Origin: an uncultured Candidatus Bathyarchaeia archaeon | GTDB lineage: Archaea > Thermoproteota > Bathyarchaeia > 40CM-2-53-6 > CAZAQQ01 | NCBI GenBank assembly: GCA_964487485.1 | Contig: CAZAQQ010000003.1 | Coordinates: forward strand, 1-24,377 | Direction: 5' to 3' | Length of the DNA stretch: 24,377 bases | In this document: positions 1-24,377 of the stretch, piece by piece | How the letters are laid out: each line of letters opens with the position of its first letter | Numbering within the stretch: the first letter of the stretch is position 1 | Program-made: the position numbers and the translations under genes | Notes under the pieces: generated by a model | What the model saw: only the letters and a program-made list of their open reading frames with translations | What the model was told of the DNA's origin: nothing | Databases searched by the model: none

Positions 1-179
1 TTAAGAACCATGGTTAAGGCAGCTGGAAGACAAATTGGCTCTGAGCCTTGAGAGATGAAGGGAACATTCAAAATCTTCTTGGGTGACCCCTCGGCAACCT
101 CGAAAAATGTTGTCGAGCCAATCAAGGCAAAGACTAGGAGGGAAGACAGCAATACCTTTCCTAACCTATGCCTTTTCAA
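1..179 (-). CDS. 5'-partial gene (runs off the window) for a secreted C39-like cysteine peptidase domain protein
   Basis: Manual translation from TTG at 179 (GGAG upstream): MKRHRLGKVLLSSLLVFALIGSTTFFEVAEGSPKKILNVPFISQGSEPICLPAALTMVL. Basic plus hydrophobic signal peptide, then the VP-x-x-x-Q-x5-C-x-P-A-x-x-x-M-V-L pattern typical of C39-like peptidases. Not in the ORF track (59 codons in window). Confidence 0.7.
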   Translation of the reverse strand, partial: MKRHRLGKVLLSSLLVFALIGSTTFFEVAEGSPKKILNVPFISQGSEPICLPAALTMVL

Positions 180-290
180 ACTTATCTCCGTTCCGGTCTC
201 GGGCAAAGATTAGCTCCGAGAGCACAATCTCGAAATATAGGTATGAAGAGACGCAGCATATATGATTGCTTCAGAATGCAGAGGGGATGT

Positions 291-635
291 TCACGGGAGA
301 TATTTCTTGACTGTAATAGAAACTGCGTGAAGGATGCAGCCAAAAGCACGGTGATTGGCTTTCCGCCCTTTCGTGAAATCAATCCGGAGCGGCTAACTCG
401 CACCTTTCTCGCGTAAGTGCTGAACTAGGGCTTGGCCATACTTCGCGTTAAACTGCATAAAACGTTCAAGGTCTAACAGCCCCATCCATAAGCTTAGGAA
501 AATAGCTTTGTTTCGCAATGAGGCGCCTTGAATAATGTTCCGGATTTTCTCAACGTCCAACTTACCTAACGTCGGTTCTTTTGTGGCGTTGGGCTTGAAG
601 TCGTCTCTCGGCAATTCTACGGGTTCAACAATCAA
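291..635 (-). pseudogene. Probable tyrosine recombinase/integrase remnant (middle part only) with an internal amber stop
   Basis: VELPRDDFKP...KLDVEKIRNIIQGASLRNKAIFLSLWMGLLD resembles the linker and first box of archaeal integrases. After TAG at 393-395 the frame continues PLRIDFTKGRKANHRAF to TGA at 291. No N-terminal domain and no HxxR/Tyr catalytic C-terminus seen. Confidence 0.45.
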
Positions 636-660
636 ACTCTAAGAGAAACGATTTGAACCC
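621..660. repeat. Inverted repeat/hairpin GGGTTCAA...TTGAACCC
   Basis: 8-bp perfect arms at 621-628 and 653-660, extendable through ATC/GAT with a 2-nt bulge. Confidence 0.7.
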
Positions 661-751
661 GAAGATCTAAGAATGGGAGGTCGGAGCAAGTTGCAAATTG
701 GTGGAAGAACCCCATATGCGAAAGGAATCTATGCAGTGGACGGCCCTCCCT

Positions 752-773
752 TGTAGTTACAGCTGTAATTACA
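752..773. repeat. 22-bp near-perfect palindrome TGTAGTTACAGCTGTAATTACA
   Basis: Self-complementary except for one G/T pair. Confidence 0.85.
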
Positions 774-991
774 CCCCCCGGTACTAGGTATGTAGGCGCC
801 CCCTCATGTGCACGACTGTGTACACATCCGCCTCTGTTTCTCGCAGGCGGAATCCCATGTCTTAATAGGTAAGATGCTGAACATCTCAGGTCATGATTCC
901 GAGATACTCTTTTCAGAGCCTTTTGGGTTCGCGGCACCTGTGGACGCTTGACGCTTTAACATCATGAAATAACTAGCTTGTAGCCCTTAGC

Positions 992-1005
992 TCAAAAGCT
1001 TTTGA
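992..1005. repeat. 14-bp perfect palindrome TCAAAAGCTTTTGA
   Basis: Identical to its own reverse complement. Confidence 0.8.
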
Positions 1006-1059
1006 CAACGAATCTAACTAGGCCAAAACGGAGCTAGAAAAAAGGGGGAAAGGTTGAGT

Positions 1060-1419
1060 TCACATTGTAGCTGGGCTGAAAACATCGTAAAGCAAAGTAT
1101 CTTCTTCAAAGCGCACTTTATGCTTCGTATTCTTGGGTACCCTGATGATCATGCCCTTGCCAACGTCAAACTCGCCGATGCCGTCTACCCACATTTTGCC
1201 TCTGCCTGTCAACGGATAGAGTATGTCGTCTTGCTCCTTGTGGACATGCTCAGGCACCTCAAAGCCTTTCTTAGCCCTGACTAACATGCAGGTTACGTCT
1301 GCTCCATGATCTTTCTTCGATAGCAAAACCTTGATTTCCACACCTTTCGCTATGGGGTGAGGATTCCACGCCACATCATCTTCCTTGGTAACAACCTTCA
1401 TCCCTATCCCTTCTCTCAT
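1060..1419 (-). CDS. Cupin domain protein (metal-binding beta-barrel)
   Basis: Motif 1 GFEVPEHVHKEQDDILYPLTG (HxH plus acidic residue) and motif 2 GMIIRVPKNTKHKV; 119 aa; T-rich tract after the stop on the minus strand. Confidence 0.9.
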   Translation of the reverse strand: MREGIGMKVVTKEDDVAWNPHPIAKGVEIKVLLSKKDHGADVTCMLVRAKKGFEVPEHVHKEQDDILYPLTGRGKMWVDGIGEFDVGKGMIIRVPKNTKHKVRFEEDTLLYDVFSPATM

Positions 1420-1446
1420 ATGGCTGAAACAAATCTATGTTCTAAC

Positions 1447-1454
1447 TTTTAATA
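1447..1454 (-). promoter_or_regulatory. Putative TATA box for the cupin gene
   Basis: TATTAAAA on the minus strand about 28-35 nt upstream of ATG 1419, consistent with a nearly leaderless archaeal transcript. Confidence 0.4.
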
Positions 1455-1472
1455 TTACCGTCCATGGTTCCC

Positions 1473-1492
1473 AAAAAAGGGGAGATAGCCCC
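1473..1492 (-). terminator. Putative terminator downstream of the acyl-CoA ligase gene
   Basis: Minus strand GGGG-CTATCT-CCCC-TTTTTT: short GC stem followed by a U6 tract, about 45 nt after the stop at 1537. Confidence 0.6.
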
Positions 1493-1536
1493 AACACATG
1501 TGTCGAACATTCGCACGTTTAGGTTTGTCAAGCGAG

Positions 1537-2889
1537 TTAATGCTTGCGTTTGTCTAGGAGCCGCCAGACGCGGGTTGCTTTCACTCTCTTCTCCGGTGAA
1601 GTCTTCTCTGCGAGGCCGCCGAAGGGATAAAGCTTAACGTCTACGCTGAATCCAACTCCAGCGCGCAGACCCTCCTCCAACCTTGCCTTTAGGTCTTCCA
1701 CGCTTTTTGTTTTGGCATCAATATACTCAACATGCAATGTACAGACATCAACGCCGCCTGGATTGTCCACTTCAATTAGATACTCGCTGCCTAGTTCTGG
1801 GAACTTGCCCATGGTTGCTTCAAAGGCTGATGGGAAAGACATGATGCCTTTTACCTTGAACATATCGTCTGCTCTGCCTTTTATCGGGGCTATCCTTCGG
1901 AGGGTTCTACCGCATGCGCATGGTTCCTCAATAATGTAGGTTAAGTCCTCTGTATTGTACCTAATCACGGGCATTGCTTCTTTGAATAGGGAGGTAACAA
2001 CCAAGACTCCTTCTTCGCCCGGCCTAAGGGGCTCTTTTGTATCCCTATCCAATATCTCAAATATGTAGCCGTCTTCATTGATGTGCATGCCGTACTCGGG
2101 GCAAACGAATGTTGGAGACCCTATCTCCACTGTGCCCCAGTTATTGTAGGTTTTGCAGCCGAACTTATCTTCTATCCTCTTCCTCATTGGGTCTGGAAGC
2201 GGCTCCGCGGTGTGGGTAGTGATACGAATCTTGAGATCTTTTCTAGGATCAAGACCCATCTTCTCAGCTTGATCCCCGATGTACAGCGCGTAGGATGGCG
2301 TGCATGCAAGAACCGTCGAACCCCAATCCTTCGCAAGCTCAACCTGTCTAATAGTTGGCGTCACAGCTCCACTGCCTGCCGGTACGACCATGGCTCCTAG
2401 CTTCATGGCGCCTTCGCTGAAAGTGAAGCCGGGGATGAAAAGCGAGTATGAGAATGCTACCTGAACTATATCTTTTGACCTAACTCCCTGTATGTATAGC
2501 CTTCTTGCCTGGAGATTGGCTATAACTTGCCAATCATACCATGTGTGGAGAATAGGTTTCGGTTTTCCCGTTGTCCCTGTTGTGGATTGTATTCTAACGA
2601 AGGGAAGATCTCCGAAATCTCCGAAGGGCGGTCGCGCTTGGTATCCTTTCTGCAAGCCAAGCTTGTCGAACCAAGGTAGCTTAGATACGTCTTCAGCTGT
2701 TTTTACATCTTCGGGCCTGACACCTGCTGCTTCCCACAGTTTTCTGTAGTATGGTATTCGATCCCACGCTTTCTCGACCTGCGCTCTAAGCCTCCTGTCT
2801 TGAATCTCCTTAATGGTCTTCCGAGAAGCTTTCTCAAGCTTCTCAAAGGCTGGCCCGTACGGGAAATCTATATCCCATGGTTGAGACAA
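1537..2889 (-). CDS. paaK: Phenylacetate-CoA ligase family (PaaK-like) AMP-forming acyl-CoA ligase
   Basis: 450 aa; STTGTTGKPK P-loop, ACTPSYAL, TAEP, YNNWGTVE, IRYNTEDL and IKGRADDMFKVKG motifs of the PaaK family. The symbol is family-level; the substrate is not established. Confidence 0.9.
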   Translation of the reverse strand: MSQPWDIDFPYGPAFEKLEKASRKTIKEIQDRRLRAQVEKAWDRIPYYRKLWEAAGVRPEDVKTAEDVSKLPWFDKLGLQKGYQARPPFGDFGDLPFVRIQSTTGTTGKPKPILHTWYDWQVIANLQARRLYIQGVRSKDIVQVAFSYSLFIPGFTFSEGAMKLGAMVVPAGSGAVTPTIRQVELAKDWGSTVLACTPSYALYIGDQAEKMGLDPRKDLKIRITTHTAEPLPDPMRKRIEDKFGCKTYNNWGTVEIGSPTFVCPEYGMHINEDGYIFEILDRDTKEPLRPGEEGVLVVTSLFKEAMPVIRYNTEDLTYIIEEPCACGRTLRRIAPIKGRADDMFKVKGIMSFPSAFEATMGKFPELGSEYLIEVDNPGGVDVCTLHVEYIDAKTKSVEDLKARLEEGLRAGVGFSVDVKLYPFGGLAEKTSPEKRVKATRVWRLLDKRKH

Positions 2890-3001
2890 TTCTGATCGCC
2901 GTTAACTTTCTCATCAGTGGCACATTTATTAGACTATCCGTTAAGATTTGTAACCCACCTCCCTAAGGACAAGGCAGTCATTCGAAAGACTATGATACTA
3001 A

Positions 3002-3295
3002 ATGTTCCACGCGCTCTATCTTGACTGGCACCAGGTAGGCCCTAGTGGCCAGTTGAAAAAAGCTAATTTTGACTCTAGAAACATAAGGCTAATTCATGAT
3101 AGGGATTTAGGATGGTGTTTTTTTCGAGGAGTTGAAATCCTCAACGCATGGACTAAAGCTGGTTTTCTTAAGGAAAGTGGCTTTTTGAGCAAGAAGTATC
3201 AGCTAACCGAAAACGCAGCGAGACTGCTGTCGAAACACAGAGAGGAGTTGCCCAAAAACTTAAATTTCCTGCGAACTAACAAGCCGACAAATTAG
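3002..3295 (+). CDS. Hypothetical protein, possible winged-helix fragment
   Basis: 97-aa ORF directly upstream of the CoA-transferase genes; ILNAWTKAGFLKESGFLSKKYQLTENAARLL resembles the helix-wing end of wHTH regulators, but the N-terminal half is unconvincing. Confidence 0.35.
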   Translation: MFHALYLDWHQVGPSGQLKKANFDSRNIRLIHDRDLGWCFFRGVEILNAWTKAGFLKESGFLSKKYQLTENAARLLSKHREELPKNLNFLRTNKPTN

Positions 3296-3307
3296 GGTGC
3301 TTAAAAT

Positions 3308-4261
3308 TTGGTGCTTTATACCAGTGAGGATAAGCTCATGCCGCTGAGCGAAGCGATCAAGAAATATGTGAATGATGGAGATAAGGTCTGCTTCGGCGGA
3401 GCCTTGATCCTCAGGGAACCTATCGCTGCAATATATGAATTGATCAGGCAGAAGAAGAGGAACTTGCATATTATCGGAACCGCGCATGGCTTTGATGTAG
3501 ATCTGGCTTGTGGCGGGGGGATCGTAGGCACGGAAGAGCATACCTACGTGGCCTACGAGTTCGTTTACCGTGGGGGCTGCCCAAACTATAGAAGAGCAGT
3601 TGAACAAGGTAAAATTGAGGAGAAAGAGAACTGCTGCTACTCTGTCATCGCGGGGCTAAGAGCACAATCTTATGGGCAAACCTTCTATCCTGTAGACTTC
3701 CTCCATGGGACAGAAGACATCAAGTATCATCCGGAATACAAGGAGATTACTTGCCCCTATACAGGCAGAAAACTCATAGCAGTCCCACCTATTAAACCCG
3801 ATGTGGCGATTCTTCATGTTTACAAGGCTGATAAGCGCGGCAACGGCGCGTTGGGAGCGCCTCTTGTCGCCGACGTACTCATGATGAGAGCTGCTAAGAG
3901 GACTATATTGACGGCGGAAGAAATCGAACCTACAAGCTGGTTCACTGAAAGACAGGCCGCTCTAATTCCCTACTTCCACACCGCAGCCGTGAGCCATGCG
4001 CCCTTCGGAGCTCACCCAACTGCTTGCTACCTCTACTACACATACGATAAGGAATTCCTCAATGAATATCTAGAGTATGCGCGTGAGGGAGATGAAAGTA
4101 TGGCGAAATGGCTTGACAAGTACGTTTACGGCGTTTCCAGCCACGATGAGTACTTGAAGAAAGTTGGAGAGGAAAGGTTGAAGCAACTACGAGACTGGAG
4201 AAAGATGAGGGAAGAAGCAGAAAACCTGAGGAAGAAACTGAAGGAGGAATGGGTGATCTAG
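3308..4261 (+). CDS. Family I CoA-transferase alpha subunit (GctA/IpdA-like)
   Basis: MPLSEAIKKYVNDGDKVCFGG, KPDVAILHVYKADKRGN, AAKRTILTAEEI and APFGAHPTAC are typical of glutaconate CoA-transferase A-type subunits. Confidence 0.9.
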   Translation: MVLYTSEDKLMPLSEAIKKYVNDGDKVCFGGALILREPIAAIYELIRQKKRNLHIIGTAHGFDVDLACGGGIVGTEEHTYVAYEFVYRGGCPNYRRAVEQGKIEEKENCCYSVIAGLRAQSYGQTFYPVDFLHGTEDIKYHPEYKEITCPYTGRKLIAVPPIKPDVAILHVYKADKRGNGALGAPLVADVLMMRAAKRTILTAEEIEPTSWFTERQAALIPYFHTAAVSHAPFGAHPTACYLYYTYDKEFLNEYLEYAREGDESMAKWLDKYVYGVSSHDEYLKKVGEERLKQLRDWRKMREEAENLRKKLKEEWVI

Positions 4262-5161
4262 ATGCCGAAGATCGTTGACTATAGTATAGATGAACTTATG
4301 GCCGTCTGTCTTGCTCGATGCATATCCGATGGCGACATGGTTTTTCACGGTGTAGCGTCACCTTTGCCTATGACTGCCCTTTATCTAGCGAAGAAAACTC
4401 ATGCGCCCCATATGATTTATCTCGCAGGAGTTGGTGGCGGACTCGACCCTACGCCACCCTTTCTCCCAGAATCGACAAATGATATTTGGCTGCAATGGGG
4501 ATCAGTGTACGCCCTCACGATAGACAGAGTATTCGACTACTTCGCAACGGGTGACTGCACTGTCATGTTCTTCAGCGGTGGACAAATAGACAAGTACGGA
4601 AGCACCAACAACACTTTGTACGGGAAAGATTGGAGAAGGCCCAAGACAAAGTTCCCAGGAGGCGCAGGAGCCTGCAATCTTCACTCCCTCACACCGAAAG
4701 TTGTTGCGTGGACGACTAGGCATAAGGTGTTCGCCCATCCTAAGACAGGTGAGAAGCTTTACACATTGGTTGATAAGGTTGACTTCGTCACCTCTGGTGG
4801 GTACATTCTTCCAGACCCGAAGGATCCGGCGAGGAAGAGGATGATAACAAGGGAGGAAGCGGGATGTAGACCGGGGACAGGACCCTACAAATGCGTAACT
4901 GACCTAGGTGTTTTCGGGTACGATGAGAAGACGAAGATAATGAAACTCGAGTCTGTACATCCAGATGTTACCGTCAAGGATATTCTTGAAAACACGGAGT
5001 TCAAGCCCGTAATTCCAGATCAGAGCAATGTGCCAACCACGAAACCTCCAGCAAAAGAGGAAGTATTGTTGCTAAGGACTGAAATAGACATATACAGAAT
5101 GCGCGTGCTGGAATTCCGCGGCGGAGCTAAGGAATGCGACTCTCGAAGATACAAATTCTAA
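4262..5161 (+). CDS. Family I CoA-transferase beta subunit (GctB/IpdB-like), canonical catalytic Glu apparently absent
   Basis: DELMAVCLAR, FFSGGQIDKYGSTN, FPGGAGA, VDFVTSGG, VTDLGVF and LESVHPDVT motifs. GGTGA ribosome-binding site overlaps the end of the alpha gene. IYLAG occupies the position of the usual xxESG motif. Confidence 0.9.
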   Translation: MPKIVDYSIDELMAVCLARCISDGDMVFHGVASPLPMTALYLAKKTHAPHMIYLAGVGGGLDPTPPFLPESTNDIWLQWGSVYALTIDRVFDYFATGDCTVMFFSGGQIDKYGSTNNTLYGKDWRRPKTKFPGGAGACNLHSLTPKVVAWTTRHKVFAHPKTGEKLYTLVDKVDFVTSGGYILPDPKDPARKRMITREEAGCRPGTGPYKCVTDLGVFGYDEKTKIMKLESVHPDVTVKDILENTEFKPVIPDQSNVPTTKPPAKEEVLLLRTEIDIYRMRVLEFRGGAKECDSRRYKF

Positions 5162-5235
5162 TGCTGGGACTGCCTTTCTGGGGTAACGCGCACTAAAACA
5201 GCCTTGGTCTATCAATCAAAGCTTCTTTCTATCAA

Positions 5236-5625
5236 CTAATTCCGCGTTCGGTGTTGCTCAGCATAAGGGCCATGCTGATTTTCCGTTACTACACCTGTTA
5301 CGAGGTCGATTGCGAACAATATGTCTTCTCTAGGCAGCATGCTTGATAGTGTCGCAAGAACTTCTCTAAGCAAGTCCTTTGGCACAAATTCCGGCGGCTC
5401 CATAGCCAGTCTCAGCAACTGAACGGCTTTTCGTTGTGCCGGGAAATTTAGTCTAGACCGCGCTAGCTCCTCCAACGTTACGCCCAGAATCACCGACTCT
5501 CTTTCGTAGAGATAGAGGAGCACATCTGCGATTTCTTCAGAGGAGACTGACTCAACTTTCTTAAGAGCCAGCAAGAGTTTCAGTCGCCTCTTTCGACGCC
5601 TTTCAAGCCCAGAATAATTGGTCAC
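5236..5625 (-). CDS. Hypothetical helical protein
   Basis: GGAGG 7 nt upstream of GTG 5625 gives a ~129-aa ORF (MTNYSGLERRRKRRLKLLLALKK...); protein-like composition; no family recognised. Confidence 0.55.
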   Translation of the reverse strand: MTNYSGLERRRKRRLKLLLALKKVESVSSEEIADVLLYLYERESVILGVTLEELARSRLNFPAQRKAVQLLRLAMEPPEFVPKDLLREVLATLSSMLPREDILFAIDLVTGVVTENQHGPYAEQHRTRN

Positions 5626-5744
5626 CACTGCGCCTCCTAATTCCTCCCTGTTATGAATGTGAATGGCAATCATGTGCATTTATGAAAGTAGCATCGTTCT
5701 AGCTAGCATAAAGGTCACATTCTTCATCACAACTCCACTTTGCG

Positions 5745-6032
5745 CTAGGCAAACCTATCGCCGAAAACTTTGTAATCTTTCTCCAAAAAGTTAGATAGTT
5801 GTCTAGCTAAAATCTTTGTTGAAGACTTCGAGGCCGAAGTTCCTAGCATACTAAACTCATAATCGCACCTGGGGCACCGAACTCTAGGGCATCGAAGAAC
5901 AGACTGTTGGCAACCAACGCAGGCTACGGCTCTAGAGTAAAGGATTGAAAACCTAAATCCGCAGTTGGGACACTGCACAAGGTTCGTGACTTTCTTTGTT
6001 CTTCTTATTTCTTCGATTTCCCAAGGTTCCAA
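5745..6032 (-). CDS. Small Cys-rich (7 Cys) zinc-ribbon or Fe-S-like protein
   Basis: CPNC-x13-CVGC-x6-C-x4-CPRC. The start is moved to TTG 6032 because the track ORF (to 6203) overlaps the corrinoid gene on the other strand. Confidence 0.75.
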   Translation of the reverse strand: MEPWEIEEIRRTKKVTNLVQCPNCGFRFSILYSRAVACVGCQQSVLRCPRVRCPRCDYEFSMLGTSASKSSTKILARQLSNFLEKDYKVFGDRFA

Positions 6033-6099
6033 AACGGAAGCCAGCTCTGGAGCAAACTCTAATATATCTAGTAGGTTAAAGCTAAATCCGGCGATTATT

Positions 6100-6738
6100 A
6101 TGTCTTCTGAAAAGGAAATTCTTGAAAGGCTGAAAGCATCTGTGGCCGCAGGCGAGGAGGAAACTGCGGAGAGATTGGCTAAGGAAGCGCTCAGCAAGAT
6201 CAAGCCAACAAAAATCTTGGAAGCCGCGTCAGCGGGGATGGCAGTTATGGCGGAAAAGTACTCGCGTAACGAAGTATTTCTGCCTGAGGCTACTGTTACT
6301 ACAGCCGCTTTCTACAAGGCGTTTGAAGTCGTACAGCCTGCGATGAAGGAGGCTGCGCCGCCAAAGCTCGGTAAAGTAGTTATTGGAAGCGGCTTTGGGG
6401 ATGTGCATGATGTTGGAAAGAACTTGGTTAAAGTCATGCTAGAAGCAGCAGGGTTTGAAATCTATGATTTAGGACGTAATGTGACAGCTGAACAATTCCT
6501 AAACAAGGCGATGGAAATCAAGGCGGATATAGTAGCCATATCAGCCTTATACACGCCTACTGTCGTTGACATAAGGAGGTTTGTTAAGCTGCTGAATGAG
6601 AAAGGTGTCAAGGGCAAAATCAAAGTTATGATAGGCGGCGGCTCTACGTCGCCAGCGATTGCTGAAAGCCTAGGCATAACCTACGGAAAAGACTTGCATG
6701 ACGCAGTTTTGAAGGCCAAAGCCTTGGTGGGTAGGTGA
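6100..6738 (+). CDS. Methyltransferase cognate corrinoid (B12-binding) protein
   Basis: Four-helix cap followed by the DxHxxG motif (GDVHDVGKNLV), LEAAGFEIYDLGRNV, SALYTPT and IGGG. Real start ATG 6100 (212 aa); the track's N-terminal 45 aa overlap the opposite-strand gene. Confidence 0.93.
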   Translation: MSSEKEILERLKASVAAGEEETAERLAKEALSKIKPTKILEAASAGMAVMAEKYSRNEVFLPEATVTTAAFYKAFEVVQPAMKEAAPPKLGKVVIGSGFGDVHDVGKNLVKVMLEAAGFEIYDLGRNVTAEQFLNKAMEIKADIVAISALYTPTVVDIRRFVKLLNEKGVKGKIKVMIGGGSTSPAIAESLGITYGKDLHDAVLKAKALVGR

Positions 6739-6744
6739 GGGAGC

Positions 6745-7818
6745 ATGGCAAGTAAGGAGCTTTCTTCTTTCGACAGGATTGGGATGGCGGCAAGAGGGGA
6801 AGAACCGGATCGCGTGCCTATGGGTTGGCTTGGACACTTTGAGCAGGGAATTGCCCTGCCTAATGTGAAAGTGTTTGAGGTTGTGACTGACAAGTCAGGT
6901 CGAAGGCTCTTTCAAGGAATAAAGGCTGTTTTTGATCGTTACAACCCAGATGCAATCACTGTGTTCACTTACACAATCGTGGAAGCTGTAGCTATGGGAA
7001 CAAAGCCCAAGTATTATCCGGATATTCCGCCAGGTCCGTTTGAATATGTGGTGAAGGAGCCGAGGGATCTTGATTTGCTTAAGATTCCGGATCCTAGGTT
7101 CGATGGAGATTTGCCCTGCATATACAACGCCATAAGGCAGGTTGTGAAGGAGTATGGGGGCAGAGTACCTATCGCATCGAATACGACGGGGCCATGCGCA
7201 GTCGCGGCAAGGATCAGAGGCCTTTGGGAGTTTTGCTACGATATTATGAAGAGGCCTTGGTTTGCACATGACTTAATGGAGCATGCAACTCAAGCTTGCA
7301 TCAACATTATCAGCCACTACATACCCCTAGGCCTCACAGGAATAGGTTGGGGAGCGGGCTCTGAGACAACCATAAGCGCAGACCAATTCAGGAAGTTCGT
7401 GTTGCCCTATGACAGGAGATATGTTAGGGCAGCTAGAAAAATGGGTGTTTACAGCTTTACTAGGCATGTGTGCTCCGGCCCAAGCGCGCCCTACGTTGTC
7501 GATGCCTACACCGACATAGCGAGAGACGGGGCCTACACCATTTGGGGCCTTTTCGAGTCTCCTGAGGTTATGGCTAAGAAAAAAGAGCAGTTTCCAAAGC
7601 CAATCGTAACAGGAGGAGGCCCGAACACATCGCTCGTACAACTGGGCAAGCCTGCAGAAGTAGTAAACGAGGTAAAAAGATGGATCAAGACAGTGGCTCC
7701 TGGCGGGCGATACCTGTTCATAGGTGACTGCGGAATCCCACCTGCTGCAACACTTGAAAACGTAGACGCCTACGTAAAAACAGCGAAGGAAGCTGGAAAA
7801 TATCCGATAAAAATCTAG
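6745..7818 (+). CDS. UroD-fold cobalamin-dependent methyltransferase (MtaA/CmuA family, Zn-thiol type)
   Basis: EEPDRVP start, VEAVAMG, TTGP, H241-V-C243 and C329 (GDCGIPP...ENV) form the HxC...C zinc site; 6 nt downstream of the corrinoid gene. Confidence 0.88.
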   Translation: MASKELSSFDRIGMAARGEEPDRVPMGWLGHFEQGIALPNVKVFEVVTDKSGRRLFQGIKAVFDRYNPDAITVFTYTIVEAVAMGTKPKYYPDIPPGPFEYVVKEPRDLDLLKIPDPRFDGDLPCIYNAIRQVVKEYGGRVPIASNTTGPCAVAARIRGLWEFCYDIMKRPWFAHDLMEHATQACINIISHYIPLGLTGIGWGAGSETTISADQFRKFVLPYDRRYVRAARKMGVYSFTRHVCSGPSAPYVVDAYTDIARDGAYTIWGLFESPEVMAKKKEQFPKPIVTGGGPNTSLVQLGKPAEVVNEVKRWIKTVAPGGRYLFIGDCGIPPAATLENVDAYVKTAKEAGKYPIKI

Positions 7819-7944
7819 TGCGTTACCATACTATCTTTTTTTGGAAATTATCTTCCATTCTGCGAAATCATTAATCCTAGACCCAAAAGCTAATATGCGC
7901 CTACGGTAGGTGCTGGGTTCTCCAAGTGGTTGGAGGTATATTGT

Positions 7945-8443
7945 GTGGCGCGGGAAGAAATTTTGAAGAGAGCTTATGAGCTGGGTTACAAATACCAGAG
8001 AGACAATAGGAATTGTGCGCAGTCCACCGTAGCCGCTGTGCAAGACGCTTTGAACATGAGGGACGATAACGCTTTCAGAGCTGCCAGTGGCCTCGCAGGC
8101 GGATCTGCCTTCATGGGTGTTGGGAATTGCGGAGCCTATTCCGGAGGAGTAATGATCATCAGCTCTAGGTACGGTCGAGAACGTAAGGATTTCAGCGATA
8201 TCAAAGTACCGTCGCTCTCTGGAAGTGGCTAAGAAACTCTACGAGAAGTTCAAGCAGGAATACGATAGTTGCATTTGCCATGACATTCAACGGAAGGTTT
8301 TCGGCAGGTCTTTCAACCTATGGGATAGCCATGACCTTGAGGAGTTTACGAAGGCGGGAGGGTTCTCTGAGAAATGTCCAATCGTTGTTGGAAAGGCTGC
8401 TGCTTGGGTCGCTGAAATAATTTTAGACACTGAGGAGAAATAG
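7945..8443 (+). pseudogene. C_GCAxxG_C_C family putative redox protein, split by a frameshift near 8200-8206
   Basis: GGAGG at 7932, GTG 7945. Frame 1 has NCAQS and GNCGAYSGG up to DFSDIK; frame 2 continues KYRRSLEVAKKLYEKF...CICHDI...KCPIVVG to TAG 8443. Together they make one full-length family member. Confidence 0.8.
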
Positions 8444-8535
8444 CTTCTATCTCCAAGCGTCCATATGATGATTTGGCGGCTGGCTTGGGGGACATCAGCC
8501 TCCAACAGTTTCGAAGAACAAACCGTGAGCGGAGC

Positions 8536-8549
8536 AAGCCGAGAGGCTT
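8536..8549. terminator. Small GNRA-loop hairpin between convergent genes
   Basis: AAGCC-GAGA-GGCTT between the stop at 8443 (+) and the stop at 8568 (-). Confidence 0.3.
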
Positions 8550-8567
8550 CAGGAGTGGTGTTAGCGA

Positions 8568-8879
8568 CTAGGATTTTGTGGAAAGCTTCTGCCTTATTTC
8601 TCGTACCTCAGCCTCTAACACAAATACTTTCTGCGCCAAGTCAAACCGCTTCCCAAGCTCCTCGACTTTTAGATCGACTGCCTTAACATCCTTGCTTAAC
8701 GAATCGAACCTAGAGTCGAAAAGCTCAACAGCACTCTCAAGTTTTGAGTCGAAAAGCTTAGTCATACTGTCAAACTTCACATCGAAGAGCTTAACGACGC
8801 TTTGCAGCTCCTCCTTGACAATTTCTCTTACTTCAGGCGCGGTAAGCCTTTTGATAACTTCTTTTGCAGTCTTCGCCAT
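8568..8879 (-). CDS. Small coiled-coil protein with three 11-residue repeats
   Basis: KLFDVKFDSMT / KLFDSKLESAV / ELFDSRFDSLS; 33-bp periodicity in the DNA (GAGTCGAAAAGCT at 8713 and 8746, variant at 8779); C-terminal VLEAEVREIRQKL. Confidence 0.75.
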   Translation of the reverse strand: MAKTAKEVIKRLTAPEVREIVKEELQSVVKLFDVKFDSMTKLFDSKLESAVELFDSRFDSLSKDVKAVDLKVEELGKRFDLAQKVFVLEAEVREIRQKLSTKS

Positions 8880-8928
8880 TGTCCTCGATATGTTAAGGTG
8901 AAGTCTCCTCTTTAAAAGTTACTTCAGG

Positions 8929-9090
8929 CTAAGCCACGGCAGTAACTCTAGCTCCTCCTTCATTAACTTCATCTAGGCTAATGTCTGCTGGCTCGGCTTG
9001 ATCTTTCGTGACTGGCGCAGTTGTGTATAGCTTTTGGCCAGCTGCCAAATATTGGATGGTAAGGCATTGCGCTTTTTCGCCAGAGGCCAT
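8929..9090 (-). pseudogene. Possible degenerate UPF0175-like antitoxin remnant
   Basis: Manual translation MASGEKAQCLTIQYLAAGQKLYTTAPVTKDQAEPADISLDEV... loosely resembles the LY-x4-VT-x3-AE-x-A-x-ISL pattern of UPF0175; an adjacent frame gives KLMKEELELLPWL. Confidence 0.2.
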
Positions 9091-9129
9091 TCATCAAGGA
9101 ATGCGGTAGTATCACCTGTCACAGCGTCT

Positions 9130-9279
9130 AACGGAAGGTTTTCGGCAGGTCTTTCAACCTATGGGATAGCCATGACCTTGAGGAGTTTACGAAAGCGGGA
9201 GGATTCTCTGACAGGTGTCCAACCGTCGTTGCAAGCCTCCGCTTAGACTAATGAAATACTCTTAGACACCAAAGAAACA
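9130..9279 (+). repeat. Decayed second copy of the C_GCAxxG_C_C gene 3' end
   Basis: Translates RKVFGRSFNLWDSHDLEEFTKAGGFSDRCPTVVA, then a 2-nt deletion, TGG->TAG, and NEILLDTKET. Confidence 0.9.
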
Positions 9280-9293
9280 TGTTTCATTTTTTT

Positions 9294-9932
9294 CTAAGAT
9301 AGTTTCTTGGCTATTGTCGTCAGATGTTTTCCCAAATGTTTCGCCATTTTCAGCTCATTAGCCGATGGCATTCGTTCGTCCATCGGCCCCGAGATGGTTG
9401 AGGCGCCGTATGGCGAACCGCCACTTATTTCTTCTAGTGTCATCTGTTCCGTAAATGAATAGGGCAGACCGACTAGAACACAACCGTGGTGCAAAAGCGG
9501 GATCATGGTTGTGATGATAGTGGTTTCTTGTCCCCCATGCTGAGTGGCCGTACAGGTGAAGACTGCTGCTGGTTTGCCGATAAGGGTGCCCTGCATCCAA
9601 TCGCCTGATGTCTGATCCCAAAAGTTCTTCATCTGAGCTGACATGTTACCGAAGCGGGTGGGGGTTCCTACAATAACTCCGTGAATCCCTTTGAGATCCT
9701 TCTTGGGATCAGCTGTCGGAATATGCCTCATCAATTCTTTCGTCTTTTTCATATTTTCATCCCACTGTTCTTGTGGAATAAGCTCGGCGACCTGCCGGAG
9801 GACTGGTTCACCACCTGCCTCTCGAACTCCATCAGCCATGGCTTCGGCCATTCCAAAGATCTGACCATGCCTTGAGTAGAAGAGAATCAGAATTCTTGGT
9901 CTAGACGAACTCAAATTCCACTCACTCTTCAC
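9294..9932 (-). CDS. wrbA: NAD(P)H:quinone oxidoreductase, type IV (WrbA flavodoxin-like)
   Basis: ILFYSRHG, VGTPTRFGNMSAQMKNFWD, TATQHGGQETT and GGSPYGAST are WrbA signatures. Confidence 0.95.
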   Translation of the reverse strand: MKSEWNLSSSRPRILILFYSRHGQIFGMAEAMADGVREAGGEPVLRQVAELIPQEQWDENMKKTKELMRHIPTADPKKDLKGIHGVIVGTPTRFGNMSAQMKNFWDQTSGDWMQGTLIGKPAAVFTCTATQHGGQETTIITTMIPLLHHGCVLVGLPYSFTEQMTLEEISGGSPYGASTISGPMDERMPSANELKMAKHLGKHLTTIAKKLS

Positions 9933-10072
9933 TTTTTCTTGTTGAGCGATCTATTTCATGCACTGGCTTAAACCCTTTTGTAGAATTGTCTCTCATTTCT
10001 TAGTCTTCGAAAAATAATAGAGAAGGTAGATCGTTGTGGAAAAGCAGTCACTTTTTCTTTTGCATGTGAAAC

Positions 10073-11833
10073 CTACCCGTGAAGAGCGCGTCTAACCTCT
10101 TCCCACTTTTTCTTTTGAGTAGCGAGCTTACATATCTGAACAGCGTTTCCCGGGTCTTTGCCATATACGAGGAGGCTTGCCGTTTCGGCGAAGGCCTTGT
10201 CCAAGGCACCTCCACCAACTCCAAATACAATGTCAACTCCCTCTTCCTTAAGTTTCTTAGCCGTTGCCACAAAGGCTGGCCTAGTAGTCGTCATCAGTGC
10301 AGAGCCAAGAACTGCTATGGGCTTGTACTTCTTAATCGCCTCGGCGACGGTTTCGGGAGGTACAGATTTTCCCAAGTCAATTACCTCGAAGCCGCTGGCG
10401 GAGACTATTGCTTTAACAATGTTTTTTCCTATGTCATGTACGTCGCCGTCAGCGCAGTGCACTAATATAGTGCCCAGCTTTTTCACAGCGGCCAGTTCTT
10501 CCTTGCAGACTGCTAGTCCAGCTTGCATAGCGGAATTAGCTAGTAGGATTTCAGGAACGTAGGCTAATCCCTCATTGTAAAGTTTACCCGCAGCTTGTAC
10601 CCCTGGCAGGAGACCTAGGTTCACGATGTCCACGCCTTTAGAGCCTTGTTTGAGAGCCTTCTCACAGAGCTGCCTAGTCTTGGTTTCATCTCCTCTAAGC
10701 ACAGCTTCAGAGATAGACCCGTAGGGTTCATCTTTGGGCATAATATCCTTTACTAACTGAAGAGGTTCTACGGCCCTAGCTTTGGGCGCCTCGGGCTTAG
10801 CTTCCAAGCCTACGGGTGCTCTTTCCTCAAGCTTGAACTTCTCAGCCACCTCTAAGAGCATCCTAATATTTTCCAGCGGAGTTCTAGGCGCTATTGTGCA
10901 TCCAGACGATAGGATGTCTATGCCTGCGCGCAAGGCTTTGAGAGATTCTCTTTCCACATCTGCTATCGAACCCTGGAGAAGAACTGAGACTGGCGCGATG
11001 TTTCCAACGAGCGATATCTTGTTTCCCACTACCTGCCTAGCATAGGCCACATCTACCTTTTCCTCGAATGAAAAACAATCCACGTCAGTTTCCGGGATAT
11101 ATTTCATGTGGCCGCTGGTATTTCCGCAGATATGGAGTACGCAGGGAACATCGATCTTGCTGAAGACTTTTTTGTGGGCTGGAGCTACAAGATCTCGGTA
11201 TGTGTCAGCGCTTATCAAATCGCCTGACGAAGTGGGATCGGAAATAGTGACTATGTCTACCCCTGACCTAGTGGCTGCGGATGCGAATTCCGTAGAAACG
11301 TAAGCCAGCTTATCCAGCGCTTCCTCCACTTTCTCCGGGTTTGTCTTCACCCAAGAGACAAACCTGTCTACTCCAAATACATGACCAGCAATTGTGAAAG
11401 GACCCGTAACTTTCACGGTAAGCGGGATCTTGTCTGAGACCTTTTCCCTCAGGATTTCAATGGCTTCCAAGGCTACGGGTATGCGTCCTTTTTCCACAAT
11501 CTTTTCCGGAATCTTGAGGTTATCTACGTCTTTGAATGCTGGCCCAAGCACTGAGGGAGTCCTATCCACACGTCCCTTATCTATTGGGCAGCCCAATGCT
11601 TCAGCTTCGACGCTAAGGCAAAAGGGTAGCGTCGTAGTTGGCAAGCCCGTTAACTCGTAGGTGGCCGCGGCAAGTCTAGCCATCTTCTCAGGATCCCAGT
11701 GGGCGTCGGGCCAGTAAGTCTTAGAAGCTTCCATGGCGTGAACTGTGGTAGCAACAACAGGGAGGTAAGCAGGAACCCTGTCTACCCTCCCGCCCAGGAG
11801 AGCTGAAAGGATTCTTCTTCTAGTTGTCAGCAA
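10073..11833 (-). CDS. Fused MtaA/CmuA-type methyltransferase (N-terminal) and MtaC-like corrinoid protein (C-terminal)
   Basis: Residues 1-333: LPFCLSVEAEALGC, GPFTIAGH, H234-I-C236, C312 (SSGCTIAPRTPLENI). Pro/Ala/Glu-rich linker. Residues ~365-586: cap helices, HCADGDVHDIGKNIV, GSALMTTT, GGGA. One uninterrupted 586-aa ORF. Confidence 0.92.
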   Translation of the reverse strand: MLTTRRRILSALLGGRVDRVPAYLPVVATTVHAMEASKTYWPDAHWDPEKMARLAAATYELTGLPTTTLPFCLSVEAEALGCPIDKGRVDRTPSVLGPAFKDVDNLKIPEKIVEKGRIPVALEAIEILREKVSDKIPLTVKVTGPFTIAGHVFGVDRFVSWVKTNPEKVEEALDKLAYVSTEFASAATRSGVDIVTISDPTSSGDLISADTYRDLVAPAHKKVFSKIDVPCVLHICGNTSGHMKYIPETDVDCFSFEEKVDVAYARQVVGNKISLVGNIAPVSVLLQGSIADVERESLKALRAGIDILSSGCTIAPRTPLENIRMLLEVAEKFKLEERAPVGLEAKPEAPKARAVEPLQLVKDIMPKDEPYGSISEAVLRGDETKTRQLCEKALKQGSKGVDIVNLGLLPGVQAAGKLYNEGLAYVPEILLANSAMQAGLAVCKEELAAVKKLGTILVHCADGDVHDIGKNIVKAIVSASGFEVIDLGKSVPPETVAEAIKKYKPIAVLGSALMTTTRPAFVATAKKLKEEGVDIVFGVGGGALDKAFAETASLLVYGKDPGNAVQICKLATQKKKWEEVRRALHG

Positions 11834-11927
11834 AATTGTTACCTTTCCCTGTTCCGCATATGAGCCACGAAGGCTTTTTATGCTTTTTCAAAAGTCGATT
11901 TTGGAATTTACTATCATAGGAGCAAGA

Positions 11928-11964
11928 GCTTTCTCTGAAAGCGATGACAGTTAGTTTTATAAAG
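11928..11964 (+). promoter_or_regulatory. Inverted repeat plus TATA box upstream of the ABC transporter operon
   Basis: GCTTTC-TCT-GAAAGC at 11928-11942 and TTTTATAAAG at 11955-11964, ~37 nt before ATG 12001, within the divergent intergenic region. Confidence 0.5.
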
Positions 11965-12000
11965 GCACTACTGGATAAACATCTTGCCGAGGTTTTATCA

Positions 12001-13347
12001 ATGTCGACTAAGCCAGTTTCCAGAAGGGAGTTCCTGAAATACGGAGCATTGGCTGCTGGAGCAGCAATAGTTGCAGGCGGAGCCGTATACTATGCTACGC
12101 GACCAGCACCACCTCCAGCTCCTAAGGCAGCGATTAAGATCGGTGACCTGTCAGGCAAAACTGGGGTCGGCGCGAACTGGGGACTGCACATGACTTTAGG
12201 CACGAAGTTGGCTGTTGACGAACTGAATGCAGCAGGAGGAGTCCTAGGTAGGCCTGTTGAAATCGTAACGGAAGACACCGCTTTGAGGGCTGATGTCGCG
12301 ATCAAGAAGGCAGAGAAATTGATCTTGGAGGATAAGGTAGCTGCTATTTTCGGGGTCCTCTCCAGCGGCGTTCAAAGAGCCGTGATAAAAGTCACGGAGA
12401 AATACAAGACGCTGCACTTCCTTTGTGTTGCATGCGCAGACTACTTTAGAACAGTGGACTTCCACAAGTATTTCTTCACCGTACATCAAGACGGCAGGAT
12501 GAGTCACAGAGCACTCGTCACATGGCTTGAGAAGGAATACAATCCAGACCCAACAAAGCTTTTGATAACCTATCAAGACTATGCGATGGGCTGGGCACAT
12601 GAAAGAGCCGTCAGGAAAATTTTCGAGCACGCATTTGGTAAGAAAGGAACGAACAAAGTGGCATGGCCTTTAGGGGCGAGAGATTTCACACCTTGGTTCC
12701 CGAAAATCAAGGAAATTGCCCCAGAATACTACCATAGCTCCACATGGGGAATGGATTCTATAACGCAGATAAGGCAGATGGGTGACTACGGTTTACTTAA
12801 GGGCCTAAAATCATTCACCGGGTCTTGTTGCATATACCTCACATCAGATCTAACTTTCTATGGTCCAACTGCCGACGGCACTGCCTTTCCGAAATACTGG
12901 GCCTATCCTTCTCCGAACAAGGAAAGCATCGACTTCCGAGACAAGTTCTTCGCCACATTCGGCCAAACGCCAAACCAAGCTTCTGCAGCCCACTACGAAG
13001 GGGTTAAGCTATGGGCAAAGGCTGTTGAGAAGGCCGGTACTACAGACCCGGATGCAGTGGTTGAAAAACTCGAGGGTATGGAATACACAGGTCCCCTAGG
13101 TCCCGGCGGCACCAAAGTCATGAGGAAAGAAGATCACGCAGCCATATTCGACAATCAGATAACACTGATCGACAAGGGAAAGGAAGTAGTAGTTGCCACC
13201 GTTGACGGTAAGGTATGTGCGGGTAAACCGATGCCTAAATTCCCAATTCCAGAAGGGAAAACCGTGGAAGATGCTATGGAAGCCGTGTATGACCAAGACT
13301 CCTACAAGCCCATGCCAGACATCAAGAAAGTGCGATATGAAGCATAG
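12001..13347 (+). CDS. Liv-type (PBP1) ABC transporter substrate-binding protein with a Tat signal/anchor
   Basis: MSTKPVSRREFLK twin-arginine motif, hydrophobic helix and Pro linker; IKIGDLSGKTG, NAAGGVLGRPVEIVTEDT, DYAMG, AGTTDPDAVVEKLEG. Start at ATG 12001 is favoured by the TATA position. Confidence 0.93.
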   Translation: MSTKPVSRREFLKYGALAAGAAIVAGGAVYYATRPAPPPAPKAAIKIGDLSGKTGVGANWGLHMTLGTKLAVDELNAAGGVLGRPVEIVTEDTALRADVAIKKAEKLILEDKVAAIFGVLSSGVQRAVIKVTEKYKTLHFLCVACADYFRTVDFHKYFFTVHQDGRMSHRALVTWLEKEYNPDPTKLLITYQDYAMGWAHERAVRKIFEHAFGKKGTNKVAWPLGARDFTPWFPKIKEIAPEYYHSSTWGMDSITQIRQMGDYGLLKGLKSFTGSCCIYLTSDLTFYGPTADGTAFPKYWAYPSPNKESIDFRDKFFATFGQTPNQASAAHYEGVKLWAKAVEKAGTTDPDAVVEKLEGMEYTGPLGPGGTKVMRKEDHAAIFDNQITLIDKGKEVVVATVDGKVCAGKPMPKFPIPEGKTVEDAMEAVYDQDSYKPMPDIKKVRYEA

Positions 13348-13380
13348 AAACCATTGATGCCCTTCGTCGATTGATAACCC

Positions 13381-14265
13381 TTGTTGGAATATGTCCTGAG
13401 GGTTATCCTCCCCTCTTTTTTTGACGGCCTAATACTAGGCGCATCCTTCGGCCTCGTAGCCCTAGGCCTTTCCATAATTTTCGGCATCACGGGTGTAATT
13501 AATTTTTCACACGGTGACTTATTCATGTTAGGGTCCTACATAGGTTTGACATTATTGTGGTCGATCTTGCCCAATTTCTGGATCTCAATTATTGTTGCTG
13601 CACTAGTTCTAGGGGCTATAGGAATAATGATTGAGCGTCTTATATGTAGACCCCTCTATGGCAAAGCTCCATTACTGATCTTCGTTGCCACATTTGGGTT
13701 AGCCCTATTTCTTCGAGAAGCCGCTAAACTAATCTGGTCGCCGAATCCGATATCGGTTGACGCGCCTTTGATTGGCCACATGTCTTTCGGGGTGTTCTAC
13801 TATCCGATTTACCGATTAGCAATTTTGATCATTTTCTCTATTGTTTACGCGAGCGTCTGGTTCTTCTTCAATAAGACGAAATATGGAGCTATTGTGCGTG
13901 CGGCTACTGAGAACAGTCAAATGCTCGCTTGCTTAGGAGTTAACGTGTCGCGCGTGAGGATGTTTACTTTTTCCCTTGCTTCAGCATTAGCGGCGGTTGG
14001 GGGGATGATAATGCTTCCTATAGCTAGCTTAAGCCCCGAAGCAGGAGCCTTAGTTATCCTGTGGTGTTTCTACATAATTGTTCTTGGCGGAATGGGCAGT
14101 ATCGGCGGCACCGTTTTGGCGGCTTTCGTAATAGGCGAAATATTTACCCTAGGCTCAGTTTGGTTGGAACCGAGGGAAATGGAAATTCTCGGCTTTCTAA
14201 TATTGATCACTGTGCTTATTGTGCGTCCCCGCGGATTCTTCGGTAAACCATTATTGTTGGAGTAA
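13381..14265 (+). CDS. livH: Branched-chain amino acid-type ABC permease (LivH family)
   Basis: GLSIIFGITGVINFSHGDLFMLG, TKYGAIVRAATEN, VLGGMGSIGG, VRPRGFFG. Confidence 0.93.
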   Translation: MLEYVLRVILPSFFDGLILGASFGLVALGLSIIFGITGVINFSHGDLFMLGSYIGLTLLWSILPNFWISIIVAALVLGAIGIMIERLICRPLYGKAPLLIFVATFGLALFLREAAKLIWSPNPISVDAPLIGHMSFGVFYYPIYRLAILIIFSIVYASVWFFFNKTKYGAIVRAATENSQMLACLGVNVSRVRMFTFSLASALAAVGGMIMLPIASLSPEAGALVILWCFYIIVLGGMGSIGGTVLAAFVIGEIFTLGSVWLEPREMEILGFLILITVLIVRPRGFFGKPLLLE

Positions 14266-14270
14266 CGATC

Positions 14271-15218
14271 ATGGGTGAAATTTCTAAGCTTCTCTCTCTT
14301 CCAAGAGTTTTCAGCTACCTAGTTCCGATAGCTGCGGCTCTAGGTGTTCCTTACCTCATGCCTACGTATTACGTTAGCCTCTTAGCTGATGCCTTCGCCT
14401 TGGCTCTGGTGGCGATGGGTGTGAACCTAATGCTGGCCTATGCGGAACTGCCTAGTTTCGGACATGCAGCTTTCTATGGAGTAGCGGCTTACGTAGTGGC
14501 CATGGCCTTTATGTGGCTCAAAATGCCTGTCTGGGCTTGTTTCGTTCTAGCAGTAATTGTTTCGCTGGGCTTAGGTTTGGCAATAGGTTCTTTCTCCATC
14601 AAGCGGCGGGGGATATATTTCGCAATAATCACACTCGTATCTGGGGAGGTAATTCACCGCATATTTTGGTATACAAGGGCTGTTGGAGGCTCTGACGGCA
14701 TGTCCTTTCCAAGGTGGTTCGAGCTGCGGCCAGGCTACTACTTTGTCCTAGCTCTCGTCTTGGTTGCTTGTCTACTATTCTTGGTTATTGGTAGTTCCCC
14801 GTTTGGGAAGGCGCTTAGGGCGATCGGCGAGAACGAAGTGAGGGCTAGGTTTGTCGGATACAATGTGGAACTCTACAAGAGGATTGCCTTTGTTCTCTCG
14901 TCTATCTTCCCAGCGTTGGGCGGAGCCTTCATTGCTGGGTACAGAGGCTTCGTGAATCCTTATCTAGCGTCAGTTCATATTTCTTCTGAAGCCGTGATAG
15001 CGACTCTAATTGGCGGCAGCGGAACCCTAATCGGGCCAATCCTAGGCAGTATTTTCCTAGTTTTTCTCATGGACATAGTGAGCAGCTACTGGGTCGGATA
15101 CCTTACCATTATCGGCATGGCAATAGTTCTAGTAATACTCTTCATGCCGCAGGGCACCATACCTCTCACTAGAGCACTCGTAAGCCCTCGATTGAGGAAA
15201 AGCAAGGTCAAGTTGTGA
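14271..15218 (+). CDS. livM: Branched-chain amino acid-type ABC permease (LivM family)
   Basis: SFGHAAFYGVAAY, GIYFAIITL, GGSDG, SPFGKALRAIGENE, IGGSGTLIGPILG, FMPQG. Confidence 0.93.
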   Translation: MGEISKLLSLPRVFSYLVPIAAALGVPYLMPTYYVSLLADAFALALVAMGVNLMLAYAELPSFGHAAFYGVAAYVVAMAFMWLKMPVWACFVLAVIVSLGLGLAIGSFSIKRRGIYFAIITLVSGEVIHRIFWYTRAVGGSDGMSFPRWFELRPGYYFVLALVLVACLLFLVIGSSPFGKALRAIGENEVRARFVGYNVELYKRIAFVLSSIFPALGGAFIAGYRGFVNPYLASVHISSEAVIATLIGGSGTLIGPILGSIFLVFLMDIVSSYWVGYLTIIGMAIVLVILFMPQGTIPLTRALVSPRLRKSKVKL

Positions 15219-15225
15219 TGTAGCA

Positions 15226-15963
15226 TTGGGCACCATTCTAGCAACGAGAGGCTTGACCAAGAATTTTGGTGGACTATCCGCCGTAAGCGATTTCGACCTC
15301 AGCGTCGAGCAGGGGGAAATAAGAGCAATAATAGGCCCAAACGGCGCTGGAAAAACAACACTTTTCAATTGTATGACAGGATTCTATCGGCCTGACGCTG
15401 GAAAAGTGTTGTTTAAGGGAGTAGACATAACTGGGCTTCCACCCCATAGAATTAGTAAGATGAATATCTCAAGAACATTCCAACTAACCAATATCTTCTT
15501 GAGATCTACAGTCTATGAAAATATTAGAGTGGCTCGGCAGTCGCGAATGAAGGGATTCGGCTTATTCTCCACGTCGGTTCCAGCCTATGAAGAGGAAGCA
15601 GCCAACATACTGAGGAAAATTGGTCTCTACGACCGTAAAGATGAGTTGGCTTGCAACCTATCCCATGGAGAGCAAAGACACTTGGAGATCGGCATAGCTC
15701 TCGCCACTAGCCCCGAGTTGTTAATGCTGGATGAGCCCACAGCTGGAATGAACCCCACGGAGGTAAAGGAAACCGTCAACACAATAAGGGAAGTGGCGAA
15801 AACTCTAGGCGTGACCGTCTTACTCATTGAGCATGATATGCGTGTCGTAATGGATATTTCAGACATGATAACTGTTATGCATCTGGGGAAAAAGATTGCC
15901 GAAGGAAAGCCTGAAGAAGTTAGAAAAAACGCAGAAGTAGTACGCGTGTACTTCGGGGGTTGA
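15226..15963 (+). CDS. livG: ABC transporter ATP-binding protein (LivG family)
   Basis: FGGLSAV, Walker A GPNGAGKTT, LSHGEQ signature, Walker B MLDEPTAG, LLIEHDM. Confidence 0.95.
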   Translation: MGTILATRGLTKNFGGLSAVSDFDLSVEQGEIRAIIGPNGAGKTTLFNCMTGFYRPDAGKVLFKGVDITGLPPHRISKMNISRTFQLTNIFLRSTVYENIRVARQSRMKGFGLFSTSVPAYEEEAANILRKIGLYDRKDELACNLSHGEQRHLEIGIALATSPELLMLDEPTAGMNPTEVKETVNTIREVAKTLGVTVLLIEHDMRVVMDISDMITVMHLGKKIAEGKPEEVRKNAEVVRVYFGG

Positions 15964-15967
15964 AGCT

Positions 15968-16675
15968 TTGCTGAAATTGAATGATGTACATGCCTATTAT
16001 GGCTTGAGCCATGTGCTTCAAGGAATATCCCTAGAGATAGGGGATAAAGAGATTGTAACCCTCCTAGGAAGAAACGGCATGGGAAAGACTACGACATTTA
16101 ACACTATTATGGGCGTTATCCAGCAAACTTCGGGCAACATCACACTTCAAGGTGAAGACATTAGGGGGCTACCTCCACATAAAGTAGCTAGAAAAGGCAT
16201 AGGCTACATACCTCAAGGAAAAATGCCATTTCCAACCCTGACCGTGCTGGAAAACCTATCCTTAGGCACAAGCAGCGTAGCAAAGGCAAGTAAGGAATTC
16301 ATTTCTGAAAAACTGGATGAGGTATATGAACTCTTCCCAATTTTAAAGGAGCGAAGACTGCAAAGGGCAATGACCCTGAGTGGCGGTGAGCAACAAATGC
16401 TAGCGATTGCACGAGCATTGATGGGTGAGCCTAAGCTTCTTCTGTTGGACGAGCCCAGTGAATCGCTGGCGCCCATAGTTGTAAGGCAAATTTTCGATAC
16501 TGTTCGCAAGCTACGCGAGAAGGGCAATACAGTATTCCTAGCCGAGCAAAACGTGAAGGGAGCTCTGGAGATTTCTGACCGTTGCTACGTCTTGGAGAAG
16601 GGAAAAATTGTTTTCGAAGGCAGTTCAAGAGAGGTAGAAAAGAGCGAGATAGCGAAGACAAGCTTAGGTGTCTGA
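15968..16675 (+). CDS. livF: ABC transporter ATP-binding protein (LivF family)
   Basis: Walker A GRNGMGKTT, LSGGEQQMLAIARAL, LLLDEPS, LAEQNV. Confidence 0.95.
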   Translation: MLKLNDVHAYYGLSHVLQGISLEIGDKEIVTLLGRNGMGKTTTFNTIMGVIQQTSGNITLQGEDIRGLPPHKVARKGIGYIPQGKMPFPTLTVLENLSLGTSSVAKASKEFISEKLDEVYELFPILKERRLQRAMTLSGGEQQMLAIARALMGEPKLLLLDEPSESLAPIVVRQIFDTVRKLREKGNTVFLAEQNVKGALEISDRCYVLEKGKIVFEGSSREVEKSEIAKTSLGV

Positions 16676-16746
16676 ACGCTCCACCTATTAGTGCGCAAGG
16701 TCTCAACTTTCGTCATCTACTTCGTTTAAGGCTTTGCAACCGATAG

Positions 16747-17256
16747 TTACAGTTTGGGGAAAAATAAAATAAACCTAAGGGTTCCTTGATAGTCATGTGA
16801 GATTACGACCACGCTGTTCTCTCTTCGCGGTGTAATGAAGAAACCCGCGCAACAAGGAGCGACATTCGACTCCTTCGTTATAGCTGTCTCCTCAGAGAGG
16901 AAACTGGCTCCAAATCTTTCATCATTAATATAGATCTCAATTACACCCTCACGCTCACACGTAAAAACCTCCATCTGGAAAAAGGCAAGCTTCTCTTCGG
17001 GTCTAGGCTCCTCCCAGAGGAAGGTATCTCTCACAGTCATCTTCGGCTTTAAGGTAAAGTTAGCTGAAATATAGTGAGTAGCGTTCACCCAACCAACGAC
17101 AGCTGAACGCTTTGCAGTCCTAAGCCCTAAGTACTCGCCTAGAGGGCTATGGAAGACGAATAATCCAGTTGATGCAACAACGACAACTAGGAAGAGAATT
17201 TTGACCGTAGACACGAGTTTCACCATCTTTGGCCACCTGATAGGAATATGCTCCAT
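16747..17256 (-). CDS. Hypothetical membrane-anchored/secreted protein
   Basis: N-terminal hydrophobic segment (ILFLVVVVASTGLFVF) followed by a beta-rich domain with an APCCAG motif; no family recognised. Confidence 0.6.
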   Translation of the reverse strand: MEHIPIRWPKMVKLVSTVKILFLVVVVASTGLFVFHSPLGEYLGLRTAKRSAVVGWVNATHYISANFTLKPKMTVRDTFLWEEPRPEEKLAFFQMEVFTCEREGVIEIYINDERFGASFLSEETAITKESNVAPCCAGFFITPRRENSVVVISHDYQGTLRFILFFPKL

Positions 17257-17389
17257 CTCGCTTCCGAGTTCATGAAAGCATCATCATCCCTTTCGCTAGT
17301 CGATGCCTTAGCTCTAATATAAAGAAACTTTGGTGAAGAATGGTTTTATAGGTTGAATAAGTTCAGATAGTTAGCTCAGTGGGTTCATT

Positions 17390-17812
17390 ATGTCGCATGT
17401 GTATCAAGTGAAGGCGAAGTGGCTGGAGGATGTGAAGGGAAGACTTGAGGCTGGCAAGAACGCTTTTGATTTTTCCGTTCCACTGGATTTCGGCGGTCCA
17501 GAGGGCTATTTCTCGCCAGAAGAGCTTTTCGCAGCTTCTGTTGTAACCTGTCTATGCACCACATTTTGGAACACACTCAAGAAAATGAGGGTGAAACTCA
17601 TGGAATGTGAAGTTGAGGGCAACACAAGTCTACAGCCAGACCCAGAAGGCTTTCACTTCACAGATGTAGTTGTGAAATTGAAAGCAAAGGTCGAGGATAG
17701 CAAGATGGTTGAACAGGCCAAGAAGGCGTGGGAGAAGGCTGAGAAGAGATGCTTCGTGTCGAGAGCCCTGAAAGGAAACGTAGGTGTCAAGGTGGAAGCT
17801 AGCATATCATGA
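17390..17812 (+). CDS. osmC: OsmC family protein (peroxiredoxin-like)
   Basis: FGGPEGYFSPEELFAASVVTCLCTTF and AEKRCFVSRAL carry the two conserved Cys of the OsmC/Ohr fold. Confidence 0.9.
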   Translation: MSHVYQVKAKWLEDVKGRLEAGKNAFDFSVPLDFGGPEGYFSPEELFAASVVTCLCTTFWNTLKKMRVKLMECEVEGNTSLQPDPEGFHFTDVVVKLKAKVEDSKMVEQAKKAWEKAEKRCFVSRALKGNVGVKVEASIS

Positions 17813-18182
17813 ATAGGCAATGGGCCAACAAAGTTTCGTTCCTTGTGTGAAATAGATATCGCTCAAACGGTGTCTGGATCCGCTTTAGCTTTAGCAGGAC
17901 CTGATGCTCTTGACGAATTTTGGTACGTCCGGGAGCATGTAGACTCGACGCTGTGAAGTGAAAAAATCAAGAATTCTTTCTCGACTTAGCTAACTAGACC
18001 TCAAACTGCTTCAAGCCTGAGCTAGAGTCATTCTCAACGCGGCATACTGACCATGAAGAAGAAATTGTTAAGAGCACAAAACGTTTTCATGTCCAAAAGA
18101 TAATGTTTTTCGGTTTAAATAGGCTAGTCAACACTGTATCATCTCTTGAGAGAAGACCTAACTCGGTGCAGGTGAAGGTAAC

Positions 18183-18974
18183 GTGGACATAGTTAAGGTT
18201 CTGAGTTTAGCCATCGAATCCGCGGCAAAGGCTGGGAGAATAGAGCCCTCGGATGAAGTGAGGGTGGCGGCTTTGAGGTGGGAGATCTATGCGAGCCTAC
18301 AAAACCTACTTGACTCGCTTGCGATGGTGGTGGCTGACCTCGGCTTGAGGAAGCCCAGCTCGTACAGCGAGCTAGGTTCTATTCTATTTGAGCGTGGGGT
18401 ATTGGATGCGGAGGACGTGAAGCTTGTCAAGCAGGCGGTTGCAACTAGGAACGTTATGGCTCATGCCTACCGGGCAGTGGAAGTCGATGAACTCAGAAGT
18501 TTGAAGCAGACCGTTCTGCCGAAGGTGCAGGAGATCGCCCGGAAGCTTGTAGGCTACGTTAAGGACGCTGGGCTTGACCCTGAGGTGGTTTGTCCAAGTG
18601 GCCTAGCTGAGGTTTTTGGAAGAAGTGGGGTTCAACTCGCTTACCTTTTCGGCAGCAGAGCTAGAGACGCCTTTAGGGAGGACAGCGACTACGACTATGC
18701 AATCTTGTTCGGACGGCATGTTGCTGTGGAGGATGAGGTTGAGCTGGTGGTGGAACTAGCTGACGCGCTAGGAGTTTCCGTCGATATGGTTAATGTTGTG
18801 GCGTTGGATCGAGCGGACCTTGAGTTGGCGCATAGGGTCTTGAAAGAGGGTAAGCTTGCTTATTCAAGAGATGAAAGTTTCAGAAGGACTTGGGAAAGGG
18901 ACATATTCCTGCAGGCGTTGGACAGCAGGGATCTCTATGATGTCTACGTGAGCAGAGTGGGAAAGAGAAGTTGA
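18183..18974 (+). CDS. Fused HepT-like (DUF86/HEPN) RNase toxin and MNT nucleotidyltransferase antitoxin
   Basis: R89-N-V-M-A-H94-A-Y96 (RX4HXY) in the N-terminal half; G157-S158-x10-D169-x-D171 (GSX10DXD) in the C-terminal half; one 263-aa ORF; GGTGA site upstream. Confidence 0.88.
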   Translation: MDIVKVLSLAIESAAKAGRIEPSDEVRVAALRWEIYASLQNLLDSLAMVVADLGLRKPSSYSELGSILFERGVLDAEDVKLVKQAVATRNVMAHAYRAVEVDELRSLKQTVLPKVQEIARKLVGYVKDAGLDPEVVCPSGLAEVFGRSGVQLAYLFGSRARDAFREDSDYDYAILFGRHVAVEDEVELVVELADALGVSVDMVNVVALDRADLELAHRVLKEGKLAYSRDESFRRTWERDIFLQALDSRDLYDVYVSRVGKRS

Positions 18975-18995
18975 ACCTTTGGAAACTTTAGAAAT

Positions 18996-19069
18996 GGCTG
19001 AGAAGAGATGTTTCGTTTCGAGGGCCCTTGGGAAACGTAGGCGTTAAGGTAGAAGCCGACATCTTGTGA
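18996..19069 (+). repeat. Decayed second copy of the OsmC 3' end
   Basis: Translates AEKRCFVSRAL, 2-nt deletion, GNVGVKVEADIL-stop, versus AEKRCFVSRALKGNVGVKVEASIS-stop. Confidence 0.9.
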
Positions 19070-19159
19070 AAGTTGGGCATGCAAATAGGGCTTTCACTGA
19101 CGGAAACTAAATGTTGCCTGAATACTGTTTGCTCGCAGCAGCGTAAGTTTCACTGAGGC

Positions 19160-19480
19160 TTGATGTTCTTGACGAAAATCTTGGTTCGCCCAGGAGCATG
19201 TGGATTTGATGCTGTAATAGAAGCAACAAGGTCAAATAATGCTGTGAAGCTTAAAATAGAGTCGAAATGCGAAAACATCAAAGAGCTCGCCAAAGACCTC
19301 CAAGAAGTTTCAATAGAAGATTTCTATGGCAGTGGAAGCATCGCGAAGAATAAGATATACACGGTTGCTACGAACTGTATTCGCCATCCAGCCTGCCCAG
19401 TTCCCTGCGCAATCGCGAAAGCTGTTGAAGCCGAACTAGGTCTAGCATTGAAAAAAAATGTGAGCATCGAATTCCTGTGA
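19160..19480 (+). CDS. Small Cys-rich conserved protein (resembles the DUF6951 family)
   Basis: PGACGF, IESKC, HPACPVPCAIAKAVEAELGLALKKNVSIEF match a conserved family of anaerobes as I recall it; the family name needs an HMM check. The start may be TTG 19169. Confidence 0.75.
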   Translation: MMFLTKILVRPGACGFDAVIEATRSNNAVKLKIESKCENIKELAKDLQEVSIEDFYGSGSIAKNKIYTVATNCIRHPACPVPCAIAKAVEAELGLALKKNVSIEFL

Positions 19481-19768
19481 ACATATCATCAAAAATCCTT
19501 TGACATACTTAGCTAACCTAGATCTTAAGAATATCTGTAAATGGTTGTTACATGGCATATTACTTTGAGCCATATCGAAAGCTAATAACGACAAGAAAAA
19601 AATTAGAAAAAAGGAATAACTAATGGAGAAACTCACTTCCTTAAAATTGGATACAGAAAAGTGAAAGTGGGTGGTGCGAACCCTTGTTTACATTGAAGTA
19701 GTATAAAGAAGAAATAGTATGAAACGTATCGCGCAAAAAAGGAGCGAAATATTGGCTGGGTAGTATAA

Positions 19769-20950
19769 GTGGGAAATATGAGAAAATTTTCGTTCCAATG
19801 GATTGTTTTGGTTACTGGTTTGTTCATAGGGGTCTGCGGAGCTTTTAGTTTTTTTAGAGCCTCACCTATAATTCCGACGTTAATCAATGTTTTTCACTTC
19901 GACATAGTTATTGCAGGTCTTTTGATGGCAATATTTGCCATCGCAGTAGCTACCTTATCCATTCCCATAGGCTTGATGGCAATCAAGTATGATGCTAGAA
20001 AAATCTGTATGATCGCATTATTGCTGATAATGGCCGGGGCAATTGTTGGAGTTCTAGCAACAAACATAGAAAGCTTACTCCTCGGAAGGTTATTAGAAGG
20101 TGCAGGGCTAGCGTTCATCATGACAGCAACACCCGCATTTGTCATGCGATGGTTCCCTCCTGAAAAAGGAGGGACTGTAATGGCTGTTTGGGCTAATTTT
20201 TTCCCCCTAGGCACCATAACCGGACTTAACATATCAGCGATAGTTATGATTGCATATGGATGGAAAGTAGCTTGGTTGACAAGTTTCATCTTTTCACTTA
20301 TCGGCCTCATCTTAATAATCCTCCTAAGAAGAGAGCCTGAACCATTAGCAAAGTTAGCTAGAAATAATGAACGCACTACTTCAACTCGAGAGTTAATAGC
20401 TAACCTTGACCTCTGGCTTATAGCATTAACCTTCCTGTTGGCACAGATTGTAGTTGCCGCCTTCCTAACGCTAGGACCTACATATTTGGTTGAGGCTAGA
20501 AACCTGACAATTGTCTACGCATCGTTTGCAGTCAGCCTATTCATGATTTTCGGCATACTTGGAACAGGTATGGGTGGCATAATATCTGATAGAATCTGGT
20601 CAAGAAAACGTGTTTACATTCCAGCTTTGCTCATATCTTTGATTCTTTATCCGTCCTTGATGTTTTCAACCGGTTTAACCATAACTATCATGATAATTAT
20701 TTGGGGATTTGCATTCAGCTTTGCTCCACCAGCATTATTTGCATGTGCATCCGATATACTTGGGCCGAGAGCAGCTGGTCTAGGGTTAGGCATTATTAAC
20801 TCGGCCATAGGCGCTAGTATGGCTATAGGGCCCTTACTTTTCGTATCACTTTATGAATCAATGGGCTCTTGGGACATCGCACTCCTCTTTTTTCTACCAT
20901 TAAGCATAGCTGCGGTAATAGTCGGATTGCTGCCAAAAAACGTAAAATAA
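19769..20950 (+). CDS. MFS transporter (CynX/NimT-like)
   Basis: About 12 hydrophobic segments; LLLGRLLEGAG, RWFPPEKGGTVMAVW, GGIISDRIWSRK. Confidence 0.9.
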   Translation: MGNMRKFSFQWIVLVTGLFIGVCGAFSFFRASPIIPTLINVFHFDIVIAGLLMAIFAIAVATLSIPIGLMAIKYDARKICMIALLLIMAGAIVGVLATNIESLLLGRLLEGAGLAFIMTATPAFVMRWFPPEKGGTVMAVWANFFPLGTITGLNISAIVMIAYGWKVAWLTSFIFSLIGLILIILLRREPEPLAKLARNNERTTSTRELIANLDLWLIALTFLLAQIVVAAFLTLGPTYLVEARNLTIVYASFAVSLFMIFGILGTGMGGIISDRIWSRKRVYIPALLISLILYPSLMFSTGLTITIMIIIWGFAFSFAPPALFACASDILGPRAAGLGLGIINSAIGASMAIGPLLFVSLYESMGSWDIALLFFLPLSIAAVIVGLLPKNVK

Positions 20951-21277
20951 CATTTAGTTTGCCCATCGCCTGATTTCCCCTTCATGCGCTTGATTTTACT
21001 TATTACTTTGGATTACCTTAGAGGTTTGGGACAAAAGCTAGCGCTTAGTCCTCATTGATAGTGGGTATCTTTGTAATTCAAGCAGATCTTAACCTAACAA
21101 ACGCCTAGGCGGCGGTCATAGGTGTGGTCCTTGCCTAATATGCCGCCAAAAACTGCCTCTTCCTTCTTCTGGCTTTCCATTCAACTCCTAATGAGATAGC
21201 TGATCCTACCTCTTTACGGCATTGGGAGAAAAAATCTTATACGCACAATACGTGTCAAAGAGAAGAAGACAGGTTAG

Positions 21278-22120
21278 GTGATGGTCGACATGGTTAGTTC
21301 AACAAGCTTCGAAAACGCTCTAATGTCATTTGAAATAAGTGGATCTGGAAATAAGTCTCCAATCGTTCTAGTTCCTGGGGGACTTAGCGGCTGGATAAGC
21401 TGGAAGCTCCAAGCAGAAGTACTCTCAAAGAACCACGTGGTAATACGAGTGCAACTGTTGTGCATGGCCGCCGCTGAGAAGAATCAGCTTCCGGGGGAAG
21501 GCTATTCTCTCCGATCAGAGACGAAGGCTCTCAAGAACACGTTAGACAAACTCAACATTAGGAAGGTGAATTTGGTAGGATATGCACACGGGGGAGCAGT
21601 ATCTCTAGATTTCGCTTTGGAATATCCCAACCTGATAAACACCTTGACGCTCATAGGGCCTAGTGCATATTGGGTAGCGCGAGCTTACAGAAAGTTTCAG
21701 GAAGAAGAACAAAGATTAGCTAGGTCTCTGAAGGGATTGCACTACCCTGTTACTGAAGATGACCTCATACGATTTGTGAAGATGAACCATCTTGTCCCTG
21801 AGGGCGTAGACCCGAGGACTGTATCGCGGTGGCCCGCATGGAACTCACTTAAGATTTCTCTCCTAACCCTAAACACAGCTATAGAGCATTCAGATGATTT
21901 AGCTAGGCTGAAGGTGCTCAGCGTTATACCAGTTTTGCTTGTAAAGGGAAGGGATTCGACGGGATTCTATTCTGGGATAGCGGGCTTGCTGTCGAAGAGT
22001 ATAGGGCCAAGTGCAAAGGTTATTACTCTGCCGGGTGGCCATGCCTGCCATATAGAGGCCAAGGATCAATTCATTTCGGCGCTCGAAGAGTTCCTGAGCG
22101 AAGCAAAGGAAGCAAAATAG
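21278..22120 (+). CDS. Alpha/beta-hydrolase fold protein with Ala at the nucleophile position
   Basis: PIVLVPGG, NLVGYAHGGAVSLDFALEYP, PVLLVKGRDS, TLPGGHACHIEAKDQF. Confidence 0.88.
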   Translation: MMVDMVSSTSFENALMSFEISGSGNKSPIVLVPGGLSGWISWKLQAEVLSKNHVVIRVQLLCMAAAEKNQLPGEGYSLRSETKALKNTLDKLNIRKVNLVGYAHGGAVSLDFALEYPNLINTLTLIGPSAYWVARAYRKFQEEEQRLARSLKGLHYPVTEDDLIRFVKMNHLVPEGVDPRTVSRWPAWNSLKISLLTLNTAIEHSDDLARLKVLSVIPVLLVKGRDSTGFYSGIAGLLSKSIGPSAKVITLPGGHACHIEAKDQFISALEEFLSEAKEAK

Positions 22121-22194
22121 CTCATATAAACTCACAGTCATAATGTGACATATTACAAATACCATCCAAGAGTTAAACGGGTAAACGTCATGCG

Positions 22195-23391
22195 GTGAAA
22201 TTTGTGTCCAAGAATGCAACAAATATACATCAAAAACCCGGGATAAGCATATTAGCCGCTTCTTGCATAATTGGTTTTCTGACTTATGCAGGATTCTCCT
22301 TGAGAACTCCGATAATTCCGCTTTACGCAGTTGATGTAGGCGCTTCTATCGTGGAAGTAGGGGTGATCACCTCTTCGTTCATGATTGGCACAACCTCGAT
22401 GTGTGTAGTCTCTGGCTTATTTTCAGACTGGCTGGGGCGTAAGCGGCTACTAATCTGTGGCTCTTTCCTTGGGGCCGCAGCGTCTTTCTTTTTTCTACCA
22501 TCAACTTCCCCCTATATACTTCTGCTAGTTAATCTGCTAGCTGGAATCGGTCATGGCATATATTCGCCAACGATGTTTGCCTTGATTGGAGACATGGCGA
22601 AGGAGGAGCATCTAGCCACAGCATATGGATGGTATACTACAGCTACGAACTCTTGTATGTTTGTAGCTCCAGCGATCGGAGGGTTCATAGCATATTTCAT
22701 GGGGTTCAAAAACTTATTCGCCATATCTGCCATGATAATGAGTTTATCGATTCTCATGGTGATATTAACGATTCCGCAAGTTCAAAGGAAACAGTCTTTT
22801 AACATCCATAGTCAGGGAAAAAACAACCCGATGTCGAGGCGTTTCAATAGGCCGATAATCGCTGCTTGTATCGGAAGCTTCTGCTTCACGTTTGCCTACG
22901 GCGCACCAAATGCGTTTCTACGGATTTATGGCGCGAGCATCGGTCTTACTGTCGAAATAATTGGCTTAATAGTGGCTGCTGCAGGAGGAGCGAGTGCTGT
23001 TTTTCGGATTCCGATGGGGATGCTGATGGATAGGATTAGGAACAGGGTTAGTTTTCTCACGGTGGCTTTAGGGACGTGTACTGTTGCAGTAATACTAGCG
23101 CCCTGGCTAGAAAGCATTTGGCTTCTAATGGCAGTGATGGCCATTCTAGGCGTAGATACGGCCATAGTAACAATAGCTGCCGCCACCATTATCGCTGAGA
23201 CCAGTGGGGATCCAAGTCGGGGTCTCGCGATGGGAGTCTATTGGACATTTTTCTACGGTGGATTTGGCGCAGGTGGAGCCTTCGCTGGCCTGTCTATATC
23301 AACTCTCGGATTCCAAGGGGGGTTCGCCCTCACATCTGGAGTTGCAATTATCGGCATCGTACTGTTGAACCTCTTAGCGAAGATTCGCTGA
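22195..23391 (+). CDS. MFS transporter
   Basis: GLFSDWLGRKRLL motif A, GMLMDRIRNR in the second half, about 12 transmembrane segments. Confidence 0.92.
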   Translation: MKFVSKNATNIHQKPGISILAASCIIGFLTYAGFSLRTPIIPLYAVDVGASIVEVGVITSSFMIGTTSMCVVSGLFSDWLGRKRLLICGSFLGAAASFFFLPSTSPYILLLVNLLAGIGHGIYSPTMFALIGDMAKEEHLATAYGWYTTATNSCMFVAPAIGGFIAYFMGFKNLFAISAMIMSLSILMVILTIPQVQRKQSFNIHSQGKNNPMSRRFNRPIIAACIGSFCFTFAYGAPNAFLRIYGASIGLTVEIIGLIVAAAGGASAVFRIPMGMLMDRIRNRVSFLTVALGTCTVAVILAPWLESIWLLMAVMAILGVDTAIVTIAAATIIAETSGDPSRGLAMGVYWTFFYGGFGAGGAFAGLSISTLGFQGGFALTSGVAIIGIVLLNLLAKIR

Positions 23392-23487
23392 TTCCTATGA
23401 GACCACATCCAGCCTTTAAGAAGAAATAAAATCGGAGTTTTGCGGCGATGCTGCTTCTTTATGTGGTCCCTGTATTCGCATAGCTAT

Positions 23488-23799
23488 TCAGTCAACAACG
23501 ACCTCAAACCACTTTCGATCAATGTTGACGACGAGTTTTATGATCTTCTCTACATTGGCGACTCTTTCCGGCGTCCTCTCGAACGCTTCCCACTTCGCCT
23601 TATTCTCCCATCTGCAACATGCAACGTATTGGGTGGGGATCTTATCAACCGTCCCCATAGGGCTTATGGGGTTAAGGAGCCACATTACTCCCCCTAGACG
23701 TTTAGCTATCACAGCGGCCTCTTTGAAGAGTTCTTCAAACTCCTTCTCCTTACCAGGTAGAATAATCATCCGGCTCATGTAGATTACATGGCTTCTCAA
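23488..23799 (-). CDS. Antibiotic-biosynthesis-monooxygenase-like dimeric alpha+beta barrel protein
   Basis: ILPGKEKEFEELFKE, YVACCRWENKAKWEAF pattern typical of the ABM/Dabb fold; 103 aa. Confidence 0.7.
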   Translation of the reverse strand: MRSHVIYMSRMIILPGKEKEFEELFKEAAVIAKRLGGVMWLLNPISPMGTVDKIPTQYVACCRWENKAKWEAFERTPERVANVEKIIKLVVNIDRKWFEVVVD

Positions 23800-24090
23800 A
23801 TCAACGACGCCCGGCTCTACTTATGTTTGATTCACTTATCCTACTTAAAGTTATTTGAAACGTCCCAAGTCTTGTTACATGCAAGAAAAGAATGAATTGG
23901 AAGAAATGAAAAACTGATTCGAAGAGGAGGTTGAAGAAGGCTCCTAGGAACTTCAGGTAGGTAGCATACACAACTCGAAATAGAACTTCCAGTCCTGCGC
24001 GACAATAGTATTAGAACAGTAACAAAGCTCAGGAAGAACTCGGTAACCAAGTTCCAAAAAAAAGGAGGTTTATGGCTCAATCCTTTATTC

Positions 24091-24377
24091 TCAGCGTGCC
24101 GGAACCTTAACTTTAATGAGACCCCACTTTGTCAATACTTCTCTGATCTTTGCCTTGAATTTATCGGGTATGTCTGGTAGCTGTGGAGGCCTTGACCATT
24201 CTCCATCTCCGGTTGGGTAGCCCATTAAAGAAGCCCAGTACTTGTAGGCTGCCTGGCAGTGTGAGAAGTAGCCCGGACGATTCTCAGACACGAATGTTAA
24301 CATGAAAGTGTCCATGATGTCCCTAACGCCAGTACCATAGTATTTTCGGATCGCATCATCAAACTTTCCGGCTATCT
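24091..24377 (-). CDS. 3' end of a probable DapA/NanA-family (class I aldolase) gene entering from beyond the window
   Basis: Frame is open to the window edge (IAGKFDDAIRKYYGTGVRDIMDTF...). YWASLMGYPTG...RPPQLPDIPDKFKAKIREVLTKWGL resembles the DHDPS-family C-terminus. A T8 tract follows on the minus strand. Confidence 0.5.
   Translation of the reverse strand, partial: IAGKFDDAIRKYYGTGVRDIMDTFMLTFVSENRPGYFSHCQAAYKYWASLMGYPTGDGEWSRPPQLPDIPDKFKAKIREVLTKWGLIKVKVPAR

Follow-up and report, generated by a model that had tools for sequence, protein, structure and literature searches.

Judged from its sequence, the window (the whole stretch of DNA analysed, 24,377 nucleotides) is a mosaic; conserved within it are two corrinoid modules for methyl transfer that lack a classical substrate methyltransferase. 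Module A is a trio of a His-on corrinoid protein, the divergent Zn-site transferase URO-D357 and a seven-Cys zinc-ribbon protein (5745-7818), while module B is a single-chain protein with an MtaA-like and an MtaC-like part (10073-11833). Together with module C, a PaaK-family ligase, a CoA_trans pair and a cupin (1060-5161), and with a set of unlinked genes, they would form a gene neighbourhood rather than one pathway, a reading to which we give about an even chance.

The window spans one entire contig of a Thermoproteota MAG that encodes Mcr and is 82% complete, and wrong binning of this contig with the mcr contig could have occurred. Nearly all of the genes named in a sequence-only reading of this DNA were recovered with Pfam and NCBIfam models, the exception being a DapA-like aldolase, for which nothing verifiable was obtained, since 21278-22120 encodes an alpha/beta hydrolase; the cut ORF at 24091-24375 gave no family match in a Pfam profile search. 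The same reading had described two modules, each of a Zn-site MT2-family enzyme and a corrinoid protein, that have no classical MT1 next to them, and neither a classical MT1 nor a RACo/RamA activator anywhere in the window, and both descriptions hold. The 82%-complete assembly as a whole yielded no MtaB, MtmB or MtbB. It carries one MttB-family gene that has no in-frame stop (contig C103), two RACo/RamA genes (contigs C24 and C68), a single canonical mcr locus and two full-length URO-D genes, both of them inside the window. Because of this incompleteness, MtaB, DUF1847 or an ECR operon could sit in the missing part.

The corrinoid, URO-D and zinc-ribbon trio

The corrinoid protein of module A (6100-6738, plus strand; 212 aa, start ATG at 6100) matches B12-binding with 80.3 bits and B12-binding_2 with 44 bits, and its DVHDVG motif lies at residue 146 when counted along the long ORF. 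Both corrinoid proteins of the window contain a B12-binding_2 cap and a Rossmann B12-binding domain above the Pfam cut-offs together with the DxHxxG His-on loop (DVHDVG and DVHDIG), and the one of module A groups in one clade with the corrinoid proteins of the other trios (SH-aLRT 96). URO-D357 (6745-7818, plus strand) is a divergent Zn-site transferase of the MtaA/CmuA superfamily, scoring 138.3 bits against Pfam URO-D (cut-off 23.9), 62.4 bits against the mtaA_cmuA model TIGR01463, below its cut-off of 235.4, and 47.2 and 51.1 bits, likewise under cut-off, against the MtaA (NF040654) and MtbA (NF041608) equivalogs. Its Zn site, H241/C243/C329, is invariant in all 15 of the aligned sequences and matches the HxC...C of MtaA. 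The family is narrow, with 11 other matches at 48-76% identity before the next drop to 30%. The third member (5745-6032, minus strand, start TTG at 6032) is a 95-aa zinc-ribbon protein with seven invariant Cys in the pattern CPxC...CxGC...C...CPxC (alignment A2), homologues of which also occur in three Methanomassiliicoccales genomes. What reads as a longer small Cys-rich ORF at 5745-6203 is in fact this protein.

The order corrinoid, URO-D, Zn-ribbon is conserved in the loci L124, L125, L127 and L129-L133, where the Zn-ribbon gene adjoins the URO-D gene. The complex predicted for URO-D357 and the Zn-ribbon protein obtained weak support (score 0.44, best control 0.00), with run agreement on at least 75% of contacts and a partner pLDDT of at least 68; in the benchmark, 58 of the 80 solved complexes reached the mark, only 7 of the 80 at scores ≤0.60, and the 2 mismatches among 110 that reached it were both in that range. 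Two further genes flank the trio. Downstream of the Zn-ribbon gene lies one for a 147-aa protein without a Pfam match (5236-5679, minus strand), a 33% identical homologue of which is encoded beside the trio of L124. At 7930-8443 (plus strand) lies a C_GCAxxG_C_C gene that is frameshifted in the assembly, its two ORFs (7930-8232 and 8225-8443) covering profile positions 2-59 and 67-118; in a contig of run X2, an additional CA behind position 8201 puts the gene into one open frame.

From the domains, motifs, synteny and co-distribution we infer a scheme in which the substrates, the direction of transfer and the partnership of modules A and B are putative. Module A would move a small alkyl group, here methyl, from a donor to the Co(I) of its corrinoid protein, by a chemistry like that of MtpA or MtsA on a Zn-activated thiolate or thioether, or possibly on an ether.

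The trio and ECR-type reductases in Methanomethylicia

Among 401 Thermoproteota genomes, the trio was found only in one Methanomethylicia family (8 of 32 genomes) and in the window's own genome. In five genomes of that family it stands directly upstream of a divergent, ethyl-CoM-reductase-like mcrABG, whose mcrA is 41% identical to canonical McrA, and in L129 the Zn-ribbon and mcrA-like ORFs overlap by 20 nt. URO-D357 occurs in six of the six genomes with ECR-like mcrA, and the latter in none of the 24 genomes that lack URO-D357. In passages of Wang et al. (2021, PMC11057702) the divergent reductase is named ethyl-CoM reductase (ECR), ethanogenesis is proposed, and a 'cobalamin-binding protein' and a carboxylesterase are reported around it; the passages that describe the cluster mention no URO-D-fold transferase or Zn-ribbon protein. 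The cluster contains the same transferase/corrinoid/Zn-ribbon family as module A at 48-54% identity, with the mcr genes following the trio, whereas neither the window nor L124 has mcr genes beside it.

This link suggests a role of module A tied, in Methanomethylicia, to ECR, which was not found in the window's own assembly. Module A might then perform ethyl or alkyl transfer for an ECR-type alkyl-CoM reductase, with ethyl-CoM made or consumed, and the ECR operon here would be unassembled or the module re-used for methyl. The adjacency, the co-distribution, the ORF overlap and the published ECR assignment all speak for this account, which we nevertheless consider unlikely, given that the assembly shows one canonical mcr locus only, that the trio stands without mcr genes in both the window and L124, that the window's trio and the ECR-linked copies share only about 50% identity, and that the co-distribution comes from related genomes whose observations are not independent. 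A wider proposal, which we would call a long shot, makes the trio an unrecognised alkyl-transfer partner of ECR-type alkyl-CoM reductases, passing ethyl or another small alkyl group between a donor and CoM; if this is true, its presence in a second Thermoproteota class, where an acid-CoA ligase and a pair resembling CoA-ester decarboxylases are its neighbours, would signal a route connecting C2+ acids or CoA esters with alkyl-CoM.

The fused MtaA-like/MtaC-like protein

Module B (10073-11833, minus strand) comprises an MtaA-like part at residues 1-335 and an MtaC-like part at residues 353-586, with 259 bits for URO-D, 72.7 for B12-binding and 53.8 for B12-binding_2. Its N-domain reaches 353.4 bits against TIGR01463 and thus exceeds the cut-off of 235.4, and module B is the sole canonical MT2 of the assembly. 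The motifs are intact, with HIC at 234 (Zn ligands H234/C236), an SGC aligned with that of 4AY7, and DVHDIG at 464. In the trees, which were built without characterised MtsA, MtpA, MtoB or CmuA sequences, the N-domain lies in a clade with a support of 99 with the MT355 family of the DUF1847 cassette, and the C-domain is sister (support 92) to the corrinoid proteins of that cassette. The cassette, of the composition DUF1847-MT-corrinoid-RamA, is carried by non-methylotrophic methanogens, and the family of the fusion is usually accompanied by DUF1847, RamA and an NMT1-type ABC importer. No DUF1847, RACo or NMT1-type ABC importer gene was found in the window, nor was DUF1847 in the whole assembly; in L124, the interval between ligase and trio holds remnants of a RACo gene and of the 3' end of a fusion-type gene. 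Relatives of the N-domain carry the source annotation 'methylthiol:CoM methyltransferase', names that are automatic.

An ordinary methanol system, in which the fusion would be MtaA-MtaC working with an MtaB in the unassembled 18% and URO-D357 a second MT2 isozyme, was weighed against these placements. Among curated models and PDB entries, MtaA and MtaC give the fusion its highest scores (251.8 and 162.7 bits in the PDB, aligned end to end), MtaB stands directly upstream of 37-38% identical fusions in three lineages, and the assembly is incomplete. However, both domains group with the MtaB-less DUF1847 cassette family and are set apart from the MtaB-linked fusions in the trees, and the equivalog cut-offs are not reached, with 343.5 bits against 400 for MtaA (NF040654, MtaA_Meth), 246.1 against 600 for MtbA (NF041608), and 204.6 against 450 (MtaC2) and 187 against 420 for the MtaC models NF040669/NF040655. 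Moreover, MtaB (PF12176) had no match in the window's assembly, and URO-D357, which has its own corrinoid protein, scores far under the MT2 models (62 against 235). We therefore hold the methanol system to be very unlikely. Under the preferred reading, module B probably goes back to an MT355 gene and a corrinoid gene, paired as in the DUF1847 cassette, that became fused. It would methylate CoM for use by Mcr, acting for module A as well as for the MttB-family/corrinoid pair of C103; it may itself also accept a methyl group from a thioether, and the corrinoids would be re-reduced by the RamA genes elsewhere in the genome.

The ligase and CoA_trans pair

The ligase of module C (1537-2889, minus strand; AMP-binding and AMP-binding_C_2) falls below both PaaK equivalogs, with 333.3 bits against 700 (NF041878) and 297.3 against 646.3 (TIGR02155), scores 273.8 bits against PDB 4R1L and is 75% identical to the ligase of L124. 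Beyond L124, its nearest relatives are bacterial ligases at 47-53% identity; on both contigs examined, these share an operon with UbiD-type decarboxylases, and Phenyl_P_gamma lies beside them. A Cupin_2 protein (1060-1419, minus strand; 41.2 bits), for which L124 has no homologue, is encoded on the same strand as the ligase and 117 bp downstream of it. The CoA_trans pair on the plus strand consists of a GctA/AibA-like alpha subunit (3308-4261; Pfam CoA_trans 65.2 bits) and a GctB/AibB-like beta subunit (4262-5161), preceded, 12 bp upstream of the alpha gene, by the gene of a 97-aa protein (3002-3295, plus strand) that matched no Pfam family at E≤0.01 and was not found in L124. The alpha subunit aligns with 1POI_A (123.9 bits), 5MZW_A (104.9 bits) and IpdA (55-60 bits) and is 63% identical to that of L124, while the beta subunit aligns with chain B/D of 5MZW/5N00 (92.6-94 bits) and is 71% identical. 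The pair thus has its best alignments with the decarboxylase AibAB and with GctAB. The catalytic Glu of family I CoA-transferases is missing from the beta subunit, whose motif YLAGVGG aligns with YLACVGS of AibB and places Gly56 (4427-4429) at the AibB Cys position. Module C could be a separate CoA-ester module, in which an acid is activated and then undergoes a step other than CoA transfer, probably decarboxylation.

One island or a mixed neighbourhood

The sequence-only reading had proposed a single island that couples CoA activation to demethylation, and co-distribution does not bear it out: the trio is present in 8 of the 32 genomes of its Methanomethylicia family (f27), in which CoA_trans alpha homologues occur in none, against 70 of the 401 Thermoproteota genomes. 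Synteny upholds one part of that proposal, for the ligase, the CoA_trans pair, two small proteins, the corrinoid protein and URO-D357 are shared with L124 (one metagenomic contig, 33-75% protein identity), a close relative and the only one in which modules A and C are syntenic, and leaves out the rest, with no conserved synteny found for the Liv ABC, MFS, WrbA, OsmC, cupin or ABM genes. Since the ligase, the CoA_trans pair and the trio are adjacent in two related contigs, and L125 has a PaaK-like ligase and a transporter ahead of its trio, the trio may be functionally linked to acid activation. The link between modules A and C is best described as a lineage-specific synteny with putative coupling.

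In its full form, the island would import a methylthio- or methoxy-acid through the Liv ABC or MFS transporters, convert it to a CoA thioester with the ligase and demethylate it on a corrinoid, the CoA_trans pair processing or recycling the CoA ester. Besides L124, it draws on one Methanomethylicia lineage, L125, where the genes immediately upstream of the trio encode an SSF transporter and a PaaK-like ligase of 33% identity, on a PaaK-like ligase within the related DUF1847 cassette of Methanoperedenaceae-type contigs, on MtpCAP as a precedent with an MFS transporter, and on three divergent gene pairs with spacers of about 70-110 bp. Yet these spacers revealed no shared motif, the ligases of L125 and the cassette are only 33-35% identical to that of the window, the cassette ligases of L119 and L137 accompany indolepyruvate-oxidoreductase-type genes, and the UbiD neighbours of the window ligase's relatives and the Glu-less CoA_trans pair also count against it. 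We know of no corrinoid methyltransferase that uses a CoA thioester. The island is accordingly judged quite unlikely, and the mixed neighbourhood is preferred.

Under the mixed neighbourhood, the remaining genes would be neighbours whose linkage is not demonstrated, namely the Liv ABC importer, the MFS transporters, the hydrolase and the stress genes. A Liv/HAAT-type binding protein with a Tat-like signal (11944-13347, plus strand; Peripla_BP_6 213.9 bits) diverges from the fusion gene across a 110-bp spacer and is followed by LivH, LivM, LivG and LivF homologues (13381-16675, plus strand), so that a Peripla_BP_6 protein, two BPD_transp_2 permeases and two ABC_tran ATPases with a BCA_ABC_TP_C tail make up a Liv/HAAT importer. 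The binding protein scores 112 against 492 for the UrtA model, 46 against 477 for the LivJ-type model and 92 bits with its best PDB match, 8TG1; at E≤1e-50 it has a match in only one other genome among the 401 (44% identity), and a 33% identical paralogue lies on contig C68. A WrbA-like flavoprotein (9294-9932, minus strand; FMN_red 54.5 bits) is encoded 140 bp downstream of the fusion gene, and an OsmC-family protein (76.2 bits) at 17390-17812 on the plus strand. Within the block there also sits a fused HEPN(HepT-like)-MNT ORF of toxin-antitoxin type, not metabolic (18183-18974, plus strand; HepT-like 52.9, Polbeta 61.7 bits). Further along the plus strand lie genes for a DUF6951 Cys-rich protein (19160-19480; 104.3 bits), with a weak, apparently frameshifted homologue adjoining the ligase in L124, for MFS transporter 1 (19769-20950; MFS_1 202.1 bits), which passes the cut-off of no NCBIfam model, for the alpha/beta hydrolase (21278-22120; Abhydrolase_1 41.9 bits), which shares 27% identity with a hydrolase that L125 encodes downstream of its ECR-like operon, and for MFS transporter 2 (22195-23391; MFS_1 164 bits), whose best NCBIfam matches are efflux families, all below cut-off. 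An ABM-domain protein (24.3 bits) is encoded on the minus strand at 23488-23799.

Comparison with known systems

The CoA_trans pair shares the two-subunit family I CoA-transferase fold of AibAB (5MZW), GctAB (1POI) and IpdAB (6CO6). The entry 5MZW is AibA/AibB, a 3-methylglutaconyl-CoA decarboxylase. The beta subunit shares with AibB the missing catalytic Glu, and it differs in its Gly for the AibB Cys and in being about 50 residues longer. The ligase has the two-domain architecture of PaaK phenylacetate-CoA ligase and differs in its equivalog scores and in a nearest clade that is bacterial. The fusion aligns end to end with MtaA/MtaC (PDB 4AY7, 2I2X) and retains both the Zn ligands and, in its His-on loop, GDVHDIGKN. 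It departs from MtaABC in scoring under the equivalog cut-offs, in having no MtaB gene found in the locus or the 82%-complete assembly, and in branching apart from MtaB-linked fusions. With the DUF1847-MT355-corrinoid-RamA cassette it agrees in branching and not in adjacency.

In MtsA/MtsB of Methanosarcina barkeri, a single MT2 homologue carries out the two half-reactions on the corrinoid protein (bioRxiv 10.1101/548461), whereas the two components form one chain in the fusion. An MT2-family enzyme beside a corrinoid protein and with no MT1, the arrangement of MtpCAP and MtsAB, is found in the window and in nine related loci. MtpA is an MT2-family protein serving as a substrate-specific MT1, with which the fused MtsF co-purifies (bioRxiv 10.1101/548461), so that the analogy drawn in the sequence-only reading is apt. 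Like module A, MtpC/MtpA/MtpP with MtsF of Methanosarcina acetivorans, which acts on methylmercaptopropionate, places a Zn-site URO-D-fold enzyme of the MT2 family beside its own corrinoid protein without a classical MT1, and has a fused corrinoid/MT2 protein as the likely CoM-methylating partner and an MFS gene nearby, a likeness drawn by description and not by sequence. Module A differs in its conserved Zn-ribbon partner and in MFS genes that stand 12-15 kb away, with linkage not shown. By this analogy, MtpC/MtpA together with the fused MtsF would be the closest known counterpart of modules A and B.

Gene content of the window and of the assembly

The window makes up all of contig C3 in an assembly of 1.53 Mb and 208 contigs (82% complete, 1.8% contamination), and its genes form at least eight transcription units using both strands. 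Nearly all the genes listed by the sequence-only reading were recovered in Pfam and NCBIfam scans, but its DapA-like aldolase was not confirmed: no such gene was verified, and 21278-22120 encodes an alpha/beta hydrolase. The cysteine-rich ORF at 5745-6203 was corrected to a protein of 95 aa whose start codon is the TTG at 6032, and the start of the neighboring corrinoid gene was set at ATG 6100. The absence of an MT1 and of an activase from the window, which the same reading had claimed, was borne out. MtaB, MtmB and MtbB were not found anywhere in the assembly (82% complete), which contains one MttB-family gene of the non-Pyl type, its reading frame free of stops, paired with a corrinoid gene on contig C103, two RACo/RamA genes, on contigs C24 and C68, and only two full-length URO-D genes, both in the window. 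The corrinoid and MttB-family genes on C103 (551-5368) are divergent and adjoin FAD-oxidase and CCG-domain genes, and such an FAD-oxidase/CCG pair also lies near relatives of the window's URO-D357 transferase in the loci L123 and L124, the latter on a contig from a close metagenomic relative.

A single mcr locus, of canonical type, is present in the assembly, and its McrA is 89%, 83% and 79% identical to those of MAGs labelled Bathyarchaeota, Nezhaarchaeota and Methanomethylicota, respectively. At this locus (C90:1050-4585), McrB-like and McrG-like parts share one 649-aa ORF with no intervening stop, and McrA has 525 aa (557-581 aa in relatives), with about 34 codons unaligned against the relatives (C90 3484-3587); the joint ORF and the unaligned stretch may be genuine or an assembly artefact. 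The genome is the sole member of its family among the genomes compared, and has only the phylum in common with f27, a Methanomethylicia-type family considered below.

The corrinoid, URO-D357 and zinc-ribbon genes

Module A consists of the corrinoid gene (6100-6738), the transferase gene URO-D357 (6745-7818) and the gene for the 95-aa zinc-ribbon protein (5745-6032), hereafter the trio. URO-D357 passes the general URO-D model only and lies far under the MtaA/CmuA, MtaA and MtbA models, and its H241, C243 and C329, aligned with the zinc ligands of MtaA, are invariant in 15 family members. The family is small, with 11 other proteins at 48-76% identity and the next at 30%, and among 401 Thermoproteota genomes it occurs in f27 (8 of 32) and in the present genome, and nowhere else. 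Sequence and profile searches of solved structures with URO-D357 as the query returned only MtaA and uroporphyrinogen decarboxylases, and no O-demethylase MT1. Genes for the corrinoid protein, URO-D357 and the 95-aa protein follow one another in this order across L124, L125, L127 and L129-L133, except that in L130 and in the window the small gene is divergent and upstream of the corrinoid gene.

Seven cysteines of the 95-aa protein are invariant in the alignment. Since the adjacency of the two genes is conserved, URO-D357 and the zinc-ribbon protein are predicted to bind each other, which we consider likely. Complex prediction lends this weak support, with a score of 0.44 (best control 0.00). 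The mark is attained by 58 out of 80 solved complexes and by 2 out of 110 mismatches, and at 0.60 or below by only seven of those 80 and both mismatches; contact agreement between runs was at least 75% and the pLDDT of the partner at least 68. Homologues of the 95-aa protein were also obtained from three Methanomassiliicoccales genomes, with two to three copies per genome (L155-L160), one of them standing in the row corrinoid, URO-D, zinc-ribbon and hydantoinase-like gene, and two adjoining DUF169 and a radical-SAM gene with an HMPTM zinc ribbon.

Association of module A homologues with an ethyl-CoM-reductase-type enzyme

Divergent mcrABG genes lie directly 3′ of the trio in five f27 genomes (L125:9344-15232, L127, L129, L132 and L133; genomes G329, G323, G395, G377 and G259). 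The McrA linked to the trio shares 41% identity with the canonical McrA of Methanomethylicota or Methanobacterium, with the other copies 81-82% identical to that of L125, and in L129 the ORFs of the zinc-ribbon protein and of this divergent mcrA overlap by 20 nt. The divergent mcrA was detected in six f27 genomes, all six of which carry URO-D357, and in none of the 24 that do not, in a comparison of related, non-independent genomes covering four genera. The two of the eight URO-D357 carriers without it are G241, with the gene on a 2.6-kb contig, and G359, with two stop codons in the gene. Wang et al. 2021 (PMC11057702) placed the reductase among the ethyl-CoM reductases (ECR), proposed ethanogenesis or ethane use, and recorded a "cobalamin-binding protein and carboxylesterase" in its vicinity; as far as the text was read, the transferase and the zinc-ribbon protein are not singled out.

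Module A homologues in Methanomethylicia are thus operon-like and co-distributed with the ECR-type enzyme, and offer a testable handle on that reductase. An alkyl-transfer role of module A tied to ECR would agree with this arrangement in f27; no mcr genes were found 3′ of the trio in the window or in L124, and we regard such a role as unlikely.

The single-chain fusion and the DUF1847 cassette

Module B is a single-chain MtaA-like/MtaC-like fusion (10073-11833, minus strand) that was aligned end to end with MtaA (4AY7, 251.8 bits) and MtaC (2I2X_B, 162.7 bits). Its motifs are intact (HIC at residue 234, SGC and GDVHDIGKN), and its scores do not reach the equivalog cut-offs for MtaA and MtaC. 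No match to it was found in the genome that carries the nearest McrA (89%, labelled Bathyarchaeota). Similar fusions occur elsewhere, and those at 37-38% identity stand directly behind mtaB in three lineages, an arrangement that would suit an ordinary methanol system whose mtaB had stayed unassembled. The nearest fusion (48%) lies between DUF1847 and a convergent RACo, and the N-domain of module B is 52-56% identical to the 355-aa MtaA/CmuA proteins (MT355) of the DUF1847 cassette. Trees of both domains placed the fusion next to this cassette family (support of 99 for the N-domain clade and of 92 for the sister position of the C-domain) and apart from the MtaB-linked fusions and a Methanosarcinaceae MtaC-like protein, which argues that module B is an independent fusion of the MT355-corrinoid pair; we judge the methanol system very unlikely. 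DUF1847, RACo and the importer either were lost by the pair or never accompanied it here.

The cassette itself is made up of genes for an NMT1-type ABC importer, DUF1847, MT355 and a corrinoid protein together with a convergent RACo/RamA gene, and is strongly conserved (L119-L122 and L135-L141) in genomes of Methanoculleus, Methanosphaerula, Methanoregula-type, Methanothrix and Methanoperedenaceae archaea. The relatives of the fusion lead to this wider cassette, and a literature search found no paper that mentions DUF1847. To our knowledge, its hosts are not regarded as methylotrophs.

In L124, a remnant of a fusion-type C-terminus (50-53% identity over 58-66 residues) directly adjoins a RACo fragment (59% identity to the C68 RACo), both being located between the ligase and the trio. 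These remnants argue that the methyltransferase genes were neighbors before in this lineage.

The ligase and the CoA_trans-fold pair

Module C comprises the ligase (1537-2889) and the CoA_trans pair (3308-5161). The ligase has PaaK architecture and misses both PaaK cut-offs; its relatives are the L124 orthologue (75%) and then bacterial ligases (47-53%). On the two bacterial contigs examined (L153:8001-11083 and L154:8001-11092; 49-51% identity), the ligase is followed by UbiD-family and Phenyl_P_gamma genes, a pattern that suggests that an aryl carboxylate is activated and its CoA ester then decarboxylated. PaaK-like ligases 33-35% identical to the window's precede an SSF transporter and the trio, in that order, in L125, and lie beside or within the DUF1847 cassette on Methanoperedenaceae-type contigs; the ligases of L119 and L137 accompany indolepyruvate-oxidoreductase-type genes.

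The best scores of the CoA_trans pair were to GctAB and to the "glutaconate CoA-transferase family" entries PDB 5MZW-5N03, which we take to be the decarboxylase AibAB, with IpdAB lower. The beta-subunit YLAGVGG is aligned with YLACVGS of the 5MZW-5N03 protein, which places Gly56 at the position of the catalytic Glu of the transferases. The sequence-only reading had proposed a single candidate catabolic island in which activation of an acid to its CoA ester may be coupled to demethylation. The ligase, the CoA_trans pair and module A are indeed adjacent in the window and in L124, but the pair adjoins module A only there, and alpha-subunit homologues occur in 70 of 401 Thermoproteota genomes and in none of the 32 f27 genomes, so the pair is not co-distributed with module A. 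Support for the single-island reading is partial, and we consider the coupled pathway distinctly unlikely.

Transporters and local irregularities

The best PDB match of the Liv binding protein was a receptor at 92 bits, with urea binders (about 67) and aromatic-acid binders (45-58) scoring alike, so that the matches favor no particular ligand, and only one other genome among the 401 encodes a homologue at E ≤ 1e-50 (44% identity). A Liv operon is also adjacent to the mtaB-fusion locus of Hadarchaeum, and a second Liv-type ABC operon in the present assembly (C68:57-7923; 33-50% identical to the window's) ends at a convergent RACo/RamA gene, itself truncated by the contig end. Transporters of the Liv type are very common, and their recurrence near methyltransferase-system genes is a weak association. 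No conserved synteny was found for the MFS, hydrolase, WrbA, OsmC, cupin and ABM genes, and a 9-mer comparison of intergenic spacers detected no motif shared among three divergent spacers.

The block is interrupted by an ORF with HepT-like HEPN and MNT nucleotidyltransferase domains (18183-18974) and by an 841-nt repeat-bounded insert, and its G+C falls to 0.40-0.43 over 19001-21000 (DUF6951 and first MFS genes), compared with about 0.47 elsewhere. The C_GCAxxG_C_C gene (7930-8443) is frameshifted in the assembly; a contig from the sediment sequencing run X2 has CA after 8201, which restores one 172-aa open frame, so the frameshift reflects either an error in the assembly or a difference between strains. 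In one X2 contig, 9203 runs straight into 8363, 841 nt further back, which suggests that the insert lying between the 3′ end of this gene and its displaced copy can occur as a circle or in tandem.

Proposed scheme and comparison with known systems

Most Mcr-encoding Thermoproteota are thought to be dependent on substrate-specific methyltransferases. Modules A and B are prime candidates for the routes of methyl donors in this organism, because no classical MT1 save one MttB-family member was found in the 82%-complete assembly. Module A would load a small alkyl group from a donor onto its own corrinoid by MtpA/MtsA-like chemistry, and module B, the only canonical MT2, would methylate CoM for Mcr and may serve the MttB-family pair on C103 too. 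The corrinoids would be reactivated by the RamA genes elsewhere in the genome, and module C would be a separate unit for acid activation and CoA-ester conversion. The observations concern domain content, motifs for metal and cofactor binding, gene order, synteny and co-distribution, and everything about substrates and the direction of transfer is inferred; the scheme as a whole stands, in our estimate, about an even chance of being right.

Systems of MT2 and corrinoid proteins without an MT1, and their fused forms, are already known. What is new here is a narrow transferase family with a zinc-ribbon partner, the tight tie of this URO-D357 family to an ECR-type reductase, and a fusion of independent origin that stems from the DUF1847 cassette. 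Among systems studied by experiment, the nearest parallel is MtpC/MtpA together with the fused MtsF, in which MtpA, an MT2-family protein, works as an MT1 and MtsF is the probable MT2 (bioRxiv 10.1101/548461).

Follow-up and report, generated by a model that had tools for sequence, protein, structure and literature searches.

Does a gene pair that carries the label glutaconate CoA-transferase still transfer CoA when its beta subunit lacks the glutamate that should carry the CoA? The question is raised by two adjacent genes for the alpha and beta subunits of such an enzyme, found in a 24,377-nucleotide stretch of Bathyarchaeia DNA (the window, i.e. the whole stretch that was analysed). The ATG of the beta gene abuts the TAG stop of the alpha gene in the same frame (Table 1). 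The database gene call starts the alpha gene at the ATG at 3338, which gives 307 aa and turns the cysteine pair discussed below into Cys99/Cys100; the upstream start is supported because the N-terminal sequence 'YT..DKLM' that it adds is kept in homologues, and the longer numbering is used here unless stated otherwise. According to both the translation and the raw bases, the alpha stretch around the cysteines reads ...GKIEEKENCCYSV..., and the beta translation reads ...HMIYLAGVGGG..., where Ala55 is encoded by gca (4424-4426) and Gly56 by gga (4427-4429). The residues to which an earlier sequence-only reading had drawn attention (HMIYLAGVGG with Ala55 in beta, Cys109-Cys110 in alpha) are therefore present exactly as it described them. 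A promoter and terminator scan gave no signal above shuffled controls, the models being bacterial and the host archaeal. An upstream ORF of 97 aa (3002-3295) was considered as a part of the system and rejected, as it has no family match and no homologue beside other pairs.

Table 1. Positions of the subunit genes, their key codons and neighbouring genes in the window.
Feature	Position	Strand	Remarks
Alpha subunit gene	3308..4261	+	317-aa ORF from TTG 3308
Beta subunit gene	4262..5161	+	299 aa
Cys109-Cys110 codons (alpha)	3632..3637	+	tgctgc; numbering of the 317-aa ORF
Ala55-Gly56 codons (beta)	4424..4429	+	Gly56 is at the canonical catalytic Glu (ExG) position
PaaK-like AMP-forming acyl-CoA ligase	1537..2889	-	divergent from the pair; AMP-binding and AMP-binding_C_2
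Small conserved protein, 147 aa	5236..5679	-	adjoins beta; no Pfam or NCBIfam match
Corrinoid (B12-binding) protein	5965..6738	+	B12-binding and B12-binding_2; recurring neighbour
URO-D family (MtaA/CmuA-like) methyltransferase	6745..7818	+	PF01208, E 4e-40; recurring neighbour
MtaA-like methylcobamide:CoM methyltransferase fused to a corrinoid domain	10073..11833	-	context only

The pair has the glutaconate CoA-transferase fold, with two homologous alpha/beta subunits of the PF01144 type, and both ORFs match PF01144 above the cut-off (alpha E 7e-18, beta E 7e-12). Among PDB chains, the alpha subunit matches GctA (1POI_A, E 7e-35), AibA (4.5e-29) and IpdA (1e-15), GctA being its best solved match with E 1.5e-57 in the profile comparison. 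The best solved match of the beta subunit is AibB (E 9e-26), followed by GctB (5e-24) and IpdB (7e-10). For the structural comparison the alpha-TAG-beta read-through was modelled as a fusion (AlphaFold2, block alignment). Each domain by itself is well modelled (pLDDT 82.5), and the contact between alpha and beta in this fusion is not reliable (pTM 0.59, rmsd of 12-14 Å to the naturally fused SCOT). Foldseek gave TM values of 0.79-0.83 to GctA, AibA and IpdA, and matches with probability 1.0 to SCOT and YdiF. The catalytic columns were placed by sequence and profile alignment (phmmer, profile, MAFFT).

In GctB the catalytic Glu54 forms the CoA thioester. Alignment by phmmer and profile puts beta Gly56 of the window on Cys56B of AibB, the residue varied in 5N00-5N03, where Gct has its catalytic glutamate; in the MAFFT alignments the glutamate of the canonical homologues falls on Gly56 as well. 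The sequence-only reading had assigned this position to Ala/Gly: the glycine is the exact site, and Ala55 is only its neighbour. Its main assertion, that the beta catalytic glutamate is missing, holds for the whole clade, in which the ExG site has no Glu, and the site is Gly in nearly all members of the family that carries the alpha cysteine (the alpha-Cys family). It had also considered that another glutamate might take over, and none was found aligned to either catalytic site. Beta Glu70, one of the residues it had named, is off the catalytic site and confined to the closest clade.

On the alpha side, the phmmer and profile alignments to the PDB chains place Cys110 at the position of IpdA Glu105. 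At this column alone the entries 6CO6 (Glu) and 6COJ, titled 'IpdAB E105A', differ from each other, and their comparison bears out the earlier proposal that the IpdA glutamate position meets the cysteine pair. Glu105 is said to be the catalytic base of IpdA, a result credited to Crowe et al. in 2018. When the conservation of the CC motif was checked, as had been suggested, the second cysteine (Cys110) was invariant in 119 out of 119 homologues, down to 38% identity, and the first (Cys109) was kept in 108 out of 119 (91%); Gly or Asp takes its place in the other 11, meaning that a vicinal dithiol cannot be essential everywhere. Such conservation speaks against a chance occurrence of the motif. 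The motif of the family is [DE]xCC[YN]T; the window has ENCCYS there. Its acidic residue, at position -3 relative to Cys110, is not specific to the family because it is common to GctA, AibA and IpdA. Four other alpha invariants are nearly absent from these three proteins (His50, Glu74, His131 and Glu133, 307-aa numbering), and the family-specific Glu27, Glu74 and Glu133 could be alternative catalytic residues. Among 151 sequences (the query and its 150 best 50%-identity representatives), the column is occupied by Glu in 48, Asn in 28, Cys in 24, His in 11 and Gly in 10, and Glu and Cys replace each other in otherwise similar motifs, e.g. EHTEY and EHACY. Conservation, covariation and homology together suggest a catalytic role for the alpha cysteine.

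The covariation was followed in 25 alpha/beta pairs or natural fusions, a small sample whose members are related to each other. The alpha cysteine occurs without the beta glutamate in 14 of them (the window, L001, L006, L008, L010, L012-L014, L022-L026 and the fused P0173), and an alpha glutamate of the IpdA type, again without the beta glutamate, in 6 (L019-L021, P0262, P0273, P0298). The remaining 5 (L003-L005, P0206, P0306) have the beta glutamate and neither Cys nor Glu on alpha, and there is no pair in which the beta glutamate and the alpha cysteine are found together (0/25). The occupant of one column on alpha (Glu, Cys or a neutral residue) therefore changes together with the loss of the beta glutamate.

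It is useful to compare these features with the solved relatives. GctAB, which is the glutaconate CoA-transferase of Acidaminococcus fermentans (PDB 1POI), shares the two-subunit architecture of the pair, and the GAHPxxCY motif is common to GctA and the window alpha subunit. However, GctB has its Glu54 where the window beta subunit has none, and GctA has Gln at the cysteine column. AibA/AibB, the 3-methylglutaconyl-CoA decarboxylase of Myxococcus xanthus (PDB 5MZW-5N03), has the same fold, is also a non-transferase and works via an acyl-CoA enolate. IpdAB is the hydrolase that cleaves the ring of COCHEA-CoA in Mycobacterium tuberculosis and Rhodococcus jostii (PDB 6CO6, 6COJ, 6CON). IpdA shares the fold of the window alpha subunit (TM 0.82-0.83), and the catalytic residue of IpdAB lies on alpha, at the very column that holds Cys110 in the window, though as a Glu. 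Its beta glutamate is replaced by Gly57, as it is by Gly56 in the window, and IpdAB showed no CoA-transferase activity (PMC5380842). IpdAB is only distant in sequence, as seen from the E-values given above, and its context is the steroid KstR2 regulon, while no steroid (KstR2 / HIP catabolic) genes were found in the 24-kb window.

Among the neighbours of the pair, the divergently transcribed ligase scores 297-333 bits with PaaK models, below the equivalog cut-offs, and probably provides the acyl-CoA that the pair uses as its substrate. L024 has a ligase of this kind as well, and an ADP-forming synthetase stands in its place in L001, L006, L008, L010, L022 and L023; altogether, a dedicated acyl-CoA synthetase is located within 9 kb of the pair in 8 out of 8 distinct archaeal loci and in 3 out of 5 bacterial loci. 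Homologues of the 147-aa protein (34-42% identity) directly follow beta in L006, L008 and L024. The corrinoid protein scores 144 bits with TIGR02370, below the 215-bit cut-off, the URO-D methyltransferase gives weak MtaA/MtbA model matches, and genes of both kinds flank the pair in L010, L022, L023 and L024. The more distant fused methyltransferase matches PRK06252 with 366 bits (cut-off 244), MtaA_Meth with 343 bits and MtaC models with 187-205 bits. The archaeal family members in general adjoin acyl-CoA synthetases and the corrinoid methyltransferase systems of methyl-reducing methanogens. The pair, the synthetase and the corrinoid methyltransferases form a conserved module in these organisms.

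Bacterial members of the same family are the CoATa/CoATb proteins ('glutaconate CoA-transferase subunits A/B'), whose hosts include Methylohalobius crimeensis, Mycolicibacterium spp. and Xanthobacter autotrophicus Py2. CoATa is about 42% identical to the window alpha subunit and has the same [DE]xCC[YN]T motif, and CoATb, compared over the full length, is 37-41% identical to the beta subunit and likewise has Gly in place of the Glu. CoATb also shares with the window beta subunit an insertion that follows the WTTRH motif and a tail of the pattern R..EF...KR.F at the C-terminus, as seen in the alignment with the beta genes of L012-L014 and L010. CoATa/CoATb are likewise paired with an acyl-CoA synthetase, but all five bacterial loci lie in coenzyme-M (ethene, vinyl chloride, propene epoxide) clusters with an EaCoMT-like gene, SDRs, a 2-KPCC-/CoADR-like reductase and coenzyme-M biosynthesis genes, whereas the window pair has a PaaK-like ligase and corrinoid methyltransferases as its neighbours. 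Ethylene induces the bacterial pairs (PMC11507031), and the etn-cluster literature presumes that they transfer CoA to malonate (PMC8727900). The steps of ethene and vinyl chloride assimilation after 2-ketoethyl-CoM are hypothetical, and a CoA-transfer role is assigned to CoATa/CoATb. The literature searched makes no mention of a missing Glu, or of the Cys, in this family; the CoATa/CoATb sequences make the CoA-transfer role in ethene and vinyl chloride assimilation unlikely.

From the sequences we infer a reaction class for the pair that we consider to have an even chance of being correct: a non-transferase, cysteine-dependent enzyme on the family-I CoA-transferase fold that converts an acyl-CoA. 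A carboxylic acid would be converted to its CoA thioester by a separate acyl-CoA synthetase, a role that would fall to the PaaK-like ligase in the window and to an ADP-forming enzyme in most relatives, and the alpha/beta active site would then bind this acyl-CoA. Alpha Cys110, at the position of IpdA Glu105, may attack covalently as a nucleophile or take part as an acid/base and would break a bond next to the thioester via an enolate. Either a C-C bond (retro-Claisen, thiolase-like) or a C-S bond might be cleaved, and a shorter acyl-CoA, probably acetyl-CoA, would be released. Points that speak against this reading are an active-site Cys that proved dispensable in AibAB and the alternative carboxylates Glu27, Glu74 and Glu133 of the family; the archaeal and bacterial neighbourhoods differ as well, which makes one common substrate unlikely. 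The sequence-only reading had spoken of a third mechanistic variant; that the pair is not of the ordinary CoA-transferase type agrees with our results, but the count has to be corrected, since AibAB is already the third. The pair would thus represent a fourth catalytic solution on the family-I scaffold, after the beta-Glu transferases, the alpha-Glu IpdAB hydrolases and the AibAB decarboxylases.

An AibAB-like, cofactor-free decarboxylase, which would convert malonyl-CoA or another carboxy-acyl-CoA to acetyl-CoA and CO2 and use the alpha cysteine only as a proton donor to the enolate, seems unlikely to us, although several observations speak for it. Among the solved structures beta matches AibB best, a general-acid role of Cys in AibAB is backed by calculations, and the hypothetical ethene/vinyl chloride route needs a step from malonyl-CoA to acetyl-CoA to which no enzyme has been assigned, in a cluster whose acyl-CoA synthetase could make malonyl-CoA (PMC8727900). 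On the other hand, the Cys56/Glu72 proton relay of AibB is replaced by Gly56/Asn73 in the window beta subunit, and AibA, which with 265 aa is shorter than the window alpha subunit, has Gly at the cysteine column. Furthermore, a residue that only donates a proton could be replaced in AibAB, yet Cys110 is invariant, and the isovaleryl-CoA pathway genes (HMG-CoA synthase, LiuC, AibC; Liu/Aib-type) are absent from the window.

Alternatively, the cysteines might not be catalytic but form a redox switch (vicinal disulfide), a metal site to which His50, His131 and Glu133 also contribute, or a structural element, with other residues carrying out the catalysis. The vicinal Cys-Cys and the family-specific His, Glu and Asp invariants could indeed form a metal or redox site, and genes of the disulfide-reductase type recur nearby (Pyr_redox_2 in all five bacterial loci, CCG-domain proteins in L006, L008 and L024). 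Nevertheless we hold this to be improbable: in IpdA catalysis has been shown to depend on this column, the first cysteine is dispensable in 9% of the sequences, and the exchange of Glu and Cys in similar motifs is more in keeping with a residue of the active site than with a regulatory one far from it. An ordinary CoA-transferase with the glutamyl-CoA moved to another carboxylate (alpha Glu74 or Glu133, beta Glu70) would agree with the glutaconate CoA-transferase annotation found in all sources, with the malonate transfer assumed for the etn clusters and with the invariant, family-specific Glu residues on alpha. It is very unlikely nonetheless, as the ExG site has no aligned Glu, beta Glu70 is limited to the closest clade, the beta glutamate and the alpha cysteine exclude each other in the 25 pairs, a CoA ligase or synthetase is encoded separately near the pair, and IpdAB, a relative that also lacks the Glu, does not act as a transferase (PMC5380842). 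The label 'glutaconate CoA-transferase' is attached to hundreds of database entries that are probably unable to transfer CoA.

We may speculate further that the alpha-Cys family produces acetyl-CoA from a C2/C3 acyl-CoA that is thiol- or coenzyme-M-linked (or beta-oxo) by cysteine-dependent C-S or C-C cleavage, in the aerobic degraders of ethene and vinyl chloride and in the methyl-reducing methanogens alike. If this were true, a thiol/disulfide reductase and an ADP-forming acyl-CoA synthetase would be the partners of the cysteine chemistry in both groups. This broader suggestion is a doubtful one.

With respect to the distribution among genomes, a genome-contig scan with a single protein returned one member of the alpha-Cys family, L001, and McrA was not seen in the Bathyarchaeia MAG behind it. 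When 401 same-phylum and 41 related genomes were examined for co-occurrence with MCR, none of the same-order relatives had McrA, and the inspected matches, with at most 42% identity, were L019-L021, members of a different subfamily that lacks the Cys motif. The window's genome (82% complete) gave no match for ComA. McrA is present in this genome and in two Methanomassiliicoccales genomes.

The peptides and codons that the sequence-only reading had quoted for the alpha/beta pair match the translated ORFs and the bases exactly, and its observation as a whole is confirmed. In public gene calls alpha begins at ATG 3338, which gives a protein of 307 aa whose cysteines are Cys99 and Cys100. However, the ten residues encoded upstream of this ATG (window 3308-3340) are conserved, homologues keeping the 'YT..DKLM' stretch that precedes it, so the longer ORF used in that reading is probably the right one, with a true start probably at TTG 3308 or GTG 3311.

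Coordinates of the features discussed (entries without a locus handle refer to the window; L-numbers are other loci, and P-numbers, used below, are superfamily representatives, P0172-P0320)
Feature	Position	Strand	Remarks
Alpha	3308-4261	+	ORF; TAG stop abuts beta ATG, same frame
Beta	4262-5161	+	ORF; ATG directly after alpha TAG
Alpha Cys109-Cys110	3632-3637	+	codons tgctgc
Beta Ala55	4424-4426	+	codon gca
Beta Gly56	4427-4429	+	codon gga
147-aa protein	5236-5679	-	no family match
Homologues of 147-aa protein	L006 9995-10312; L008 9898-10296; L024 6119-6583	-; +; -	34-42% identity, directly after beta
MtaA-like/corrinoid fusion	10073-11833	-	single chain
McrG and McrA	L017 38-2214		contig G000:C90
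Small Cys-rich, zinc-ribbon-like ORF	L010 7393-7854; L022 7646-7873; L023 7679-7864		just upstream of Methanomassiliicoccales pairs
Zn_ribbon_8 ORF	L012 6457-6666; L014 6123-6320		bacterial coenzyme-M clusters
FAD_binding_4 and Fe-S/CCG-domain genes	L006 1-2408; L008 1-2525; L024 126-2698		GlcD/GlcF- or HdrD-like
NMT1/SsuA-like binding protein and permease	L001 308-2111	-	sulfonate/nitrate-type ABC transporter
Archaeal Gct-fold pairs	L019 1471-3240; L020 1459-3187; L021 1420-3170		alpha 'EHTEYS' (Glu at Cys column), beta 'MQLAGN' (Glu absent)

Both proteins match PF01144 above its cut-off, and none of the curated NCBIfam models came near its cut-off with either of them. The nearest solved chains by sequence are GctA (E 7e-35), AibA (E 4.5e-29) and IpdA (E 1e-15) for alpha, and AibB (E 9e-26), GctB (E 5e-24) and IpdB (E 7e-10) for beta. 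An AlphaFold2 model of the alpha-TAG-beta read-through, built from alpha and beta homologues aligned in blocks, has a mean pLDDT of 82.5 and a pTM of 0.59; superposition of its alpha half gives a TM of 0.79 with GctA, 0.83 with AibA and 0.82-0.83 with IpdA, and a disordered loop follows beta Gly56. As the inter-subunit arrangement of the model is unreliable, catalytic residues were mapped by sequence and profile alignment, not by superposition.

The second alpha Cys lines up with the lone residue that distinguishes 6CO6 (Glu) from 6COJ (Ala; title 'IpdAB E105A'). The single-sequence alignment and the profile alignment (E 1e-40) both place it there with high posterior probability, while GctA and AibA differ in having Gln and Gly, respectively, at the same column. 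In 119/119 full-length homologues of alpha, with identities as low as 38%, the second Cys is invariant, and the first is present in 108 of them (Gly or Asp in the other 11), the motif being [DE]xCC[YN]T. Further invariants of the family, not common to GctA, AibA or IpdA, include His50, Glu74, His131 and Glu133 (307-aa numbering). In beta, the ExG glutamate of canonical homologues lands on Gly56 in MAFFT alignments. The five PDB AibB chains differ at a single residue, Cys56B (with Ala, Ser, Asn and Val variants), which according to the literature stands in place of the Gct catalytic Glu, and this column also corresponds to Gly56. Nearly all members of the family have Gly at the site; beta Glu70 is found only in the closest clade. 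AibB Glu72B, proposed in the literature as the ultimate proton source of AibAB, is replaced by Asn73. The sequence-only reading had proposed a third mechanistic variant. By alignment the pair lacks both the canonical transferase nucleophile and the AibAB proton relay and carries an invariant Cys on the IpdA catalytic column. The proposal is thus partly supported: its direction holds, the Cys-based mechanism is a candidate short of proof, and 'third' is a miscount because AibAB already exists.

Across 25 alpha/beta combinations, either gene pairs or natural fusions, three residue states proved mutually exclusive: alpha-Cys without beta-Glu (14: window, L001, L006, L008, L010, L012-14, L022-26 and fused P0173), alpha-Glu without beta-Glu (6: L019-21 and fused P0262, P0273 and P0298), and beta-Glu with neither Cys nor Glu in alpha (5: L003-5, P0206 and P0306). 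Outside this count are the fusions P0214 and P0266, which lack all three residues, and another fusion, P0312, whose beta half is not alignable. Among 151 sequences (the query and its 150 best 50%-identity representatives) the alpha column holds Glu 48, Asn 28, Cys 24, His 11 and Gly 10 times. Because its residue varies while near-identical contexts differ solely by Glu or Cys (e.g. EHTEY / EHACY), the column behaves like a catalytic hot spot. With a small sample of sequences related to one another, this is strong circumstantial evidence, not proof. Given His or Gly at the column and the residue-less fusions, there may be further catalytic variants. The pairs of L019-21, which belong to archaea of the same order as the window's organism, have an IpdAB-type catalytic layout remote from any steroid context.

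Metagenomic contigs and one Bathyarchaeia MAG supply the close homologues (59-79% identity), followed by Methanomassiliicoccales at about 50% and bacteria at about 42%. All five sampled bacterial loci share one cluster, consisting of an EaCoMT-like Meth_synt_2 gene, one or two SDRs, a disulfide oxidoreductase (~523 aa with a 2-KPCC-like CxxxxC, or 440 aa without it), the alpha/beta pair, a coenzyme-M biosynthesis set (DUF7714, ComA, two Lyase_1 genes and, in 4/5 loci, PALP) and, in 3/5, an ADP-forming acyl-CoA synthetase. The link of the family to coenzyme M is solid in the bacteria. In the literature their pair genes are named 'glutaconate CoA-transferase A/B' or 'CoATa/CoATb', ethylene induces them in Methylohalobius crimeensis, and CoA transfer to malonate is a presumed role within a hypothetical route to acetyl-CoA (PMC11507031, PMC8727900, PMC6440738).

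We infer that the neighbouring synthetase supplies an acyl-CoA on which the pair acts, and that the Cys, perhaps aided by His and Glu residues particular to the family, would cleave a bond next to the thioester via an enolate. The substrate could be a beta-oxoacyl-CoA undergoing thiolase-like retro-Claisen cleavage, malonyl-CoA decarboxylated with Cys as proton donor, or a CoM-thioether acyl-CoA whose C-S bond is cleaved by the thiol, the adjacent reductase recycling the Cys; the three are about equally compatible with the bacterial clusters. The importance of the finding is that it gives a widespread 'CoA-transferase' family a new label and offers a concrete test for unresolved steps of ethene and vinyl-chloride metabolism.

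In archaea the coenzyme-M link is only suggestive, because McrA is present in two Methanomassiliicoccales genomes bearing the pair but absent from the Bathyarchaeia MAG behind L001. In the window's own genome (1.53 Mb, 82% complete) a second contig encodes McrG together with a near-canonical McrA, which scores 755 bits with TIGR03256 (cut-off 768 bits). The window itself encodes a chain in which an MtaA-like methylcobamide:CoM methyltransferase is fused to a corrinoid domain at its C-terminus; this chain scores above the methylcobalamin:CoM methyltransferase cut-off and resembles the Methanosarcina MtsD/F/H fusions that handle methyl sulfides. We read the organism as a methyl-reducing methanogen of the Bathyarchaeia neighbourhood. 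McrA was found in 0/40 same-order genomes; either this lineage is a rare one that bears MCR, or the McrA here is an artefact of binning.

An acyl-CoA synthetase lies near every archaeal pair examined, ADP-forming in L001, L006, L008, L010, L022 and L023 and PaaK-like in the window and L024. Corrinoid methyltransfer genes (URO-D methyltransferases, corrinoid protein, RACo activase) are usually nearby as well. The order in 3 or 4 Methanomassiliicoccales genomes is small Cys-rich ORF, alpha, beta, synthetase alpha, synthetase beta, URO-D, corrinoid protein, URO-D. These Cys-rich ORFs are 48-61% identical among themselves, and BLAST detected no relation to the Zn_ribbon_8 ORFs of some bacterial clusters. 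The 147-aa protein is a conserved partner of Bathyarchaeia-type pairs. FAD_binding_4 and Fe-S/CCG-domain genes recur near pairs of this type, with none in the window itself. In the Bathyarchaeia MAG the pair has the sulfonate/nitrate-type transporter genes nearby, and SsuABC genes are also reported to adjoin mycobacterial etn clusters (PMC8727900).

Follow-up and report, generated by a model that had tools for sequence, protein, structure and literature searches.

How did the 3' end of one gene come to stand on both sides of a small insert in the genome of an uncultured bathyarchaeon? The locus lies in a window of 24,377 nt, which is the whole stretch of DNA analyzed here. The window is the entire contig C3 of a metagenome-assembled genome (MAG) that contains 1.53 Mb in 208 contigs and is 82% complete. 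The nearest reference genomes used for comparison belong to the same order, and none of them is of the same family or genus. The locus is surrounded by genes for corrinoid methyltransferases and for transport, which form a block. Within this block, a redox-protein gene (gene A) is followed by an insert and then by a second copy of its own 3' part (copy B). The features are listed below by position in the window.

5965-6738: corrinoid protein.
6745-7818: UroD-fold methyltransferase.
7930-8443, plus strand: gene A, a redox protein of the C_GCAxxG_C_C family, with PF09719 on both halves.
8249-8441, plus strand: repeat copy A, which covers roughly the final 64 codons of gene A and is its working 3' end.
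8289-8352, plus strand: first copy of the perfect 64-nt core.
8444-8567: spacer from gene A to the cargo gene, 54% GC.
8568-8879, minus strand: cargo gene, a coiled-coil ORF of 103 aa that contains three 11-residue repeats.
8880-9089: noncoding remainder of the insert (210 nt).
9090-9280, plus strand: repeat copy B, the decayed remains of the 3' part of a diverged homologue of gene A, corresponding to the last 60 codons of that gene.
9130-9193, plus strand: second copy of the perfect 64-nt core.
9253-9306: hairpin (z = -2.1) and T7 run between copy B and wrbA.
9294-9932, minus strand: wrbA, a WrbA-like FMN reductase/flavodoxin gene (PF03358), convergent with copy B.
10073-11833, minus strand: MtaA-corrinoid fusion.

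The two copies of the gene end form a direct repeat with an offset of 841 nt. Positions 8249 to 8441 align with 9090 to 9280 over 193 columns with 78% identity and one 2-nt gap. The match has an E value of 1e-41 within the region and 6e-37 against the whole 1.53-Mb genome. A preliminary description of this DNA, made from the sequence, had reported 64 identical nucleotides at 8289-8352 and 9130-9193, and this identity is exact. Mismatches number 16 in the 40 nt upstream of the core, 0 in its 64 nt, and 26 in the 89 nt downstream. The flanks of the core are 29 to 40% diverged (60 to 71% identity), and the 10 nt that abut it on the left contain six mismatches. With 42 mismatches in the 129 nt of the flanks, the probability that 64 nt in a row would match throughout at this rate is about 1e-11. 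The common origin of the core is therefore much more recent than that of the flanks, as would be expected of a crossover or an att site, and the mosaic calls for a recent exchange there.

The preliminary description had also called the divergence outside the core conservative. All five of the codon differences that it quoted are present, but both flanks together contain 8 synonymous and 20 nonsynonymous differences. This ratio is close to neutral, and the divergence between the copies is only mildly conservative. Counted by codon position (first/second/third), the differences are 5/6/5 upstream and 5/8/13 downstream, an asymmetry that is not statistically significant at about 43 codons.

Copy B contains three lesions. 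Where gene A has CAA, copy B has TAA (9129-9131), and where gene A has TGG, it has TAG (9244-9246). The third lesion is a 2-nt deletion after 9234. The deletion and the TGG-to-TAG change had been described before, and both are present. The same account had copy B beginning abruptly. Instead, weak homology extends 40 nt to the left of 9130 and ends in the TAA. It matches gene A at 24 of these 40 nt, in the frame F-x-x-E-x-x-S-x-x-C-H. The frame before the core reads F-I-K-E-C-G-S-I-T-C-H-S-V-stop in copy B and F-K-Q-E-Y-D-S-C-I-C-H-D-I-Q in gene A.

Copies A and B were aligned with 30 database homologues. In this alignment they are each other's closest relatives. They have in common derived states that occur in none of the database homologues (GGFS / WDSHDLEEFTKAGGF-S, and LDT). 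Copy B also keeps family-consensus residues that copy A has lost (F-I, G-S, and D-x-C-P), and it is therefore no recent copy of the present-day A. It derives from a moderately diverged sister allele.

The 3' context of copy B is compact. With the 2-nt deletion corrected, its frame passes the stop position of the gene and ends at TAA 9295-9297. This codon overlaps the wrbA stop (9294-9296) by two bases. Because of this tight convergent packing, copy B looks resident at this place, which suggests that it is the resident gene end at this position. The closest public records to wrbA are labeled Candidatus Bathyarchaeota, Hadesarchaea, and Sifarchaeum. Its orthologues in the order-level genomes show 68 to 77% identity, and none of those genomes has a C_GCAxxG_C_C gene adjacent to wrbA.

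Eight contigs from the same population were retrieved from other samples by exact-protein look-up. Their sources are ERZ781361, ERZ781360, ERZ27245483, and ERZ27245621 at ENA and 3300010328, 3300022551, 3300025143, and 3300025144 at JGI. Two of them span both junctions. L044 (ENA ERZ781361) covers window positions 6691 to 9409 with 99.6% identity, and L045 (JGI 3300010328) covers 8320 to 9465 with 99.0% identity. Inside the insert, these two differ from the window only by a 3-nt indel, which keeps the coiled-coil ORF in frame. Six more contigs agree with the window at the left junction. The earlier objection that the locus could be a strain chimera is removed by L044 and L045, which cross both junctions and come from other samples.

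The contigs also carry population variation. Variants contain dense-SNP patches about 46 to 80 nt long. L067 has 8 SNPs in 8446-8491, within the spacer, and 5 in 6595-6648; in L045, the stretch 9372-9450 has 8 SNPs, all at third positions. At 8836, a position within the coiled-coil ORF, L046 stops following the shared sequence and continues with 58 unrelated open-frame bases to the end of the contig. No source for this 58-nt tail was found in the genome or in viral contigs. The MAG itself holds nine perfect 55-nt repeats at a spacing of exactly 155 nt. These look like k=55 artefacts and are unrelated to the 64-nt core.

Gene A is split in the window. A 2-nt CA deletion after 8201 (ATCACAAAG to ATCAAAG, relative to L044 and L070) leaves ORFs of 100 aa (7930-8232) and 72 aa (8225-8443). 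The two halves of the gene score 50.1 and 30.5 bits against PF09719, for which the Pfam gathering cutoff is 27. The gene is intact, with 166 aa, in L044 and L070. The frameshift, which the preliminary description overlooked, is also present in L046, L047, L048, L067, and L068. Its presence in these five other assemblies makes the deletion a real polymorphism. Gene A is dispensable in most of the population. A protein search with the intact gene retrieved no homologues of 57 to 98% identity, and the best match outside the population was at most 57% identical. Among 60 order-level genomes, none of them from the same family or genus, no contig contained two gene-A matches within 17 kb.

The insert encodes the coiled-coil gene that had been placed within the 841-nt offset, and this is borne out as a 103-aa ORF at 8568-8879 on the minus strand. 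Upstream of it, at 8880-8920 on the minus strand, are a TATA-like CTTTTAAAG and a GAGG motif. The protein has a conserved N-terminal motif, A-K-E-V-x-x-R-L-T-A-P-E-V-R-E-I-V-K-E-E-L, and a conserved C-terminal motif, L-E-A-E-V-R-E. A paralogue with 37% identity is encoded in the same genome (contig C113) beside a PIN/AbrB pair. Homologues occur in 7 of 104 order-level genomes, and several of these again adjoin PIN/AbrB pairs. About 28 clusters were matched among 1.84 billion representatives. Searches of Pfam, PHROGs, and PADLOC gave nothing above thresholds, only generic coiled-coil noise, and no relatives were found in viral contigs. The cargo belongs to a rare, unnamed archaeal family. Our guess is that it is a small coiled coil, either structural or associated with the membrane, and that it travels along with toxin-antitoxin islets.

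The rest of the insert yielded little. The antitoxin remnant suspected on the opposite strand finds no support: the candidates, small minus-strand ORFs at 8929-9090 and 8973-9122, have no match in Pfam, PHROGs, PADLOC, or the genome itself. A six-frame tblastn search of the insert against its own genome for other gene remnants returned only the coiled-coil paralogue. The insert contains no known RNAs or tRNAs. No recombinase domain is present in the ORFs of the islet, and the integrase/tyrosine recombinase domain PF00589 has no match in the 82%-complete MAG. The GC content is 47.1% for the insert and 46.7% for the genome.

We consider the chance somewhat better than even that the resident gene tail was pushed aside when foreign homologous DNA recombined at this site, with the core marking the exchange. 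The incoming DNA would stem from a related but diverged lineage and would have used its homology to the 3' third of gene A to enter. It would have brought the coiled-coil gene and its own copy of the 3' part of gene A. The exchange would have fallen somewhere in the 64-nt stretch that both copies now share without a mismatch. On the left, this would leave the 5' part of the gene, the core, an imported working 3' end, and then the cargo. On the right, it would leave an imported stub, the core, the resident 3' end (copy B), and the resident convergent wrbA. Copy B would have decayed afterwards through the 2-nt deletion and the TAG. The stub upstream of its core would never have been needed and would already have had the TAA. 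What the sequences show is the repeat, its mosaic structure, the decay of copy B, the resident-looking context of this copy, and the reproducibility of the locus across samples; the foreign origin of the DNA, the direction of the event, and the enzyme involved are our inference.

The core may be an att site or a heteroduplex tract, and the event may have taken one of three forms. The first is site-specific integration with an integrase acting in trans, in which case the element would now be a recombinase-less remnant. The second is a Campbell-type single crossover of a small circular DNA. The third is one-sided homology-facilitated recombination. An identical att-like core flanks the insert and overlaps the 3' end of the target gene, as is expected of an integrative element. 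The locus likewise has two hybrid copies, a zone of identity, and prior divergence on both sides of it, as is expected of a homology-driven insertion. The neutral-looking upstream differences (5/6/5) and the third-position-biased downstream differences (5/8/13) fit an unselected stub and two once-functional ends. A single event of this kind would account for the flank asymmetry, the resident context of copy B, and its few disabling changes.

Searches for the products and partners of such an event were made in several collections. An attB-like pattern, the empty-site junction, had no match in metagenome contigs, and an attP-like pattern, the excised junction, had none in viral contigs. A 44-nt core pattern matched only in this population. 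No donor allele turned up among proteins, metagenome contigs, or viral contigs; in the protein search, the nearest other homologues were at most 57% identical. The preliminary description had looked to related genomes for the empty site; none was found in the nearest ones, which are of the same order only. Its proposal of integration with a replacement 3' end, or else homology-facilitated recombination, stands in part. The architecture fits, no tandem full-length paralogues were seen in the 60 order-level genomes, and copy B sits in a resident context, but no empty site, donor, excised junction, or integrase was found. Set against recombination are the small size of the insert (841 nt with a single gene), a GC content equal to that of the genome, and the near-neutral 8:20 codon ratio. 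The abundance of tandem paralogues in the genome was counted on the same side.

The same design was found 9 kb away, at osmC. This second locus (Islet 2) has the following features.

17390-17812: osmC.
17732-17971, plus strand: left repeat, the working osmC 3' end and a gutted DUF6951 remnant.
18183-18974, plus strand: cargo, a fused HepT-MNT ORF (PF01934 and PF18765), whose MNT half matches PADLOC PDC-S09.
18991-19230, plus strand: right repeat, the displaced osmC 3' end together with the beginning of the working DUF6951 gene.

The displaced osmC end, which starts at 18991, also contains a 2-nt deletion. The repeats of Islet 2 reach from the end of osmC across the intergenic region into the start of the next gene and are 68.5% identical (E = 9e-25). 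Between the displaced and the working osmC end there are 9 synonymous and 3 nonsynonymous codon changes, so the displaced end once worked as a gene end in a diverged lineage. This pattern, together with the gutted copy of the downstream gene, is what would be predicted if the crossover partner was a foreign segment, homologous and syntenic with this region. The order-level genomes almost entirely lack DUF6951. Further diverged repeat-flanked blocks occur in contigs C27, C60, and C64, all of them lacking a long perfect core. Orthologues of apgM, the gene compared for the C27 islet, reach 57% identity at most. Another Bathyarchaeota MAG contains 83 nt of an orphan wrbA tail, interrupted by an internal stop.

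A truncated tandem paralogue would give a similar layout. Two functional, diverged genes would have stood side by side, insertion of the cargo would have cost the downstream copy its 5' two-thirds, and a later short-patch gene conversion would have made 64 nt identical. We regard this as unlikely, though it is the main rival. The genome contains many tandem pairs with 57 to 73% identity. The short recombination patches in the population (about 50 to 80 nt) make a 64-nt gene-conversion tract between two old copies plausible as well, and the dense-SNP patches of 46 to 80 nt are similar in size to the short-patch conversion reportedly seen in Sulfolobus by Grogan and colleagues. The resident-looking 3' context of copy B fits a tandem paralogue equally well, and so does the finding that A and B are mutually closest relatives. 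However, three separate events are required (duplication, insertion with deletion, and conversion), and the same geometry would need a second origin at osmC. No such pair was seen in the 60 order-level genomes. The six mismatches in the 10 nt left of the core would also have offered little homology to start conversion.

[quoted passage not shown] About 190 nt of the resident gene would have been duplicated, copy B would have decayed neutrally, and the core would have been rehomogenized later. Furuta, Abe and Kobayashi (2010) described cassettes without mobility genes that are flanked by direct repeats of >30 bp overlapping gene 3' ends (PMC2853133), and this is a known route for recombinase-less cassettes. 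The near-neutral ratio of synonymous to nonsynonymous differences is in its favor. The defense- or selfish-type cargo of those cassettes (PMC2853133) is another likeness, one that holds for Islet 2. However, such repeats begin identical, and the flanks here are 29 to 40% diverged with only three disabling changes in copy B. Repeats in the published cases are near-identical target copies, 94 to 98% identical (PMC2853133), whereas the alleles here are diverged, with a mosaic core, and match at 78% overall and 60 to 71% outside the core. Copy B retains family-consensus residues that are missing from A. At Islet 2, the ratio of 9 synonymous to 3 nonsynonymous differences shows divergence accumulated under selection.

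An assembly artefact, in which two strains or species were joined chimerically at a shared k-mer, might be suspected in a MAG of 208 contigs with nine 55-nt repeats of k=55 appearance and a variant that diverges at 8836, but we rejected it as having almost no likelihood: L044 and L045, from other samples and other assemblers, cross both junctions, the six further contigs confirm the left one, and a join at a shared k-mer yields one hybrid copy and not two.

Displacement of the resident tail by recombination with foreign homologous DNA, the reading that we prefer, has counterparts in known systems. Prophage e14 and phage 21 integrate in icd of Escherichia coli, where the element supplies a replacement 3' end and the original end is displaced as the icdC pseudogene. 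e14 has its own integrase, is able to excise, and brings a replacement end nearly identical to the original. The displacement of the tail is alike in the islet, but here the ends are 29% diverged and there is no recombinase. CIMEs, such as that at fda of Streptococcus thermophilus, are cis-mobilizable, recombinase-less elements flanked by att sites at a gene 3' end, and the integrase of a cognate ICE acts on them. The islet resembles them in its small cargo between att-like repeats and in having no integrase of its own; a partner ICE is known for CIMEs only. Homology-facilitated illegitimate recombination has been shown experimentally in transformable Acinetobacter, Streptococcus pneumoniae, and Pseudomonas stutzeri. 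The islet is like it in having one homologous anchor for foreign DNA and resident DNA truncated at an arbitrary point. It is unlike it in that neither a donor nor an illegitimate junction is identifiable.

Integrated elements of archaea are a further comparison. The att sites of crenarchaeal integrated elements are 29 to 69 bp long (Krupovic et al. 2019, PMC6563490). Of the 68 integrated elements of Thaumarchaeota, 14 occupy the 3'-distal part of protein genes (PMC6563490). The islet shares with these elements an archaeal host, direct repeats around foreign DNA at a gene 3' end, and a core, 64 nt, that is within the size range (PMC6563490). They differ in being several kilobases long, in encoding an integrase or casposase, and in having demonstrated empty sites (PMC6563490). 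The islet has 841 nt and one gene, with no recombinase or empty site found, and its homology extends beyond the core on both sides. It is an ordinary example of a familiar type of insertion scar, here without a recombinase.

To our knowledge, little is known of how accessory genes enter uncultured archaeal genomes such as those of Bathyarchaeia. In this archaeal lineage, small single-gene cassettes might spread recurrently without recombinases, joined to a piece of a host gene end, by homeologous single crossover, and each entry would leave behind a short tract of identity and a displaced resident tail. We hold this general form to be doubtful. If it were true, one general process would have produced the two islets of this contig, the blocks in C27, C60, and C64, and the orphan wrbA tail of the other MAG. 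The cargo under this cassette reading would be of selfish or defense type, namely the HepT-MNT fusion and a coiled-coil family found beside VapBC pairs in relatives. Displaced gene tails serve as dated, directional scars of gene entry, which show where DNA came in and roughly how distant the donor was. The two scars within 11 kb, both recombinase-less and with small selfish-type cargo, hint that this lineage may routinely gain micro-cargo by homology-anchored entry.

A second islet, with the layout of islet 1 (the 841-nt insert behind the C_GCAxxG_C_C gene), lies at window positions 17732-19230. Its cargo, a fused HepT-MNT ORF, has the 3' end of osmC on one side and a displaced osmC end on the other. 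The displaced end carries 9 synonymous and 3 nonsynonymous differences, plus a 2-nt deletion. The left repeat also contains a gutted DUF6951 remnant.

An orphan 83-nt fragment with 83% identity to the 3' end of the window's wrbA was found in another Bathyarchaeota MAG (JAOUPS010000051.1, 2999-3080). It contains an in-frame stop. It lies downstream of an unrelated 514-aa gene, so a related lineage has a displaced gene tail as well. G000, the MAG to which the window belongs, contains three more gene blocks of 3.4-4.7 kb between direct repeats of gene ends (76-80% identity). The blocks encode cobalamin, sugar, and oxidoreductase genes, and a long perfect core was absent from the flanking repeats of all three.

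Repeat pairs flanking gene blocks in G000
C27, 3077-3244 and 6470-6636
C60, 2929-3177 and 7587-7832
C64, 1098-1374 and 5598-5856

Perfect 55-nt direct repeats were also present in G000. Eight contigs (C7, C24, C32, C84, C102, C107, C121, and C129) each contain one at a spacing of exactly 155 nt, and C167 contains one at 1787 nt. Their sequences are unrelated between contigs. These repeats are probably k=55 assembler artifacts.

Homologues of the coiled-coil cargo of islet 1 lie in G000 contig C113 (region 578-1701) and in L053/L054 (region 561-2500). Such homologues repeatedly adjoin pairs of PIN (VapC) and AbrB-type antitoxin genes. In some relatives, the neighbours of the homologue also include another small coiled-coil protein, which has a membrane helix at its C terminus.

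Contigs of the same population were retrieved from other samples. One of these (L046; JGI 3300022551 Ga0212089_10004183) matches window positions 1-8836 at 99.97%. It departs from the window at the conserved EVREIVKEEL motif of the coiled-coil ORF and continues with 58 unrelated bases (L046 8893-8950) in an open frame up to the contig end. This tail may be a structural variant of islet 1 or a contig-end chimera. The population contigs also contain dense SNP patches, with 5-8 SNPs per 46-80 nt in otherwise identical surroundings. The wrbA SNPs in these patches all fall at third codon positions. The patches resemble short stretches acquired by recombination with diverged strains.

Dense SNP patches (window positions)
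6595-6648
8446-8491
9372-9450

The C_GCAxxG_C_C gene is frameshifted in the window by a 2-nt "CA" deletion after position 8201 (within 8195-8232). The deletion is common to the window and five further assemblies, and the gene is unbroken in two (L044 and L070). It is a segregating loss-of-function allele. All four frame-breaking indels in the two islets and this target gene are 2-nt deletions (window positions 8201, 9234, 17770, and about 17915). They may reflect a mutational signature of this lineage.

Follow-up and report, generated by a model that had tools for sequence, protein, structure and literature searches.

The cryptic prophage e14 and phage 21, both of which occupy the 3' end of the E. 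coli icd gene, import a replacement 3' end for this protein-coding gene and leave the original end downstream as an orphan pseudo-end; the differences between the two copies are largely silent. Both are multi-kilobase elements that carry an integrase of their own. Elements in the 3'-distal parts of protein genes are also known from archaea, where they make up 14 of a set of 68; even a cryptic integrated element of 2.6 kb, the smallest in that set, still has an integrase, and the att sites are mostly shorter than 26 bp (PMC6563490). The CIMEs of Firmicutes have lost their integration and transfer genes but retain both att sites, attL and attR, on which the integrase of a helper can act to mobilise them (PMC5704250). 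For Int-pTN3 of Thermococcus, any two homologous stretches of at least about 100 bp can serve as recombination partners (PMC5495485).

We analysed a stretch of 24,377 nt, referred to here as the window (positions 1-24,377, forward strand, of contig CAZAQQ010000003.1, assembly GCA_964487485.1), from an uncultured Candidatus Bathyarchaeia archaeon represented by a metagenome-assembled genome (MAG) of 82% completeness. The host habitat is sediment. In this MAG small blocks of extra genes lie directly behind several genes, bracketed by the working gene end and a diverged dead copy of it. Two such blocks, islet 1 and islet 2, are found in the window, and both have a gene end repeated on either side, the direct repeats being diverged. 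As in site-specific integrative elements, direct repeats stand on either side of the insert and one of them includes the target gene's 3' end. The layout is best read as the scar left when circular DNA recombines with a gene end, which is a known kind of event; here it occurs repeatedly, at very small size and without any recombinase gene. An earlier reading of the window (the sequence-only reading) knew of no description of this for archaeal islets of about 1 kb. The scar itself is classical; its recombinase-free archaeal form of about 1 kb at housekeeping genes is less described.

Compared with e14 and phage 21, the islets are small (0.6-1.3 kb, apart from a single 4-kb case), lack a recombinase and reside in an archaeal host. 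They resemble the integrated archaeal elements of PMC6563490 in their protein-gene 3'-end targets and flanking direct repeats, and differ from those multigene elements in that their repeats are 38-280 nt long and diverged and no integrase is present. Like CIMEs they keep attL/attR-like repeats and have no recombination or transfer genes; however, CIMEs are known to have decayed from ICEs or IMEs, occupy defined att sites and sit beside helpers, whereas no helper was found for the islets and their repeats are unrelated to one another. There is also a likeness to C-terminal displacement in rhs genes, in which a conserved core is the crossover site for an incoming new 3' end with downstream cargo, the old end is pushed downstream with a piece of the core, no dedicated recombinase takes part and circular intermediates have been proposed. 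In the islets, too, the displaced end lies beyond the new end and the cargo and still includes part of the conserved core. The new tip of an rhs gene is its functional payload (a toxin, with an immunity gene), and arrays of orphan tips accumulate, whereas in the islets the two gene ends are functionally equivalent, encoding equivalent C-termini, the cargo has no relation to the gene, each locus shows one displacement and the targets are housekeeping genes and an RNA gene. Int-pTN3, an archaeal recombinase, can integrate or invert DNA via a homologous pair (PMC5495485), which would give sequence-unrelated crossover sites such as those seen here; its link to the islets is that of a possible mechanism only, and the MAG has no PF00589 match.

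Islet 1 lies behind a C_GCAxxG_C_C redox gene and comprises, with its flanks, the following features.

7930..8443, forward strand: C_GCAxxG_C_C redox gene (Pfam PF09719), the target, in two ORFs (7930-8232 and 8225-8443)
8249..8457, forward strand: upstream repeat DR-L, the current functional-type gene 3' end and 14 nt beyond the stop
8289..8370, forward strand: near-identical core, with its counterpart at 9130-9211 (80/82 identical)
8458..9089, no strand: cargo of 632 nt between the two repeats
8568..8879, reverse strand: intact ORF for a coiled-coil protein of 103 aa that belongs to a small family
8929..9090, reverse strand: 53-aa ORF of doubtful reality, adjoining the downstream repeat, a gene call in one JGI contig
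9090..9298, forward strand: downstream repeat DR-R, the displaced gene end, a dead copy bearing two stop mutations and lacking 2 nt
9294..9932, reverse strand: FMN reductase/flavodoxin-like gene (Pfam PF03358), the convergent right flank

The two repeats match at an offset of 841 nt (E 4e-40 by within-contig BLAST). Within the core, 64 nt are exactly identical (8289-8352 and 9130-9193), while identity in the flanks of the core is just 60% and 64%. The downstream copy is dead because it contains two stops and a 2-nt deletion: CAA has become TAA just ahead of the core, and the deletion and a change of TGG to TAG make up the rest. Its homology begins at 9090, and the translation 5' of this position matches no homolog. 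The dead copy retains family-consensus residues that are missing from the live copy (for example a Gly present in 9 of 10 homologs and an Asp in 6 of 10), and is therefore not a decayed duplicate of the live end. The gene itself carries a frameshift in this strain, which the sequence-only reading had not noted: the loss of 2 bp (CA) after 8201 splits the ORF. The CA is present in run X2 and in ENA contig L031, giving an intact gene of 166 aa. In the cargo, the 103-aa protein belongs to a family of 28 clusters (E<=1e-3) whose alignment shows a conserved N-terminus and an invariant Pro15, and an in-frame 3-bp indel polymorphism falls within its ORF at 8808-8810. Searches of Pfam, PHROGs, PADLOC and NCBIfam gave nothing above cut-off for this protein, and the 53-aa ORF had no family match.

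Islet 2 lies between osmC and a DUF6951 gene.

17390..17812, forward strand: osmC, intact, 140 aa (Pfam PF02566), the target
17732..~17968, forward strand: upstream repeat DR-L, the last 81 nt of osmC, the intergenic region and a decayed 5' fragment of DUF6951 (DUF6951')
17969..18990, no strand: cargo, between DR-L and DR-R
18183..18974, forward strand: fused HepT-MNT protein, 263 aa (Pfam PF01934, PF18765, PF01909)
18991..~19233, forward strand: downstream repeat DR-R, the displaced osmC 3' end (osmC'), the intergenic region and the beginning of DUF6951 (intact gene)
19160..19480, forward strand: DUF6951 gene, intact, 106 aa (Pfam PF22263, E 5e-30), the right flank

Here the offset is 1259 nt. 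The copies of the 81-nt osmC 3' end are 78% identical, the downstream one has a 2-nt deletion, and their longest exact match is only 15 nt. Of their 16 differences, 11 fall at third codon positions, and nine codons differ synonymously as against three non-synonymously. The repeat does not stop with osmC: it takes in the intergenic region, at 55% identity, and the first ~70-110 nt of DUF6951, whose 5' end is 70% identical between the copies, a part that was missed in the first reading. A second BLAST match at the same 1259-nt offset (E 1.9e-6) thus places a decayed DUF6951' 5' fragment behind the current osmC end; it begins at 17899 and has a 2-nt and a 4-nt deletion and one stop. Because the repeat runs from one gene end across an intergenic region to the first part of the following gene, a contiguous chunk of a relative's chromosome would have been present on the incoming DNA. 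To judge from their sequences, the copies at the two islets are not young duplicates, given the 60-64% identity of the core flanks, the consensus residues in the dead copy and the mostly synonymous osmC differences.

By its predicted domains, the islet 2 fusion carries those of the type VII HepT/MntA toxin-antitoxin pair, with HepT N-terminal and MNT C-terminal in a single gene rather than in two separate genes as in that pair. The motifs of type VII systems are readable in it (RX4HXY for HepT, GSX10DXD for MNT), and NCBIfam scores it at 73 bits for MntA and at 41 bits, under the cut-off, for HepT. Full-length fused homologs with 44-49% amino acid identity occur in four other genomes, from three other families, of the order. 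In one ENA assembly the cargo has a 104-bp deletion (17980-18083).

The sequence-only reading had claimed that two redox genes share a layout in which the 3' end is replaced, with an identical core in each case. The layout is real at both genes, with repeats at constant offsets (841 and 1259 nt), but the exact core is 64 nt in islet 1 and only 15 nt in islet 2. The suggestion that the architecture recurs was borne out, as at least three further loci were found in the same MAG.

C46: end of a UPF0146 gene; repeat 56/73 identical; cargo an MNT+HEPN pair
C156: last 26 nt (3' end) of the RNase P RNA gene; repeat 33/38 identical; 978-nt cargo with two ORFs
C31: end of a nitroreductase gene; repeat 59/81 identical, weaker; cargo a 4-kb AMP-pathway cluster (rbcL-e2b2-deoA)

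These three loci are known from the MAG assembly alone, and their repeats are 73-87% identical with no long exact core, those of C46 and C31 being short and imperfect. Looser relatives of the layout are found at C6, C64 and C27. Across loci the cargo is mostly toxin-antitoxin-like.

As that reading had also stated, the islets encode no integrase or transposase: no recombinase family in Pfam, PHROGs, PADLOC or NCBIfam matched the cargo ORFs. The whole MAG has no match to the tyrosine recombinase family PF00589 and only a sub-threshold match to PF00239, and no helper, integrase or conjugation genes were found in it; at 82% completeness, an integrase may simply be unassembled. A transposon or insertion sequence was rejected, as the cargo has no transposase family and no terminal inverted repeats, and the 38-280-nt repeats are diverged rather than short identical duplications.

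Circular intermediates had been envisaged for these islets, and we found one recombinant, attP-like junction, for islet 1. In run X2, contig record 9 joins 8890-9203 to 8363-8810, that is, the downstream repeat to the tail of the upstream repeat. The junction lies at the right edge of the core, between 9203 and 9212, where two core variants marking the downstream repeat give way, in the space of 9 nt, to sequence found only in the upstream repeat; at those variant positions, upstream-type bases are present in the strain whose C_GCAxxG_C_C gene is intact. No stretch like this junction exists in the window, so that an assembly of window sequence alone at k=31, which we assume for Logan contigs, could not have yielded it. 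It is represented by one contig at ~4x depth in one run, and implies either an 841-bp circle or a tandem copy of islet 1. No such junction was seen for islet 2, and no attB (empty-site) form turned up in the JGI contigs.

We consider that these loci are best read as the single-crossover (Campbell-type) entry of circular DNA carrying a diverged gene end, with a probability of roughly 0.55. One reciprocal crossover between the chromosomal gene end and a diverged copy of it on the incoming circle would produce two hybrid repeats. The upstream repeat would keep the gene whole with partly imported sequence, the downstream repeat would be the displaced remainder, which later decays, and the cargo would lie between them. 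Having no recombinase of their own, the islets are non-autonomous. Recombination would be supplied in trans, either by the homologous recombination of the host, acting where DNA of co-occurring relatives is homologous over 40-280 nt, or by an integrase encoded elsewhere; we weigh these two options about equally. Related populations, 90-95% alike, are present in the same runs. The islet 1 repeats would still recombine to give the 841-bp circle or tandem copy, and addictive cargo of the toxin-antitoxin type probably accounts for the persistence of the islets. The collections searched yielded neither an empty site nor a donor genome nor a free element, as the lineage has no close relatives in any of them (the nearest homologs are 58% identical for the C_GCAxxG_C_C protein and 69% for OsmC, and DUF6951 is rare in the order), and the direction of events is therefore one that we infer. 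For a single crossover, a 64-nt identical core within 60%-identical flanks demands an extra assumption, either an att-type core or later gene conversion.

The islets could instead be remnants of plasmids or viruses that used a tyrosine integrase for ordinary site-specific integration at gene 3' ends and were later whittled by internal deletions to att-like repeats and addictive toxin-antitoxin-type genes, a possibility that we regard as doubtful. The targets are 3' ends and include a stable RNA gene (RNase P RNA), which is a classical integrase target; at C156, C46 and C31 the repeats measure 38-78 nt, in line with the sizes of att sites in archaea (PMC6563490); and both the identical core of islet 1 and the mostly toxin-antitoxin-like cargo would be in keeping with such an origin. 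JGI contig L028 leaves the window sequence inside the islet 1 cargo at 8836, which hints at another, possibly longer, version of the islet. The N-terminus of the 103-aa protein is, however, typical of its family, which means that the truncated version is not that of the window. It would also be necessary that all five loci were cut to 0.6-4 kb with both repeats kept and no integrase fragment left in any, in a MAG lacking PF00589 matches, and the diverged 210-280-nt repeats of the window, one of which enters the 5' end of a neighbouring gene, are unlike att sites.

A purely local origin, in which an old gene-end duplication diverged and received unrelated cargo while gene conversion kept the islet 1 core, is unlikely. 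Gene conversion could account for the sharp contrast between 98% and 60% identity in islet 1, and a live copy changing only synonymously beside a freely decaying one would also show a third-position excess (~0.47 expected, as against 0.69 observed, at 16 sites). The synonymous bias, on small counts, also fits an old local duplicate of which only the live copy is under selection. On the other hand, simple tandem duplication cannot import new cargo, and this origin takes two independent events per locus at five or more loci, with the cargo always exactly between the copies and no mechanism for 200-280-nt duplications around an insertion. It is further opposed by the consensus residues of the islet 1 dead copy that the live copy lacks, and by the first ~66 nt of the DUF6951' fragment, where none of the 10 differences (counted by eye) is at a second codon position.

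That strain variants or related species were joined via shared k-mers in a mixed metagenome is very improbable. The MAG does contain k=55 artefacts (55-nt perfect repeats at 155-nt spacing) and redundant contigs, and the 64-nt core of islet 1 exceeds k=55. However, misassembly is excluded for both window islets because independent metagenome assemblies reproduce them: islet 2 is identical in L015-L020, from other samples and other assemblers, and islet 1 is spanned by L031 (metaSPAdes, ENA; window 6691-9409) and L027 (JGI; 8320-9465). The downstream copies are moreover truncated and carry stops, and hence are not parts of another organism's whole gene. It is scarcely credible that the dead copies are silent cassettes donating variation to the C-terminus of the expressed gene by gene conversion, for although the layout, with a conserved core beside variable flanks, resembles expression-locus/silent-cassette systems, the copies carry frameshifts and stops, each locus has only one of them, cargo and gene are unrelated, and the targets are housekeeping-type redox enzymes and an RNA gene.

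Extending the single-crossover reading, we tentatively suggest that Bathyarchaeia, and perhaps many other prokaryotes, may harbour recombinase-free micro-cassettes (0.6-1.3 kb, mostly toxin-antitoxin-like) whose sole mobility module is a borrowed gene end. Such cassettes would loop out as circles via their gene-end repeats and, once transferred to a related cell, would use homology to insert at the orthologous end, each hop replacing that end and leaving the old one as a fossil. If so, small selfish or defence cassettes could spread among related archaea via a stretch of conserved gene end with neither integrase nor transposase, which would account for toxin-antitoxin genes, and even a small metabolic cluster, between conserved genes, and would explain orphan gene-end fragments in genomes. 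The signature of gene end, cargo and diverged dead end copy could then be used to date and trace exchange between uncultured lineages. In annotation, dead ends and split genes of this kind are easily miscalled.

We found that, at each of two loci in the window, a current gene end, a cargo and a dead copy of that gene end follow one another, with the two ends forming direct repeats offset by 841 nt at islet 1 and by 1259 nt at islet 2. This is the layout described in the sequence-only reading, and as an observation it is confirmed; the accompanying interpretation, that small cargo is added through homology at conserved gene ends, is partly supported. The upstream and downstream repeats are denoted DR-L and DR-R, and the features concerned are:

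7930-8443, C_GCAxxG_C_C redox gene
8249-8457, islet 1 DR-L
8458-9089, islet 1 cargo (632 nt), with a 103-aa coiled-coil ORF on the minus strand
9090-9298, islet 1 DR-R, a second copy of the last ~210 nt of the gene
17390-17812, osmC
17969-18990, islet 2 cargo (~1 kb)
18183-18974, islet 2 cargo gene, a 263-aa HepT-MNT fusion
18991-19069, copy of the last 81 nt of osmC
19160-19480 (+), DUF6951 gene, right flank of islet 2

The islet 1 repeats share a core of 64 nt that is exact (80/82 identical across 8289-8370), between flanks with identities of only 60% and 64%. DR-R is dead, with TAA directly 5' of the core, a 2-nt deletion and a change of TGG to TAG; its homology begins at 9090, and the translation 5' of that position resembles no member of the family. 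At islet 2 the description of an identical core overstates the case, since no exact match there is longer than 15 nt. The osmC end and its copy are 78% identical, with 2 nt missing from the copy. Nor is the repeat confined to osmC: at an unchanged offset it extends past the stop codon, across the intergenic region (identity 55%) and on into the DUF6951 gene, of which it takes in the first 70-110 nt (identity 70%, E = 1.9e-6). DR-L thus terminates in a decayed 5' fragment, DUF6951', and DR-R continues into the intact DUF6951 gene.

Between the osmC copies, 11 of 16 differences fall at third codon positions (9 synonymous versus 3 non-synonymous codons), and the first ~66 nt of DUF6951' contain 10 differences, with no second codon position affected (our own count on the alignment). 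At positions where the live islet 1 end departs from the family consensus, DR-R retains the consensus residue; these residues, with their frequency among 10 homologs, are Gly (9), Asp (6), Val (5) and Thr (5). The third-position bias and the consensus residues in a dead copy indicate that the dead copies once belonged to working genes and are not decayed versions of the present ends. To judge from the sequences, this fits an origin of the repeat copies as two diverged alleles brought together; an old local duplicate is a less probable source, which keeps some weight because the difference counts are small. The parent C_GCAxxG_C_C gene is itself frameshifted in the window strain, where a CA dinucleotide is missing after 8201 (site 8196-8232, ATCA[CA]AAG). 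The CA is retained in the public metagenome run X2 and in an ENA contig (L031), giving an intact 166-aa gene, so that the window carries either a recent pseudogene or a polymorphism segregating in the population.

Misassembly fails as an alternative: islet 1 is spanned by contigs L031 (metaSPAdes; window 6691-9409) and L027 (JGI; window 8320-9465), and islet 2 is present with the window's sequence on six contigs from five other assemblies, one of which, from ENA assembly ERZ27245621 (L020), lacks 104 bp of non-coding islet sequence (17980-18083). The islets are not an assembly artefact, and the k=55 loop artefacts and redundant contigs of the metagenome-assembled genome (MAG) differ from them in form. 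The MAG (1.53 Mb, 208 contigs, 82% complete; the window is the entire contig C3) carries perfect 55-nt repeats at 155-nt spacing on at least nine contigs (for example C102 3770-3979 and C7 16033-16242), and its contigs C12 and C19 have 9.3 kb in common at 99.5% identity; these are assembler artefacts (k=55) and bin redundancy.

The islet 1 ORF is intact and belongs to a small family (28 clusters) whose N-terminus is conserved, and in other samples it has an in-frame 3-bp (CTC) deletion at 8808-8810, which favours its being a real gene. Searches of Pfam, PHROGs, PADLOC and NCBIfam gave it no match that passed the cut-off, and its matches in the Atlas are generic coiled-coil look-alikes only. 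The contexts of its homologs vary, one adjoining an MNT+HEPN pair and one lying near an IS605-type element, and no gene-end repeats were found around them. On a contig of a different organism from the same samples (L039, JGI Ga0212089_10023724, 703-2333), a 47%-identical homolog lies directly downstream of a separate MNT+HEPN pair. The islet 2 cargo fuses HepT (RX4HXY) to MNT (GSX10DXD), and fused full-length homologs occur in four other genomes from three other families of the order (44-49% amino-acid identity; L010-L013); the fusion is thus a conserved full-length family with the toxin domain first, not a one-off. As had been claimed, the islets lack an integrase or transposase, no cargo ORF matching any such family. 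The 82%-complete MAG has no match to PF00589, and its resolvase match is sub-threshold only.

Comparison of the MAG with itself, followed by removal of paralogs, showed that the pattern recurs. The outcome named as refuting in the sequence-only reading, a lack of further cases, therefore did not arise. The same layout is found at three further loci, known from this MAG's assembly alone:

Contig C46 (L050), 881-950 and 2357-2428, 56/73 identical, end of a UPF0146 gene; cargo an MNT+HEPN pair
Contig C156 (L052), 3824-3861 and 2808-2845, 33/38 identical, last 26 nt of the RNase P RNA gene plus 12 nt
Contig C31 (L051), 7188-7265 and 3146-3223, 59/81 identical, end of a nitroreductase gene

The repeats on C46 and C31 are short. 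On C156 the end of the RNase P RNA gene (Rfam, 197 bits) is duplicated 1 kb downstream (region 2808-4121), and the 978-nt cargo has two ORFs, one of 95 aa and one, frameshifted, of ~102 aa, neither of known family. RuBisCO form III, e2b2 and AMP phosphorylase lie between the C31 copies.

The AMP-pathway genes on C31 (1729-6234) are in the order nitroreductase, rbcL, e2b2, deoA, whereas other Bathyarchaeia have deoA(-) rbcL(+) e2b2(-); compared with these, deoA is only 45-47% identical and rbcL about 80%. The C46 repeat holds a hairpin with 9-bp arms and a 6-nt loop (GTTCGAATC-N6-GATTCGAAC). Together with adjacent sequence (about 150 nt in all) the repeat recurs at 82% on C66 (2837-2987) and partly on C193, and the flanking segments of C46 have 69-82% copies on C202, C106, C73, C88 and C109; these copies may belong to a repeated element or to fragments of a co-binned relative.

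One contig of run X2 (762 nt, depth about 4) joins 8890-9203 to 8363-8810, in the order right part of the cargo, DR-R 5' flank, core, DR-L tail and left part of the cargo. It carries both DR-R core variants (A at 9194 and A at 9203) and, no more than 9 nt later, DR-L-specific bases; such a stretch is absent from the window, so that assembly at k=31 (our assumption about Logan contigs) could not have yielded the junction from the window's sequence alone. The intact-gene strain has DR-L-type bases at these variant positions. The junction, on one low-depth contig from one run, is as expected from an 841-bp circle or a tandem copy. Among JGI metagenome contigs, 35 nt of the islet 1 core matched one contig, which has the usual linear arrangement; no empty-site (attB) or circle-type (attP) form turned up there, and no islet 2 junction was found in the metagenome runs. 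Runs X3 and X4 lack coverage of about 7600-8800, and one X3 contig begins at 9299 (depth 3-4x, too shallow to interpret). Both ends of the X2 contig, 8810 and 8890, are polymorphic sites, namely the 3-bp indel and the point where a JGI contig leaves the window. JGI contig L028 (Ga0212089_10004183) tracks the window to 8836 and continues with 58 AT-rich nt that resemble nothing in the MAG and are absent from the genome and viral collections searched; L021, from the same sample, begins at 8890, as does the X2 contig. The tail and these starts (8837-8889 region) may reflect an alternative version of the islet 1 cargo.

A single reciprocal crossover with a circle explains every feature. The circle would carry a segment homologous to a chromosomal gene end, and the exchange would leave two full-length hybrid repeats with the cargo exactly between them, one gene end intact and one stranded, and at islet 2 also a stranded gene start, DUF6951'. 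Insertions would survive selection only if their homology segment crosses a gene boundary, which would produce a bias towards gene ends. Two enzymatic routes are suggested. The RNase P RNA target and the 38-78-nt repeats point to an integrase acting in trans. Homologous recombination with relatives' DNA is suggested by repeats that are long, diverged and mutually unrelated, by the extension of the islet 2 repeat into a neighbouring gene, by the failure to find an integrase and by the co-occurrence of related populations. An archaeal integrase with homology-driven activity is on record (PMC5495485).

No other species representative searched belongs to the family of the MAG; its placement in the Bathyarchaeia comes from its RuBisCO neighbours, and the same population is present at 99.6-100% identity in several sediment metagenomes. 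Among GTDB relatives, which belong to other families of the order only, osmC and DUF6951 have no DNA match, the HepT-MNT cargo alone being matched, and the UPF0146-PAC2 adjacency was not found; these relatives yielded neither an empty site nor a donor. DUF6951 is rare (2 other genomes among 105 searched). The nearest OsmC is in one relative (69%) in a different gene context, and the nearest C_GCAxxG_C_C homolog is 58% identical. No tRNA lies in the window or the candidate loci, and the MAG has no tRNA 3'-end duplicates.

Gene-end scars have their classical example in e14 and phage 21 at icd. In one archaeal survey, 14 of 68 elements lie in 3'-distal parts of protein genes, and the smallest cryptic integrated element that it reports is 2.6 kb and has an integrase (PMC6563490). 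Elements that retain att sites and have lost the integrase are termed CIMEs (PMC5704250). The islets described here are a variant of this known kind of scar that is recombinase-free, about 1 kb in size, recurrent and archaeal, with a possible circular form.

Among the other candidates from the self-comparison, those on C12, C45, C57, C38, C78, C95, C18, C9, C28, C60, C129 and C5 proved to be paralogs, in tandem or close by, or repeats within a protein. Those on C64, C6, C27, C147, C87 and C128 are partial duplicates with a different layout, diverged on C6, C64, C27 and C147, and were not counted as the same architecture. On C6 (7252-9409), the livG 3' part recurs after livG-livF at 73% identity, together with a second livF-like ORF, as a diverged 1-kb tandem without separate cargo. 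On C64, an orphan fragment of the junction of the 2-oxoacid:ferredoxin oxidoreductase beta/gamma genes (80% identical, 1098-1374 and 5598-5856) lies 4.2 kb downstream of the intact operon, past two unrelated genes.

What the first reader, a model, noticed from the sequence alone, without database searches (positions are those of the whole stretch)
10073..11833. Single-chain MtaA-like/MtaC-like methyltransferase-corrinoid fusion with no MtaB beside it
Seen: an intact Zn-thiol methyltransferase domain (H234, C236, C312), a Pro/Ala/Glu-rich linker, then a corrinoid domain. That domain has features I recall as specific to the methanol corrinoid protein MtaC (His before the AxGDVHDIGKNIV motif, KP-x4-G-x-ALMTTT-x-x-AF, GGGA, L-VYG, terminal E-x-R-x3-H). 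Known: in methanogens MtaA and MtaC are separate and need MtaB. Natural fusions include bacterial CmuA (methyltransferase then corrinoid; chloromethane) and Methanosarcina MtsD/F/H (methyl sulfides). Inference: an archaeal CmuA-architecture enzyme built from methanol-pathway parts, possibly acting on methyl sulfides, methyl halides or methanol with a distant MtaB.
Basis: partly seen in the sequence, partly recalled or inferred. Interest (0 to 1): 0.8.

Follow-up and report, generated by a model that had tools for sequence, protein, structure and literature searches.

The report
Fused B12 methyltransferase in archaeal methanogen
One gene in an uncultured sediment archaeon joins a zinc methyltransferase to its vitamin-B12 carrier protein; it is a new, independent fusion of a gene pair that is widespread but unstudied in methane producers, and it probably loads methyl groups onto coenzyme M without the methanol enzyme MtaB.

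Summary
The ORF at 10073-11833 (-) encodes 586 aa. It has an MtaA-like zinc methyltransferase domain (H234/C236/C312), a Pro/Ala/Glu/Lys-rich linker and an MtaC-like, His-on corrinoid domain. No MtaB gene lies beside it, and none was found in the 82%-complete genome. Contigs from four public runs match it exactly, and two of them bridge the domain junction.

Neither domain belongs to the true MtaA or MtaC clades, to CmuA (28% identity), or to the sizeable clade of MtaA-MtaC fusions that sit directly downstream of mtaB. Both domains branch at the base of an uncharacterised gene pair. That pair is a 355-aa methyltransferase plus its corrinoid protein, in DUF1847-MT-CP operons with a short RACo activase. 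The operons occur in Methanothrix, Methanoregula and Methanoperedenaceae. The genome also holds that activase type (47-48% identity).

MT-to-corrinoid fusions arose several times. The nearest other fusion (P0002) is independent (AU p=2.5e-11). The host is a Bathyarchaeia MAG with canonical-type MCR and a full Mtr operon.

The most likely role is a single-chain, MtsA/MtsB-style methyl-X:coenzyme M methyltransferase. The substrate is unknown, and methylated thiols are my best guess. I found no earlier scan report of this fusion on other DNA.

The parts
10073..11833 (-). Whole fused gene (586 aa plus stop), protein P0001
   Evidence: ORF list and translation; domains; identical contigs in 4 public runs
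10829..11830 (-). N-terminal MtaA/CmuA-family (URO-D fold) methyltransferase domain, residues 2-335
   Evidence: NF004889 at 365 bits and TIGR01463 at 353 bits, both above cut-off; MtaA equivalog 343 below its 400 cut-off; 4ay7 MtaA 252 bits; sits in a 19-row clade with the MT355 proteins, support 100/98
11126..11134 (-). H234-I-C236, the first two zinc ligands
   Evidence: Position check; aligns with VLHICGN of MtaA 4ay7
10898..10900 (-). C312, the third zinc ligand (SSGCTIAP)
   Evidence: Position check; aligns with GCGIAP of MtaA 4ay7
10718..10828 (-). Pro/Ala/Glu/Lys-rich interdomain linker, residues 336-372
   Evidence: Composition. It aligns with the C-terminal tail of the separate 355-aa methyltransferases and the N-terminus of their corrinoid proteins, with about 35 residues deleted
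10502..10714 (-). B12-binding_2 helical cap, residues 374-444
   Evidence: Pfam PF02607 at 53.8 bits
10190..10471 (-). B12-binding Rossmann domain, residues 455-548
   Evidence: Pfam PF02310 at 72.7 bits; MtaC 2i2x_B at 163 bits; sister to the corrinoid proteins of the triad operon, support 97/92
10427..10444 (-). D464-V-H466-D-I-G469, the His-on cobalt ligand motif
   Evidence: Regex and position check. CmuA lacks this motif
11834..11943 (.). Divergent intergenic region between the fused gene and the Liv-type binding-protein gene
   Evidence: Sequence read: Shine-Dalgarno-like GGAAAGGT and an A/T-rich box. No gene, and no MtaB, lies upstream
11944..16675 (+). Context only: Liv-type ABC importer (binding protein, 2 permeases, 2 ATPases), transcribed divergently
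   Evidence: Pfam. A functional link is not shown. The binding protein is only 24% identical to the one beside the Hadarchaeum fusion
5965..7818 (+). Context only: separate corrinoid protein (257 aa) plus a divergent URO-D methyltransferase (357 aa), a possible methyl donor module
   Evidence: Pfam and NCBIfam. No orthologue of this methyltransferase lies next to other fusions

Best explanation
The gene encodes a single-chain, corrinoid-dependent methyl-X:coenzyme M methyltransferase of the MtsA/MtsB kind.

Origin. It arose by fusion of two adjacent, translationally coupled genes. These are a 355-aa zinc methyltransferase and its roughly 255-270-aa corrinoid protein. They belong to an uncharacterised DUF1847-MT-CP operon family, with a short RACo/RamA-type activase, found in Methanothrix, Methanoregula and Methanoperedenaceae.

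Proposed cycle.
1. The RACo-type activase on contig C68 reduces the domain-bound cobamide (His466-on) to Co(I).
2. The N-terminal domain methylates Co(I) from a small methyl donor. This is most likely a methylated thiol such as methanethiol, DMS or a methylthio-carboxylate, handled at the same zinc site.
3. The corrinoid domain swings on the 37-residue linker.
4. The zinc-activated thiolate of coenzyme M takes the methyl group. The resulting methyl-CoM feeds the organism's MCR.

Shown here: the domain identities, the catalytic residues, the phylogenetic placement of both domains, the lack of MtaB in the assembled genome, and the presence of the matching activase, MCR and Mtr. Inferred: CoM as acceptor, one domain doing both half-reactions, and the identity of the donor.
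For: Both domains place congruently at the base of the triad family. The MT domain falls in a 19-row clade with support 100/98. The corrinoid domain is sister to the triad corrinoid proteins with support 97/92. Identities are 52-55% (MT) and 43-50% (CP) to triad pairs, against 37% and 40% to an MtaB-linked fusion.

Triad operons carry no MtaB- or MttB-type MT1. They consist of DUF1847, MT and CP with 4-nt overlaps, and in two of the three operons examined a convergent short RACo. The nearest other fusion, P0002, has the same context.

The genome holds a short RACo that is 47-48% identical to the triad type. Its other RACo is only 24-26% identical.

The HxC...C zinc site and DxHxxG are intact.

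MCR and a complete mtr operon lie on contigs that fall compositionally within the bin. So CoM chemistry is plausibly present.

No MtaB was found.

There is a precedent for one zinc methyltransferase doing both half-reactions with a corrinoid partner: MtsA/MtsB and the fused MtsD/F/H, as summarised in bioRxiv 10.1101/548461 and PMC7374477.
Against: No member of the triad family has been assayed. 'MtsA-like' is an analogy, and I could not include M. barkeri MtsA/MtsB or M. acetivorans MtpA/MtpC sequences in the trees.

DUF1847 is conserved and translationally coupled in the triad. It is not found in this genome. If it is the substrate-activating subunit, the model is incomplete.

The genome is 82% complete, so MtaB or DUF1847 could be unassembled.

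This is the only MtaA-type CoM methylase found in the assembly. The genome also has MttB plus corrinoid proteins. That fits a shared MT2 role at least as well as a self-sufficient one.

McrC was not found. The MCR contig is short and has scaffold gaps, so mis-binning is not excluded.
Confidence: 0.45

Rival explanations
1. MT2-plus-carrier hub. The corrinoid domain is methylated by one or more separate MT1 enzymes, and the MtaA-like domain only passes the methyl group to CoM. Candidate MT1s are the divergent URO-D enzyme at 6745-7818, with or without its own corrinoid protein, or MttB on contig C103. The MT domain may also demethylate free corrinoid proteins.
For: It is the only MtaA/MtbA-type domain among 3 URO-D hits in the assembly. 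The genome also has MttB+CP and further corrinoid proteins that need an MT2. A CP plus URO-D pair lies 2.3 kb away. In M. acetivorans the fused MtsF co-purifies with MtpA/MtpC and is proposed as their MT2 (bioRxiv 10.1101/548461). The MtaB-linked fusion clade shows that a fused MtaA-CP can serve an external MT1.
Against: The protein's own family travels without any recognisable MT1. No orthologue of the neighbouring URO-D enzyme lies beside other fusions. MttB has its own corrinoid protein gene.
Confidence: 0.28
2. Methanol:CoM methyltransferase whose MtaB gene is simply unassembled or distant.
For: The corrinoid domain lies in the wider MtaC-type superclade, support 100/100. Its best NCBIfam equivalogs are MtaC and MtaA. 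The genome is 18% incomplete. Many MtaA-MtaC fusions do pair with MtaB.
Against: The protein is excluded from the MtaB-linked clade in the MT tree (AU p=4.9e-7). In the CP tree the clade of true MtaC plus MtaB-linked fusions is starred at 97/96 without it. Its closest relatives have no mtaB in their operons. No MtaB was found by HMM or tblastn. Its MtaC HMM scores (187-205) are lower than those of the MtaB-linked fusions (242-257).
Confidence: 0.08
3. CmuA-like halomethane:corrinoid methyltransferase (chloromethane dehalogenase).
For: Same domain order as CmuA. Above the cut-off of the shared TIGR01463 subfamily model.
Against: Only 28% identical. CmuA sits on a long separate branch in both quick trees. 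CmuA lacks the DxHxxG His ligand that this protein keeps. CmuA scores 456 on TIGR01463 but only 109 on the CoM-methyltransferase model NF004889, where this protein scores 365.
Confidence: 0.03
4. Soluble methyl-H4MPT:CoM methyltransferase that bypasses membrane Mtr, as proposed for CmtA/MtsF. Alternatively, a non-energy role, such as methylation or demethylation of thiols or metalloids.
For: MtsF/CmtA has been proposed to move methyl from methyl-H4MPT to CoM (bioRxiv 10.1101/548461). The genome has H4MPT-linked Mtr. The triad occurs in methanogens that are not known to grow on methyl compounds (established knowledge).
Against: No pterin-binding domain is present. There is no direct evidence here. 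The domain order and the clade both differ from CmtA.
Confidence: 0.07

Closest known systems
MtsA/MtsB methylthiol:CoM methyltransferase of Methanosarcina barkeri
   Same: A URO-D-fold zinc methyltransferase plus a corrinoid protein of roughly 28-30 kDa, with no MtaB/MttB-type MT1. One methyltransferase does both half-reactions (PMC7374477; 10.1101/548461). JGI labels the 355-aa relatives 'methylthiol:coenzyme M methyltransferase'.
   Different: Here the two proteins form one chain. The sequence relationship to MtsA/MtsB could not be tested, because no reference sequence was obtainable with these tools. The substrate is unknown. Relatives carry an extra DUF1847 gene.
Uncharacterised DUF1847-MT(355 aa)-CP operon with short RACo, in Methanoregula, Methanothrix and Methanoperedenaceae (P0012-P0055; loci L120, L122, L142)
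   Same: Both domains are the nearest relatives of this pair (52-55% and 43-50% identity; support 100/98 and 97/92). A matching short RACo is in the genome. No MtaB.
   Different: The genes are separate there and fused here, with about 35 residues of the corrinoid protein's N-terminus lost. DUF1847 is not found here. This copy branches outside the crown group. The host is a Bathyarchaeon.
CmuA chloromethane methyltransferase/corrinoid fusion (Methylorubrum extorquens CM4, pCMU01)
   Same: Domain order is methyltransferase then corrinoid. Both pass the TIGR01463 subfamily model.
   Different: 28% identity and a distant branch. CmuA lacks the DxHxxG His ligand. CmuA passes the methyl group to H4folate through CmuB (established knowledge).
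MtsD/MtsF/MtsH (CmtA) fused corrinoid/methyltransferases of Methanosarcina acetivorans
   Same: A single chain with a corrinoid domain and an MT2-type domain, linked to methyl-sulfide use.
   Different: Opposite domain order. A Methanolobus homologue reads B12 then URO-D. These are separate fusion events.
MtaA + MtaC + MtaB methanol:CoM system (PDB 4ay7, 2i2x)
   Same: Best solved-structure matches for both domains. The zinc site, His-on motif and several MtaC motifs are conserved.
   Different: Below both equivalog cut-offs. Outside the MtaA clade and outside the clade of MtaC plus MtaB-linked fusions. No MtaB found.

Membership tests
MtaA/CmuA methyltransferase subfamily (TIGR01463 / NF004889) | HMM score above the curated cut-off | tested here: met
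   353.4 against cut-off 235.4, and 365.1 against 244
MtaA/CmuA methyltransferase subfamily (TIGR01463 / NF004889) | HxC...C zinc-thiolate site | tested here: met
   H234, C236 and C312 align with MtaA 4ay7
MtaA sensu stricto (NF040654 equivalog) | Score above the equivalog cut-off and placement in the MtaA clade | tested here: not met
   343.5 is below 400. Six Methanosarcinaceae MtaA equivalogs form a separate clade, and identities to them are 32-38%
MtaC sensu stricto (NF040655 / NF040669 equivalogs) | Score above the equivalog cut-off and placement with true MtaC | tested here: not met
   187 and 204.6 are below 420 and 450. MtaC plus the MtaB-linked fusions form a starred clade (97/96) that excludes it
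MtaC sensu stricto (NF040655 / NF040669 equivalogs) | Cognate MtaB encoded beside it or in the genome | tested here: not met
   None in the window. None in the 82%-complete genome by HMM or tblastn
Corrinoid methyl-carrier proteins (B12-binding_2 + B12-binding) | Cap plus Rossmann domain with the DxHxxG His ligand | tested here: met
   PF02607 and PF02310. D464-x-H466-x-x-G469
CmuA | Methyltransferase-then-corrinoid order in one chain | tested here: met
   Colinear tblastn match to CmuA of pCMU01
CmuA | Membership of the CmuA sequence clade; corrinoid domain without the His ligand | tested here: not met
   28% identity. Long separate branch. CmuA has no DxHxxG, and this protein has it
MtsD/F/H-type fusions | Corrinoid domain N-terminal, methyltransferase C-terminal | tested here: not met
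   The Methanolobus fusion has B12 at 32-221 and URO-D from 299. The order here is the reverse
MtsA/MtsB two-component methylthiol:CoM system | Zinc methyltransferase plus corrinoid partner working without a separate MT1 | tested here: inconclusive
   No MT1 gene lies beside it or in its relatives' operons. Activity was not assayed, and the genome is incomplete
MtsA/MtsB two-component methylthiol:CoM system | Sequence orthology to M. barkeri MtsA and MtsB | not tested
   No MtsA or MtsB reference sequence could be obtained with the tools. Only JGI's automatic label on relatives is available
DUF1847-MT355-CP operon family with short RACo (uncharacterised) | Both domains group with the family's MT and CP | tested here: met
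   MT clade 100/98. CP clade 97/92
DUF1847-MT355-CP operon family with short RACo (uncharacterised) | Short RACo-type activase of the family's type in the genome | tested here: met
   The C68 RACo is 47-48% identical to the operon-linked RACos. The C24 RACo is 24-26% identical
DUF1847-MT355-CP operon family with short RACo (uncharacterised) | DUF1847 gene immediately upstream | tested here: not met
   A divergent ABC binding-protein gene lies upstream. No PF08901 hit in the 82%-complete genome

The most novel reading that the evidence does not exclude
The fused protein and its unfused relatives may define a widespread, MtaB-independent route for methylating coenzyme M from a substrate class not yet recognised. 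The relatives are the DUF1847-MT-CP operons with a short RACo in Methanothrix, Methanoregula and Methanoperedenaceae. DUF1847 may be a new substrate-activating or metal-handling subunit. If so, methanogens regarded as strictly acetoclastic or hydrogenotrophic, and this MCR/Mtr-bearing Bathyarchaeon, would have a hidden methyl-dependent input to methane. The Bathyarchaeial single-chain form works without DUF1847, which would make it the minimal version of the system.
Probability: 0.2. Interest if true: 0.7.

Novelty: new variant of a known kind. Interest (0 to 1): 0.42.

Why it matters
Corrinoid methyltransferases decide which methylated compounds become methane. This protein shows that the common 'MtaA/CmuA family' or 'mtsA' labels hide at least three distinct MtaB-less MT+CP lineages and one MtaB-linked fusion lineage. 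Fusion of the two genes has happened repeatedly.

The single-chain form is a convenient one-protein handle for assaying an unstudied family. That family occurs in abundant environmental methanogens (Methanothrix, Methanoregula, Methanoperedenaceae). Here it occurs in a rare Bathyarchaeia genome carrying canonical-type MCR and Mtr.

If the substrate proves to be methylated sulfur compounds or something new, methane source budgets for freshwater sediments would need an extra term. If it is only a shared MT2, the finding is an ordinary annotation refinement.

Tried and rejected
1. The search for related loci with the whole protein was swamped by the DVHDIGKN B12 motif. It gave no close relatives.

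2. A Liv-type ABC importer lies beside both this gene and the Hadarchaeum fusion. The binding proteins are only 24% identical, so I treat the resemblance as coincidence.

3. I asked whether the neighbouring CP plus URO-D module (5965-7818) is a conserved partner. No orthologue lies beside any other fusion or triad locus.

4. The apparent McrB-McrG fusion ORF and the short McrA on C90 are artefacts of two 100-N scaffold gaps. They are not real features.

5. In-frame TAG codons in a Methanomethylicota homologue are a TAG-TAG double stop between separate, in-frame MT and CP genes. They are not recoding.

6. The TIGR01463-type MT plus CP pairs of Methanolapillus and Methanimicrococcus were tested as possible MtsA/MtsB orthologues. 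They occur in gut methyl-reducers, and the scan returned no Methanosarcina locus. Their identity stays open.

7. The arsenic-demethylation lead from earlier notes concerns Methanosarcina mtaB transcription. It has no bearing here.

8. Literature searches found nothing for DUF1847 and nothing specific on MtaA-like genes of Methanothrix or Methanoregula. The mlp clusters of Kountz and Balskus (PMC10418091) are a different gene set.

9. The ComA search was negative. It is uninformative, because the M. acetivorans control also lacks ComA.

10. No structure or complex prediction was run. The fold is not in doubt, and docking would not separate the rival explanations.
Full report
**Observation**

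The minus-strand ORF at 10073-11833 is intact and encodes 586 residues from a TTG start. A GGAAAGGT box precedes the start, within a 110-bp intergenic region shared with a divergently transcribed ABC binding-protein gene.

Pfam finds URO-D (residues 4-332), B12-binding_2 (374-444) and B12-binding (455-548). NCBIfam places the N-terminal domain above the cut-offs of the MtaA/CmuA and methylcobalamin:CoM methyltransferase subfamily models. It falls below the MtaA equivalog cut-off (343 against 400). The C-terminal domain is nearest the two MtaC equivalogs but far below their cut-offs (187 and 205 against 420 and 450).

Against solved structures, the domains match M. mazei MtaA (4ay7, 252 bits) and M. 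barkeri MtaC (2i2x_B, 163 bits). The residue numbers H234, C236, C312 and H466 are correct. The 37-residue linker is rich in Pro, Ala, Glu and Lys.

No ORF in the window is an MtaB. The Pfam MtaB model finds none in the genome. tblastn with four MtaBs taken from fusion loci also finds none. The genome is 82% complete.

Contigs assembled independently from four sediment metagenome runs match with no difference. Two of them bridge the domain junction. The fusion is therefore not a frameshift artefact of one assembly.

**Host**

EF-2 is up to 87-88% identical to MAGs labelled Bathyarchaeia. The genome is the only representative of its family among the species genomes held, and the nearest genomes are only same-order relatives.

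It carries mcrB, mcrG and mcrA on contig C90. McrA scores 755 bits against the canonical equivalog model (cut-off 768). It is 89% identical to another Bathyarchaeota MAG, 83% to a Nezhaarchaeota MAG and 79% to a Methanomethylicota MAG. A complete mtrDCBA-F-G-H operon plus a DUF2114 gene lies on C122.

McrA was found in 1 of 105 genomes of the order. C3 and C90 sit inside the compositional core of the bin. McrC was not found, and C90 has two 100-N scaffold gaps. Hou et al. 2023 (PMC10321748) report a single Bathyarchaeia MAG with this 'group II' MCR. The host is therefore plausibly a rare Bathyarchaeial methanogen, with mis-binning not excluded.

**Relatives of the protein**

Searches of two very large protein collections found no close homologue. 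The best hit is P0002 at 48% identity. After it come about 25 same-architecture proteins at 35-39%, and many stand-alone 354-355-aa methyltransferases that are 51-56% identical over the MT domain. These stand-alone proteins come from Methanothrix, Methanoregula and Methanoperedenaceae.

Gene context splits the relatives into distinct systems.

1. Fusions from Hadarchaeum, Armatimonadota and other bacteria lie directly downstream of an mtaB gene in all four contexts examined.
2. The 355-aa methyltransferases ('MT355') lie in a conserved set. It reads DUF1847, MT, then a corrinoid protein of 253-273 aa, joined by 4-nt overlaps. In two of the three operons examined a convergent short RACo-type activase follows. 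An SsuA/NMT1-type ABC transporter and a PaaK-like ligase are often nearby. There is no mtaB.
3. P0002 has the context of system 2, with MT and CP fused.
4. A Methanofastidiosa-type fusion clade has RACo nearby (P0015). Where the upstream region is on the contig (P0023), it holds no mtaB.
5. Gut methyl-reducing methanogens have yet another MT (372 aa) plus CP (274 aa) overlapping pair.

**Domain trees**

A careful maximum-likelihood tree of 82 MT domains puts this protein in a 19-row clade with support 100/98. The clade consists of two Rokubacteria proteins, this protein and the MT355 crown (100/99). P0002 is nested inside that crown beside an unfused protein (98/90).

Forcing this protein together with the MtaB-linked fusions is rejected (AU p=4.9e-7). 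Forcing it together with P0002 is also rejected (AU p=2.5e-11). The MtaA and MtbA equivalogs of three Methanosarcinaceae genomes, labelled with NCBIfam, form separate clades. They are 32-38% identical to it.

A careful tree of 51 corrinoid domains mirrors this. This protein is sister (97/92) to the corrinoid proteins encoded downstream of MT355, together with P0002's domain. True MtaC and the MtaB-linked fusions form a separate starred clade (97/96).

CmuA, fetched from pCMU01, is colinear with this protein but only 28% identical. It sits on a long separate branch and lacks the DxHxxG motif. An MtsD/F/H-type fusion from Methanolobus has the opposite domain order.

At the junction, the linker aligns with the C-terminal tail of MT355 and the start of its corrinoid protein. 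About 35 residues are lost. This is what a fusion of two overlapping genes would leave.

MT-then-CP fusion has therefore arisen independently in at least five places in this data set. This protein is its own event.

**Supporting parts in the genome**

Of two RACo/RamA-type activases, the short one on C68 is 47-48% identical to the operon-linked activases. The long one on C24 is 24-26% identical. DUF1847 was not found.

Only three URO-D-family hits exist in the assembly. This is the only MtaA-type one. An MttB-family gene with its corrinoid protein and further corrinoid proteins are present.

**Interpretation**

The best-supported reading is a single-chain methyl-X:CoM methyltransferase of the MtsA/MtsB kind. 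The domain-bound cobamide is reduced by the C68 activase and methylated at the zinc methyltransferase domain. It is then demethylated by zinc-activated CoM, and the methyl-CoM goes to MCR.

The donor is not known. Three points favour a methylated thiol. The family lacks any MT1. The zinc-thiol site is intact. MtsA/MtsB and MtsD/F/H provide a precedent. No member of the family has been assayed, and DUF1847 is unexplained.

The main rival is that the protein is a shared MT2-with-carrier served by separate MT1 enzymes. This draws weight from its being the only CoM methylase found in a genome that also has MttB. Methanol through an unassembled MtaB is weakened by both trees and by context. A CmuA-like halomethane role is unlikely.

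**Novelty and score**

Fused corrinoid/methyltransferases and MT1-less MT+CP systems are known kinds. Public annotation already calls the relatives 'MtaA/CmuA family' or 'mtsA'. What is new is:

- the placement of this fusion as an independent event at the base of an uncharacterised methanogen operon family;
- its occurrence without DUF1847;
- its host.

This is a modestly interesting variant with a useful experimental handle. It is not a new category.

Noticed in passing
G000 contigs C90 (L001:1050-4585) and C122 (L172:13-5396): This Bathyarchaeia MAG carries canonical-type mcrBGA and a complete mtrDCBA-F-G-H operon followed by DUF2114. McrA is 89% identical to another Bathyarchaeota MAG and 83% to a Nezhaarchaeota MAG. 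McrA was found in 1 of 105 genomes of its order, and McrC was not found. The apparent McrB-G fusion and the short McrA are 100-N scaffold gaps. Hou et al. 2023 report only one such Bathyarchaeia MAG.
   Followed up: partly
L112:4808-8029, L114:6618-9746, L116:4366-7845, L117:4616-7776: In Hadarchaeum, Armatimonadota and other uncultured bacteria, a clade of MtaA-MtaC fusion proteins lies directly downstream of mtaB. This gives a two-gene methanol methyltransferase system. In the bacteria the thiol or other acceptor of the MtaA-like domain is unclear.
   Followed up: partly
L120:5363-9379, L122:5363-9348, L142:6462-8883: A conserved set of genes occurs in Methanoregula and related methanogens. 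It reads DUF1847, a 355-aa MtaA-like methyltransferase and a corrinoid protein, translationally coupled. In L120 and L122 there is also a convergent short RACo, an SsuA/NMT1-type ABC transporter and a PaaK-like ligase. I found no paper on it, and DUF1847 has no solved relative.
   Followed up: partly
L145-L148 and L161 (Methanolapillus ohkumae chromosome 867953-899340): Five tandem copies, about 6.3 kb apart, of a 372-aa TIGR01463-type methyltransferase. In the related Methanolapillus millepedarum this gene overlaps a 274-aa corrinoid protein gene. The same methyltransferase is found in Methanimicrococcus, Methanomassiliicoccaceae and Methanomethylophilaceae.
   Followed up: no
G000 contig C103 (L003:3267-5368): A corrinoid protein gene is followed by an MttB-family gene of 479 aa. 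It reaches the cut-off of the pyrrolysine-type trimethylamine methyltransferase model (528.7 against 525), yet it is an uninterrupted ORF with no in-frame TAG. GlcD-like and HdrD-like (CCG) genes lie next to it.
   Followed up: no
G000 contig C68 (L174:2305-7923): The short RACo-type activase is 47-48% identical to those of the MT355 operons. It lies convergent to an ABC transporter gene set and abuts the contig end, so its own neighbourhood is incomplete.
   Followed up: partly
L141:1331-10079 (Rokubacteria MAG): The bacterial proteins closest to this methyltransferase clade have no corrinoid gene nearby. They sit among two HcyBio (homocysteine-biosynthesis) genes, a molybdopterin oxidoreductase, ferredoxins and an HdrD-like CCG protein. 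This hints at a different, sulfur-linked role.
   Followed up: no
window 5965-7818: A second module: a 257-aa corrinoid protein, then 6 nt later a divergent 357-aa URO-D methyltransferase with HVC at 241-243. It is at most 28% identical to any methyltransferase collected here. No orthologue lies beside other fusion loci.
   Followed up: partly
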